Part shown: piece after piece, positions 1-64,000 of the stretch
Layout: the number at the start of each line of letters is the position of its first letter
Numbering within the stretch: the stretch's first letter is position 1
Made by a program: the position numbers and the translations under genes
Assembly: GCA_038087875.1 (NCBI GenBank)
Contig: CM075989.1
Coordinates: 8,062,001 to 8,126,000 of the forward strand
DNA from: Malacoraja senta
Taxonomy: Eukaryota
DNA length: 64,000 nt
Reading direction: 5' to 3'
The notes under the pieces: model-generated
The model's database searches: none
What the model saw: the letters and a program-made list of their open reading frames with translations, nothing else
Told to the model about the DNA's origin: nothing

Positions 1-1
1 G

Positions 2-334
2 CCAGGCACCAGACGAGGCGCAGCAATCACTATTCACGTTGGCACCACTCGGCAGCTCAGTGCCTTCCTGCCTCTGCGGGGGGGAGCTGCCACCCGGCCC
101 GACCTTCTCCCTCACCCGACGTCGTTTCAGTAGCCCCCTTCTTTCCAGGAATGCCTTCCTTTCCAAAAATCGTTGGTACCGCCGGCAGAGTTTCTTCTTG
201 CGCCTGACGTTTCGGCACTCCGGGCTCTGGTGGACGGACCTCGCTGTGCAGGAGATACCATGGAGCAGCCACCTGGAGGCCGAGTCTTCAGGCACTGACA
301 CAGTGAGATTGTCTGCTTCAGGTACGCCCGGCAT
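2..334 (-). CDS. AEN: First coding exon (partial, runs off window) of an apoptosis-enhancing nuclease / ISG20-like DEDDh exonuclease family gene
   Basis: Manual translation gives 111 open codons: MPGVPEADNLTVSVPEDSASRWLLHGISCTARSVHQSPECRNVRRKKKLCRRYQRFLERKAFLERRGLLKRRRVREKVGPGGSSPPQRQEGTELPSGANVNSDCCASSGAW. The basic block RRYQRFLERKAFLERRGLL resembles the recalled AEN N-terminal motif RQHQRFMARKALLQEQGLL, and ISG20L2 less well. There is an in-frame TAA two codons upstream, an A at -3, and a minus-strand acceptor (cttttcttcgtctag|G) placing the exon start at 383. The nuclease domain is not in the window. Confidence 0.65.
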   Translation of the reverse strand, partial: MPGVPEADNLTVSVPEDSASRWLLHGISCTARSVHQSPECRNVRRKKKLCRRYQRFLERKAFLERRGLLKRRRVREKVGPGGSSPPQRQEGTELPSGANVNSDCCASSGAW

Positions 335-426
335 CCTTTACCCACACCACCCCCACTCATTGGTCTGGATACGGCTGTGGAACCTAGACGAAGAAAAGTC
401 CTTTAATTCAAGAGTTTAGAGATATA

Positions 427-988
427 CAGTGGCTTGCAAAAGTTTTCATACCCCTTGAACTTTTCCACATTTTGTCACGTTACAACCACAAACGTAAATT
501 TATTTTATTGGGATTTTATGTGATAGACCAACACAAAGTGGTGCATAATTGTTGAAGTGGAAGGAAAATGATACATGGTTTTCAATTTTTTTTACAAATA
601 AAAAACTGAAAATGTGGCGTGCAAAAGTATTCAGCTCCTGAGTCAATACTTTGTAGAACCACCTTTCGCTGCAATTACAGCTGCAAGTCTTTTGGGGTAT
701 GTCTCTACCAGCTTTACACATCTAGAGACTGAAATTTTTGCCCATTCTTCTTTGCAAAATAGCTCAAGCTCAGTCAGATTGGATGGAGAGCATCTGTGAA
801 CAACAATTTTCAAGTCTTGCCAGAGATTCTCAATTGGATTTAGGTCTGGACTTCGGGCCATTCTAACACATGAATATGCTTTGATCTAAACCATTCCATT
901 GTAGCTCTGGCTATATGTTTAGGGTCGTTGTCCTGCTGGAAGGTGAACCTCCACCCCAGTCTCCAGTCTTTTGCAGACTCTAACAGGT
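427..988 (-). mobile_element. Tc1/mariner DNA transposon: right end and transposase C-terminus (DD34E-type, frameshifted), cut off by the gap
   Basis: TA|CAGTGGCTTGCAAAAG terminus at 427 and an inner direct repeat (gtgcaaaagtattca) near 620. Minus-strand translation FQQDNDPKH...VLEWP / SPDLNPIENLW...AKGGSTKY* is split across two frames near 850. Confidence 0.93.
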
Positions 989-1188
989 NNNNNNNNNNNN
1001 NNNNNNNNNNNNNNNNNNNNNNNNNNNNNNNNNNNNNNNNNNNNNNNNNNNNNNNNNNNNNNNNNNNNNNNNNNNNNNNNNNNNNNNNNNNNNNNNNNNN
1101 NNNNNNNNNNNNNNNNNNNNNNNNNNNNNNNNNNNNNNNNNNNNNNNNNNNNNNNNNNNNNNNNNNNNNNNNNNNNNNNNNNNNNNNN
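989..1188. other. Assembly gap (200 N)
   Basis: Run of exactly 200 N, a placeholder length. Confidence 0.99.
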
Positions 1189-1485
1189 ATACGTGTTCTC
1201 AGCTCCATAGTTTGCCGGCTTTTTCTCGACTTTTTGGAGCGCTCAGATTTCTTTTGTTAATACTTATAAACCTCAACGAGTGATGACTGCTTTGTGTGTG
1301 GGATTTGTTCTCAAGTTTGTTGGAACCACTAATACCTTGGTGAATTGTTACATCCTGCCTGGGCTTTTATAAAACTCTATATCACAAGATTATTCTGTTA
1401 CAATCGGGTGGGTTGAATTGAAGTCTGTGAAAACGATGAAAGCTTTCTTTTGCCTGGTCACGATTATTAAATGGGTAAGAAAGAA

Positions 1486-1580
1486 CTGAAGAAGGGTCTC
1501 GACCCGAAAAGTCACCCATTCCTTCTCTCCAGAGATGCTGCCTGTCCCGCTGAGTTACTCCAGCATTTTACTTCTACCCT
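1486..1580 (+). mobile_element. Penelope-like terminal repeat fragment with hammerhead-like core (representative of many copies)
   Basis: CTGAAGA-A-GGGTC-TC-GACCC-GAAAAGTC followed by gatgctgcctgtcccgctgagttactccagca. The same unit terminates the coding PLE at 51516-51610. Confidence 0.8.
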
Positions 1581-1752
1581 CACTATCGTTAAATCTTGTG
1601 CTGGTCAACTTGTAAGACAGGTTTGTTTCTAAAGCTTGTTTTCATTTGCAACCTGGAGCCACTCCACTGCCAGGACTACGACCATCACCATAGTAACTGT
1701 ATGGTGTCTTCAGCAGTAGAGGATGGGGCAGGGTGGGTATGGAAAGTGAGAT

Positions 1753-1768
1753 GGAGGAGGAGGAGGAG

Positions 1769-1859
<91 letters not shown>

Positions 1860-1864
1860 CAGAG
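1753..1864. repeat. (GGA)n-(GA)n microsatellite
   Basis: Directly visible purine repeat. Confidence 0.97.
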
Positions 1865-1869
1865 AGTCA

Positions 1870-2328
1870 CAAGTCAAGTCCAGTCACATTTATTTATATA
1901 GCACATTTAAAAAACAACTCTCGTTGGCCAAAGTGCTTTACATTTGTTATAAGAATAATATAAACAAACAAACTATATACATATATACATATAGCCCTCG
2001 CTCAGAGGATGTCAAGAAAGGCTTGGGAGCATAGATACGTTTTTAGTCTTGACTTAAAGGAGTCGATGGAGGGGGCAGTTCGGATGGGAAGGGGGATGCT
2101 GTTCCACAGTCTAGGAGCTGCAACCGCAAAGGTGCAGTCGCCCCTGAGCTTATGCCTAGACCGCGGGATATTCAGCAACCCCAAGTCGGCCGATCTGAGG
2201 GACCTGGAGGTGGAGTGGTGGGTGAGAAGACTTTTAATGTAGGTGGAGGCAACCCCATTGAGGGCTTTGTAGACATAGAGGAGGATCTTGAAATGTATAC
2301 GGAACCGCACAGGGAGCCAGTGGAGAGA
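1870..2328 (-). mobile_element. L2-clade LINE 3' end (young copy)
   Basis: HWLPVRFRIHFKILL...APRLWNSIP...FKSRLKTYL C-terminus, 3' UTR and (CTTGA)n tail. Nearly identical to 19485-19950. Confidence 0.88.
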
Positions 2329-3064
2329 GAGAGTTTACAAATATATCAGTATCCAAATAGTCTTGCGTAGATACATTGATAATCTTTTGTACAAAAACAT
2401 TAACACAGCGGAATCGAAAGTGCACAGAAGAACAATGTATTTATAAAATGGCAATAGGCCATGTAAAGAGATATTAGCGCAGGTACCAAAAGTTAATTGA
2501 ACAATGGATTGATGAGGTGGAGAGTAGGAGGTGGAGAGTTTTAGAGAGGGAATTTCAGACCAGAGTTGAAAGCCTGGCGAAATGTGTAAGAAGGAACTGC
2601 AGATGCTGGTTTAAACCAAAGATGGGCACAAAAAGCTGGAGTAACTCAGCGGAACCTTGGACTTTCTGGTGGGACAATGGAGGAGGCCCAGGACAGAGAG
2701 CTCAGTATGGGAATGGGAAGGGGAGTTAAAGTGTTTGGCAATTAGAAGATCGCGTAGGCCAAGGGGGACAGAGTGTAGGTGTTCAGTGAAACAATCATCC
2801 AGTCTGATACGATACTACTACTATGGTACATTGGTAAGAGTGATTGGGGAGCTGCCAAATTTCCTTAGCCTTCTGAGCCGTTGGTGTAGTTGACAACTAC
2901 CTTTTCTGTCGTGTCAATGGAGTTAATCATTAATTTAATTTGTAAGCCAGATTAAGAAAAGGTGGTCATCTGGAGCTTGGCCATGATAAACTGTGATTGC
3001 CTGAGTGCCAGAATAGATTGAGGGGCTGAATGGCCTCATCCTGTTCCTACATTGAGGTTGTTCA

Positions 3065-3515
3065 AGAAGGAACTGCAGATGCTGGAAAATCGAAGGTAGA
3101 CAAAAATGCTGGAGAAACTCAGCGGGTGAGGCAGCATCTATGGAGCGAAGGAAATAGGCAACGTTTCGGGCCAAAACCCTTCTTCAGACTGATGTAGGGT
3201 GGGGGGGAGGGGGCAGGGAAGAAGAAAGGAAGAGGAGGGGCCAGAGGGCTAAGGGGGAGCTGAGAAGAGGAGGAGACAGCAAGGGCTACCGGAAATTGGA
3301 GAAGTCAATGTTCATGCCGCTGGGGTGCAGACTGCCCAAGCGGAATATGAGGTGCTGCTCCTCCAATTTCCAGTGGTGCTCACTCTGGCCATGGAGGAGG
3401 CCCAGGACAGAAAGGTCGGATTCGGAATGGGAGGGGGGAGTTGAAGTGCTGAGCCACAGGGAGATCAGGTTGGTTAATGATCGAAAAGATCGCCGAGCCT
3501 ACGCTTGGTCTCACC
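3065..3515 (-). mobile_element. Penelope-like element 3' fragment (GIY-YIG C-terminus plus terminal repeat)
   Basis: PDLPVAQHFNSP and HLIFRLGSL-type coding remnants matching 51707-51950; hammerhead-like core at 3160-3187. Confidence 0.82.
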
Positions 3516-3517
3516 GA

Positions 3518-3775
3518 GTTTAGTTTAGATACCGAAGCACCGAAACAGGCCCTTCGGCCCACTGAGTCTGTGCCGACCAACGATCCCCGTATATCCCTAT
3601 TCACTTACAAACCTGTACATCTGTGGCGTTTGAGAGGGATCCGGAGCACCCGGGGGAAACCCTCGCGGTCACGGGGAGAATGTACACACTCTGTCCAGAC
3701 AGCACCCGTAGTCAGGATCGAACCCGGGTCTTTGGCGCTGTCAGGCAGGAACCACCTCTGCGCCAGCATGCCGCC
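3518..3775 (-). mobile_element. tRNA-derived V-SINE (HE1-like)
   Basis: B-box gacccgggttcgatcctga, body gggtgctgtctg and (CTAAA)n tail on the minus strand. Confidence 0.85.
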
Positions 3776-3786
3776 TGTAAAACTGA

Positions 3787-3859
3787 CGTCCACTTTTGGG
3801 CTCGAACCCATGAACCTGGGATTAAGAGTCCCATGCTCTACCGACTCAGCTAGCCGGGC
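3787..3859 (-). pseudogene. tRNA-Lys(CTT) pseudogene
   Basis: Minus strand reads GCCCGGCTAGCTGAGTCGGTAGAGCATGGGACTCTTAATCCCAGGTTCATGGGTTCGAGCCCAAAAGTGGACG (73 nt). It matches vertebrate tRNA-Lys-CTT with an intact anticodon arm, but D-stem, T-stem and acceptor-stem pairs are broken. No CCA. Confidence 0.88.
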
Positions 3860-6270
3860 TGTTGCAAGAGCAGGAGAATATTGGACCGTTCCTTTGTACT
3901 GTCTGGTTAAAAGAGCTTGATTGAAGGGGCCTGATTGAGAGAGTTGGAGAGGGAGGTGGTGGGTTGTGGTCAGTTCCGTTTTAGTTTGGATAGCACGCAA
4001 CAGAAACTTTTCACTGTACCTCGGCAAACGTGACAATAAACTAAACTGAACTGAACTGAGTCAGCAGTGAGCAGGAGGGAATCTCCAGGGACTGGGAAGG
4101 TGAGAATGGTGAATGGCAGTGACATGGTCATGATTGGGGATGACCATGGAAGCCACCCATGTTTAAAGATGGATTTATTATTGTCTTAAGTACTGAGATA
4201 CTGTGAAACTTTGTTTTGCATGCTATCTAGGCAGATTGTACCACATATGATTAGAACATAGAAAGGAACCAGGGTGCAGAATCTACTGTTAGATAGATAG
4301 ATAGATAGATAGATATGCCTTTATTGTCATTCAGACCGAAGTCTGGACGAAATTGTTACAGCTATAGACAAAATGCAGATAGAAAAGGGAAAACAAAGCA
4401 TGAATGTTGAAAATCCATATTAATTGCGTCGTTACAGAAACAAGAAACTGCACATGCTGGTTTACAAATAAAAAAATCCCAAAGTGCTGGAGTAACTCTA
4501 CGCGTCAGGCAGCGTCCCTTGAGAACATGGATAGTTGACGTCTCACGTCAATCTGAAGAGACGCGAAAAGTCATCTGTCCGTGTTCTCCAGAGATGCTGC
4601 CTGACCCGCCAAGTTACTCCAGCACTTGGTGTCTTTTTTTGTGTGTAATTCTGTCATTTGTTCCCCTGGTTACCAGGAATGCAAGCCGGAATGTGACTCC
4701 AAACCCTAGCAGCATGGTTGACTCTTGGACGCCCTTTGTAATGGAATTGCGAGCAATTAGCTGCAAGCAAAATATGCTGGCTTTGTCAGGGCTACACACA
4801 CCCAGAATCAATTATCATTTGTGGAGGAATGAGAGGAGGTGTAGGTAGTTTACACCAAGCACTACTGACTTGGGTAAATATTTGTGGTTTTGTGACTAAC
4901 TGATTACCAAAAGCAAATCACTTTCAGCATTCGCACAACCGTTGAGTAACCCGTGTAATAAAAGAAATAGGGATGCATTCCCTCTCACCCTCCCCCCCCC
5001 CCTCACCCCCTCCCCCACCCTAGTTGTCCTACCAGTTCCACTGTTCACATCCCTGGTACCCCTCCGTTACCATCTATTTCCCAGCCAACAATCGGCCATT
5101 ATGGGCTCCAACCTTCCCTGGTCTTCTGTTGCCGCCTCTGATTTGTTCTGGCCTCTTCCTACCTCCAGTTCCCCACCCTCTACTTTCAGTCGGAAGAAGG
5201 GTCCCAAACGACACCTATTCCTTTTCTCCAGAGACGCTGCCTGATCCGCAGTTACTCCAGCACTTTGTGTCTATCTTCGGTATAAACCAGCACCTGCAGT
5301 TCCTTCCGCAAAAAGAAAAAGAGAGCTTGGAAACGCACCATTTGGCCACGTCCGCCCTGACTATCCAGATCCCATTTACATGAATCCTAATTTATTTCCA
5401 CATTCCCATCCCATCCCCCCACATTATATCACGTAACCACATCCCACAGACTACTTGCAATGGCCATTTAACCATATGCACCTTTGGCACGTTGGAGGAA
5501 ACTAGAGTAGCTGACAAAACTCATGGATCAGAAAGAGATATGCAAACTCCACACAGACATCACAGGAAATCTGGAACTATGAGGCAGCAGCTCTAATGAC
5601 TGCACCAGAGTAATCCCATTCATAATAAAGGCAGTACATCATAGAGTCACAGTCATAGTGATAATCGTACTGAGGTGTAGCCATTCAGCCATTGAATCTG
5701 CATCATCAACCATCACTTACACTGGGATTAATAAAGGAGTAGTGTATCCTCCACACTTTCCCTCTAACTATGCACGAGGGACATTTTACAATGGCTCAAT
5801 TAAACAACGAATTTGCACATCTTTGGGATGTGAGATGAAACAGGAGCACCCGGGGGAAAGCCACGTGGTCACAGGGAGAACATACAAACTCCACACAGAC
5901 AAAACCCAGTGTCAGGATTGAACCCAGGTCTTGGGTACTAAGAGGCAGTGGTTCTACCAGCTGTACTGTTGTTACCACAGTTAGACCAGAGTGAGGAGAT
6001 GTGGTTTTAATCTGATCAACCGAGACCCTACTAAATCTCTCAGTCGCCCGCTCCCACTCCTGACATGAGGAGGTTTCTATTTCTTTAAAGTCTCAGAGGG
6101 CTTTGCAAGCAATACACTTATTTTCCAGTGCTGTTGTGATGTAATAATATGAGCAGCCTATTTGCACACAGCAAGCTTCTATAAAACTGCAGCAAAGTCA
6201 ACAGATAATACACGTTGGTGTTGTTTGTTGAGGGAAAAATATTGTCTTGGGCAGTAGGGGAGCTACCTAA

Positions 6271-6825
6271 AGGGGCTGTCCCACTTGGGAGACCTAATTG
6301 AAGAGTTTAGGAGAGTTTGAAAAAATGATGTTGAAGACCTCCTTCGACTATGTAGAAGACCTCATTCGACTATGTTGAAGACCAGCTTGGACTAGCTACG
6401 ACTAGCTATGACTAACTTCAGGAAAATTGGACACCGAATCGTGGAGAGTGAAGACAACCTCCTTCGATCTCCTTCGACCTCCCTATGATGAAGACTATCT
6501 ACGACTACCTTCGACTATCTTCGACTACCCTCGATTACCTACGACTAACATTGCGACCTACTATGACCTACAACGACTAAACCTACGAGTAAAAAAAGTA
6601 GCGATGTTTTCCATGGCGACCTTTTTTTACTCGCGGGCATTTTTTAACATATTGAAATAAAACGCCGCGACCTAGTTGAGGCCTCGAGTACGCGGAGACC
6701 ACTCTCGAGCATGAAGGAGAGTTACGAAGACTTTCTACGACCTCGTGTCGACCATGCTGTGAGTATGAGTCGAGGGCAAACTCGCCAGAACTCGCCGATT
6801 AGGTCGACCAAGTGGGACAGCCGCT
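6271..6825. mobile_element. Non-autonomous TIR element (MITE), core type A
   Basis: TAA|AGGGGCTGTCCCACTTGG.GACCTAAT ... ATTAGGTCGACCAAGTGGGACAGCCGCT|TAA, with internal cttcgactat/acgact subrepeats. Confidence 0.88.
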
Positions 6826-6828
6826 TAA

Positions 6829-7229
6829 AGCCCCTGTCCTACTTAGGAGACCTAAACAGCAACCTCTGGTGACCTTGCCCGCCACCCAAGGTTTCCATGA
6901 GGTCACAGGAGGTTTTGGTCACTCTTCCTAATGGTCGAAAGTGGTTTCCGCGTGGTCGAGGCTTCATCTAGGTTGCTGCTATTTTTTCATCATGATTAAA
7001 ACCGGCCTCAACTAAAAATAGGTTGCTGTTTTAAAAATCAATCATTTTTTTGTCGCAGGTCTAGTCAAAGCTGGTTTTCTTGATATTCTTGATATTCGAG
7101 GAAGGTTTTCAACATATGCATAGGAGGTTGCAGGTCACCTCGACCTTGATTTTTTTTTGGGTGGCGGGCAAGGTCACCAGAGGTTGCTGTTTATGACTTA
7201 GAGTTAAGCCCCTAAGTGGGACAGGGGCT
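6829..7229. mobile_element. MITE, core type B, abutting the previous element across one shared TAA
   Basis: TAA|AGCCCCTGTCCTACTTAGG ... CCTAAGTGGGACAGGGGCT|TAA, with a subterminal inverted repeat (aacagcaacctctggtgaccttgcccgccaccca). Confidence 0.88.
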
Positions 7230-8254
7230 TAACTCTCCTTTCAATCCTGCACTTTGCATCCATGATCCTTGAAGCCTCACCCATTGCACACCCCCTTAAA
7301 GTCACAGAGTCAAACAGCATGGAAACATAGTCTTCAGCCTAACTCATCCACGCCGACCAAGTTGCCCCATCAGCTATTTACATTGGGCCCATATCCCTCT
7401 AACTTGTTCCTATTCCATGTACCTGTATACAGAAAATATTCAAGTACATGTCTTGTCAAGGTATAAGGTATACCCTTTAAACAGTATTTGATAAGGTTTA
7501 AAATACCTTTAAAATTTAAACTTTTGTCAATTATCTCTTCTCCTAGCTCGTTCCGTATATATACCATTTCCATGAAACATTGTCCCTCAGGTTCCTATTA
7601 ATATTTCCCCTCCCACATTAAATCTATGTCCTCTGGTTCTTGATTTCCCTACCCTGGGTAAATTACTCTGCGCATTCATCCTATCAACTCCCCTCATGGT
7701 TTTATACACCTCTATAAGATGACCAAACTATCAATCCAGAGTAGGTGCTGGTGAGGACATGAAACCCACAAACATCTGAGTCAGAGGTGACAGACAGCCA
7801 ACTGAGGCTCAAAACACAAGAGCCAGCTGCAACCTCTGGAGAAAACACCAGTGAACACTGGTGTTCATCTCAAGTCTGTGTCATCAAAATACTCGACCAA
7901 AAAACAAAGTGTTGGAGAAACTCAGCGGGTCAGGCAGCATCTTGCGGAGGGAATGGACAGATGACTGTTCAGGTCGGGGCCCTTCTTCTCCAGGTTGAAG
8001 TAGGGTCCCGACCTGAAACATTGTCTGTGTGTTTCCCTCCACCGATGCTGTCTGGCCTGCTGAGTTCCTCCAGCACTTTGTTTATTGCTCAACATTACAG
8101 CAAATGCAGTCTCTTGTCTCTCTGCAATCAAAGAGAATAAACCACAGGTGACACCCATAAGCTAGAGGTTATTGAGGTGTCTTGGTGGAAAATAGCAGTC
8201 AGCTCCCTTAGTTTGTAGCAGGTTCTTGCCATTGATGTCAGCTCTCTCATTCAT

Positions 8255-8795
8255 AGAGTCATGAGATACAGTGTTGGAACAGGCCCTTACGCCCAACTTG
8301 CTAACACCACTCAACATGCTCCATCTACACCAGCCCCACCAGCCTGCATTTGGCCCATATCCCTCTAAACCTGTCCTATCCATGAACCTGTCTAAATATT
8401 TCTCAAACATTGCGATAGTCCCTGCCTCAACTCCATCCTCCGACAGCTCATTGCATAGACTCACTACCCATTGTGTAAAAAAGACACCGCATTCAACCTT
8501 TCAATTTAAACCTATGTCCTCCAGTTCATGATTCCCCTACTCTGGGCAAGAGACTCTGTGTGTTTACCCGATCCATTTACCTCATCCTCCTGCTCTCCAA
8601 GGAATAGAGTCCTAGCCTGCTCAACCTCTCCCTATAGCTCAGGCTCTCGAATCCTGGCAACATCCTCGTAAATCTTCTCTGCACTCTTTCCAGATTGACA
8701 ACATTTGTCCTATAACATGGTGCCTAAAACTGAACACAATACTCCAAATGTGGCCTCACTAATGCCTTATATAAACTGTATTATAACATCCCAGC
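8255..8795 (-). mobile_element. CR1/HER1-type LINE 3' fragment
   Basis: VEAGTIAMFEKYLDRFMDRTGLEGYGPNAG C-terminal remnant and SINE-shared tail. Confidence 0.8.
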
Positions 8796-8873
8796 TGTAT
8801 CGAAGTATTAACATTGCCTGGACCATCAGCTTAGATCCCGTGCTGTTATCTCTGAAGCCGGACTTGAACCTTA

Positions 8874-9181
8874 AGCCCCTGTCCCACTTTCCCGAGTTAC
8901 TCGCGAATTCTCCCGTGTTTTCCCCTTGATTCAAACTCGGCGATACCAGCCGTAGGTACTCGGGACTATTTTTTTAACTCGTGGACATTTTTCAACATGC
9001 TGAAAAAACGTCCCGACTTACCTGATGCCCCGAGTACCTACAGCTGGCATTACGAGCCGCTACGAAATATCTACGGACTCCTACGGCCTCCTACGGACTC
9101 ACTACGGACATTCCCTGAGTTTGAATCAAGGGGAAAACCCAGGAGAATTTGTGAGTAACTCGGGAAAGTGGGACAGGGGCT
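8874..9181. mobile_element. MITE, core type C
   Basis: TTA|AGCCCCTGTCCCACTTTCCCGAGTTACTC ... GAGTAACTCGGGAAAGTGGGACAGGGGCT|TAA. Confidence 0.9.
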
Positions 9182-9245
9182 TAACTTTCGTATCCAGAAT
9201 CAGGAACACTACCGTGAATCTATGTGTCACAGCTCATTATGGACA

Positions 9246-9461
9246 TTCGATCGACTCCTTTAAGTCAAGACTAAAAACTCATCTCTACTCCCAAGCCTTT
9301 CTTGACGTCCTCTGAGCGAGGGCTATATGTATGTAGTGATGTTTGTATTTAAGCTATGAACCACTGTTGTTTGTTATACTATTCTTATACCAATGTAAAG
9401 CACTTTGGCCAACGAGAGTTGTTTTTTAAATGTGCTATATAAATAAAAGTGACTTGACTTG
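9246..9461 (+). mobile_element. L2-clade LINE extreme 3' end
   Basis: SIDSFKSRLKTHLYSQAFLDVL* then 3' UTR and gacttgacttga tail; same family as 1870 and 19485. Confidence 0.85.
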
Positions 9462-11954
9462 ACATTGAATTTGACTGAATATCAAATGCTCACTTACTTT
9501 GCAACCTCCAATACATCCCTGAAGGGATTTCAGTTCAAAAATTAAAATTGATCTCAAACCTGCAGACATTGATATTTGCCACTGATATTCACATCGATAT
9601 ATGACCCCCTCAAAAAGATAGCCAATATTATGAATGAGCTGTACCACACTGGCCACGTCCTCATTTCACTCCAGCATCTGCAGTCTCTTGCGTCGCTTGG
9701 GTTTCGGTCAACCTTGGTGCAAAGGGATTTCAGTTCAATAACACTGATGTTGTAGCCAAGAATTGCAAACATGCCAATGCAACCAAGTGTATCCATTGTC
9801 GAAAGTTACCTTCATAAGAAGAGTTGCCTCGCAAAGGCATCTGACACCTGTACACATTGTCCCTCCATAAAGTAGTTACTTAGAGACACACATCAGTGCA
9901 CCCAAAACAGGGAGAGTTAAGATTAACAGAGGGAAATATTTATCAGAATGGTTAGCAATATGAAATAGATTCCATGCTACACTGGTTCATCTCTAGAATT
10001 CTCTGCCCAAATGTAATGTGGAGTCCAGCTCATTCAAAGTATTTAAAGTGCATTTAAAGTAAATAATATTTTGAAGGAAAAAGGGGTTGAGGACTCTGGG
10101 ATTCTGGCACAGAGAGATTTGAGTGGTGGGGTAGTTCAGCCATGATCACATTGGATGGAACAGCCACAAGGGGCCGAGTGGCCTCCCCTGTTCCTATTTC
10201 CTTGTAAAAAAACACATAAAGTGCTGAAGTAACTCAGCAGGTCAGGCAGCATCTCTGGAGAACAGGGATAGGTGACGTATTGGGTTGGGATCCTTCTTCA
10301 GACTGACGTGAAATGTCTCATATCCATGTTCTCCAGAGATTAGTACAGGTGTTGGATGTTACGGAGAGAAGGCAGGAGAATGGGGTTGAGAGGGAACGAT
10401 AGATCAGCCATGATTGAATGGCGGAGTGGCCTTGATGGGCCGATTGGCCTAATTCTGCTCCTATAACTTATGAACATGAGATGCTGCCTGAACGGCTGAG
10501 CTGCTCCAGCACTTTGTGCCTTATTTTGTACATGACCATCTGCAGTTCCTTGTTCCTACCACGACCGAATCTCTACTGATTTTCATCATTCATTCTTTGT
10601 TTTTCCCTTTTGATCTGCACTTTCTCTGTTGCTGTAGCACAAGTTTGAAGAAGGGCCCAGACCCAAAACGTTGCGTATTCATGTTCTCCAGAGATGCTGC
10701 TTGACCCGAGAGTTTTACTCCAGCACTTTGTATCTTCTTTTTGTAAACCAGCATCAGCAGTTCCTTGAGTCTCCTATTTTGTGAAGCTCTGGTGATGTGA
10801 TTTGATGTGAATCGGCTGGATACAACAACAAGGGATAGAGGGGCTGCTGGACACAGGGGCAATGAGGAGCCAAATTACCTTTACTCACCTTTGTTTTTTT
10901 ATGTTTAAGAAAGAACTGCAGATGCTGGAAAAATCGAAGGTAGACAAAATATGCTGGAGAAACACAGCGGGCGAGGCAGCATCTATGGGGAGAGGGAATT
11001 GGCGACGTTTCGGGTCAAGACCCTTCTTCAGATTGCCGTATTTTAAGTTGTGCATAGAGAAAGTTTTCCACTGCAGTTTGCAGCGCTTAAAATGCAGCTA
11101 CTTGCAGTAGTTAAGACGCTATGTAAAGTATCGTTTAATGACTTTTAAAACCGGTTGAACAGGCTTCCTATTTTTGATTACAAAGCATTAGTTTGCTGAG
11201 TCAGCAAATCTCAGATAAAAGGTTGGAATTAGTTCTGCCTAAATCATAGTATCTCAATGAAAAAGACTCTAAAACTGGCTGATGCCATGTCAATGTGCGC
11301 ATGTGGGAGTTGGGTAGAGCTGAAATGATGAGTATAATCAAGGTCAAAGAGAGATAACTAGACAAGGATGATTAAATGTTCTGTAAAACACTGTTGCTCA
11401 ATTGTGGGAATGGCATCACTGGAATGCGGGCAGTCAGGCCTGAAGCATTGTTACACCAGAAATACCGATGGTTTGGATCCTCTGAGGATCAGAGCAGTTT
11501 TACTCTAGTTTAGTTTAGTTTAGAGATACAGTGCGGAAACAGGCCCTTCTGCCCTCTGAGTCCGCGCCGTCCAGCGATCCCCGTTTACTGGCACTGTCCT
11601 ACTTACAATCGGGACAATGTACGATTTTACCAAGCGTGGGAGGTGATCGGCGCACCCAAAGAAAACCCACGCAGGTTACGGGGAGAACGTACATACTCTG
11701 TATAGACATTTGTCAACAAGAGTTTATTAACTTGGTTTGATTATCAGGCGATTTGGAAATTTAGCTGTATCGGTTTTAAATGTGAGGCAATGGACCAGTT
11801 TTGCGGATATCAGTGCAATGATACCGTTAACGGAAGCCTTGTGTTAAATAGCTGGCAGTTCAATTATTGATAGGAACATAGAGATGGGAGCAGGAAATGA
11901 CACAGAGCTTCACTGGAAGCACAGGCATCATAAAGGGTGAGACCAATCGACTGG

Positions 11955-12375
11955 TCTGAGCTATAGGGAGAGGTTCAGCAGGCTGGGACTCTATTCCTTG
12001 GAGCGCAGGAGGATAAGGGATGGCCTTATAGAGGGGTACAAGATCATGAGAGGAACAGGTCAGGTAATCTTGCCCAGAGTTGGGGTATCAAAAACTAGAG
12101 GACGCAGGTTTAAAGTCAGGGGTGAGAGATTTAATAGGAACCCGAGGGGTAACTTTTTAAGACCAAGGGTGGTGAGTGTATAGAATGAGCTGCTGGAGGA
12201 GGTAGTTGAGGCAGGCACAATCACAATTTAGACAGGTACATGAAGAGGGTAGGTTTAGAGGGATATGGCCCAAACGCAGGCAGATGGGACGAGTGTAGAT
12301 GGGGCATGTTGGTCGGCATGGGCAAATTGGGCCACAGGGCCTGTTTCCACACTGTACGACCCTGTAACTCTATGA
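11955..12375 (+). mobile_element. CR1/HER1-type LINE 3' fragment
   Basis: ERRRIRDGLIEGYKIMRG...TRGRRFKVRGERF remnant and shared tail. Confidence 0.82.
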
Positions 12376-15300
12376 CTTTTTTCAGTTGGGAATCCAATGG
12401 AACGACCTGAAGAAACAACGAAAAATCCTCCATGTGTTGGGCCCTGCCGCCATTATTAAAGATAATTTTCTGTACTCTATTACTATTTGTGAAATGTTGC
12501 CGTGTGCAATTTAGTTGCTGTTTCTCACTCAGCAACAGTGTCCTCATTTATAATATCAGCGTCAGCTGCAAAATAATGCCGTGAAAATCCTCACAGAATC
12601 GCCAATCTCTCTTTCCTTCCTTTATGGATTTGCCAGCAAAGAAAGGAGTTTACTGAGCATCCAATTTTAAGTCAATTATCATGCTGGCTAAAGTAGATTG
12701 TTGTGATAACATTACCCAGCCAGTGTTGTCACCACACCAATGTTTGTATGGTGAATAAAGCAGAGAGAGTGGTAACTAACTGGTTCACTATTTGTGCCAA
12801 GAAATCGCTCATAATCAAAATACTGCAACAGGAGAGACAGGCCCAGGAAAATAACGGATACAAGAGACTAGAGATGTTGGAAACTGCAGCCAAAAAAAAA
12901 ATCAAAAACAATGCTGGAGGACACAGCGGGTGAAGCAGCATCTGTGGAGGCAGAGGGGTGGTTGAGGTTTCGGAAGAGACTTAATCTTTAGTCAGAGGGT
13001 GGTGAATCTGTGGAATTCATTGCCACAGATGGCTGTGGAGGCCAAGTCAATTTTAAGCCAGAGATTGACAGATTCCTGATTAGTAAGGGTGGCAGGGGTT
13101 ATGGAGGAATGGCAGGAGAATGAGGTTGTGAGGGAGAGATAGATCAGCCATGATGGAATGGCAGGGTGAACTTGATGGGCTGAATGGCCTAATTCTGCTC
13201 CTGTAACTTATGAAGTTATGAAGAGATCCTGCTTTAAGACAGTGATCAGAATGTTGGTGGAGGAGTATGGGTGGGTCTTTGTTCCGGAGGGAGGTGAACC
13301 TTCCTGATAGAGGAGAGAGGACTGGAGATCCACGAGGGACTTAATATTTAATGTGCTGTCCATTAGACATTCTCTTCGAAGCCTGCCCACATTGTTTCAG
13401 TGAAACAGTCCTCCACCTCTCTTCAAGCGCAGTTCTGAGTCCCTCTTTCAACATTCTTCCTCGCTGTTATTCATACTGCTCCTCTACTCTTCGACAAGAA
13501 ATGTACCGTGAAGGTTTGCATTTGTATAGCAACTTAAAATAGGAAAATGAATGTACAAAGGAGTGAGTCTCCTTTTTGGGTTTGGAGGCAACATTTGTTT
13601 GACTGCATTGCTCTTAACATTTGGGATGTTTTTAACATCTGCGGTGCTACTGAAATGTTGTTAATGGAAGCAGAATGTGTTTTGACATTGAGGAACTAGT
13701 TGGCTGCAGAAACGATGGATTGTAATTACTGTATGCTTGAGATGTATTGCTCAGATTGCCAAAACGCTACTTACTTTGTGAACCAAGTTGATATAAAACT
13801 GCTAACATTAGCAATACAGGAATTCTATGTAAAGACATTAAATTCAATTGCCCTCCCCCAAAGAGCAGCAGAGTCCAAAGAGATCTGATATCGGTGTTTT
13901 AAGATCATAAGTGATAGGAGTAGAATTAGGCCATTCGACACGTTTAGTCTACTCCGCCATTCAATCATGGCTGATCTATCTCTCCCTCCTAACCCCATTC
14001 TCCTGCCTTCTCTCCATAACCTCTGACACCCGTTAAAGTCGTAAAATAAACAGTAGGGTGGGTTTAGTCAGATTCTATCGGCAAAGAACAAAGGCTGATA
14101 GACAAAATGTCAAAGAGTTGGAAGGAACTGCAAATGCTGGTTTTATACCGAAGGTAGACACAAAATGCTGGAGTAACTTAGCAGGTCAGGCAGCATCACT
14201 GGAGAAAAGGAATAGGTGACTTTGTGGGTTGATACCCTTCTTCAGACAGAGAAACAGATGGCTGAGGAAACTCCTACCCCCTATCACCCCTTTCTTTCCC
14301 GCGGCCCCCACTGCCACCATGATCTGCTTCCATTTTCCCACCATCTCCCACTAGAGCCGAGTCACCTTGCTCTTGTCCCTTCCTCCGTACACTCATCTCT
14401 CATCTCCCTCATTTCTCTTTTTTCTCCCCTCTTTCCCCTCCCATTTATCTTCTTCTACCCACATCCCTCCCTCTGGATTTACATTTCATTCCTCCTCTCC
14501 TCTTCTTATCTGATATCTCTAGCCTTTGTCACTTGCTCCAACCATTTGGCAATCACCGCCGCACATATGCACCTATCACTTGCCAGGCTTCGTCCTGCCC
14601 CCACCTCCCTCTTGCAGCTTTCTCCACCCTACTCCAATCAGTCTGAAAAAGGGTCCTGACCCGAAAGATCACCTATCCATTCCCCTCCACAGATACTGCC
14701 TGGCCCACAGAGTTCCTCCAGCACTTTGGGTTTTGCTCAGAATTCCAGCATCTGCAGTCCCTCATGTCTTCACATTGAGCTATCTCATCAGTTTCACTAC
14801 CAATGAATTTGTGCCAGTGTTTCTTAATCCTTTAATCCCATTTAAAACTGGCAAAGAATAATTTATTATTCCACAGACTATATAAGCCTTTATTCTTCCA
14901 TAAAGTCCTGGTCGGTGTGGTTTCCTAGCGGCTGCTGTTTAATATTCTATTTCTTATTTGACCTCAGAGTTCACTGCGTTTCTCATTTATTCTCTGGTCC
15001 ATGTTCATTGTTGTCAAAATATAAAGTAATCAATGTAGTGAATGCCAAAACCCAGCAGTTTGCTACTGAATAATGTTTGGCAGAATTACTCTCTGCTCCA
15101 CATAATAAAGACTTGGACTTTTGCAGAGACACTCACAAACATTTTAGCACACACCAAAGTGATTTACAGCCATTTTTCAGTTGAGGGTGTGGACGCAATG
15201 AAAATATGTAATGGCATAGGAACACCAGTGTACTCCAAAGACGTACAGGCTTGTAGGCTAATTGGCGTAGTAAAGTTGTAAATTGTCCCTAGTGTGTGCA

Positions 15301-15589
15301 GGATAGTGTACGGGGATCGCTGTTCGGCGCAGACTCAGTGGGGCGAAGAGGCTGTTTCCACGCTGTATCTCTAAACTAAACTAAACTAAACCAAATGGAA
15401 CTAAATTAAACTAAACTGTGCCAAAAAGAGCAGATACTCTGCTTTTGGAAGAATTAAAGTAAAACATTTGACCAGGTCACAAGAGGCAACCCGACCTTCA
15501 CAATTCCACCACTTCAAAATATTGCCACAGGATATTTTTGCATGCATCTGTGAAGACATGCAGAAGCATGCATTACCATTTCATCCCAA

Positions 15590-15712
15590 AGGCAGCATTT
15601 CTGATGGTGCAGCACTCCCTCGGCATGGTTGTCCATGGAATGTCCACCTGAATTCTTGAGGTCAAGTCCTTCGAATGCACCCACTTCTGACTTGGAAGTG
15701 ACGGATTAAAAC
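15590..15712 (+). mobile_element. Ancient Deu-domain SINE fragment (AmnSINE/SacSINE-like)
   Basis: gcagcatttctgatggtgcagcactccctc...aatgtccacctgaatt resembles the recalled Deu core gacagtgcagcactccctcagtactgcactggagtgtcagcctagatt. Related pieces lie near 45070 and 46350. Confidence 0.5.
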
Positions 15713-17587
15713 TAAGCAGGGTTCCATCTAGTCTCCTTAATGGATTTGATGATTCCTCTCTCCCGGTTGCTGACACTTTGAACACACATTGGTATGAAGC
15801 TGCCACTGGGCCTATTCCTTTCAGGGCAGCAAAGGGAAAGCTGGGAACCCAAAAGTGAGCTAAAGTAGAGACAGCACTAATGTAACCTGCAGAAACACGT
15901 AAAGCCAGGTCAGAATATCTCAAAGGATTTTAAAGAAGATAGACACAAAATGCTGGAGTAACTCAGCGGGTCAGGCAGCATCTCTGGGGAAAAGGGTCAG
16001 AATCCTTCAGAACAAAATATTTTGAAAGTAGTCATTTTCGTACTGTAGGAAACCGGAGGAAAAAAATTACTATAGTCTATTGTCCAACTAACCTGTTTTA
16101 TATTTTTGATTGAGACAAAACTCTCGTGGAGAACACATTCATTCTTTTTCAGAATAGTCCTACAGAATAGTTTAAATTATTTAAGGCCGGCACGGTGACG
16201 AAGCTAGTGGAACTGCTGCCACAGAGACCCGGGTTCAATCCTGATGTCGGGTGCTGTCTGTGTGGAGTTTGCATGTTCTACTCGTGGTTTTTGATCTGGG
16301 TACTCTGGTTTCATCTCACATCCTAAAGACGTGCAGGTGTGTAGGTTAATTGGCCACTGTAAATTGACCCCTAGTGTGTTGGGAGCGGATGGGAAAGTGG
16401 GATAACATAGAACTCATGTGAATGGATGATCGATGGTTGGCATGGACTAGTGGGAGGTTGACAAGTGAAAAAGGGGCATGTTGGTCGGTGTGAGCATGGG
16501 CTGAAGGGCTTGTTTCCACACTGTATGACTCAATTTTTAATCTCCATGCTCCTCTAATTCCTGACTCCTTGCACTTACCCAGTCGTGATAATTCGTGATA
16601 ATTCTTTCAGTATTCTGTAGATCCATTTCTAAATCCATTTATAATTCTAAATCTTTATAATGGTATATTATTTTCTCCAACCCCCTATTCGTATTGGGAA
16701 GAAATTAATGTTCCTCCTCCTTCAATTTCATTTTGTAATTTAGTTTTGAGATGCAGTGTGGAAAACAGGCTCTTCGGCCCATCGTGTCCGTGCCAAACGG
16801 CGGTCCCCGTACTCTAGCTCTATCCTACACATTAGGGACAATTTAAAATTTTAACTGAAGCCAAATTACCTACAACCCTGTACGGCTTCGGAGTCTGGGA
16901 GGAAACCAGAGCACCCGGAGAAAACCCACACAGTCACAGGGAGAAAGTACAAACCCCATCTCCGTATTGCTCTGTATTACTACGGTCCCTCTAGTGAAGG
17001 TAGCCTAACATCTCCTGAGATTATTCTTGACAGATTCTGTTTGACAAACTCCTGTAAACATTTTTCACCGTTAGACGCGATATTTGGATACAAGCTGTTG
17101 ACTCAATGCACTTGCCAAGAGGTTTGCCAATTGCCTTTGGCAGGATACATTAAGGTATTTTAAAAGTTAACTCTGATGGTTTATTGCTGGTTGATGAGAA
17201 TATTATTTTCCCACTGACTGAGATTAATTTGTAACTAACAGCAAGTTAAACCATTAACAGAAACTGTGCATAATCAGAAATGGTTCAATTGACCTTTGCA
17301 AATCATTCTACTTTTTCCCCTCAAGTAATAATGCGTGGAATATTACTTCACAAAAAGCAGGGAAATATGTAAACAAGTTGCAAACTGCAGCAGAGTGAAA
17401 ATGCCAAAGTGGTTTATCAATAGAAATGCACAGTCTGAGATTCACCAAGTGCTTCGTGTTGGTGTTGGGTTGTTGTAGACGGTATTTGTAAAGGGCCACT
17501 TCTGGGCATTAATAAACATCTCTGTTTCATGGTAAGACTTGGATCCTTTGCCAAATAGCTCTTGCAAACTAAAGAGTATCTACAAAC

Positions 17588-18110
17588 TAAAGATAGACAC
17601 AAAAAGCTGGAGTTACTCAGCGGGTCAGGCAGCATCTTTGGGGAAAAGGAATAGGTGATGTTTCGGGTCGAGATTCTTCTTCAGACTTGAAGTCAGGGGA
17701 GAGGGAAATGAGAGATATAGAAGGGACATGGAACAAATGAATTAAAGATATGCAAAAAGCAACGGTGATCAAGGAAAGGTAGAGCCCACAATGGTCCATT
17801 GTAGGCTGTGGGGAAGGTGATAATGAGTTATGCAAACAGTGAAACTCAACAAGAGGACAGTGAAACTAGTACGACGACTTGGGTGGGGAAGGATGGAGAG
17901 AGAGAGAGAGGATAGAAGGGTTAATTAAAGCTAGAGAAATCAATACTCATACTGCTGGGTTGTAAGCTGCCCAAGCGGAATATGAGCTGTTCCTTCAACT
18001 TGCGTTTGTAATCTACAAACTGGCAGGTCTGGGGCATGAAAGGAATATCAGGATCTGAGAGGCGACTGAGGTTGGTCAGACATGACATTGAGCGAAGAAT
18101 CTGATGCAAG
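17588..18110 (-). mobile_element. Penelope-like 3' fragment with terminal repeat
   Basis: KRKLKEQLIFRLGSLQPSSMSIDFS remnant and terminal repeat with a degenerate hammerhead core near 17657-17685. Confidence 0.78.
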
Positions 18111-19484
18111 GGCCTTAAAACTTGATCCGATTCCTTCTTCTTCCATTGAATTGTATGAATATGTGGTAACATCAACGTTTGGGTCACTGTGGAAGATCAC
18201 TAATCCACTCCCGGCATTCTGGCTCTAATCCATATTTGAAACAATCTGCAGAGAATTAACATTTTTCTTTTTGAATTGTGAACCTCATCACGATAAGAAT
18301 CTGACACTTCCCTCGTGACCCAGAAACATGCAGAGTGACCCATTAGTGGATAGAGATACAAGGAACTGCAGATGCTGGTTGACAGAAGAAGACACAAAGT
18401 GCTGGAGTAACGCATCGTTCAGGCAGCATCTCTGGAGGACCTGACTATGGGTGCTGTCTGTATGGTGTTTGTACAATCGCCCTGTGACCACGTGGGTTTT
18501 CCCCAGGTAATCCGGTTTCCTCCATTGTTCCAAAGACCTACAGATTTATAGATTAATTGGCTTTGGGGTGAGATGGGGATAGTAAAGGTGTCAGGGGTTA
18601 TGGGGTGAAGGCAGGAGAATGGGGTTGAGAGGGAAAGTCAAATCAGCCATGCTTGACATGATGGGCCGAATGGCCTAATTCTGCTCCATGAACTTATGAA
18701 CTAGTCAAGTGGCATGTGGAATCTGAGTTGCTGAAACCAGGGTGTTGTATAAATATTATGTTGTGAATTTTAAGCTATCGACTCTGGAGTTCTGCGTGTA
18801 TCACCTTACAAAGGTGTGGAGTTATAGCAACTTTTCTGCTCTTTACTTCAGTTGCTAAGGCATTACTGCAGTCAGAAGTGCCAGCTTAAACATACTTCTG
18901 TAAGTACCCCTCCAAAAGATTCCCCTCGCTAAATTTATAGGTCAGACAATGACAGTAAAACATCTGGAAATGTATGACATTACTGCTTATGTGATCATCT
19001 TATATCCAAGTTACTACTGTAAATACTGATGCATAGACTATAGAACAGTACAGCACAGGAAAAGGCCCTACAACCCACATTTATGTGTCAACCACGATGC
19101 CAGTGTAACTAAACCCATCTGCCTGCATAGATTTTGGATCCATTTATTGCCTGTCTTCAAGAGTCTGTCTAAATGCCTCATAAACATTGCTGATGTAACT
19201 GCTTCCACCACCTCCCATGGCCGGGTGTTCCAGGCACCTGCACCTCTGTGTATATAAAATGTGCTCTTTTAAACTCCCTCCCCCTCTCACCTTAAAACTA
19301 AACCACCTACTATTTGATATTTCCATTCTGGAACTAAACTAGTCCAACATGGACTAGTGGGAGGTGTGACAAGTGAAAATGGGGCATGTTGGTCGGTGTG
19401 AGAATGTTGGGCTGAAGGGCTTGTTTCCACACTGTATGACTCAAAAAGTTACTGCAATTTTTAACAAAAATTCCATTCTGTCAC

Positions 19485-20150
19485 AGTCAAGTCAAGTCAC
19501 ATTTATTTATATAGCACATTTAAAAAACAACTCTCGTTGGCCAAAGTGCTTTACATTTCTTATAAGAATAGTATAAACAAACAAACTATAGTACATACAT
19601 ATATACATATAGCCCTCGCTCAGAGGACGTCAAGAAAGGCTTGGGAGTATAGATAAGTTTTTAGTCTTGATTTAAAGGAGTCGATGGAGGGGGTAGTTCT
19701 GATGGGAAGGGGGATGCTGTTCCACAGTCTAGGAGCTGCAACCGCAAAGGCGCGGTCGCCCCTGAGCTTATGCCTAGACCGCGGGATATTCAGCAACCCC
19801 AAGTCGGCCGATCTGAGGGACCTGAAGGTGGAGTGGTGGGTGAGAAGACTTTTGATGTAGGTGGGGGCAAGCCCATTGAGGGCTTTGTAGACATGGAGGA
19901 GGATCTTGAAAAGTATACGGAACCGCACAGGGAGCCAGTGGAGAGAGGCCAGGATCGGGGTGATGTGGTTCCTTTTTCGGGTGCCCGTCAGGAGTCTCGC
20001 TGCAGCGTTTTGGACCAGTTGCAGGCGGGACAGGGAAGATTGGCTGATGCCAGTGTAAAGGGAGTTGCAGTAATCTAGGCGGGAGGAGATAAATGTGTGG
20101 ATGATCTTTTCGAGGTCATCAAAGTGGAGGAATTGTTTTATTTTAGCTAT
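19485..20150 (-). mobile_element. L2-clade LINE 3' end (young copy, uninterrupted ORF2 C-terminus)
   Basis: IAKIKQFL...SRLDYCNSL...LQLVQNAAARLL...HITPILASLHWLPV...YSQAFLDVL* with no stops; (CTTGA)n tail. Confidence 0.92.
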
Positions 20151-20654
20151 TCTGGAAGAAAATCTCTGGCTCTCTACCTTATCTATGCCTCTCATAATTG
20201 TTTTAATATTTCCATCAGGTCACCCCCCTTCAGGGAGTAAGGCTGCATCTAAGGAGAGAGAAATGGAGTTCAAAGTTCATGTTTGAGAACTGGGGACTAT
20301 AAATAATTTGAATTTTATAACAGTTTAAGTTTAGAGTTTTTAGAGAGACCGCATGGAAACATGTCCCTTTGGCCCACCAGGTCCACACCAACCACCCATC
20401 ACCCATTCACACTAGTTCTATCTAGAGAAGGGTCTCATGACTCCATAAGTTGTAGGAGCAGGAAAACCCCCATAGAAATAAATGCAATTTCAACTTTAAC
20501 AAGTTTACTGTTTGCATCAACAAAGTTATTACCCAACCCAACTTGTATAACCTGCCAATCTGCTTTTTACTTTGTAAGATTTAATATTCTATACAAAAGA
20601 ATGTGGCCCGTCTATCTGAATGTTTGAGGTTAGGCTCAATTAAGAAACATTGCA

Positions 20655-20950
20655 GCGACGCAGCGGTAGAGTTGCTGCCTTACAGCGCCACAGTCCATGG
20701 TTCGATCCTGACTAGGGGTGCTGTCTGTACGGTGTTTGTACAATCTCCCTGTGACCGCGTGGGTTTTCCCCGGGTAATCCGGTTTCCTCCATGGTTCCAA
20801 AGACCTACAGATTTATAGATTAATTGGCTTTGGGGAATACAAATTGTGAATTGTCCCTAGTGTGTAGGATGGTGCTAGTGTGTGGGGATTGCTGGTCGGG
20901 GTGGATTTGGTGGGCTGAAGGTCTTGTTTCCACACTGTATCTCTAAGGTC
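20655..20950 (+). mobile_element. V-SINE (HE1-like)
   Basis: gcagcggtagagttgctgcc A-box region, ggttcgatcc B-box, body and LINE-derived tail. Confidence 0.85.
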
Positions 20951-21663
20951 TAAATTCCAAAACATGGTGGGCTCTGTACTTGGGGGGAAATGGAAGTCAA
21001 GGAGTTTGAAGGGACCACTTCAAAGTTATCCTGTAATCATCATGAGAGCTATAGCACATAATGCATTATATAATTTGTGTTACTTAACAGGGCATCAGTA
21101 ACATCACTGTCCTTATTATCTAAATGTTAACATAATTGGGTTATGCAAAAGATGCATTAAATTCATAAGATGTTCCCTGTGGTTATTCTGGAAGTATTAG
21201 TGCTATGATTTAATTTTCAGGCTTTTAGATTTATTTAAAAAATCTAGACTTGCAAGAATTTTCACAAACTATTTAAGGATGGGCCTTAAAGCTTTCTTTG
21301 TAATATCACGAGACCCAAATTGTTTATAAAATGGCATGTTTGTCTGACTCGATTCCTGATGCTATCATTCATTCAATGAAGGCTCGACTTGTTGTCTCGT
21401 TATGTGCTTCTCCTCTTCCTTAATGATGTACGTAGAACATAGAACAGTACAGCACAGGAACAGGCCCTTCAGCCCACAATGTCTATCCTGAACCTGAATC
21501 CAAGATAAAGTCTACTCCCCTGCCTCCAGGTGATCCATACCCCGATACCACTGATTTCTCTGGGACGGACGTCCATTTCAAGAGTCTGCACAAAAGCAAA
21601 ACAAGATCCCATTATCATCATTTAAATATATATATATATTTTGTTGCCCATTCCTAAATATCT

Positions 21664-21945
21664 GGGCACAGCGGTAGAGTTGCTGCCTTACAGCGCTTGC
21701 AGCGCCGGAGACCCGGGTTCGATCCCGACTACGGGTGCTGTCTGTACGGAGTTTGTACGTTCTCCCTGTGACCGCATGGTCCCACACTCCAAAGACGTAC
21801 GTGTTTGTAGGTTAATTGGCTTGGTGTATGCGTAAATTTTCCCTAGTGTGTGTAGGATAGTGTTAATGTGTGGGGGTCGGTGCGGACCCGGTGGGCCGAA
21901 GGGCCTGTTTCCGCACTATATCGCTAAAACTGAAAACTAAAAACC
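21664..21945 (+). mobile_element. V-SINE (HE1-like)
   Basis: Same head, body and tail. Further copies start near 5670, 11505, 15230, 16186, 16740, 24355, 27130, 35230, 41005, 47170, 54215, 54595 and 59347. Confidence 0.85.
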
Positions 21946-22074
21946 TTTGAACCTCCAGGGGAGATTTAGAGCCAGTTGTCCAACTTAGGGTTGGAGTCAC
22001 ATATATGCCAGAAAGCATATGTGGCAGATTTCTACACTAGAAGATAAGAGAACCACAACAAACATTAGTAAAAA

Positions 22075-22480
22075 CTAGACCAAGTGGGACCTGTTGGGTC
22101 CCGTACGCTCAACATGCGGTTGCGGGGGGGGGGGGGGGGGGGCGCAGCCTGCGGAGTCACACACACACTAACCACCCCCCTTACACACACACAACCCCCC
22201 CTTGATATTATATTAATATTATTCACTTGCTCCTTTTCCCCCATCCCCTGCCCTATCAACTCACGTATAGCCCCCAACTGCGCAGGCACAGTTAGAGAGG
22301 GAGAGGGAGGGGGGTAGAGAGGGAGGAGGAGGGGGTAAAGAGGGAGAGGGTGAGGGGGGTAGAGAGGGAGTAGAGGAAGGGGAGGGGGGTAGAGAGGGAG
22401 AGTGAGGGGGTAGAGATTGAGGGTTAGGGGGGGGCGCGCGGCATCACAGGGGAGGGCTGGTCCCCGAAGGCAATACTCCA
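22075..22480 (-). mobile_element. Helitron-like non-autonomous element, 3' end
   Basis: Minus strand ends GGGACC-caaca-GGTCCC-acttggt-CTAG|T, a GC hairpin just upstream of a CTAG terminus followed by T. The interior has G-rich tandem repeats. A 5' TC end was not identified. Confidence 0.65.
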
Positions 22481-22647
22481 CCAAGATGAGGTGTTCCATG
22501 CAAGGACATCTCTCCTCATTCTTTAGGGAATGGGAGTTCTCCTAACACAGATGAGGCCCTCACACGTGTCTCCTCTGTATCCCGTAGCTCCGCTCTTGCT
22601 CCCCCTCTCCCCCAGTCGCACCAGAGACAGGGTCCCCCTCGAAGGAA

Positions 22648-23100
22648 GTTCAGTTTAGTTTATTGTCACGTGTACCGAGGTACAGTGAAAAGCTTTTTGT
22701 TGCGTGTTAACCAGTCAGCAGAAAGACAATACATGATCACAATCAATCCATTTACAGTGTATAGATACATGATATGGGAATAACGTTTAGTGCAAGGAAA
22801 ATCCAGCAAAGTCCGGTCAAGGATAATCTGAGGGACATCGAAGATGTAGATAGTTCAGCACTGCTCTCTGGTTGTGGTAGGATGATTCAGTTGCCTGATC
22901 ACAGCTGGGAAGAAACTATCCCTGAATCTGGTGGTGTGTGATTCCACACTTCTGTACCTCTTGCCTGATGGGAGAGGGAAGAGGGGAGAGGAGGGAGTGG
23001 CCAGGATGCGACTCATACTTAATTATGCTGCTGGCCTTGCCGAGGCAGCGTGAGGTATAAATGGAATTGATAGTAGGGAGGTTGGTTTGTGTGATGAAGG
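22648..23100 (-). mobile_element. Rex1/Babar-type LINE 3' end
   Basis: SIYTSRCLGKASSIIK..SHPGHSLLSPLPS remnant and tail ending gtgacaataaactaaactgaac. Relatives near 24115, 29500 and 49840. Confidence 0.75.
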
Positions 23101-23579
23101 TTTGTGTGTTGGAGAAGAATTCGGTCCCGAAACACCACCCATCCTTTTTCTCCACTGATGCTGCCTGATCCGCTGAGTTTTAGTTCAGCACTTTGTATTC
23201 TGTTTACGATTCCAGAATCTGTATTTCTTAGATCTCTATTTCCAGAGCACAATCCAGTAATCAGTGCAATCCAAATAGGCGTTTGATTCTAACTGGGCAG
23301 AATCACAGCTGGAGACCAGGCGTAGACTGGAGGGTAAAGCGTAGCAACAGACTTTGAAGCGAGCAGGAGTCCACCCCTACAGGACAGACAAGGAGTTAAT
23401 TCCCTGAGCAATTGCTAGTTTTTCTACAGTTACACTATTGCCCTTTAATCAAGGCACAATGACTTTCATTATCTCATTTTTTATTTTTTTTTGCGTTTGG
23501 GGACACAACCCTTTCAGTGTGACTGAATCATGAAATGTGCCTGATCAGTTTTACTGCCTCAGCTTAGCCCTAACATCAG

Positions 23580-23855
23580 GTACGAGGCGATGGGGAAGAT
23601 TGGAGGGACACGGGAGGTCCATCAATGCTTTTGTTGCGACTGCTTTGCAAAAGTGACCCCCTGATTAGCCGTTGTTCTGAGCTGCTAAGCGAGAGGTAGG
23701 ATTTGTTCGCTGGAACGAGGAGTCCCGAGCTTGCTAACACGCTCCAGCAGACTCCTGGCGACCAGCCAGCCACAAGTCTGCTGAAACAATCTCTACACAC
23801 GTTGGCACAATGTGGAAGCAGTGCGATCCGTGAGCCATTAGCAGCTTAACTCCTG
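23580..23855 (+). other. Candidate non-coding 5' exon / promoter region of the PAQR gene
   Basis: Repeat-free, CpG-retaining stretch ending in a strong donor CTG|GTAAGA (23855/23856), with a second donor AAG|GTGAGA 10 nt later. No transcript evidence. Confidence 0.3.
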
Positions 23856-25969
23856 GTAAGAGAAGGTGAGAAACTGAGAACCAAAGGAAAACAATGTGGG
23901 GGGGGGGGGAACTGTACTGAGTTAATGTTCCTGAGACATTCTGTTTCTCAAAATGTTTCTTCTTAAAGGGGCCGTGCATGTTGCAATTGTCATAACAGGC
24001 TGTCATTTATGCTTTAGTACCTGGCATTTGCTCTTCCCCAAATGGAATCTTTTAAGTAGTTATGCAGGCCGCCGTGGATTATAAGGTGATTGAACGTGGC
24101 CATTGTGGGGACCACTGTCATCAGGCAACTGAACCATCCTACCAACAACTAGAGAGCAGTCCTGAACTTCTATCTATCTCATTGGAGACCCTCGGAATAT
24201 TTTGATGGGATTTTTCTGGCTTTATCTTGTACTAAATGTTATCGATTGTAATCATATATTGTCTTTCGCTGACTGGTTAGCACGCAACAAAAGCTTTTCA
24301 CTGTACTTCGGTACATGTGACAATAAGCTGAACTCAAACTCACACTCACTGACTTATAGCTGGTGGAGCTGCTGCCTCACAGCGTCAGAGGCCCAGGTTC
24401 GATCCTAACCTTGGGTGCTGCGTGTGAGGAGTTTGCACGTTCTCCCTGTGACCGCGTGGGTTTCTTCCAGGTGCTTGGGTTTCCTCCCACATCCCAAAGA
24501 CCTGCAGGGTTGCAGGTTAATTGTCCTCTATAAATTGCCCTCGGTGTGTAGGGGAGTGGATGAAAAACTGGAATAACACAGTGTGAACAGGTGGTCGATG
24601 GTCGGCATGGACTCGGTGGGCCTAAAGGTCTGTTTCCATGCTGTATCTCGAAATTAAAACTAAACTAACTATACATGGGCTGGCGACATGACTACAAAAA
24701 GGAAGAGCTGCTGGAGGAACTCAGCAGGTCAGGCAGTGTCTGTGGAGGGAAATGGGCTGTCAGCATTTCATTTGGACTAAGGTTTTTGTTTGCTCCAGAT
24801 TCCAGTGTCCACAACCCTTGTGCCTCCAGGACTTCCATGGTGGGTGGGTTGATTGTGAGGTGTTATTGTCTTTCTGCCATTTATGCTGGGCCTTTGCAAG
24901 TTCCCAGTGCCTGGGCTCGAGGTCCTCTGTGACTTTAGACGTCAGAGATAAAGCACAGAAACAGGGTCTTATCTTCACCGAGTCCGCGCCGACCAGTGAT
25001 CACCCCATACACTGGCACTATCCTACACAATAGGGACAATTTACAGTTTTGTTTTATACCGAAGCCATTTAACCTACAAACCTGGTGGACTAAAATGCTG
25101 GAAAAACTCAGCGGGTGTGGCAGCATCTATGGAGCGAAGGAAATAGGCAATGTTTCGGGGTGGTTGATGTCTTTGGGCAAGACCCTGGGTTGGTACAGTT
25201 GGTACTGAGTGTAGAGGGGAGGTAGCCGGTATTTCACCCAGAGAGGTTGTGGAATTCGCTGCCACAGAAGGCAGTGGAGGCCAATTTATTGGATGTTTTC
25301 AAGAGAGAGTTAGATAAAGCTCTTAGGGCTAATGGAATCAAGGGATCTGGGGAGAAAGCAGGAACAGGGTACTGAATTAGCATGGTCAGCCATGATCATA
25401 TTGAATGGCGGTGCTGGCTCAAAGGGCCAAATGGCCTACTCCTGCACCTATTTTCTATGTTTATATCAAGAGATGAGAAGAATGGGGTGAGGCAGATGCT
25501 GGAAGATGTTGGTTCAAATCGGGCAAGGAAGCCGGTGATGGGTGATTGGAGCTGGGCGTCGGTAGATGGCGGCCGATGGGGTGATAAGTAGAAACAGATA
25601 AGGAGAGAGAAAAAAAGCAGCTCACTGCTGAGGGAGGTAAGTGTGGGGGTGGGAGGCAGAGGCTGAAGGTGAGAAGTGGGGACACAACAGGCTGCAGATG
25701 CTGGAATCTGTTAAGTAAGGAAGTGATTCGGCCGATTCGGAAACTCCAAGCCGCTGAGTGTGTTCCTCCGTTCCGACGTCGAAGCCCTGATCATCCCGTC
25801 GATGGGGCCTGTACATCGGGCCCGCCGTAGCGGCGACTGCAGAGGGCTCAAAGGCCCCGACCACGGGTGAACAAAGAGGAAACTGACTGAACTTTTTATT
25901 GCCTTCCCTCACAGTGGGAAACGTTGATTCCGCTGTGGGGGATGTTCATGTTAAATTCTATCGTGTATT

Positions 25970-26625
25970 GTGAAGAAAGCTAATGGAATGTTGGCCTTCA
26001 TAACAAGAGGATTTCAGTATAGGAGTAGAGAGGTTCTTCTGCAGTTGTATAGGGCTCTGGTGAGACCACATCTGGAGTATTGCGTACAGTTTTGGTCTCC
26101 TAATTTGAGGAAGGACATCCTTGTGATTGAGGCAGTGCAGCGTAGGTTCACGAGATTGATCCCTGGGATGGTGGGACTGTCATATGAGGAAAGATTGAAA
26201 AGACTAGGCTTGTATTCACCGGAGTTTAGAAGGATGAGGGGGATCTTATAGAAACATATAAAATTATAAAAGGACTGGACAAGCTAGATGCAGGAAAAAA
26301 ATGTTCCCAATGTTGGGCGAGTCCAGAACCAGGGGCCACAGTCTTAGAATAAAGGGGAGGTCATTTAAGACTGAGGTGAGAAAAAACGTTTTCACCCAGA
26401 GAGTTGTGAATTTGTGGAATTCCCTGCCACAGAGGGCAGTGGAGGCCAAATCACTGGATGGATTTAAGAGAGAGTTAGATAGAGCTCTAGGGGCTAGTGG
26501 AATCAAGGGATATGGGGAGAAGGCAGGCACGGGATATTGATTGGGGACGATCAGCCATGATCACAATGAATGGCGGTGCTGGCTCGAAGGGCCGAATGGC
26601 CTCCTCCTGCACCTATTTTCTATGT
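25970..26625 (+). mobile_element. CR1/HER1-type LINE 3' end (well preserved)
   Basis: KKANGMLAFI...LVRPHLEYCVQFWSP...EAVQRRFTRLIPG...TRGHSLRI...FTQRVVNLWNSLP with one or two frameshifts, plus 3' tail. Confidence 0.92.
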
Positions 26626-29499
26626 TCTATTTGTATGGCTGTATGGTAACTCACATCTCACTGCACCAATGTGACAATAAACTTGAACCTGGTGAGGAAT
26701 AGTGAGCTGACGGAATCGGTTGGGGAGGAGATAGAAGACTCGATAGGTTGTGAGCAGGCAGATGGAACCAAGTGGGGATAAGGAATGAACCTGGATGAGG
26801 GAGACTGGGTGGGTGGGTGGGGGGGGGGGGGTGGACAAGGTGGGAGCAGTGAGGAACCTGGTGGATGAGGAGAGAGAAAGTAGCACCGGAGATGAAGATT
26901 AACTGAATTTGAAAATGTTGGTGTTCATACCATTGGGTTGTCGACTACCCAAGTGGAACTTGAAGTAAAACTCAAGGTGCTAGAGCAACTCAATGGGTCA
27001 GGCAGCATCTGTGGATGGAATGGGCAACAATGTTTCAGGTTGGGACCCTTCTGAGGTGTTGTTCTTCTGTTGCATGGATATGGACGAGATGTAGGTGCAA
27101 TGAATCTCTGATGGAATGGTGGCACAACATGGGCAGCACGGTGGCACAGCAGCAGAGTTGCTGCCTTACAGTGCCAGAGACCCGGGTTTGATCCTGACCA
27201 AGGGCGCTCTCTGTGCGGAGTTTGTGCGTTCTCCCTGTGACCTGTGTGGGTTTCCTCTGGCTTCTCCGTTTTTTTCCCACACTCCAAAGACGTACAGGTT
27301 TGTAGGTTCATTGGCGTGGTATAATTGTAAATTGCGCCTAGTGTGTGTAGGATAGTGTTAGTGTGCGGGGTTCGCTGGTTGGCATGGAGTCAGTGGGCCG
27401 AAGGGCCTGCATCCGTGCTGTATCTCTGAACTAGACTAAACTGTAAGACCGATACGAGCTGCCAGTTGAGGGGCGAGATCTATTTTCTGTTCATTATTCT
27501 TTAAATTTAGGTCAAAGTCTTTCAATAGCTGAACACATCAGCCTGAGTCTGGTGACTGCATGCTCCAGTGCTTAAACTAAGACTCCTTGATATTACAGAA
27601 GTATAAACCATTGGGGAGTGCCTAACGACACGGACAGAGTTTGACACAGGTCTCTGATTCTTTAAGGAATGCTACATAAGAAAGTTATATACTTACAACA
27701 AAGGAAAGAGTTGCACTTCTAAAGCACCTGTCACATCCTTTCAGAACTCTCCAAAGCCAGTGCAATACTTTTGTAACATAGAATACTTAGCATCCAGTCC
27801 ATGTACAGTCCAGTCTGAACCGAAACATCGCCCATCAAATTTCCCTCCACATTTCCCTGCCTGACCCGCTGAGTTCCTCCTGCAGTTTAGGCACAACAAG
27901 CTCCCACAACCAGCAATACAACTATCTTTCTTAGCACAGAACAAGACCATTTGGCCCATCAGAATCATGCCAGCTCCCGTCAGAGAAAGCCCATTAGTTC
28001 CATTCCCCTCATCTTATCTCCAAGCAGCCCAGCGTCTCCCTATGGATCTTTTGCTACTTGCCTAATCTGAGGGATAGTTTACAGCAGCCAGTATCCAGGC
28101 AGTGGGAGTGGGAGAGACGGCTGGGCTACAAATAAAGCTGACCTGGTAAGAGTGAAGAGATTAGGATGCTTCATGCGCTGCAGATGGTTACAGAGGCTAC
28201 TGAGTGAGAATTGGTGTACCGTTGAATATATGTGGGAGAGATGGTGGCACATACATTAAGTTCCTGGGCTACAACCGCGAGTTCAAATCCCGCCATGGGA
28301 GATGTGGAATTAAAGTCCGGTTAATAATTTGGCATTCACATCAGCAAATGCAGCTAATCTTGGAAATGATGGTCATGTTACCACAGCATCATCATGAATA
28401 TCCTCGTGATGTAAGTGGAAAATTGACCTGCAGCAACAGAGCGGACATGGCAATGGCCATATCTTGGTTGCTTGTTTTGACTCTAAAATACAAAGCAATT
28501 GTTCCACCATGATCACCATGTAAAACATAGCATACTCAGCTTTGAACCAACACCAGGATGGTAGGGGTATGGAACGAGCTGCCAGAGGAGGTAATTGAGA
28601 CAGATTCTATCTCAACGTTTAAGAAACATTTAGGCAGGTACATGAATAGGATAGGTTTAGAGGGATGTGGGCCAAACGCAGATAGGTGGGTCTAGTGTAG
28701 ACAGGACATGTTGGCCGGTCAGGGCAAGTTGGGCCAAAGACTCTCTTAGACTCTATGACGCTTAAGATTCTATCACTCTATGACCTGAAATAGGTGCATA
28801 CCCATTTCTCCCACTGTCCTGCCCCTCTTTCCCCATCTCGCCGTCCCCCTCCACCCATAGCCTTTCATCTGGCTTCACATTTTGCAATTCTTCGCTCCTT
28901 GTCTCACAACATTTGTCCTTTCATCTCCAGCCATTGTACAACCATCTGCCAATCAACCCTCCCCTCGCCCCTGCCCCACACTCCTCACCTGTATCCACCC
29001 ATCACTTGCCAGACATTGTCCTTCCCCCACCTCTCTTCCAGCTTTCTCCCTACTACAATCAGTCTGAAGATGGGTCCCGACCTGAAACGTCATTGATCCA
29101 TGTTCCCCAGAGGTGTTGTCTGACACATAGATTTACTCCAACACGTTCTGTCTTTTTCAAACCTGAAATAGGACCATCATTAGTCTGAAGAATAGTCCCA
29201 ACATGGGACATCGTCTGCCTATTCCCTCCACAGATGCTGCCTGACCCGCTGAGTTCATCCAACACTTTTTGTTTTGCACAAGATTCCAGCATTTGCAGTT
29301 CCTTGTGTCTCCATAGGACTGCTGTTACTTGGTGTACAATTGTAATCATGTATTGTCTTTCCGCTGACTGGTTGGCATGCAACAAAAGCTTTTCACTGTA
29401 CCTCGGTACACGTGACAGTAAACTAAACTCAACTCAACCTTATTTCAGATGTTCACCTGCAGATTTCTGCTTTTGATTTCAGAATTCTGTTTGCTGAGT

Positions 29500-30210
29500 T
29501 CAGTTTAGTTTATTGTCACTTGTGCCGAGGTACAGTGAAAAGCTTTTGTTGCGTGCTATCCAGTCAGCAGAAAGACAATACATGAATACAAACGGGCCAT
29601 TTACAGTGTATCGATACACGATAAGGGAATAATGTTTAGTACAAGGTAAAGCCAGCAAAGTCTGATCAAGGATAGTCCGATGGTCATCGAAGAGCTTCAG
29701 CTCTGCTCTCTGGTTGTGGTAGGATGATTCAGTTGCCTGATAACAGCTGGGACGAAACTGTCCCTGAATCTGGAGGTGTGCATTTTCACACTTCTATACC
29801 TTGTGCCTGATGGGAGAGGGGAGAAGATGGAGTGGCCAAGGTCCTTGATTATGCTGCTGGCCTTGCCGAGGCAGCGTGAAGTGTAAATGAAGTCAATAGA
29901 AGAGAGGTAGACAAAAATGCTGGAGAAACTCAGTGGGTGAGGCAGCATCTGTAAATTTTTTCTGTAAATTGAATTGTTTGTGTGTCGTGTAGGAATTGTT
30001 TTGTTTGTATGGCTGTGGAAACGGAGTTTCGTTTGAGCCTCTTTGAGGTTCAAATGACAAAATAAAATCTAATCTAATCTAATCTATGGAGCGAAGGAAA
30101 TAGGCAAGGGAGGTTGGTTTGTCTGATGGTCTGGGCTGCATCCACAATTCGCTGCAATTTCTTGCGTTCTTGGATGGAGCTGTTCCCAAACCAAGCTGTG
30201 ATGTATCCCG
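29500..30210 (-). mobile_element. Rex/Babar LINE 3' end interrupted by nested insertions
   Basis: SRCLGKASSIIKD...SGTRYRSVKMHTSRFRDSF remnant, interrupted at about 29905-30108. Confidence 0.75.
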
Positions 30211-33200
30211 ATGGGGAGAAAAGATTCCTGCTTTTACTCCTGTGGCTAATTTAATCTCCTTGTTCCGGATTCCCAGCGGATGAAAATTTGTATCTGCTGT
30301 ACCGTTTATCATTTTAAATGCTTTAATTAAACAACAATTATTTTTCCTCAGCCGTCTGTGGCTGTATCTTCAGTTTTCCAGTATCTCTCTCCTGTGAAAA
30401 ACGCTCTGTGAAACCTACTGATTTAACGCAGCTTTCTAATGTGAAACAGTGAAAATATTTATACATTTGTTTTGCCTCCTGTGAACCACCTGGGATATTT
30501 CACCATGTTAAAGGTCACATAACCAGAGATAATGGGCCAAGAAATGGCAGCTGTTTATTTAACCCATCATCAGAATTTAACCCCTTTAACGCTGTGATCT
30601 GCTACACCCATTCCATAAATAAGAAATCCCGTGGCTTTCAGTAATTTCAATTATTCGTCAGGGAAAAATGCGGAGTATGAGTGAGTTGGCAATTTGGTGC
30701 TCTTAAGTGCACAGCGATTCCCATCTTTCACAGAAGCCATCTCCTTTAAATGGATACGAGACACAGAGCCCTTCATGTAACCTACAGGGAGATGAGAAAC
30801 TTCAGGGTGAACGAAGGACATCTGTAAAACACAAGATAATCGTTTGAGCAAAAGACACGAAGTGCTGGAGTAACTCAGCAGGTCAAGCAACATCTCTGGA
30901 GAACATGGAGAGGTGACTTATGTAGAACGGAACTGCAGATGCTGGTTTACACCGAAGATAGACACAAAATGCTGGAGTAACTCAGCGGGACAGGCAGCAT
31001 CTCTGGATGGAAGGAATGGGCGACGTTTCGGGTCGAGACTCGGTCTGAAGAAAGGCCTCGACACGAAACGTTACCCATTCCATCTCTCCAGAGATGCTGC
31101 CTGTCCCGCTGAGTTAAAAGCTGGACATGTTCCCTTTCAAACAGCTCTATTGCTTCCAGACCTTGCCTGGGTGGGAACGCGTTTACTGCAGAGGAAAGCA
31201 AAACTTAGAAAGGACGGATCAAAAATGTGGGAATTCCCAGAAGGCATGATTAAGGCATCAGAGTAATTTTAGACTGCGAATTCCTTGCCCATCGCAGATT
31301 ACAGTCAATGTTCATTCAGTCTATAGTAAGTTGAAGAGGCTTTTACAGAGCCAGGGAATGGAGGGGTGTGGAGCACATGTGGGCAGAAGTGATTAGTTTA
31401 ACTCTGCATCATTGTGGACAGACATTATGGGCTGAAGCGCCTGTTCCTGTGCTGTACCATTCTGCACGCTTTGGTGAATTGAGTTATTTTTGAGACGTTT
31501 TTGAAAAGATTTTGAATTAAAGACTGTAGGATGTACTTTGGTCCCACACGCCTGCTGTGCTGTTTAATTGGATCTTGGTGAATGGTTGCTGAAATTCACA
31601 AGGAACGGCAGATTATAGACTTCGATGGAATATCGCAAAATGTGCGCTTCAGCCGTCTTGAGTCCGTGCCTACCAGCGATCACCCCGTCCAAAATTATAA
31701 ATTGTTCCTAGGGTGTAGGATAGTGTTAGGACTGAGATGAGGAAAAACATTTTCACCCAGAGAGTGGTGAATCTGTGGAATTCTCTGCCACACAAGGCAG
31801 TGGAGGCCAATTCACTGGATGTTCACTAGATTTAGCTCTTAGGGCTAAAGAAATCAAGCGATATGGGGAAAAGCAGGAACGGTGTACTATTTTTAGATGA
31901 TCAGCCATGATCATATTGAATGGAGGTGCTGGCTCGAAGGGCTGAATGGCCAACTCCTGCACCTATTTTTCTATGTTTTTCTATGTTCTATGTTTTTTCT
32001 AGTGTGCGGGGTTCACTGGTCGGTGTGGACTCGGTGGGCCGAAGGGCTCTGTATCTCTAAACTGGACAAAACCATGCCAAACTACCCTTTGGAAGTGGGT
32101 GGTGAGCTGCCTCCTTGAACTGCTGTAGTCATTGTAATGAATGGTGCTGCCACAGTGTAGAGACTGCCAGGATTTAGATGAAGGACTGGTGATGTGTTTC
32201 TTGGACAGGTTTATGTGCCACTTGAAGGGAACATGCTGTGGGTGGTGTCCCCATGCACCTGCTGCCCTTGTTCTTCTAGGTGGTCAAGGGTGCCTGTTTG
32301 GGACAGATTATTGAAGAAGCCTCGGAGTTGTGTGGCATTGCATTTTGTGGGAGGTGTGATCTACAGAGGAAGTGGGGGGAGGAGGAGGTTCTGTGGAAAC
32401 TGGGAATCAATTGGAATTTTTCGCACATGCTACACTGGTTACAAGTCATTAAGAGTTTATGGAGCAAAGATGGGGGAATAAATCTCAGCACCACACAAAG
32501 TGCTGGAGTAACTCAGCCGGCCAGGCAGCATCTGTGGAGGATATGGATAGAGTCGACAACGCTTCGGGTCAGGGACTTTCTTCAGATTCAAGAACGTTGC
32601 CTTTACATATCCTCCACCAATGCTGCCTGACCTGCTTGTGCTTTGCTCAAGATTTCAGCATCTGCAGTTCTTTTCAGCAACTGTTCAGCAAGATCCAATT
32701 GAACGGCACAGCAGGCTCGTGGGGCCAAATGGCCTCCGGCCAGCGCTAATTGTCGAAACCCGGGTGGGACTAGCACAACTACAACTCCAAAATTCAGCCA
32801 ACTCAGCACAGACTGGGAACTGTCTCATCTGTATGGTTGAGTATTTGATCGGCACTACTCTCACTGACTAGACCATTGTAAGATGTGGAACGGCAAGAGA
32901 TTAAGGACATTGTTGGAATCAGCTTCATTGCCAGAAACTGAACCACCATTGTGCACGTTTGAGGCTTCTATTCGGGAAACAGTCGTAACTTAATACACTG
33001 CTGTTATAAATTGTGGGTGGACTATAAAATGTAGTCTTTGTGTGATTCTGAACTTATTATCAGGCAAACAGTTGAACTATTAATTTATGCTCTCTGGACT
33101 GTCATGGATCCTGTTATCTTGGCGTGACAAAGCATGTTTTGTGGAAAAACCGAGAAGCAAACTGGATGAGATAAAACTACCACGAATTAGTATGGGAGTG

Positions 33201-33279
33201 AATTTTTGGTCGAAAGATTAAGTGCCCCTGATATCAGCGTTGCCTTGACAATGACACGTATGTGCTCTCTCTCCCTCAG

Positions 33280-33454
33280 TGCCGATGTGCTGTGTTCTCG
33301 GTCGAGGGTGCGAGCTAAGCCTATGAGGGGAGCGTGGAGGCCGGGCTGCTGAGGCAGGAGGGAGATCGCAGAGGCTCCCCGGACAGCAGCGCCCGCTCAC
33401 TCCATCCACGAGGAAGGTGACGCGTCGGGCCAGAAGTCCAAAACAACTTTGGGA
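33280..33454 (+). other. Probable 5' UTR part of the first coding exon of the PAQR gene
   Basis: Acceptor gctctctctccctcag at 33279, followed by GC/CpG-rich unique sequence leading to the ATG at 33455. Confidence 0.55.
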
Positions 33455-33505
33455 ATGCTGAGCTTAAAATTACCTCGTCTCCTCAGCATCAATCAAGTGC
33501 CCAAA
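33455..33505 (+). CDS. PAQR5: Membrane progestin receptor gamma (PAQR5-like), coding exon 1
   Basis: MLSLKLPRLLSINQVPK followed by the phase-0 donor AAA|GTAGGT; matches the recalled PAQR5/6 N-terminus MLSLKLP. Confidence 0.9.
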
Positions 33506-34811
33506 GTAGGTGAATTCCACTTGGTTTTATATCCAAAGGCACTGCAAACACTCTGGTTAAGTTGCCATGGAATTGGCATGGATAAACAACATAGGCAGAG
33601 TGGGCCAAAGGGCCTGCTTCTGCCCTGTTTGTCTCTGTGAGTCGCTGCAGGTCACGAAGCATCTACAGAAAGAGAAACAGTTAACATGGCTTCCATCTGA
33701 AATGCTGATTCTCTTTCTCTCTCCACAGATGCTGACTGACCTGATAAATATTTCCACCATTTGCAGCTCATATTTCAGATTCCTAGCAGCTGCAATGTTT
33801 TTTTGAAGTTTACTTTGAAGATTTACAAGGATGTTGCCAGGGCTTGAGGGCCTGAGCTATTGGGAGGGAGAGCTTGGGCAGACGAGGCCTTTAGTCCTTG
33901 GCCCACAGGAGGATGAGGAAAGCCCTTGGAGATCATGACGGGAGTAGATGGGGTAAATGCATGGAGTCTTTTACCCAGAGTAGAAGAGTCAGGAATCAGA
34001 GGACATAGGTTTAAGGTGAGAGGGAAAGATTGAATAGAAACAGGCAACATTTTAATAGGGAGGCATGGAAGAAGCTGCCAAAGAAGGTAATTGAGATGAA
34101 CATTTAAAAGACATTTGGACAGGTTCATGAGAAGGAAAAGTTTGGAGGGATATGGGCCAAATGCAGGTAGGTAGCACTTGTGTAGATAGGGCATTTTGGT
34201 CGGCATGGTTGGAGTGAGGGTCCTGTTTCCACACTGTATGACTAAGTCAACCTGCTTCATGAATTTTCCAACCAGCATGGAGAGACTACCTAGGCAGCAT
34301 GGAGAGACTACCTAGAAGAATACTGCTTTCTTCAGAATTTAATAGAGCCCTGTAAAACTCAGAGGGGCCAGGACGGTAGAGAATGCAGTTCCCTGAGCAG
34401 AGCAGTCAGGCAACAATGGGTGTAGGCTTGATTGAATTAGCAGACGGGTGCGGTGAGGAAAAAAAGTATTTCACTCTATAAATGGTGGTGGTTCTGCATT
34501 CAGACGGTGAAGGTGTGGTGGAGGCAGAAGCCATCTATCGGGGGGCCGCCTGGTGTCACGTGCGGTGGCAGGCAGAAAATAGGACTGTTCGGCGAACTTA
34601 TGTAAACATTGTCGACGCCAGAAACGTGGCGACTCTTGTTTAATGCCGAGGTGAGGTGTGCCGTGTGATTTTACAGGGTTCCACGCTAAACAAAGCATTT
34701 CACTCCCCCTAGTTACATGTGACAATGAAGTATCATTGAATCATTGAGATTGATGTCCTCATGAAGAGCCTTAACTGGAAGGACGATGGGGTGAGTGTTT
34801 GGGTAGGATGA

Positions 34812-35129
34812 AGGGGCTCTCCCACTGTACGAGCTAATTCAAGAGTTCTCCCGAGTTTCCCCTGATTCGAACTTGGAGAATTACCGTAATAGCCGCTCGT
34901 AGGTACTCGGGGCTCTCGTGGACATTTTTTCAACATGTGGAAAATTTTTCACGAGTCTTCACGGGCGTACCGCGTTTCCCGAGTACCTGCCGTTAGCGTT
35001 ATGAGCCGCTAAGAGACGTCCCGAGCTCAGACGTAGCCGCTACGTACATTCTACGTGCTTACCACGAGTTTGAATTTTTTTTAAACTCGGGAGAGCTCTT
35101 GAATTACCTCATACAGTGGGACAGGCCCT
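34812..35129. mobile_element. MITE, core type C
   Basis: TGA|AGGGGCTCTCCCACTGTACGAG.TAATTCAAGAG ... CTCTTGAATTACCTCATACAGTGGGACAGGCCCT|TTA. Confidence 0.88.
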
Positions 35130-36921
35130 TTAACCCAAAGTCCATTTCTGGCCAGCATGCACACAATGGACTAAATGCCACAAGTTCCTGCGATTCTAGC
35201 TCCTGAAGTCAGGAAGTAGAAACATCGAGTTCAGAGACACAGCGCGGAAACAGGCCTTACCGCCCACTGAGTCCGGGCCAACCAGCGATCATAGAAACAT
35301 AGAAACACAAAAAATAGGTGCAGTACTGGCCATTCGGCTCTTGGAGCGAGCACCGCCATTCAATATGATCATGGCTGATCATCTAAAATCAGTACCCCGT
35401 TCCTGCTTTTTCCCCATATCCCTTGATTCCTTTAGCCCTAAGAGCTAAATCTAACTCTCTCTTGAAATCATCCCGCACACTCGCACTATCCCATACACTA
35501 GGGCCAACTTACAATTTTTACTGAAGCTAATTGACCTACAAACCTGTACGTCAGGAATGTGGGAGGAAACCGGAGCAACCAGGGAATGTCCACATGGTCA
35601 CAGGGCGAACGTACAAACTCCGTACAGACAGCACCCGTAATCAGGATCAAACCCGGGTCTCTGGCACTGTAAGGCAGCAACTCTACCCCTGCGCCACCAT
35701 GCCGCCCAAGTAACAGCAAGAACATGCAAACTCCACACGGACATCTCCCGAGGTCAGCATCAAACTCTGGTCTCTAGCGCAGTGAGGCAGCTGCTCTATC
35801 AGCTGTGCTACCAAGCCACCTATTTTGCCTTGAGTTCTCTGTGACCCTAACTGGCTAACTGCTATATGGGTGGAAAAGCAGCTCAGCTGGTCAACATCTG
35901 TATCTGTGTTCCACTTGAGATCTCCTCCTGCCCTGCCCAAGGTCTCAGCTCCCAGGACTCATCTGAATTATCAGCTGGTATTATTATTTTTTTGTTAGGG
36001 GTGAGGGTGGGGGAAGGTGTCACTCTGTCCTTGCAGAAGAGTGCAGCCAACTTCCAGGTAAACAAAATGAGAACATTGTTTTGGAATCCCAAAGAGATGG
36101 ACTGAAATGCAGTTGTTTATTGCAGTTAAGCCGTTGGGATAAATGATGCAAACTTTATTCCTCTGAGACCAGTGACTTTAAATGCAAGGCAAAAAAAAAA
36201 CGGGAGCACCTGTGCGAACGTCACTTGCAGCAAAACAATATCATCGTGACATAATGTGATCTAGTGGCTTTGGAGGAGACGTTGTTCCTGTCACTGGGAA
36301 GAACGGCATATGGTTTTGGTCTGAGAAAAACAACGTGCTGGAGGAACTCAGCCAGTCAGGCAGCATCTCCAGAGGGAATGGACAGGTAACGTTTCGGGTA
36401 TGCACCCATCTCCAGAACTGAAGCATTTCCCTGTGGAGGCTGAAAGGCCCATTTCTACGCAGTACAATTCTATGTGTAGGAAAGAACTGCAGATGCTGGT
36501 TTAATCGAAGATTGACACAAAATGCTGGGGTGGCTCAGTGGGACAGGCAGCATCTCTGGAAAGAAGGAATGGGTGACGCTTTGGGTCGAGACCCTTCTTC
36601 TATTCTATGGCTGACTATATCCATGCTGTGGCTAGATGAGTCTAATTATACCTGAACAGAGATTTGGGGATGGCAAGGAATAACGTGTTTGACCCTGGGG
36701 GATGCTGGAGACCAGGAGGCCCTGCCTCAGTAGGTGGTGGCAACAAATGCAAAAATGGGAATGAGATATCCATTTAAAAAGAAAATAATCGCAAGTCAAT
36801 GGGACAAGGAAATAAGGAACGATATTTTTTAGTTTAGTTCAATTTATTGTCACGTGTACTAATTTTACAGTGAAAAGCTTTTTGTTGCATGCTATCCAGT
36901 CAGTGGAAGGACTATATATGA

Positions 36922-37244
36922 GGGGCGGCACAGTGGCGCAGCAGTAGAGTTGCTGCCTCAAGGCACTAGAGACCCGGGCTTGATGCGGGTGACTGCGGGT
37001 GCTGTCTGTGTGGAGTTTGTACGTTCTCCCTGTGGCCATGTGGGTTTTCTCTCGGTGCTCCGGTTTCCACCCGCACTCCAAAGACGTACTGGTTTGTAGG
37101 CTAATTGGCTTTGATAGAATTGTAAATTGTCCCTAGTGTGTAGGATAGTATTGCTGTATGGGGTGATCGCTGGTCGGCAGGGACTCAGTGGGCTGAAGGG
37201 CCTGTTTTCACGCTGTATTTCTAAGGTCTAAAGTAAAGTCTAAA
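36922..37244 (+). mobile_element. Full-length V-SINE (HE1-like) inserted in a Rex-type tail
   Basis: ggggcggcacagtggcgcagcagtagag head through to the ctaaag tail; the host tail resumes with gattacaatcaagccg. Confidence 0.88.
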
Positions 37245-37709
37245 GATTACAATCAAGCCGTCCACAGTGTACAGATACAGGATAAAGGAAACGGTGTTTA
37301 GTGCAAGATAAAGTCTAGTAGAGTCCGAATAAAGATATTTTGTACTCTAAGGACGTCAGGGATCAGGCAGGAAACTGCACCTGGGTCAAGTCAGTCTGAA
37401 GTTACGGAACGAATGCAGGATCGAGGGAATGTTCATATCTCAGTGGGAACTTTGCAAGCCATATCCCAGGACCATTATTTTATCCAAACTTGGCCAACAG
37501 GACTGGAGGGTGATTGTAACTGGCGTAGAGAAGAGGAAGTATCGCAGGACTAAAAACTACAATTAACTAGATCGACTGAAACAGGAGGCTAATACAGGGA
37601 AACCTCATTAACGTAGTGTGCTGAGAATATGTGGAATATGTTTAAAGTGGTGTAATACCCTCATTTTTTATAAAAACAAAGATAGGAGCAGATGGGCACT
37701 TTTTATTTT

Positions 37710-38005
37710 TAGTTTAGGTTAGAGATACAGCGCGGAAACAGGCCCTTCGGTCTACTGAGTCCGCGTCGACCAGATCACCGTACACTAGCACTATCCTACA
37801 CACAAGGGACAATTTACATTTTTTACCAAAGCCAATTAACCTACAAACCTGTACGTCTTTGAAGTGTAGGAGCACCCACAGAAAACCCATGCAGGTCACG
37901 GGGAGGATGTACAAACGCCACACAGACAGCACCCGTGCTCAGGATCGAACCCAGGTCTCTTGGCGCCGTAAGGCAGCAGCTTTACTGCTGCGCCACCGTG
38001 CTGCC
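37710..38005 (-). mobile_element. V-SINE (HE1-like), inverted relative to 36922-37244
   Basis: Reverse complement of the same family. Confidence 0.88.
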
Positions 38006-41000
38006 AATTGTGTCCAACTGTTTGACACATGTTGGTGCTGCATTGAGAGACGGTGGGAGGTAGATGGTGGAAAGGCATTCGGCTGTTGGGAGATGCATCG
38101 CTCACCGCTGGATACCCAGCCACTCATCTACTCTTGCAGCATGGTATTTGTGTAGTCGTACTAGAGTCATACAGCCAGTTGGAATATAGAGTCTTGAGTT
38201 CATCCAGCATGGAAACAGACCTTTTCACCCAACTTGCCTGTGCCGACCAAGAAGCCCCATCTACGCTAGTTCTGCCTCCCCGTGTTTTGCCCATATCCTT
38301 CTAAACCTTTCCTATCCCGAGTTGGGAGAATGTTGATGGTGGCAAACACGGTGATGGCAATGCCATTGAATGCCGATGATAGGTGGTTGGATTCCCTATT
38401 GTTAGAGATGGTTACTGCTTGGCATTTCTGTAGCAAGAAGGTTACTTGTGACATAAACCCGCACACCAACGTTGCTCAGGTCTTCCACCACATGGGCAGG
38501 GGCTGCTGCCTGTGTCACAGGCCCCGTGGATGGGATTGAACATTGTGCTATCGTCAGAAAACATCCTCACTGTCAAAGTGTCTTCCACCCTCTGGGTGGG
38601 CATCCAAGTGGGATACAGGAGAGAGGGGTGGAAAGTTAGGCCTCCTCCATTGCCAAAAGGAGATCACATGCAAATTGGAGCAACAGTACCTCATATTTCA
38701 CTTGGATAGCTTACAACCCAACGGTATGAATGTTGAATTCTCTCATTTTCAGTTAACTTCTATAAGCACTCCCCTCCCCTCCCCTCCCCTCCCCTCCCCC
38801 CCCCCCACCACACCATCCCCACTTGCCCCCCCCTCCTTCCTCCACGAAACGTCATTTAACCAGTTCCATAGTTTGCAACAATGATCCCTCTTGGGATCAC
38901 ACCATCCCTAACCAACAATCGGCTTTATCGGGGAACCTCCCCCGCTTGTGTCATCTGTTGCCAGCCCTGGTTTGACCTGGTCTTTTCTTGCTTCCGCTTC
39001 CCCCCTCTCCTCCCCCCCCCCTCACCTCAATCAGTCTGAAGAAGGGTCCCAACCCAAAATGTCACCTATCCAAAGATGCTGCCTGACCGGCTGAGTTACT
39101 CCAGCACTTTGTGTCAGCCTTTGAGAAAAGGTTGAGGCTGTTTGCAGGGGGACTGATTGAATTTCTCTTTTAAAGAACCAGTGCATGCAAAGTGGGCTGA
39201 AAGGCCTCCTACGAGGCTACATCATTCTGATTCCCTTCACTGCATGTCTGCCACCGATTTATAGGCTTTTTTTTCATTTTGTCTCCATGGTTACTGGCCT
39301 AAAAATAACATCACTTTCATTGCCTGCGGGGATATTTTGTTTATTGTGTTCAATTCGGCGCTGGAGTGTCTTACAATTGCTTTGCGATATTTTATCTTTG
39401 TAAAACTGATACCCATTTAATGGTGCTAAAACTGACACATCCATTTAAGTTCCACATATTTAAATATGGAGCTAGGGGTAGCTGAGGGACAAGCTACACT
39501 GTCAGTGCTGGGCTCAGTGAAAGTAAAGATAAATGCAGCTTATTTCAAATTAGGATGGAGGAAAGATTAACTTTAAATGAATTATAAATGCCCATTCTTT
39601 CCATTTATTATTTTCTCTGGAAGTATGGATCTTTGGGAAAACTAGCCTTTAAGGTGAGAGGGGAAAGATTTAATAGGAACCAGAGCGGCAGCATTTTCTC
39701 ACAGAGGGTGGTGGATATATGGAACGAGCTGCCAGAGAAGGTAGTTGAGGCAGGTACTACAACAACATATAAAAGATATTAGGGTGGGTACATGGATGGT
39801 AGCTAATGAAACTTCACAGTTTTTTTTCTCTTCTCTTCTATCCCATTCTGGATAGTGGATTTTATCTCTGGAACTGTTGCACTACAGTCCTGCAGAATAT
39901 AGTTCTCAGAATTGTAAGGCAACAGTTCCAAAGATAAAATCCACTTTCCAGAATGGGGTAGAAGAGAAGAGAGAAAAAAAAGGAATGTACAGCTGGTTTA
40001 ATCTTTTATCAGTCGTAGAGAAATTGCTGGAACCTATTATTAAGGAAGTGTTAGTAGGCGACTTAGAACAGGAGGACTGGACAGAATCAACATGGATTAT
40101 TAGAATGGACTTGCAGTGCGATAAAACATTTTTTTTAGGTTAAAACACAGCTGCTCACAAGCGACATCAATTATTTTGATGGTCGAATGCAATGTTTCTG
40201 AATTTGCTGAAGATACACAGCAAGGTGGGGCGAGGGGAGGGGAGGGGAGGCCGGGGAGAGGCGTGCAAAGAGGCTCCATGCTGATATATTGGGTTAAGTC
40301 AAAGGGCACGGTCATGACAGCTGGGGTACAATGTGGAAAAATGCGATAACATTTCTTGCAGTAAGACATATAGAAGAGTGGAGAGAGGTGGAAAAGTGAT
40401 AGTGTTCAGAGGGGACTGTGTCCCTGAACATGAAGCACTGAAAGTTAGCATGCCGGTTCAGTTATAAATCATGAATGCAAATAGTATTTTAGTATTAATT
40501 GTATGGGAACTTGAGTACAAAGTGGTAACATACCAACCCAAGGGTAGGGGGATGAAGAACCAGAGGATATAGGTTCAAGGTGCAAGATTTAGTCGGAACC
40601 CGAGTGGCAAATTTATTCACACATAGGGTGGTGGGTGTATTAAACGAGCTGCCAGAGGAGGTAGTTGAGGCAGGTACAACAGCGACATTTAAAATACATT
40701 TGGACAGATACATGGATAGGAAAGGTTTAGAAGGAAATGGGCCAAACATGGACATCTGGAACTAGCGCAGATGGGGCATCTTTGTCGGCATGGGATGAGT
40801 TGGGCCAAAGCGCCTGTTCCCATTCCATATGACTCTAAATCATGAAATTGTGACAATTTACTTCAAAAAAAATAATCACCCTGACTGCTGTGTCAAAACT
40901 TGACCTGATCAGTTCCTGAGCAGCAGTTGTTGTGCCTCCAGGAAGTCCAGGAGTCCAACTTCTAGATTTGTTTCTTTTTATGGGTTTAACCATGTCATAG

Positions 41001-41563
41001 CTTGAGCTGGTAGAGCTGCTCTCTCAGAGACCCGGGTTCCATCCTGACCTCGGGTGCTGTCTAAGTGGAGTTTGCACGTTCTCCCTGTGACCGCGTGGGT
41101 TTACCCCAGTCGCTCCAGTTTCCACCCACATCCCAAAGACGTGCAGGTTGTGGGTTAATTGGCTTCTGTAAAATTGAAGGTAGACAAAAGTGCTGGAGAA
41201 ACTCAGCGGCTGCAGCAGCATCTATGGAGCGAAGGAAATAGGCAACGTTTCGGGCCGAAACCCTTCTTCAGAGTGACCCTGGTCAGTCTGAATTGACCCT
41301 GGTACGTAGGGAGTGGATGAGAAAGTGTGATATCATGGAACTAGTGTGAATGGGTGATTGATGGTTGGCATGGACTCGGTGGGCCGAAGGGCCTGTTTGC
41401 ATGCTGTGTCTCTACATATAAAATTCCCCATTCTGTGGTCTGGTTGGCATTGGGTGTAGAATGTGAGCTGCCATCTCTCCACTCACTGACAAAACCAAGT
41501 TGCAGCACCTTTACCACCACACTTCCTGGCTGTTTAATCCTGAGCTCTTGTTGTCTCCGACAG

Positions 41564-41690
41564 GTATTCCACGAACACAGCATTATCTTTGGCTATCGCC
41601 AACCACGATGCACTGCCACCGATTGCCTCTTCAGTCTCTTCCAGCTGACGAATGAGACCGTCAACATCTGGACCCACTTCCTGCCAACCT
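41564..41690 (+). CDS. PAQR5: PAQR5-like coding exon 2 (donor phase anomalous)
   Basis: Acceptor ttgttgtctccgacag, then VFHEHSIIFGYRQPRCTATDCLFSLFQLTNETVNIWTHFLPT with the PAQR GYR and NETxNIWTH motifs. The only GT donor is ACCT|GTAAGA. Confidence 0.92.
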
Positions 41691-44600
41691 GTAAGAGCTG
41701 ACTGTTCCCGAGCCTGTCCCAACACAGGTAGAGCCGGGACTCGCAACAGAACCTTTTACAGGTTTGGCTTGGTCGCAATAGGCATTGCACAGAGCAACTG
41801 TCTCACCAGCAGCTGTGGGTTGAACGATGAACGATGACTTCATGTGTGGGAAGGAACTGCAGATGCTGGTTTCTACCGAAGGTAGACGCAATGTGCTGGA
41901 GTAACCCAGCGGGCCAGGCAGCGTCTCTGGAGAAAAAGGATGAGTGATGTTTCAGGTCAGAACCCTTCTTAAGAATCTGTACAGAACCTGTCTTGAGATA
42001 GGTTCCAACACAAAATGTCACTCATCATTTTTCTCCAGAGATGCTGCCTGACCCGCTGAGTTACCCCAGCGCTTTGCTTCTATCTTGAGCAGTGTTTTAA
42101 TCTGCTTTCAGGGATACTCATCTTTAACAGAAAAAAGCTTGATTTCATCTAAAAGTTATTCATATGGCTCCGTGTTTAGTAGAGAGTCCTGATGATTGTA
42201 AATGCTACTTCATAAATCGCACACACAATATTTTTATCGGTGCTCCAACTGATGTAATCAGATCTACAGTAATCACCTGAGAACATTGGAACCTCTTTTT
42301 CGAGACAACTGTACTCTGAAGAGGCATGGAATGGGTGGGACATCAAAGATACAGTCTATCAAAGGTCTTGTTAAAACTATTCCTGGCTTCATGTTCGGCA
42401 TGGACATTGTGGGCCAAAGGGCCTGTTCCTCTGCTGTACTGTTCTACGTTCTTCATGAGGAAAAACTTTTTCACCCAGAGAGTTGTGAATCTGTGGAATT
42501 CTCTGCCACAGAAGGCAGTGGAGGCCAATTCACTGGATGTATTCAAGAGAGAGTTGGATATAGCTCTTGGGACTAACGGAATCAAGGGATATGGGGAGAA
42601 AGCGGGAACGGGGTACTGATTCTGGATGATCAGCCATGATCATATTGAATGGCGGTGCTGGCTCGAGGGGGGAATGGCCTACTCCTGCACCTATTTTCTA
42701 TTGATCTCTGGCTTAACTCACAGGCTACATTCTACAACTGCACAAAACTTCTAGCTAAGCAGCAAGGTCATCCATTGATGACGTTTTGTGTTGGGACTCT
42801 TCTTCAGACTGATCGAGTAGCGGGGAGATAGTTAGTGGAAACAAGCAAGGGGAGGGGGTGGGGCAAGTGCTGGCAAGTGATAGGTGGATCAGAATTGATT
42901 GACAGATGTTGGGTGGTGGGAGGGAGGGGGGAGGAGGTGGAGATGGTCACCAAGGCTGGAGGTAAGCAGTGGGAAGACAATCACCTTCACCCTTCTCTTC
43001 CCCACCTAACTCATCTACCAAACATCCCATCCTTACCTAGATCCACCTATCATTTGCCAGCTGTTACCCCCACCACTTCCCCTCGACTCTTTCTACCAGC
43101 TCTCTCCCCTCTACTCCAGTCTCAAAGAAGGTTTCCGACCCAAAGCATCATCTGTGCATCTCCCTCCACAGATGCTACCTGACCCACTGAGTTTCTCCTT
43201 GCCCTCCATTTCAGAATAATAGTGTTTTAAGCCGATAACTCAACACTAGCACTGGCAATAAATAAAAAAGCGCCGCTTTCCAGCCCATATCTCGTTGGCC
43301 ACGCTCGGTTGCACATCGGTGACAATCTGGTGGACTCTTCCATCTTCCTCTCGTTGGGGGATTGGGAGGGGCCTCACAAGTGGAATAGCCTAGGGCCTCT
43401 CTTCATCTAAATCCGGCCCTGCCCATTCCTTGTCTCCAGACATGCTGCCTGTCCTGCTGAGTTACTCCAGCATTTTGTGTCTACCATGGGTCAGGCAGTG
43501 TTCACCACCTTTTTGCAATCTCCTTCATTCCTGGGTGCTTGAGTTGCTGAACCAGGCCGCGAGGCAACCAGTCAATATGCTCTCTGCCGTACACCTGTAG
43601 AAGTTCAAGAGATTATTCATCGACATGGATAGGACAGGTTTGGAGGCATATGGACCTAGCGCAGGCAGGTGGGGCTAGTGTAGCTGGGACATGTTGGCCG
43701 CTGTGGGCAAGTTGGGCCGAAGGGCCTGTTTCCACACTGTATCACTCTGTGACTCCATGACATACTGAATCTGCTCAATCTTCCACAGAGGTAGAGGCAT
43801 TGAAGGGCATTGTTTATGATTGCATCAATGTGCTGGGTCCAGGACAAAAACATCAGAGTTTTATTGTTCACTTAAAAATTAGCACATACTCAGGGGGATG
43901 GCAGATTTTGCCCAATCAAATTGTAATGCATCGGAAGGTAGGTGGGAGTATATTGTTTCGTTTGAAATGCATGAAAATGTTTTCTCCTGTTCTCTGAGTT
44001 TTCATTTACCTCTTTTGTCAAGTATAAAGAATGTGGCAGAGCAGGGAGTGGCTGAAGGGAACATTGGAACAATTATCAATAGTGGATACTGGAACGTTCT
44101 ATTTGGCAGTGTGTCATGTTATTTATATCGTGATAAGGTTTTGTTACATGTTACAATGCTGTGAAACATTGTTACAGTGATGGCAGCAGTGTCATTTTTT
44201 TCCTTTGTTGGAGAAAGATTCTCATGTACCAGGGCAAACTCGCCATCCCAGGCCATCCCATAATGTTTCACAGTCGCTCCAGTGAAATACTTTTGTGCTT
44301 TGTAAAATAAGGAACAGAATATCCAGGAATTACTCAGCAGGCCAGGCTGCATCTGCGGGAAGAGAAAACAACGAACACTTCAGGTCACAGACCCTTCAGA
44401 AGGGAAGGGAAAACGTGAGTGACAGGGAACTGCAGATGCTAGTTTACCACAAAAGGACACAAGGCACTGGAGTAACTCAGCAGGTCAGGCAGCATCTCTG
44501 GAGAACATGAAAACCTCACTTCACCTATATCCACAGCACCACCTTGACTTTATCCTGCCCCCCCACCCCCCCCCCCCTCTTCCAGCTTTCTCCCCTCCCC

Positions 44601-45195
44601 CTATTACAATCAGTCTGAATTAGGGCCCCGACCCAAAATATCACCTCTCCATGTTCTCCAGAGAAGCTGCCTGACTCCATCACTTTATGTCTTTTTTAAG
44701 AAGAATGTTAACTCTATTTCTCTTCCCACAGATGCGGTCTGACCTGTTGAGTATTTCCATCATGTTCTATTTTTATTTCAGGTTTGCAGCATCTGCAGTT
44801 TTTCCTTGATTTTCACTTGCGTTTGAATTAGAGACAGTGTGACGCATGAAGATCTAAGAATCAACGTGTGATAATCATATAATCTGCGGAGCAATGTAGA
44901 CTGAGGGTGGATATGGGTGAGGTCACTGGGAGAACTACTCTTGCACGAGCAACATATAGTGCGTGGGATCTGTCACTTCAACGCAGAACAGCAGAGGGAG
45001 CTTTGTGTGATAACTCAGCTGAGAACAGCATTAAGAAGAGATGCAGTGATTCCTACGTACTGTCCTTCAAATGGGTGCAGCACTCCCTCAATACTGCCCC
45101 TCCAGCTGTAGAATACAGTTGCACAATCGATTTTCCGGCACCCTTGGTTCCACAGCCTTGCCGTATTATCCGTTTTGCCAGAGCTACAGAGGTCA

Positions 45196-45525
45196 CAGCC
45201 CTGTCCCACGGTACGAGTTCATTCCAAGAGCTCTCCCGAGTTTAAAAAAAATCAAACTCGGGGTAAGCACGGAGAATGAACGTAGCGGGTACGTCGGAAC
45301 TCGGGGACGTCTCTTAGCAGCTCGTAACGCTAACGGCAGGTACTCGGGAAGACTCGCTAACGGCAGGTAAGCACGGGAAGACTCGTGAAGATTTTTCAAC
45401 ATGTTGAAAAATGTCCACGAGAGCCCCGAGTACCGACGAGTGGCCATTACCGTAAATCTCCGAGTTCGAATCAGGGCAAACTCGGGAGAGCTCTTGGAAT
45501 GAACTCGTACCGTGGGACAGGGGTT
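45196..45525. mobile_element. MITE, core type C, about 45-bp perfect inverted repeat
   Basis: CCCTGTCCCACGGTACGAGTTCATTCCAAGAGCTCTCCCGAGTTT and its exact reverse complement; central 22-bp palindrome at 45391-45412. Confidence 0.9.
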
Positions 45526-46392
45526 TAAGGGGGTCGAGATAACGGCCCGCAATGTCGGCCGCGGCAGTCGGCAATGGGAACGGATCTGCCGGCTCCGGCT
45601 GGGCTGGAGTTCTAGAGCCCCAGCCGCAGGAGGCAAATTGGGCCCGGCCATCGGCACGGAAGTCCTGGTGAGGTGGAGGTTGGCCAAGGTGCCACATTTT
45701 TGGAGGGACTTCCGGGAGGAGGGGGGGGGGGAGGGGGTTTTGTCCAGATTAAAGGGGTGTCGGACCACTAGTGGCCGTAAAATCAATGGTGTCTCTGTAC
45801 CGCAGCGCTCCACCTTTCATGTGATATAATGCTGCAATTGTATTACTCTGCTGCCTGCGTGCTTTTGAGGCTGAGTACTTTGGAATCACTGCATCTCTGC
45901 TTCATTCTGCTCTCAGCTGAGTTATTAGAAACATAGAAAATCAGTGCAGGAGTAGGCCATTCGGCCCTTCGAGCCAGCACCGCCATTCAATGTGATCCTG
46001 GCTGATCATCTACAATCAGTACCCTGTTCCTGCTTTCTCCCCATATCCCTTCATTCCGCTTGCCCCAAGAGCTATATCTAACTTTCTCTTGAATACATCC
46101 AGTGAATTGGCCTCCACTGCCTTCTGTGGCAGAGAATTCCACAGATTCACAACTCTCGGGGTGGAAAAGATTTTCCTCATCTCAGTGGCCTACCCCTGGT
46201 TCTGGACTTCCCCAACATCAGGAACAATTTTCCTGCATCTAGCCTGTCCAATCCCTTAAGAATTAAATGCCTTTCTGTTGGTACTGTCTCTTTGCCAGCG
46301 CAGTGCCTCTCCACACTGTAGTACAATGGCCCTTCACCACAGCTTCTCTGACAATGTGACGCTCCCTCAGTCGGTGGCACGGTGAATAATAT

Positions 46393-46598
46393 AGGGCCTG
46401 TCCCACTTGAGCGTTGTTTGCGCGTTACGCAGATGGCACGCAAAGATTTTGTACATCCCAAAATCCTGGGGCGCCGCGCACGACCGCGTGTCACTGCCTA
46501 CGTCACCACGCACCATGCACGCGTAATGCGCACCATGGTGACGCGTAAATGTTGTCACGTAAATTACACGCAAATGACGCCCATGTGGGACAGGCCCT
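46393..46598. mobile_element. MITE, core type D
   Basis: AGGGCCTGTCCCACTTGAGCGT ... ACGCCCATGTGGGACAGGCCCT|TTA; same core as 49993-50207. Confidence 0.88.
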
Positions 46599-49588
46599 TT
46601 AACATGCACTTGGAACAACTGCAAAAGCCACACTGCATCTGTCTAAAGCTGTTGACAATCTGCTCAGCGCCTGCAGGGTTTCCGGCGACTTAATACGGCC
46701 GCCTCACGCCAGTCCTAACGGGAGGCAGCAGCAATTTCTCACTCCGGAATGTTCCCAATCCATCAATGATCGAGTTGTGGCTGGTTTCCAACTCACTTCA
46801 GTTTGATTTGTTTCAATCGTCGGGACAAGGCCTTGTTTTGCATTTGTGAAAGTGAAACAAAGGTCAAGGTTGTTAATCGTAAAACAGGAGCGACTCTTCT
46901 GCCACACAATCACTTACACGGACTTGACAGGAGCAGGGTTATTTGTTCTCAGACAGAAGGGAGAGGGGAAGTGAGGACGTGCATTCATATAGCGCCCTTC
47001 ACATTCCTTTCAGCTTATTTCAAAGTGCTTGTCAGACAATGGCATCCTTTCTGAGGTGCCATCATTGCGATGAAGCCACTGTGAAGCAGATACAATAGCA
47101 ACATTTAAGAGGCATATAGACAGGCACATAAACTGGCAGGGAATTGAGGGAAAAGACCATTTGAAGGTAGATTTAGACTTTACTTAACTTTAGAGATATA
47201 GCACCGAAACAGGCCCTTCAGCCAACCGAGTCCTCGCCGACCAGCAATCATCCCATATACTAATATTATCCCACACACTAGGGACAATTTACAACTTTAC
47301 CGAAGGCAATTAACCTACAAACCTGCATGTCTTTGGAGTGTGGGAGGAAACCAGAGCACCTGGAGAAAACCCATGCGGTCACGGGGAGAACGTACAAACT
47401 CCAGCAGACAGCACTTGTAGTCAGGATCGATCCCGGGTCTCTAGCGCTGCAAGGCAGCAGCTCTACCGCTGCGCCACTGTGCCACCCTCTTGCTGGCTTG
47501 TATTACTGAACCAACAACACACAAGGATAAATCAGATTGGAAGCAGCAAGTAGGCTGCTTGACCCTGGTGTATCACCTTGCAACATTTCCCTCGGCACTA
47601 ATATATTTTGAATCATTTTCATGATATAATCAAGAAAGCTCCTTGGTGCAATATGAAAGGGACTCTGAGAGTTTCCGGATGGCTTGCTGGCTACTGCAAT
47701 ACAGGCAAATGGAGGTGACAAACGTCCTCCTAATTATCCCCACGCCTTTGCTAAGTTTTATGGTCGCCCAGAGTCAATGAGTAAATGTCCAACACCAGCA
47801 TGTTTACATTGAGTGCAGGGAATCTTAGTCTAAGCTCTGACCACAGCTGACCACTGCTACTAAGATGCAGAATGTATCTCATCTTTGTGAACAAAATAAA
47901 AGCATTAAAAAAGAATCCATTGCACCAGGTTAAACTGTTTAATTCATTAAAATTAAACTCTTTAATTAAATGTAACCTGGCAGAAACAACGCAACACATT
48001 CAAGGTAGTAAAATGAATCAAGGCAGTTCATGGGTATGTCGTCAAACAAAATTTGATGCCAAGCATCTTGAGGCAATATAATGTCAAACAACGATATGGT
48101 GGGTTAAAGAGGCCAGTTTTGAGCAAAGTCTGGAGAGGTGTACGGAGGGAAGGTTAAGGACATTGGCAGCTGAAGGCATGATTTCACCAGGTGAGATGAT
48201 TGAAAATGGGGAGATGCAGAAGCCCAGAATCAAAGGGATGTAGATATTAGATTTATAGGCGCACAGAGTCTCTTGCCCAGAGTAGGGAAATCGAGAACCA
48301 GAGGACATAGGTTTAAGGTGAGGGGGGAAAGATTTAACAGGAACCTGAGGGGTAACCTTTTCACGCAAGGAGTGATAGGTATAAGGAACGAGCTACTGGA
48401 GGAGATAGTTGAGGCAGCTACTATTGCAACTTTTAAGAAGCATTTCAACAGGTATATGGATAGGACAAGTTTAGAGGGATATGGGCGAAATGCAGGCAGG
48501 TGAGATTTGTGTAGATGGGACATGTGTGGGCAAGTTGGGCCTAATGGCCTGTTTCCACGTAGTAAGACTCTATGGGTCTGATTGTGGAGAAGGCTAAATG
48601 GATGTGGGGAAACAAGGCCATGCAGAAATTTGAAAGCAAAGATGAGGTTTGGAAAGGTCAGCATTGCTTGACACGGGTACCACTGGAGGCCAGCAAGTGC
48701 GGTGGTGGTGGGTGAATGTGAATTAGTGTGAGTGAGGACATGAATGACAGAGTTGCCGGTGGCTTCAGATCAGTGGTGAGTGGGAGATCAGAGGGTGCCC
48801 TGGAGAGCACTGCAATATTCATCAAAGGAGGCAAAGCATGGATGAAAGACTGCGTGGGTTTCCTCCAGGATGCCTTGCATTCCTCCCACATCACAGACAG
48901 ACACATGGACCGGTGGTCTAATTAGCCACTATCACTTGGTCCTAGTGTGTACATGAGTGGAATACAAAAGGGGGGAATGTAGAGGAACGTGAGGAGAATA
49001 CAAAATGGGATTAATAGAGTCATATACAGCATGCAAGCAGACAATGCGGCCCAACTTGCCCGCATTGACCAACATGTCCCATCTACGCTAGTCCCACCTG
49101 CCTGCGTTTGGCCCGTATACCTCTAAACCTATCTTATCCATGTACCTGTCTAAATATTCCTTAAACGTTGCGATAGTCCCTGCCTCAACTACCTCCTCTG
49201 GCATCTTGTTCCATACACCCACCATCCTTTGTGTAAAAACGTTACCCCTCTGGTTCCTATTAAATCCTTCCTTCATGTAGGATTTGTGTGAACGGATGAT
49301 TGATGGTCGGCACGGACTTGATGATTTTGTGCTGTACGGCTCTTAATCTTAATATGCCAATAAAATTAAGATGGAAATTGAGGGCCATGATGATGGAATG
49401 GATTGCAGTGAAAATAATTTTGTATTTTCACCCCAACAACCTTTCCTACTCCAAGGAAGACAAACCCAGTCTATCCATTCTCTCCTGACCACTGAATTGT
49501 TCCATTCCAGCCAATGTTCTGGTGAATCTCCTCTATCAGAGAGTGGGATGTTTGAAGGAAATGTCATGGATGCATTTAGGAAGAAGGT

Positions 49589-49725
49589 CTTCTTCTTCTT
49601 GCGTGTGGCGTGCACAGCCTACAGTTGGAGGTCAACTTGTTCTATTTGATCTTGTTTGTGCACGTCGGGTTGATTGCATTAGTCGAAACAGAGTGGACCA
49701 CGTGAAGGTTGCAATCTCCCATCCC
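49589..49725 (-). mobile_element. Short retro-insertion with (GAA)n tail (RTE-type 3' end) and imperfect target-site duplication
   Basis: cttcttcttctt tail; flanks aggaagaaggt (49578-49588) and aggaggtaggt (49726-49736). Confidence 0.55.
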
Positions 49726-49992
49726 AGGAGGTAGGTGATGGCGTTTAATAAAATCGTGGATCGTTATTACTTTCCAGGACAAATGTGACAATCTCAGAGG
49801 GTTGCATCATCCCTGGTGCTCTGTCCTTGGTCCAACACCTTGATACAATTACAATGAAAGCTCACCAGCGCTTCTACTTCCTCAGACGTTTGAGGAGATT
49901 TGGTACGTTGCCGAATACTCCATCAAACATCTGAAGGTGTAGGGGGAGAGCCTACTGACTGGTTGTATCACAGCCTGGTTCAGCAAGACTAA

Positions 49993-50207
49993 AGGGCCTG
50001 TCCCACTTGGGCGTCATTTGCGCGTCACGCGGATGGCGTGCGAAGATTTTGTACATCCCAAAATCCTGGGGCGCCGCACGCGATGGCGCGTTACTGCCTA
50101 CGTCACCACGCACCATGCGCGCATCACGTGCACGTCACGATGCGCCCGTCATGCGTTGTGATGCGTAAATGATGTCGGGTAAATGACGCCCAAGTGGGAC
50201 AGGCCCT
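49993..50207. mobile_element. MITE, core type D, inserted in a Rex-type LINE fragment
   Basis: TAA|AGGGCCTGTCCCACTTGGGCGTCATTT ... AAATGACGCCCAAGTGGGACAGGCCCT|TAA. Confidence 0.92.
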
Positions 50208-51392
50208 TAACACCCAAGGATGAAGGAAAGTGCATAGAGTGGTGGGCATTGCCCTCACCATTGAAGGGATCTACACGAGGCGCTGTCTCAAGAAAGAAGC
50301 CAATATCATCAGACACCCACACCACCCTGGCCAAACTCTCTCGTAACCGGTCCCATCTGAAAGGATGTACAGGAGCTTGAGAGGCATTATCTCCATAATC
50401 GACCTGTTTGAGGAGTACAAATTATGAGGGGCATGATAGGGTAGACGGTAAACCTTTCCCTTAGAAGAGATATAGAGTTTTAATAAGATACAGCAGGGAA
50501 ACAGGCTCTTCAGCCCATTAGTTCCATGATCATGAAGCACACATTTACACAAATCTCATTTCATTCTCTCCATATTCCCATTATCAGCCCCATCACCTCA
50601 ACCCCCCCCCCCTCCCTCCCCCAAGCTTCTGACACTCATCTCCACCAATGAGGTTATTTACAGCGGCCGATTAACCAATCGATCCGCACGTCTTTGGAAT
50701 GTGGGTGCAAACCAGAGCAGCCAGCGGACGCCCACGTGGTCACAGAGAGAGTGTGCAAACTCCACATAGTCAGCACCAGAGGTCAGGTATTGCAGGTACA
50801 CAAAAATGCTGGAGAAACTCAGCGGGTGCAGCAGCATCTATGGAGCGAAGGAAATAGGCAACGTTTCGGGCCGAAACCCTTCTTCAGACTGATAGGGGGT
50901 GGGGAAAAGAAAGGAAAAAGGGAAAAAAGGCGGAGGAGGAGCCCGAGGGCTGGGGGATGGGAGGAGACAACCAAAGGGCTGATGAAGGGGAGGGGACACC
51001 CTGGTCTCTGGAGCTATAAGAAGGCAGCTCTACCAGCTGCTGTACTAACTGTGCTGCTGGTGTCTAGAGCACGAAGGCAGATGTTTAGAGTAAGGGATAA
51101 TGTGTTCAGAGGGGGATCCAAGAAATAGACGTCACCCAGAGGTGGTTGGAACCTAGAACACCCTGCCTGCATGGGTGGTGGAGGCTGATACTCTCCAAAC
51201 ATTTAAGAATGATCCAGATGAGCATTTGCATCACCAACACATAGAAAACTACTGAGTGGCCAGTGGTAAATGGGATTCATTTAGATGAGTATTTAATGGT
51301 TGGCTGGGACACAAAAGGTGAAAGGACATATCTGTGTTGTACGAGTTTATGGCTCTGGGTAAAGTACCTTCTCCGACATTCCTCATCAGATT

Positions 51393-51402
51393 TATATATA
51401 TA

Positions 51403-51433
<31 letters not shown>

Positions 51434-51464
51434 GTGTGTGTATATGTATGTGTGTGAATGTATG

Positions 51465-51505
<41 letters not shown>

Positions 51506-51515
51506 GTGTATATGT
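51393..51515. repeat. Compound (TA)n/(TG)n/(CA)n microsatellite
   Basis: Directly visible. Confidence 0.95.
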
Positions 51516-53028
51516 ATAGACACAAAATGCTGGAGTAACTCTGCGGGACAGGCAGCATCTCTGGAGAGAAGGAATAGGTGACGTTTAGGGTCGAGACCCT
51601 TCTTCAGACTGATGTCAGGGGAGGGGGCGGGACAAAAATAGAATGTAGTCAGAGACTGGTGGGAGACTTGGAAGGGGAGAGGATAGAGAGAGAGCGAAAA
51701 CAAGGGCTATTTGAAGTTAGAGAAGTCAATGTTCATACTGCTGGGGTGTAAGCTACCCAAACAAAATATGAGGTGCTGTTCCTCCAATTTGCGCTGGGCA
51801 CTCTGACAATGGAGGAGGCCCAGGACAGAAAGGTCAGATTGGGAATGGGAGGGGGAGTTAAAGTCCCGAGCAACCGGGAGATCAGGTAGGTTAAGGCGGA
51901 CTGAGCAGAGGTGTTCAGCGAAACGATCACCAAGCCTGCGTTTGGTCTCGCCGAAGTACAGAAGTTGACACCTGGAACAGCGGATACAGTAGATGAGGTT
52001 GGAGGAGGTGCAAGTGAACCTCTGCCTCACCTGAAAAGACTTTTGGGGTCCTTGGATGGAGTCAAGGGGGGAGGTAAAGGAACAGGTGTTGCATTTCCTG
52101 CGGTTGCAGGGGAAAGTACTTGGGGAGGGGGTGGTTTGGGTGGGGAAAGGACGAGTTGACCAGGGAGTTGCGGAGGGAACAGTTTCTGCTGAAAGCAGAA
52201 AGGGGTGGAGATGGGAAGATGTGGCCAGTGGTGGGATCACGTTGGAGATGGCGAAAATGTTGGAGGATTATATGCTGTATGCGACGGCTGATGGGGTGGA
52301 AGGTGAGGACAAGGGGGACTCTGTACTTGTTGCGAATGGGGGGAGGGGGAGCAAGAGCGGAGCTGCGGGATATCTATAATAGAAGAGGGGAACCCACGTT
52401 TCCTAAAGAATGAGGACATCTCCGATGGCCTGGTATGGAAAACTTCATCCTGGGCGCAGATGGAGGAATTGGGAGTAGGTGGTAGAGTCTTTACAGGAAG
52501 CAGGGTGGGAAGAAGTGTAGTCCAGATAGCTATGGGAGTCAGTAGGTTTGTAGTAGATGTCGGTCAGTAGTCTGTCTCCTGTGATGGAGACGATGAGATC
52601 CAGAAACGTTAGGGAGATGTCGGTGATGGTCCAACTGAATGTGAATGCAGGATGGAAATTAGTCGTGAAAATTATGAAGTGAGTGAGTTCTGCATGGGTG
52701 CAGTAGGCAGCACCGATGCAATCGTCAATGTAGCAGAGGTAGAGTTCGGGGATAGGGCCAGTGTACACCTGGAACAGAGATTGTTCGACGAACCCTTCAA
52801 AGAGGCAGGCATAACAGGGGCCCATGCGAGTGCCCATAGCTACGCCTTGGATTTGGAGGAAGTGGGAGGAGTCGAAGGAGAAATTGTTGAGGGTAAGGAC
52901 CAGCTTTGCTAGGCGGAGGAGTTCCATTTTCCAGGCTCCCACTCCCTCATCTTTACCATGGATGTCCAGTCACTCTACACCTCCATCCCCCAACCAGGAA
53001 GGTCTTAAAGCCCTCCGTTTTTTTCCTC
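51516..53028 (-). mobile_element. Penelope-like retroelement (Neptune-type): decayed RT plus GIY-YIG endonuclease, 3' terminal repeat and 5' inversion
   Basis: RT: NNFSFDSSHFLQIQGVAMGTRMGP...YIDDCIG...FLDL...YYKPTDSHSYL. Linker: PCNRRKCNTC. Endonuclease: NLIYCIRCSRCQLLYFGETKRRLGDRFAEH. Terminal repeat with hammerhead-like core at 51580-51607. Confidence 0.93.
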
Positions 53029-56000
53029 CTCAATGTGTGGGTGTGTGTGGGTGTATATTGCTATAAGATACAGATTCTCCCAAAAGTAGGAACATTTTAT
53101 TTATATCCTGGTAAATCTGTCAATCTGGCCTTTTCCCCAAGTTACTACACTGAACATAGAACAGTGTAGTACAGGAACAGGCCTTTCGGCCCACAATGTC
53201 TTTGCTGGCCATGATGCCAATTAGTCTAAGGCCATCATTCTGACATATGGTCTCCATCCTTCAATGCCTTGCCTGTTCATGTGCCTGTCTAAATGTCTCT
53301 TCAATGTGGCTATTGTATCTGCTTCCACTACCTCCCATGGCAGTGCAGTACGGGCACCTACACTCTGTGTAAGAAATGTGCCTCGCAAATGTCCTTTCAA
53401 CTTTGCTCTCGTCTTAAATCTGTACCCTCTTGCATCTGTCATCACCACCCTGGGAAAATGACTCTATCTACCTTCTCCATGTCTCTCCTGTATGCTTCTA
53501 TCAGGATCTATACTTTGCTGAAAATTGCAACCTCTCCATTCTGGTACCACTTGTGCAAATCTTTTCCTTTGCACCTCTTCTGGCACCAAATAATAGTGTG
53601 ATATTTTTGCCTCCAACAATCTGTTGTATTAACACACATAATTGCAGAAGAAAGCTGGTATCAGTGACGGCAACTATAAAACGACCCGAATTGTTGTGAA
53701 ACCCTCTGATTCACTGAACCTCCAGTGAAGTAATGGCCTGCATTGTCCATTTTGAGCTCCATATGTGACTGTAGACCACCCATGGTTGACTCTTAACTAT
53801 CTACAGTCAGGCCAATTTAGAAGAACCAATAAATAGTAACATCACCAGCAATGTCTATGTAGCATCAACTAATTTTTAAAAGATATTTTGAATGAATGAT
53901 GAAAGAATCAAAAAGTGAGATGTCCAGATGTCAACTGCGGTTCATTGGTTACCCTCCTGCTTGTGAAATCAGGAGGTTACATGTTAATATCAACTCCTGG
54001 GGATTTATTCTTGAAACCTGGTCTCTTGTTCCGATGGAGTGCTGAGAGACTGTGCGGCATTCAGAGTGTTGCGCTGTAAGAAATATTGTTGATCAGAATG
54101 AGGGGATATCGTTACAAATTAAAAGGGCGATCATTTTAAACTGGAGTGGACAGGAAAAACCTTCCACAGAGCACGTTGAATCTCGGGAATTCTCTACCCA
54201 GAGGGTTTATTGTACAGATACAGTGTGCAAAAATAGGCCCTTCGGCCCCTCCGCGTTCGTGCTGACCATCGATCACCCGTACACTAGTTCTATCCTGCAC
54301 ACAAGGGACAATTTACAGAAGCCAATTAGCCTACAAACCTGCACGTCTTTGGGATGTGGGAGGAAACCGGAGCACTTGGAGAACACCCACGCGGTCATAG
54401 TGGGAAGCTCCAAACTCCATACAGACAGCACCGGCAGTCAGGATCGAACCCGAGTCTCTGGTGCTGCAAGGCAGCAACTCCACCGCTGTGCCACCTTGCT
54501 GCCCTGATAGTGGTGGATGGATCTTTGGGGAAGAGAGGTTAAGAGAAGGCAGATAAATGTTTAAAGGATCAAAGGATGTTTAAAGGTTAAAGCCCTCCAA
54601 AGACATACAGGTTTGTAGGTTAATTGGCTTGGGTTTGTATACTTGGTATTAGTGTAAATTGTCCCAAGTGTATGTAGGCTTGTGTTAATGTGCGGGGATC
54701 GCTGGTCGGTGCGGACTCAGTGGGTCGAAGGTTCCGCGCTGTATCTCTAAACTAAACTAAACTAATCAGGGAACTGAGGACTGTGAGGAACTGGCACAGA
54801 ATAAGACATGAGGCCTGGGGCATATACGTCATGATCATTTTAACAGGCTTGAGGAGCAAAGTGGCCTACTCCTGTTCCTTTATCCTTATGATATTTATTC
54901 TTCAAACATTGGCTGAATGCTACTTTGATGTGTTTGAACGTCTGTGCTAAAAATTGGATTTTGCACCTCATTTGGAAGAATTCCCATTGAGGAAGAATTA
55001 GAATCTGAAGCATTGAAACGTGACATTTGACCCAACCATTATATTCTCGTGAAGATAGACACAAAGAGCTGGAGTAACTCAACAGGTCAGGTAGGTAAGG
55101 GCTATCTCCCCTTAACCTCTCCCGCCCATGATCCGTCCTCCAGGCCCTTCGGCCCAACTTGTCCACACCGACCACTACACTCGTCCCACCTGCCTGCGTT
55201 TGGCCCAGACTCCTCTAAACATGTCCTATCCATGTACCTGTCTAATTGCTTATTAAACGTTGCGATAGTCCCTGCCTCAACTACCTTCTCCGGCAGCTCG
55301 TTCCATACACCCACCATTCTTTGTGTGGAAAAGCTACCCTATAAAATCTTTCCACCTTCACCGTAAACCCTTGCCCTCTTCTTCTCGATTCCCCTCCTCT
55401 GGGCAAGCGACTCTATGCGTCTACCCGATCTATTCCTCTCATGATTTTATGCACCTCTAATATCACTCCTCATCCTCCTGTACTCCAGGGAATAGAGGCC
55501 TAGCCTGCTCAACCTCTCCCTATAGCTTATACCCTTGAGTCCTGACAACATCCTTGTAAGTCTTCACTTATAACTATTAGGTACATGGATAGAAAATGTT
55601 TAGAGGGATATGGGCTAAACACGGGTAAGTGGGACTAGCTGAGATGGGACAACATGGATGAGTTGGACCGAAGGGACTGTTTCCGTTCAGCATGAATCCA
55701 GGGCTCTATGACGCTATTAGGCTGAGAAGGAATTTTGGAAGTTGATGTCCCAGTGTGTTCTGCAGCACCCTGCAGAAATGGTGCAGGACCCAGTGTGCGC
55801 ATTCCTGCACCAACTACTAAAACATACAACATGAAGTACAGCACAGGAATAGGCTCTGTATCTGTGCCGAACATGATGGTAAGATAAACTAATCTCATCT
55901 GTCTGCACATGGTCCATAACCTCCCATTCTCTGCATATCCAAAAGCATCTATCTAAAAGCATTTTACTATTAAAACCTTTCTAAAAACACCACAGTCATA

Positions 56001-56275
56001 TCTGTCTCTACCTGCCCTGGCAGCACGTTCCATGAACTCTATCTTCTCATGTCTTCCACAAAGACTGTTTCTTGCAAGTCAAATACAAAGGACAACTTGT
56101 AAGTCGGGAGTAAAGAAGACGAAGTAAGATAGACTCTTAATTGTGCTTTGACCCCCATTAGGACCTCCTAAAGCACCTTGCATTTGCCCATGGAGCGTTT
56201 TGAAGTGTAGTCACCCTTGCAAATGTGGGAGATGCAAAGTTTCCCTCTGCATTAACATGTTGTCTTGTTCTGCAG

Positions 56276-56481
56276 GTACTTTGTCTGGAACTTGCTGGCC
56301 CTTTCATACACTCTGGACTTCTGGAACGAAGCTTACACATGGCCATTCCTGGTCTTCATGGTCACCGCTTGTATCTATCCTTTCACCTCAAGCTGTGCCC
56401 ACACGTTTAGCTCAATGTCCACTCGAGCAAGGCATATCTGCTTCTTCTTCGACTATGGTGCTCTGAGCCTCTACAGCCTAG
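56276..56481 (+). CDS. PAQR5: PAQR5-like coding exon 3
   Basis: Acceptor ttgtcttgttctgcag|G, then YFVWNLLALSYTLDFWNEAYTWPFLVFMVTACIYPFTSSCAHTFSSMSTRARHICFFFDYGALSLYSL (SxxxH and DY motifs), donor CTAG|GTGGGA; 206 nt. Confidence 0.95.
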
Positions 56482-57446
56482 GTGGGAGTTGTTGCATTGA
56501 CTACACATGAACTTACAATTGTTGTGGTGTTGGATATGCTCTCAGTGTCTCTTGATGCTCCGCAAGAACGATGGCAGTCGGTTTATATTCATTTCCCCCA
56601 GAACTAGAACAATGGGGCTGCAATCTGCAGTAATCCCACTGTAGCAACTTGACATAGTTACTCCCAAGTCCTCATTCTCTACCGTCTCAAGGGCAGCAAA
56701 ACCAGGGAAGTTGGGAACCTCGTTGCCTGCCGTTTCCTCTCAATAGTCAACAGTGCTTTATTTGTCCCATATGCAACTGCACAATGAAATTATTTTTGCA
56801 TACATTTCACATGCGGGCGCCGCCATTATTGGCGCTATTATACAAAGTCCAAAGTCCGGTCGGCTTGTGCGCTCGATGTACTGGAGCAGTTCCCGTGAAC
56901 CGACGTCCCTCTCCTCTCCTCATCCGGCCATCTTGGTGTCCCGGGGGCACCTCCTGCAGTCGACCTGAATCTGCTGGGCGCATTACTCTGGTTCACCCTC
57001 CAAGTCACGCCAGAAATTACCAGTCCATCATCATCATTAGTCAACCTCTGGACCTGATTATCTCACGTCTGGTACTGTCACCCCTTGGACGGTGGTGATT
57101 TGGGAAGGTTTTTCACCATCTACTACTGGTGGTAAGTCACAGTGGGCCACAAATGCTGGCTTTGATTGCAATGTCCCTGTCCTATCAACGAGAGATAGCA
57201 TTACCTACCCTGTCACATAAACCGAAGATAGGCACCAAATGCTGGAGTAACTCAGCGGGACAGGCAGCATCCCGAGAGAGAAGGAATGGGTGACGTTTTG
57301 GGTCGAGACCCTTCACATAAACCACGTAAACATCAACCACTGCTTACGCTAGCGTGATGCCACAGGTGACACTTTGAGGAGATGCACCCAGGTTACAAGC
57401 CGGTCAAATACAAGTGACCTCTTTGCATTGTTTTCCACCCCCTCAG

Positions 57447-57573
57447 GCTCTGCGACCGTCTACGCAGCCTACATCATGCCGGACAAGTGGATCAACAGCA
57501 CCTTCCACGAGTGGTTCATGCCTCTCGCCGTCTTCAACACCGTTGTTTGCACTGGTCTGTCGTGCTACTCCCG
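57447..57573 (+). CDS. PAQR5: PAQR5-like coding exon 4
   Basis: Acceptor ttttccaccccctcag, then (G)SATVYAAYIMPDKWINSTFHEWFMPLAVFNTVVCTGLSCYSR, donor CG|GTAAGC. Phase matches exon 3. GSA rather than GCA favours PAQR5 over PAQR6 (recalled sequences). Confidence 0.93.
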
Positions 57574-57794
57574 GTAAGCCGGCTGACCACAGCGTCACTC
57601 CATGTTCCGTCTGGTTTTGGTGCTGCAGCAAGGGGGATCACAATGACCACTGGTTGCATTGGATCCCTGTTGCTCACTGATTCGTTGCTAACATAGTGAA
57701 GGATGTTGTACAGAATGGCTGCATCCAAATTGTCAGAGAACATCGACATTCCAAGCTCACTGCTAGTAAAAGGCCTCAACTCTGATTTCACACT

Positions 57795-58065
57795 TTCACC
57801 CTAATTGTATTCTAAACCTGTTTATACAACAGTCTAATACCCCTGACCTCAAAACTATACTTTGACCCAAATTGTACTCTGAATCTGTTCATACAATGAC
57901 CCTAAAACCTCTGACCTCTAACTGCACTTTGACCCTAATTGTACTCTGAACCTATTTATATTGTGACCCTAATAATTTTGGTCACCAATTCTACCTTGAC
58001 CCAAATGTACTCAGACCCTAATTATTGGGTAATCATAATTACTCTAATTTCTAATTGTACTTTGA
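57795..58065. repeat. Degenerate minisatellite built on gaccctaattgtactctgaacc-like units
   Basis: Recurrent accctaattgta / tttgaccc / ctctgaacct motifs. Confidence 0.7.
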
Positions 58066-58192
58066 TAGATCAGCCATGATTGAATGGCGGAGTAGACTTG
58101 ATGGGCCAAATGACCTAATTCTACTCCTATTGCTTATGACCTTATGGCAAAAATACCATGGCCTTAATTATGCCCTGGCCCTATACTCTTTA

Positions 58193-58479
58193 AGGGCCTG
58201 TCCGACTGTTCGAGGTAATTCAAGAGTGTAATGTACGTAGCGGGTACGTAGGGGCTCGTACGAGTAAAAAGTAACAATTATTTTCATCACAAGCATTTTT
58301 CACAGTGTTGGAAAAACGTCACGAGTTTACCAGATTTCCCGAGTACCTACCGTTACTCGTACGAGCCGCTACGTGACATCCACAAACTCCTACGTACCCG
58401 CTACGTACATTACACAAGCTCGAATCAGGGGAGAACTCGGGAGAACTCTTGAATTACCTCGTACAGTGGGACAGGCCCT
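58193..58479. mobile_element. MITE, core type C
   Basis: TTA|AGGGCCTGTCCGACTGTTCGAGGTAATTCAAGAG ... CTCTTGAATTACCTCGTACAGTGGGACAGGCCCT|TAA. Confidence 0.88.
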
Positions 58480-61299
58480 TAAATCCTAGTTACACATCGA
58501 TTTTGGCTCTAGTTTTATTGCACCATGACTATAATCGGTTGTTGACCCTTTGAGCCTTGCTGCACTTTGACCTTTGTTTCACAGTTGAGGTTCTCTCAAT
58601 CTCCCACCGCCATTACAGTGGGGTCCTTGGACTGACGATGCAGGAGATTGACGGAATCGCAGCTGAAACGGTTAAGCAACTGTGACACGATTAACCCTAC
58701 GGTCTCAGGTCATCGCTGATTTATTTTTCCCCTTTGATGTTGATCTATTCTAACTGTAACTGTATTAGACCAGTCATGGGGTGATATGGATTTCCACCAG
58801 GGATTTGCCTGATTATCCTAAAATTGCCCATTTCTCTGAATGTTCGCCAATCATCTACATTAATTGCAACATGATATCTAGCAAACCCTTTTGGAAATTC
58901 TACCCTGTGTCCAGCAAATGAAAAGCCAGCTTCTTAATCCATGAGGCCACGCCACTCTTTCCTATTTCAACCAAGGCAACATCATTACCTTTCATCTCAA
59001 TTCTCAAAAGTTACTCTGAATCCAGCAATTTTAATCAATTTACTATTCAAAAACCAGTTCATTTTAAGATGATGTTCCTCAATGTGAAGATAGTACCTTC
59101 CACATTCTTACTCCTCATTCCACGAAGAGAATCCTCAGTTTTCATTTTATTTCATTTAAATAATTTAAAGATTGGTTTCAAACTCCCACATTTGTAATGT
59201 TGAGCCAATGGATTCATGGCAACATTGATACAGTGTCCATTCTTCTGACTGGTTGTGAGAGCATTACAAATTTATGAATATGAATCTTCTGATGGTGGCA
59301 ACATCCTATAGAATGGCTGATCGCTCCTCTCCAAGTGTAAAATCAAGGGGTGGCACAGCTGGTAGAACTGCTCCCTCACAACTCCAGAGACCCTGTTCAC
59401 TCCTGATCTCCGGCGCTGTCTGTGCAGAGTTTGCACGTCCTCCGTGTGGCCACGTGAGTTTGGCCCCATCTTTCAGTTTTATTCCTACATTCCCCAATAT
59501 GTGCAGCTTGGTAGATTGATTGCCCCCTGTAGATTAACCTCAGTGTGTGTATGAGTAGCATAATGTAGGAATAATGTGGAGAGAATAAAGTGGGATTAGT
59601 GTGGGAGTAATGTAAACGAGTGCTCGGTGGTCTGAACTCAGTGAGGCAAAGTGACTGTTTCTCTGACATGATCACCTGGCACTACTTCAATGCAGAGATA
59701 CAATGTTATTTTAAAGATCCTGGCCAATATTAATTTCTCAGCCAACATCGCTTGGACCATCTGCTCATATCACATTATTATGCCAAGGGGATTGCTGTGC
59801 ACAAATTAGCTACCAGGCTTCACTGACCAGAAAGGCTGTAGGTACATCCTCAACGTGGGGTGAAAGGTATAGTAGAATTCAAGTCTTCTTTTCCTCTTAC
59901 AACTATCAAGAGGCCTATGGATAGTTGTTTCTTGCTTAAGCTAAGGACATCAGTGAGCTGCAAGACTCTAGCTACCAATCTTATGGATGGCACCAGGAGG
60001 CTCTAGGATTGAAAGATGATCCTCTTGAGCTTCACTGCGAAATAACCAGGGAAGGTATCACAGAGGCATTTCAGAAATGGTGTACATTTTCTTTGAACAC
60101 GTTGAGTCATGAAGTCTATGGGCATGAAGCTGCTTGACTAACAGCCAAGAATGGGCTAATTAAAAATCCAACCACTTTTCCTGTTGGACAGCACGTGTCA
60201 GGAGCACGTCAGCTGGTCAATGGCGATGGTGTTGGGGTGGGGCAGTTTGAGGGGGGGATTCTCATGTGAGGAAAACCTCAGAGACATCACTAGAGAGTTG
60301 GGAACTTTGCAGCAGAACGCGTTGCATTGCCCAGTCTTCCCTTCTCTGAACAGACCATATCCTTATACCTCCATGAATTGGCGTCCTCTAAACAGACCAA
60401 GTTGAATTACCTTGTCCTCTCCTGTCCAAGAATGATGTGACCAGCACTTTGGGTCTTCCATTGGCATAAAGAGCGGGAGAAGACCTGTTTGAAAGGTACT
60501 TGTGACCATGTATGGTTAATACTTGCTTGCATTTCCCCCTGCACAGCATGAAGGTTTGGTATAATTGGGTTGTGTTTATAGTTTGGCTGCAGTTCATTTT
60601 TAACATTTGGAATATTCCACTATTGGGTATGGTTCATGTTAAACCTTTTTTATTTACTTTCACAACTTCAGGGTGATGCCGCAGAGAAATAGCTCAGGGC
60701 ACCGGATGATATTTATGCAGCACCAATCTCATAGTATTAGTATTAGATGGCCTCATACTTCGATGCACTCCTGTAAACAAGGCAGCAACACCAACATTAA
60801 GTTATATGTCACCTTTAAACATCCAATGATCACGCAAACGAAAATTAAATCAAAACACAGATGCTGGAAATCTGAAGTAAAACCAAAAATTGCTAGAAAC
60901 ACTCAGCGTGTAAGGTTTAGGTTTAGGTTTGTTGTTGTCATGTGTACCTGAGGTACAGTGAAAAGCTTTGTTTTGCATCTGTCCGAAAAGATCAGATATA
61001 CCATATATAAATACAATCAAGTCAAACTAAAGTATAATGGATAGAGCAAAGCGGAAGTTACAGAGTGCAGAATATTGTTCTCAGCATTGTAGCCCATCAT
61101 TTCCATTGGCAAAGTCCATTATGAGGCAGAGGTGAATTGGACAATGGCATGGCCATTCAGATGCCTGTGAACAATGGAGAAGAGGCTGCTTCTGAGTCCA
61201 GTGGCGCTCGCTTTCAATCTTCCGTGCCTTCTGGTGGATGGCATCCATGGAAAGGGAAACTTATAAGTATTTTGGATTTAATGTAGATTGGTTTGCTCA

Positions 61300-61890
61300 T
61301 ATGTTTGCAGATGGCAGCAAGATTGCTGAGGGTGTGGACTGTGATGCAGGCTGTCAAAGTATACAGCTGGATATAGATCAGCTACAGCAATAGGCGGAGA
61401 AATGGCAGATTTAATCCGAGCAGGTGTGAGGTGTTGCACTTTTGGGGGTTGAATGTAAGGGGAAAATATGCAATTTAGGCAAGACCCTTAAAGTATTGAT
61501 GTACAGAGGGATCTTGGAGTCAAGTCCATAACTCCCTGAAAGTGGCGACACAAGTAGATAGAATGATAAGGAATGCACATGGTATGCTTGCCTTCAATGG
61601 TTGGGGCATTGAGTATAGGAGTCAGGAAGTTAGCATGCAGTTTAATAGGACTTTGGTTTGGTCGCATTTGGAGTATCGCATGCAGTTCTGGTCGCATCAT
61701 TACAGGAAGGATATGATGGGTTTTAAAAGGAGGAGGTTTACCAGAATGATGCCTGGATTAGGCAGTATTAGCTATAGAGATAGGTTGAACAGATTGGGAT
61801 TATTTTTACTGGAATGCCAAGGGTTGCAGGGAGACCTGACAGAAGTGTATAAAATTATGAGAGGCATAGATAGGGTAGACAGTCAGAATC
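61300..61890 (+). mobile_element. CR1/HER1-type LINE ORF2 fragment (end of RT and C-terminus)
   Basis: MFADGSKI (degenerate FADDTK) and TQVDRMIRNAHGMLAF...HLEYRMQFWS...DLTEVYKIMRGIDRVD. Confidence 0.85.
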
Positions 61891-61959
61891 TTCAACTACT
61901 GGACGGTGAAGCTGATAAAGTTGTAGTTTGCCGTGCTCCAATTTAGTATTTCCCACAAG

Positions 61960-62690
61960 CACCAGCCTTCGCTCTGTTCAAAACAATCTTAAAACTTATG
62001 CAGTTGTGATCACTATTCCCAAAATGTACTCCCACTGAAGCACAGGTCGCCTGGCCAGGCTCATTTCTCAACACAAGTCCTTTCTCGTGTTAGACTATCC
62101 ACATACTGTTTCAAGAATCCTTTTTGGATAGATCTCACAAATTCTACCCCGTCCAAGCCTTCGGCACTGAGCAAGTCCCAGTCAACCTTGAGAAAGTTTG
62201 TCACCCACGAAGACAAACCTGTTGCTTTGGCATCTTATGTTAATGTGTCTACATTTCCATTCTTCTATTTCCCATTTACTACTGGGGGGCCTCTAGTAAA
62301 TCCCATTAGAGTGCTTGCACCTCTCTTATTTCTAAGCTCTACCATTGTGACAGTCTCCCTGATTAGTAGTGCAAATCCTCCACCTCTTTTGCCTCCCTCT
62401 CAATTACATCCGAAATATCAAAACCGTGGACCATTGAGCTGCCAGTGGAGTCCCTCTCGAAACCACGTTCTTCAATGGCCTCCACACCACAGTCCCAAGC
62501 ACTGATCCAGGCACTAAGTTCATCTGCCTTCTTCATAATACTCCTTGCATTGAAATAAATACACTTCAACCCATCAGCGTTACGATATTCCTTCACCTCT
62601 CCCTGCCTATCCTTCCTTTACTGGTCCTAACCTTTACCTTCTCATCACTCCTTCCAATTTCTGGCCTACTACTCCAGTTCCCACCTTTCT
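61960..62690 (-). mobile_element. CR1-type LINE fragment covering the start of the APE endonuclease domain
   Basis: GLKCIYFNARSIMKKADELSAWI is the typical CR1 ORF2 start. Confidence 0.75.
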
Positions 62691-62710
62691 GCTAACATTA
62701 ACTCTGACAG

Positions 62711-62824
62711 TGACGAGTACTAATGTATGTGGTTGTAATGTAATGTACTTCTAATAAATAAAAAATTAAAAAAAAAAATTAAAAAAAAAATAAATAAATA
62801 AAATTAAAAATAAAATTAAAAAAA
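62711..62824 (+). mobile_element. Extremely 5'-truncated poly(A) retro-insertion with 17-bp target-site duplication
   Basis: AACATTAACTCTGACAG occurs at 62694-62710 and 62825-62841, enclosing about 40 nt of unique sequence, AATAAA and an A-rich tail. Confidence 0.88.
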
Positions 62825-62908
62825 AACATTAACTCTGACAGGCTGAGTGCTTCCAATATTTGCTGATTTTATTCAAAGGTCACGTAAAATTCCTGCTTCA
62901 ATCCTTCT

Positions 62909-63210
62909 GGGGCGGCACGGTAGAGTAGCGGTAGAGTTGCTGCCTTACAGCACTAGAGACCCTGGTTCGATCCTGACTCTGGGTGCTGTCAGTACGGACT
63001 TTGTACGTTCTTCCCGTGACAGCGTGTGTTTTCCCCAATTGCTCCGGTTGCCTCCCACATTCCAAAGACGTACAGATTTGTAGGTTAATTGGCTTCAGTA
63101 AAAATCGTTAATTGTCCCTAGTGTGTGTAGGATAGTGCTAGTGTGCGGGGATCGCTGGTCAGCGCAGACCCGGTGGGCCGATAGGCCTGTTTCCTGCACT
63201 GTACTGTGTC
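62909..63210 (+). mobile_element. Full-length V-SINE (HE1-like)
   Basis: ggggcggcacggt head, ggttcgatcc B-box, body and tail. Confidence 0.88.
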
Positions 63211-64000
63211 TCCAGACTCCTGCACCCAGAGTGTGTTTTTTATTGTTGATGTGTTGCCTGAAGTCGTCGCATATATCCTGTAAGCTGGCAATATATCCCG
63301 TATATCCTGGCATATATCCTGTAAGCTGGCTATGTGGCACAGTATTCTTGCAAACAAAAAGAGTTGTGACAAGAGGGATTTTCTTTCTGTTGAGGCCGGA
63401 AAAGTAGCCAGGATTTGCGATCTGCTGTTATCCCCTAACGTGGCCAAGTGAATGGACATTAGACTATGGTGCCTTCTGTGACTGTCTAGCTTGCATTATA
63501 CCAGCACACAGCTGGTTGTCAACTTCATCCACCAAGTGCTGGTGCCTGGGGAAATGCAACACAGATAGCTGTTAAAATTTATAGATGTTTTTAATGGCGC
63601 GATTCAAAGTCTCCCAGACAACAATCAAGGCTTCAATCTCGATTGTTGTTGCCAAGGGAGTGGTAATTGTGAGTTTACTGTAGCTAATGTTCAAGATGAT
63701 TTATATTAATTTAATGCTGGAGTATTTGTCTTTGAACTGAATCCCACTGTGATTAGCGTAAATATAAGCACACTTATAACAGCGTAGAAATGTTACAGCA
63801 CAAAAGATGGACATTCGGCCCATTGACCCTGTACCATCTCCTGGTAGACTAGGTGGGTCAGTACCATTCCCTCTCTCTTTCTCCAAATTATTCACAACCC
63901 TGCTTGATCTTCCTCAACATACTTTACCTGACCCCCCCCATTCACAGATGTCCTCTATTCCTCGTGTGTCTATCCCATTACTAAAGCATCTGCAGGAAAT

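Follow-up and report, generated by a model that had tools for sequence, protein, structure and literature searches.

The short repeats that crowd the 64-kb window – the whole stretch of skate DNA analysed here – have the look of terminal repeats, truncated or solo, from coding Penelope-like elements (PLEs), and very probably they are pLTRs that belong to four or more families of Neptune-type PLEs in a cartilaginous fish, inserted by the element's own reverse transcriptase (RT) and GIY-YIG endonuclease, and dead on arrival. Each pLTR comprises a known minimal hammerhead and a conserved 3′ domain, placed after the stop codon of the coding element. Reverse transcription would start at either of two internal points ~35 nt apart, leaving copies with or without a 3′ tail, as the ends of the copies and a mechanism described by Frangieh 2024 suggest; inverted pairs would be two such copies joined head to head.

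The repeat unit and its coding relatives

The window holds 51 copies of the unit (51 aligned pieces and 5068 bases with an extended profile), which occupy 7.9% of its length at a density of one copy per 1.25 kb and fall into four subfamilies (A, B, C and D), all counts being for the window. A profile drawn from 12 of its copies returned 50 matches at E<1e-3, against three in a reversed-window control, all with E>=3.7, and a relaxed hammerhead pattern matched nine times where 0.46 matches were expected, a number reached in 0/100 shuffles. The sequence-only reading was right that a unit recurs, though its size of ~100-130 nt conflates two forms: ~95-105 nt, or ~130-140 nt with the 3′ tail, which that reading had not separated. 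The five copies it singled out as good (3160-3187, 11004-11031, 41244-41271 and 50860-50887 on the minus strand; 29064-29091 on the plus strand) lie where it placed them, and intact motifs number 5/51; its 'variants' at 1486, 14643, 39035 and 51580 also exist, but as damaged copies (no ACGT palindrome, G8>A, G12>A and G12>T, respectively).

The link to an enzyme comes from the coding PLE at 51710..52921, which matches a shark relative (P0003) by tblastn in four pieces at 60-70% identity (E 6e-144); its Pfam GIY-YIG match (E 0.002) falls short of the cut-off. The frame at 51710-52267 carries CNRRKCNTC, the CX2-5CxxC linker that precedes the endonuclease, and the element is, on this linker motif, a Neptune-type PLE of a cartilaginous fish. 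P0003 itself had no locus in either collection searched (viral and metagenome contigs). As had been proposed from the letters, this PLE ends in the unit at 51516, which comes after its stop codon and a pyrimidine-rich UTR, and the order of GIY-YIG stop, UTR and unit is found at 51618, 3198, 17692 and 39025. GIY-YIG coding ends are attached to 5/51 copies (subfamilies A, B and C), with no copy of subfamily D found joined to one in the window; the UTR is present on 12/51 copies and absent from 39/51.

In several respects this matches the Neptune/Nematis EN+ PLEs (Craig 2021, PMC8557442; Arkhipova 2013, PMC3846280). Their RT has a C-terminal GIY-YIG preceded by the CX2-5CxxC linker, and their insertions are heavily truncated at the 5′ side, have a tail of 30-40 bp at one end, and include solo pLTRs as well as pLTRs inverted head to head. 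Unlike the elements so described, the window has no full-length copy with a 5′ pLTR, and the clade is assigned here by the linker motif only.

Table 1. Features of the window, with strand and basis where given
Position	Strand	Feature	Basis
1486..1582	+	Solo unit, subfamily A; starts at C3, palindrome lost	
2583..2806	-	GIY-YIG piece fused straight to 3′ part of unit (internal deletion); tail	
3059..3092	-	Optional 3′ tail, ~33-36 nt between two 3′ end points	Loose ends at 3059 and 3092-3095, their flanks unlike
3059..3198	-	Intact unit with tail, subfamily B; core 3160-3187; UTR links to GIY-YIG end 3280-3517	
3184..3192	-	Near-palindrome TCAGTCTGA, initiator-like; overlaps helix I and C3-A6; 5′ ends cluster there	Loose ends 3186, 3190
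4437..4641		Head-to-head pair; tail on minus arm only	
7890..8121		Head-to-head pair; tail on plus arm only	
10205..10556		Head-to-head pair; plus arm tailed and split by 137-nt insertion (GAGAT duplicated); junction point as in 4437-4641	
10902..11036	-	Core, helix II and ACGT of this unit all intact; flank replaces 5′ helix I strand; tail	
14630..14769	+	Unit, subfamily D, with UTR and tail; G8>A	
17586..18004	-	GIY-YIG end, UTR and unit (subfamily A); damage in helix II and in palindrome	
29050..29160	+	Unit on PAQR5 sense strand, the only intact copy there; core undamaged, helix I of 6 bp, G-U at 10.1-11.1	
29174..29312	+	Direct neighbour of 29050 unit, subfamily D; broken in core and in palindrome	
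30920..31116		Head-to-head pair; tail on minus arm only	
32479..32678		Head-to-head pair; tail on plus arm only	
33280..57574	+	Four PAQR5-like coding exons: 33280-33505, 41564-41690, 56276-56481, ~57430-57574	Motif scan, splice sites
38636..39124	+	GIY-YIG end, UTR and unit (subfamily C); G12>A	
41164..41280	-	Intact-core unit, subfamily B, 1-bp helix I; antisense in PAQR5 intron	
41843..42090		Head-to-head pair, 10-nt palindrome at junction; tail on minus arm only	
44416..44700		Head-to-head pair; tail on minus arm only	
50789..50898	-	Intact unit, subfamily B, with UTR; antisense in PAQR5 intron	
51516..51618	-	Unit closing coding PLE, subfamily A; core damaged (G12>T); no tail	
51619..51706	-	Pyrimidine-rich 3′ UTR between PLE stop codon and unit	Sequence
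51710..52921	-	PLE coding region, 5′-truncated, frameshifted: RT (motif B onward), thumb, CX4CxxC linker, GIY-YIG endonuclease	tblastn
52916..53033	+	Inverted RT piece at 5′ end of the 51710..52921 PLE insertion	tblastn with P0012, P0027, opposite strand
57220..57314	-	Unit, subfamily A, cut off within core	

A described hammerhead in mostly broken form

Judged by its bases and its setting, the motif is the minimal hammerhead already described from PLEs, broken or incomplete in most copies. The core boxes CUGANGA, GAAA and UH stand in type I order, with 0/11 core columns varying among the four subfamily consensuses, all of which also share an unpaired A between A9 and 10.1 (T at 29064) and the ACGT palindrome (15.1-16.1) that replaces a stable helix III. 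The 10.1-11.1 pair is G-C in 19/26 aligned copies and G-U in four, the G-U of the D consensus being a CpG-decayed form. Core, extra base, G10.1, palindrome and position all bear out the earlier identification as the minimal type I hammerhead that PLEs carry in their terminal repeats, in which the palindrome ACGU takes the place of helix III; the 11 core columns are all kept in 8/23 motif-spanning copies.

The helices depart somewhat from that first description. The stem II given there, 5 bp closed by a 2-nt loop, is unable to fold, and helix II consists instead of 4 bp capped by a CUCG, UUCG or CCCG loop (YNCG). Stem II does differ while staying pairable (U-A becomes U-G), but the change is one-sided: copies exchange only U-A for U-G and G-C for G-U, and both sides change in 0/146 cells, a count from too few families and one window. 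A helix I of ~2 bp, as had been noted, holds for the A, B and C consensuses but not for the copies at 11004 and 41244 (1 bp, the 5′ strand being flanking DNA) or at 29064 (6 bp).

Comparison with the minimal hammerheads of metazoan PLEs, as given in Cervera and de la Pena 2014 (PMC4209133), supports the assignment: the type I core, the extra base A9/10.1, G10.1-C11.1 and a palindromic 15.2-16.2 recur, as do the location in a PLE terminal repeat and the many dispersed single copies with several consensus families. That paper found such motifs across whole genomes, for the most part singly, and called them 'probably related to truncated PLEs'. Helix II (4 bp with a YNCG loop) is shorter than the 7-8 bp of Schistosoma, and helix I, like that of D. 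virilis, has 2 bp and not 4-5 bp; the passages compared do not name cartilaginous fish among the hosts. A canonical type I hammerhead (~6-bp helix I, short helix III with a loop) was considered and rejected, the three consensuses that were folded having a 2-bp helix I and no loop III.

In folding calculations, which omit tertiary contacts and protein, the probability of helix II is <=0.03 for every one of the five intact units, and a double hammerhead (4-bp stem II) lies 12-28 kcal/mol above the best dimer fold. Shuffled sequences folded as stably as the single strands did (z -0.84 to +1.75), an RNAalifold alignment of 18 copies yielded four pairs and no covariation, and a two-stem model of the 3′ domain paired 86% of it, yet no better than shuffles (165/500). 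Across the whole window at E<=10, Rfam returned 32 matches, none to hammerhead families; a search of solved structures found no match, nor did the 28-letter motif pattern in viral or metagenome contigs.

The missing Rfam hammerhead match and covariation would suit a reading in which the likeness is incidental, the conserved bases being a protein-binding or promoter element of the pLTR in an RNA that never cleaves, as would the non-ribozyme 3′ domain, whose conservation among subfamilies is close to that of the core (6/40 and 2/18 columns vary), and the observation that insertion in vitro does not require cleavage. This reading is nonetheless barely credible: the four consensuses agree in all 11 core bases, in the extra base that follows A9, in G10.1 and in ACGT, despite linkers that differ at 11/15 and 11/18 columns, and position and form agree with motifs shown to cleave in other PLEs.

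Among inserted copies, non-CpG changes number 27/317 in the core as against 248/2562 at other subfamily-invariant positions (p=0.54), although the core fares slightly better when the comparison is with every other non-CpG column (8.5% versus 13.0% changed, p=0.018). G12 is lost in 11/36 copies; in public contigs, G12>A amounts to 5.0-10.5% of depth in four runs, the average of six non-core CpG positions being 3.4-9.0%. An excess conservation of the core, the lack of which the sequence-only reading had named among its refuting observations, is thus absent among inserted copies, though the core is invariant among the four consensuses. Inserted copies decay neutrally, chiefly at two CpGs, in which G12 and the ACGU palindrome take part, and the ribozyme may be selected only in active master elements, perhaps cutting weakly there, as a dimer or with help from the PLE protein.

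Insertion marks and the origin of short copies

PLE insertions are characterised by a tail on one end and head-to-head inverted pLTRs (Craig 2021, PMC8557442; Arkhipova 2013, PMC3846280), and both marks are found here, in line with the earlier suggestion that the copies were spread by the PLE enzyme. The tail is present on 23/51 copies. In public contigs, the 3′ end point at 3059 appears in at least two of four runs and that at 3092-3095 in all four, with unlike, AT-rich flanks (among the matches listed, 24 of 1092). Seven head-to-head pairs lie <100 nt apart; the tail is on one arm only in six, and in the seventh too after an interrupted arm is rejoined (chance 0.015 and 0.007). Words of 6-11 nt resembling target-site duplications accompany 19/51 copies, a count that has no chance control and is not used as evidence. 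Two of the inverted pairs (4437-4641 and 10205-10556) have one junction in common, as if a composite unit had been copied.

The template was uncleaved RNA, because copies run past the cleavage site and only 1/51 starts there. An apparently uncleaved template also characterises PAc, a Poseidon element of Anolis carolinensis (Frangieh 2024, PMC11167929), along with a pLTR hammerhead, two 3′ end points that define a tail, and AT-rich flanks. PAc differs in belonging to the Poseidon clade, in lacking the linker Zn finger and in having an ORF that begins at stem II, whereas the stretch after the skate ribozyme looks non-coding (0 matches among 123 related proteins; subfamily changes at first and second codon positions). 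A pyrimidine tract-YAG-ATG past the cleavage site, considered as a splice acceptor and ORF start, had no loose end among the matches listed and no protein match.

At the other end, 5′ ends accumulate at TCAGT, immediately before the core: 20/39 UTR-less copies start inside 15 columns at the 5′ edge of the motif (hazard 0.051 versus 0.008 per column, p=7e-8), a preference that remains when the boundary column is left out (14/33, p=0.004), and loose ends at 3186 and 3190 appear in at least three of four runs of public contigs, among the matches listed. Many copies thus seem to stop at TCAGT, for which there are three candidate causes. The stop could well be the 5′ end of the PLE transcript, run off from an upstream pLTR; it might, with less confidence, reflect RT stalling at helix II or the C-rich UTR; and a fold-back at the near-palindrome is a doubtful third. 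A discrete short family would give the same pattern of 5′ ends.

A short family of this sort, discrete and non-autonomous, would be SINE-like or made of monomers that retrozymes shed; it would be transcribed from its own TCAGT initiator or from tandem arrays at other sites, and the PLE enzyme would copy it in trans. It would also fit the 39 UTR-less copies, the junction common to two inverted pairs and two head-to-tail joints in run X4 (spacers of 23 and 34 nt, among the matches listed), and non-LTR retrozymes do occur in the single chondrichthyan sampled by Li 2026 (10.64898/2026.07.22.740005). It is nevertheless quite unlikely, since the window contains a separate coding end for each of three subfamilies, the tail and inverted arms are marks of ordinary PLE insertions, and the near-absence of starts at the cleavage site argues against it, as does the lack of any tandem array of the unit among the 31 tandem-repeat rows of the window. 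Direct neighbours belong to different subfamilies in 7/8 cases and combine two intact cores in 0/8. The proposal of a separate retrozyme-like family, made in the sequence-only reading, is not supported on these last counts, nor by the neutral decay of the core and the one-sided helix changes described above.

In a retrozyme, repeats of ~150-450 bp stand in tandem, each with its own ribozyme, the 2020 cases being canonical and expressed as circles (PMC7229834; 10.64898/2026.07.22.740005). The skate units resemble the non-LTR kind (same sources) in being short, non-coding repeats with a type I hammerhead and kinship to PLE pLTRs, and differ in being dispersed or inverted, 95-140 nt long and minimal in motif, with never two intact in tandem. 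Membership by tandem complete hammerheads was accordingly rejected for the window, on its eight direct neighbours.

A bolder reading, speculative and somewhat unlikely, makes the skate unit a self-propagating mini-retroposon that amounts to several percent of the DNA, with TCAGT as initiator, the PLE enzyme acting in trans from two internal start sites, a fixed inverted dimer sometimes serving as the copied form, and the ribozyme held off until protein binds. A competing fold, in which GGGU pairs just past the cleavage site rather than in helix II, would then block the ribozyme.

The host gene and the meaning of the repeats

Several units lie in or near a gene at 33280..57574 whose third exon (56276-56481) matches Pfam HlyIII (E 4e-12), and which we take to be PAQR5, after the label of the sequence-only reading and the human protein. 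That reading held that sense copies could cleave within the PAQR5 pre-mRNA, but all seven sense copies in the coding span (7/7) are truncated or core-damaged and both intact copies there are antisense. The copy at 29064, 4.2 kb upstream of the first coding exon, deserves separate mention: its core is intact, no other copy has so long a helix I (6 bp), and it lies on the PAQR5 strand; since the first coding exon has a splice acceptor and no other gene appears in the 77 upstream frames scanned, it may sit in a PAQR5 5′ intron. (The Pfam scan took in 77 non-repeat frames upstream of the coding span and 14 beyond it, 91 of 197 in all, and found only a DDE piece.) Even so, it is highly improbable that sense copies cut PAQR5 pre-mRNA or that one was retained by the host for cutting. 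The 29064 copy has G-U at 10.1-11.1, no stable helix III and a helix II probability of ~0; its sole same-strand neighbour is broken, and the 29050/29174 pair folds without a hammerhead. Elsewhere, a single minimal motif remained uncleaved in Cervera 2014 (PMC4209133), as did 8/9 natural dimers in Li 2026 (10.64898/2026.07.22.740005). An effect on the host gene is unsupported.

What the repeats contribute is of modest importance: a motif known since 2014 is extended to a lineage with very dense copies in the window. Their end points – two at the 3′ side, one preferred at the 5′ side and almost none at the cleavage site – fit the in vitro model in which the PLE enzyme begins reverse transcription at internal points of an uncleaved RNA, and are sharp enough to allow a genome-scale test of that model. 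If the mini-retroposon reading were true, the genome would preserve, on a very large scale and by natural means, the points at which reverse transcription by PLEs begins and ends.

The repeat family and the Penelope-like element

A relaxed hammerhead pattern matched the window nine times, against 0.46 matches expected by chance, and eight of the nine are copies of one short repeat; the five copies singled out by the sequence-only reading lie where it had placed them. Searching with a profile derived from 12 copies in the window gave 50 matches at E < 1e-3 (21 plus, 29 minus), while the reversed window, used as its control, gave none below E 3.7. Counting the 3′ extension, there are 51 pieces – two of them a single copy separated by an insertion – that occupy 5068 bases, or 7.9% of the window. 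Four subfamilies can be distinguished, holding 14, 8, 18 and 11 pieces that are on average 90, 88, 84 and 82% identical to their own consensus, an assignment that was seeded by hand-picked copies and is doubtful for a few weak pieces. About 40% of the window is self-matching.

As had been proposed, the coding Penelope-like element (PLE) ends in a unit, which lies downstream of the stop codon after a pyrimidine-rich UTR of about 90 nt. The named best relatives of its endonuclease frame come from Mobula, Hypanus, Rhincodon and Rhinoraja, at 60–73% identity, the 73% relative spanning just 43% of the query. The window is therefore cartilaginous-fish DNA, and the 73% relative may point to a skate. 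A linker motif of the CX4CxxC type is a mark of Neptune/Nematis PLEs (PMC8557442), and by this motif the element is probably of that type. In P0008, a related protein from Stegostoma, back-translation of the peptide beyond the endonuclease suggests compatibility with the same hammerhead, with another N7. The gene model P0007, a skate neuromedin-U receptor 1, ends in a piece corresponding to the endonuclease of the window's PLE, and is therefore exonised or mis-annotated.

Features of the window (window coordinates)
Feature	Position	Strand	Remarks
Intact hammerhead copies	3160-3187, 11004-11031, 41244-41271, 50860-50887	minus	
Intact hammerhead copy	29064-29091	plus	
PLE coding region	52921-51710	minus	RT, thumb, CX4CxxC linker, GIY-YIG; four frameshifted pieces; RT-truncated
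Inverted RT piece of the same PLE	52916-53033		
Further units after GIY-YIG ends	3198 (B), 17692 (A), 39025 (C)		same arrangement; subfamily in brackets
Unit joined to a GIY-YIG end	2654		over a deletion
Short matches to mid PLE coding region	22481-22639	plus	two; no unit close by
PAQR5-like coding exons	33280-57574	plus	four
Minisatellite	57790-58025		67-nt repeat, about 3.5 copies; directly after fourth PAQR5 exon
DDE transposase piece	646-885	minus	Pfam E 4e-4; beside 200-base assembly gap 989-1188
tRNA-like match	3796-3852	minus	Rfam 34.4 bits, over gathering score; adjoins a repeat
Other abundant dispersed repeats	20662-20830, 41036-41134 and others		one presumably with tRNA-like boxes, as in SINEs
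Presumed LINE ends	2002-2334, 19620-20219, 61500-61946		no Pfam match in the second and third

Anatomy and decay of the motif

In element sense, the unit reads TCAGT, then the core (CUGAAGA) and an additional A, helix II, GAAA and CG, and then U with the cleavage base, which is C or U. Further downstream come a pyrimidine linker that varies, a block of 40 nt that is conserved, another variable linker and, in some copies, a tail. Stem II had been read as five base pairs closed by a 2-nt loop, an impossible fold; helix II is instead GGGU paired with ACCC or GCCC, with a CUCG, UUCG or CCCG loop. Cervera 2014 (PMC4209133) describes such motifs in the terminal repeats (pLTRs) of the fish elements Xena, Poseidon and Neptune, with thousands of single copies per genome. 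The window's unit resembles a PLE minimal hammerhead in a pLTR and, by the features that sequence can address, is one. Rfam gave no hammerhead match in the window, as we would expect of a form lacking helix III.

Among the four consensuses, none of the 11 core columns varies, compared with 11/15 and 11/18 in the linkers and 6/40 and 2/18 in the 3′ blocks; the master elements therefore retained the ribozyme and the 3′ domain. An 8-bp stem between block and tail is predicted to be possible in the 3′ domain, where no covariation was found; among 146 cells from 26 copies, none in helix I or II is changed on both sides. All four consensuses carry a pyrimidine tract, YAG and ATG past the cleavage site (3135-3158, minus, at one copy), resembling a 3′ splice site; this received no support among 24 of 1092 public-contig rows.

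Motif sequence is spanned by 23 of the 51 copies, of which eight retain the core and five – those first singled out – also helix II and ACGT. The excess core conservation that the sequence-only reading had named as a test is absent among inserted copies: core non-CpG cells differ from their own consensus in 27/317 cases, against 248/2562 at other subfamily-invariant non-CpG positions (p=0.54). The core is better retained than all other non-CpG columns (499/3824, p=0.018), a set that takes in columns differing between subfamilies. CpG sites of G12 and the palindrome are lost in 29–30% of cases; for other CpGs the figure is 22% (p=0.14). In contigs of four public sequencing runs from four organisms, aligned at 88% likeness to copy 3030-3330, G12>A accounts for 10.5, 8.6, 5.0 and 5.7% of depth, and six non-core CpG positions average 7.4, 9.0, 5.8 and 3.4%, figures drawn from 40 of 82 differing positions and reflecting depth rather than copy number. 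Since the core decays like other subfamily-invariant positions, and given the G12>A shares, inserted copies are not selected for the ribozyme.

For each of the five intact units, folding models give helix II a probability of at most 0.03, since the pyrimidines beyond the cleavage site pair with GAAGGG or GGGU. They place the nested double hammerhead at +0.1 to −9.5 kcal/mol, whereas the best dimers reach −20.8 to −27.5. As these energies leave out tertiary contacts and protein, they show that the hammerhead fold needs help, and are not proof against its forming. Monomers were uncleaved and dimers cleaved at a low level in Cervera 2014; one of nine dimers was cleaved in Li 2026 (10.64898/2026.07.22.740005).

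PAQR5 and host RNA

Self-cleavage of PAQR5 pre-mRNA by sense copies had been envisaged. Within the coding span lie seven sense and 11 antisense copies; the sense copies include no intact one, and both copies that are intact (41244, 50860) lie on the antisense strand. The sole intact sense copy, 29064, lies 4.2 kb upstream of this span and may be intronic, because the first coding exon carries a splice acceptor and a scan of 77 upstream frames revealed no further gene. The copy has a 6-bp helix I, but its 10.1-11.1 pair is G-U, and the neighbouring copy is broken in both core and palindrome. Host RNA cleavage thus appears unlikely. At an apparent GT (41690)/AG (56276) junction, a 127-nt PAQR5-like exon is followed by an exon one base out of frame, through an assembly error, a true frameshift or an alternative splice site.

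Ends and junctions of the copies

Twelve of the 51 copies continue 5′ into UTR-like DNA (threshold 70% pyrimidine; copy 10638 doubtful). Among the 39 others, 20 begin in the stretch from 5 nt ahead of C3 to where helix II opens, and one begins at the cleavage site. Per column, copies stop at a rate of 0.051 at the 5′ edge of the motif against 0.008 further in (p=7e-8, or 0.004 without six boundary calls), the start calls being heuristic and the arms of one pair not independent. Consistent with this pile-up, contigs show loose ends that differ in their flanks at 3186 in run X22 and at 3190, the A of TCAGT, in X3 and X4; X19 has none among its six rows listed. TCAGT would suit a splice acceptor or a near-palindrome equally well, and we take it also to match the initiator consensus. 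Penelope transcripts are reported to start inside the upstream pLTR. The explanation we prefer is that the RT would start internally in the 5′ pLTR copy and run off at the RNA 5′ end, giving the pile-up.

At the 3′ side, 23 of the 51 copies carry the tail, and public contigs show two end points with unlike AT-rich flanks, 33–36 nt apart: 3059 (311 contigs in X19, 54 in X4) and 3092-3095 (293, 340, 53+56 and 30 contigs per run), both among 24 of 1092 rows. Nine head-to-head pairs lie less than 400 nt apart, seven of them less than 100 nt; six of the seven have the tail on a single arm, as does the seventh once the two parts of its split arm are put together. In the two wider pairs the tail is present on both arms or on neither. 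Exactly such a structure is described for PLE insertions in Craig 2021 (PMC8557442) and Arkhipova 2013 (PMC3846280), and Frangieh 2024 (PMC11167929) traces the tail to the RT starting at two sites within an uncleaved RNA template. Pairs 4437-4641 and 10205-10556 share a junction – a short tailed arm from G12, ACG, then a long arm from TCAG – and 32479-32678, of another subfamily, has a similar one; the common junction reflects either a fold-back that recurs or a composite that has been copied.

Direct neighbours combine different subfamilies in seven of eight cases, which fits insertion beside older copies, as a review describes, and not tandem amplification. Li 2026 defines a retrozyme as a tandem in which each unit has the motif, and reports retrozymes in one chondrichthyan. 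The proposed retrozyme-like status is not supported for the window's unit, which lacks two defining features of non-LTR retrozymes, one of them the tandem arrangement, as no array of the unit was found in the window. Run X4 contains head-to-tail unit joints (3194->3064 and 3194->3066; spacers 34 and 23 nt), possibly from tandem arrays, true retrozyme candidates, in its organism.

A literature search with most subscription journals outside its reach found no published description of this unit family in skates or rays. The feature itself is real: a new family, one that the supplementary tables of Li 2026 may list, within a known kind. The points worth attention are the clustering of 5′ ends and the inverted junction that occurs more than once.
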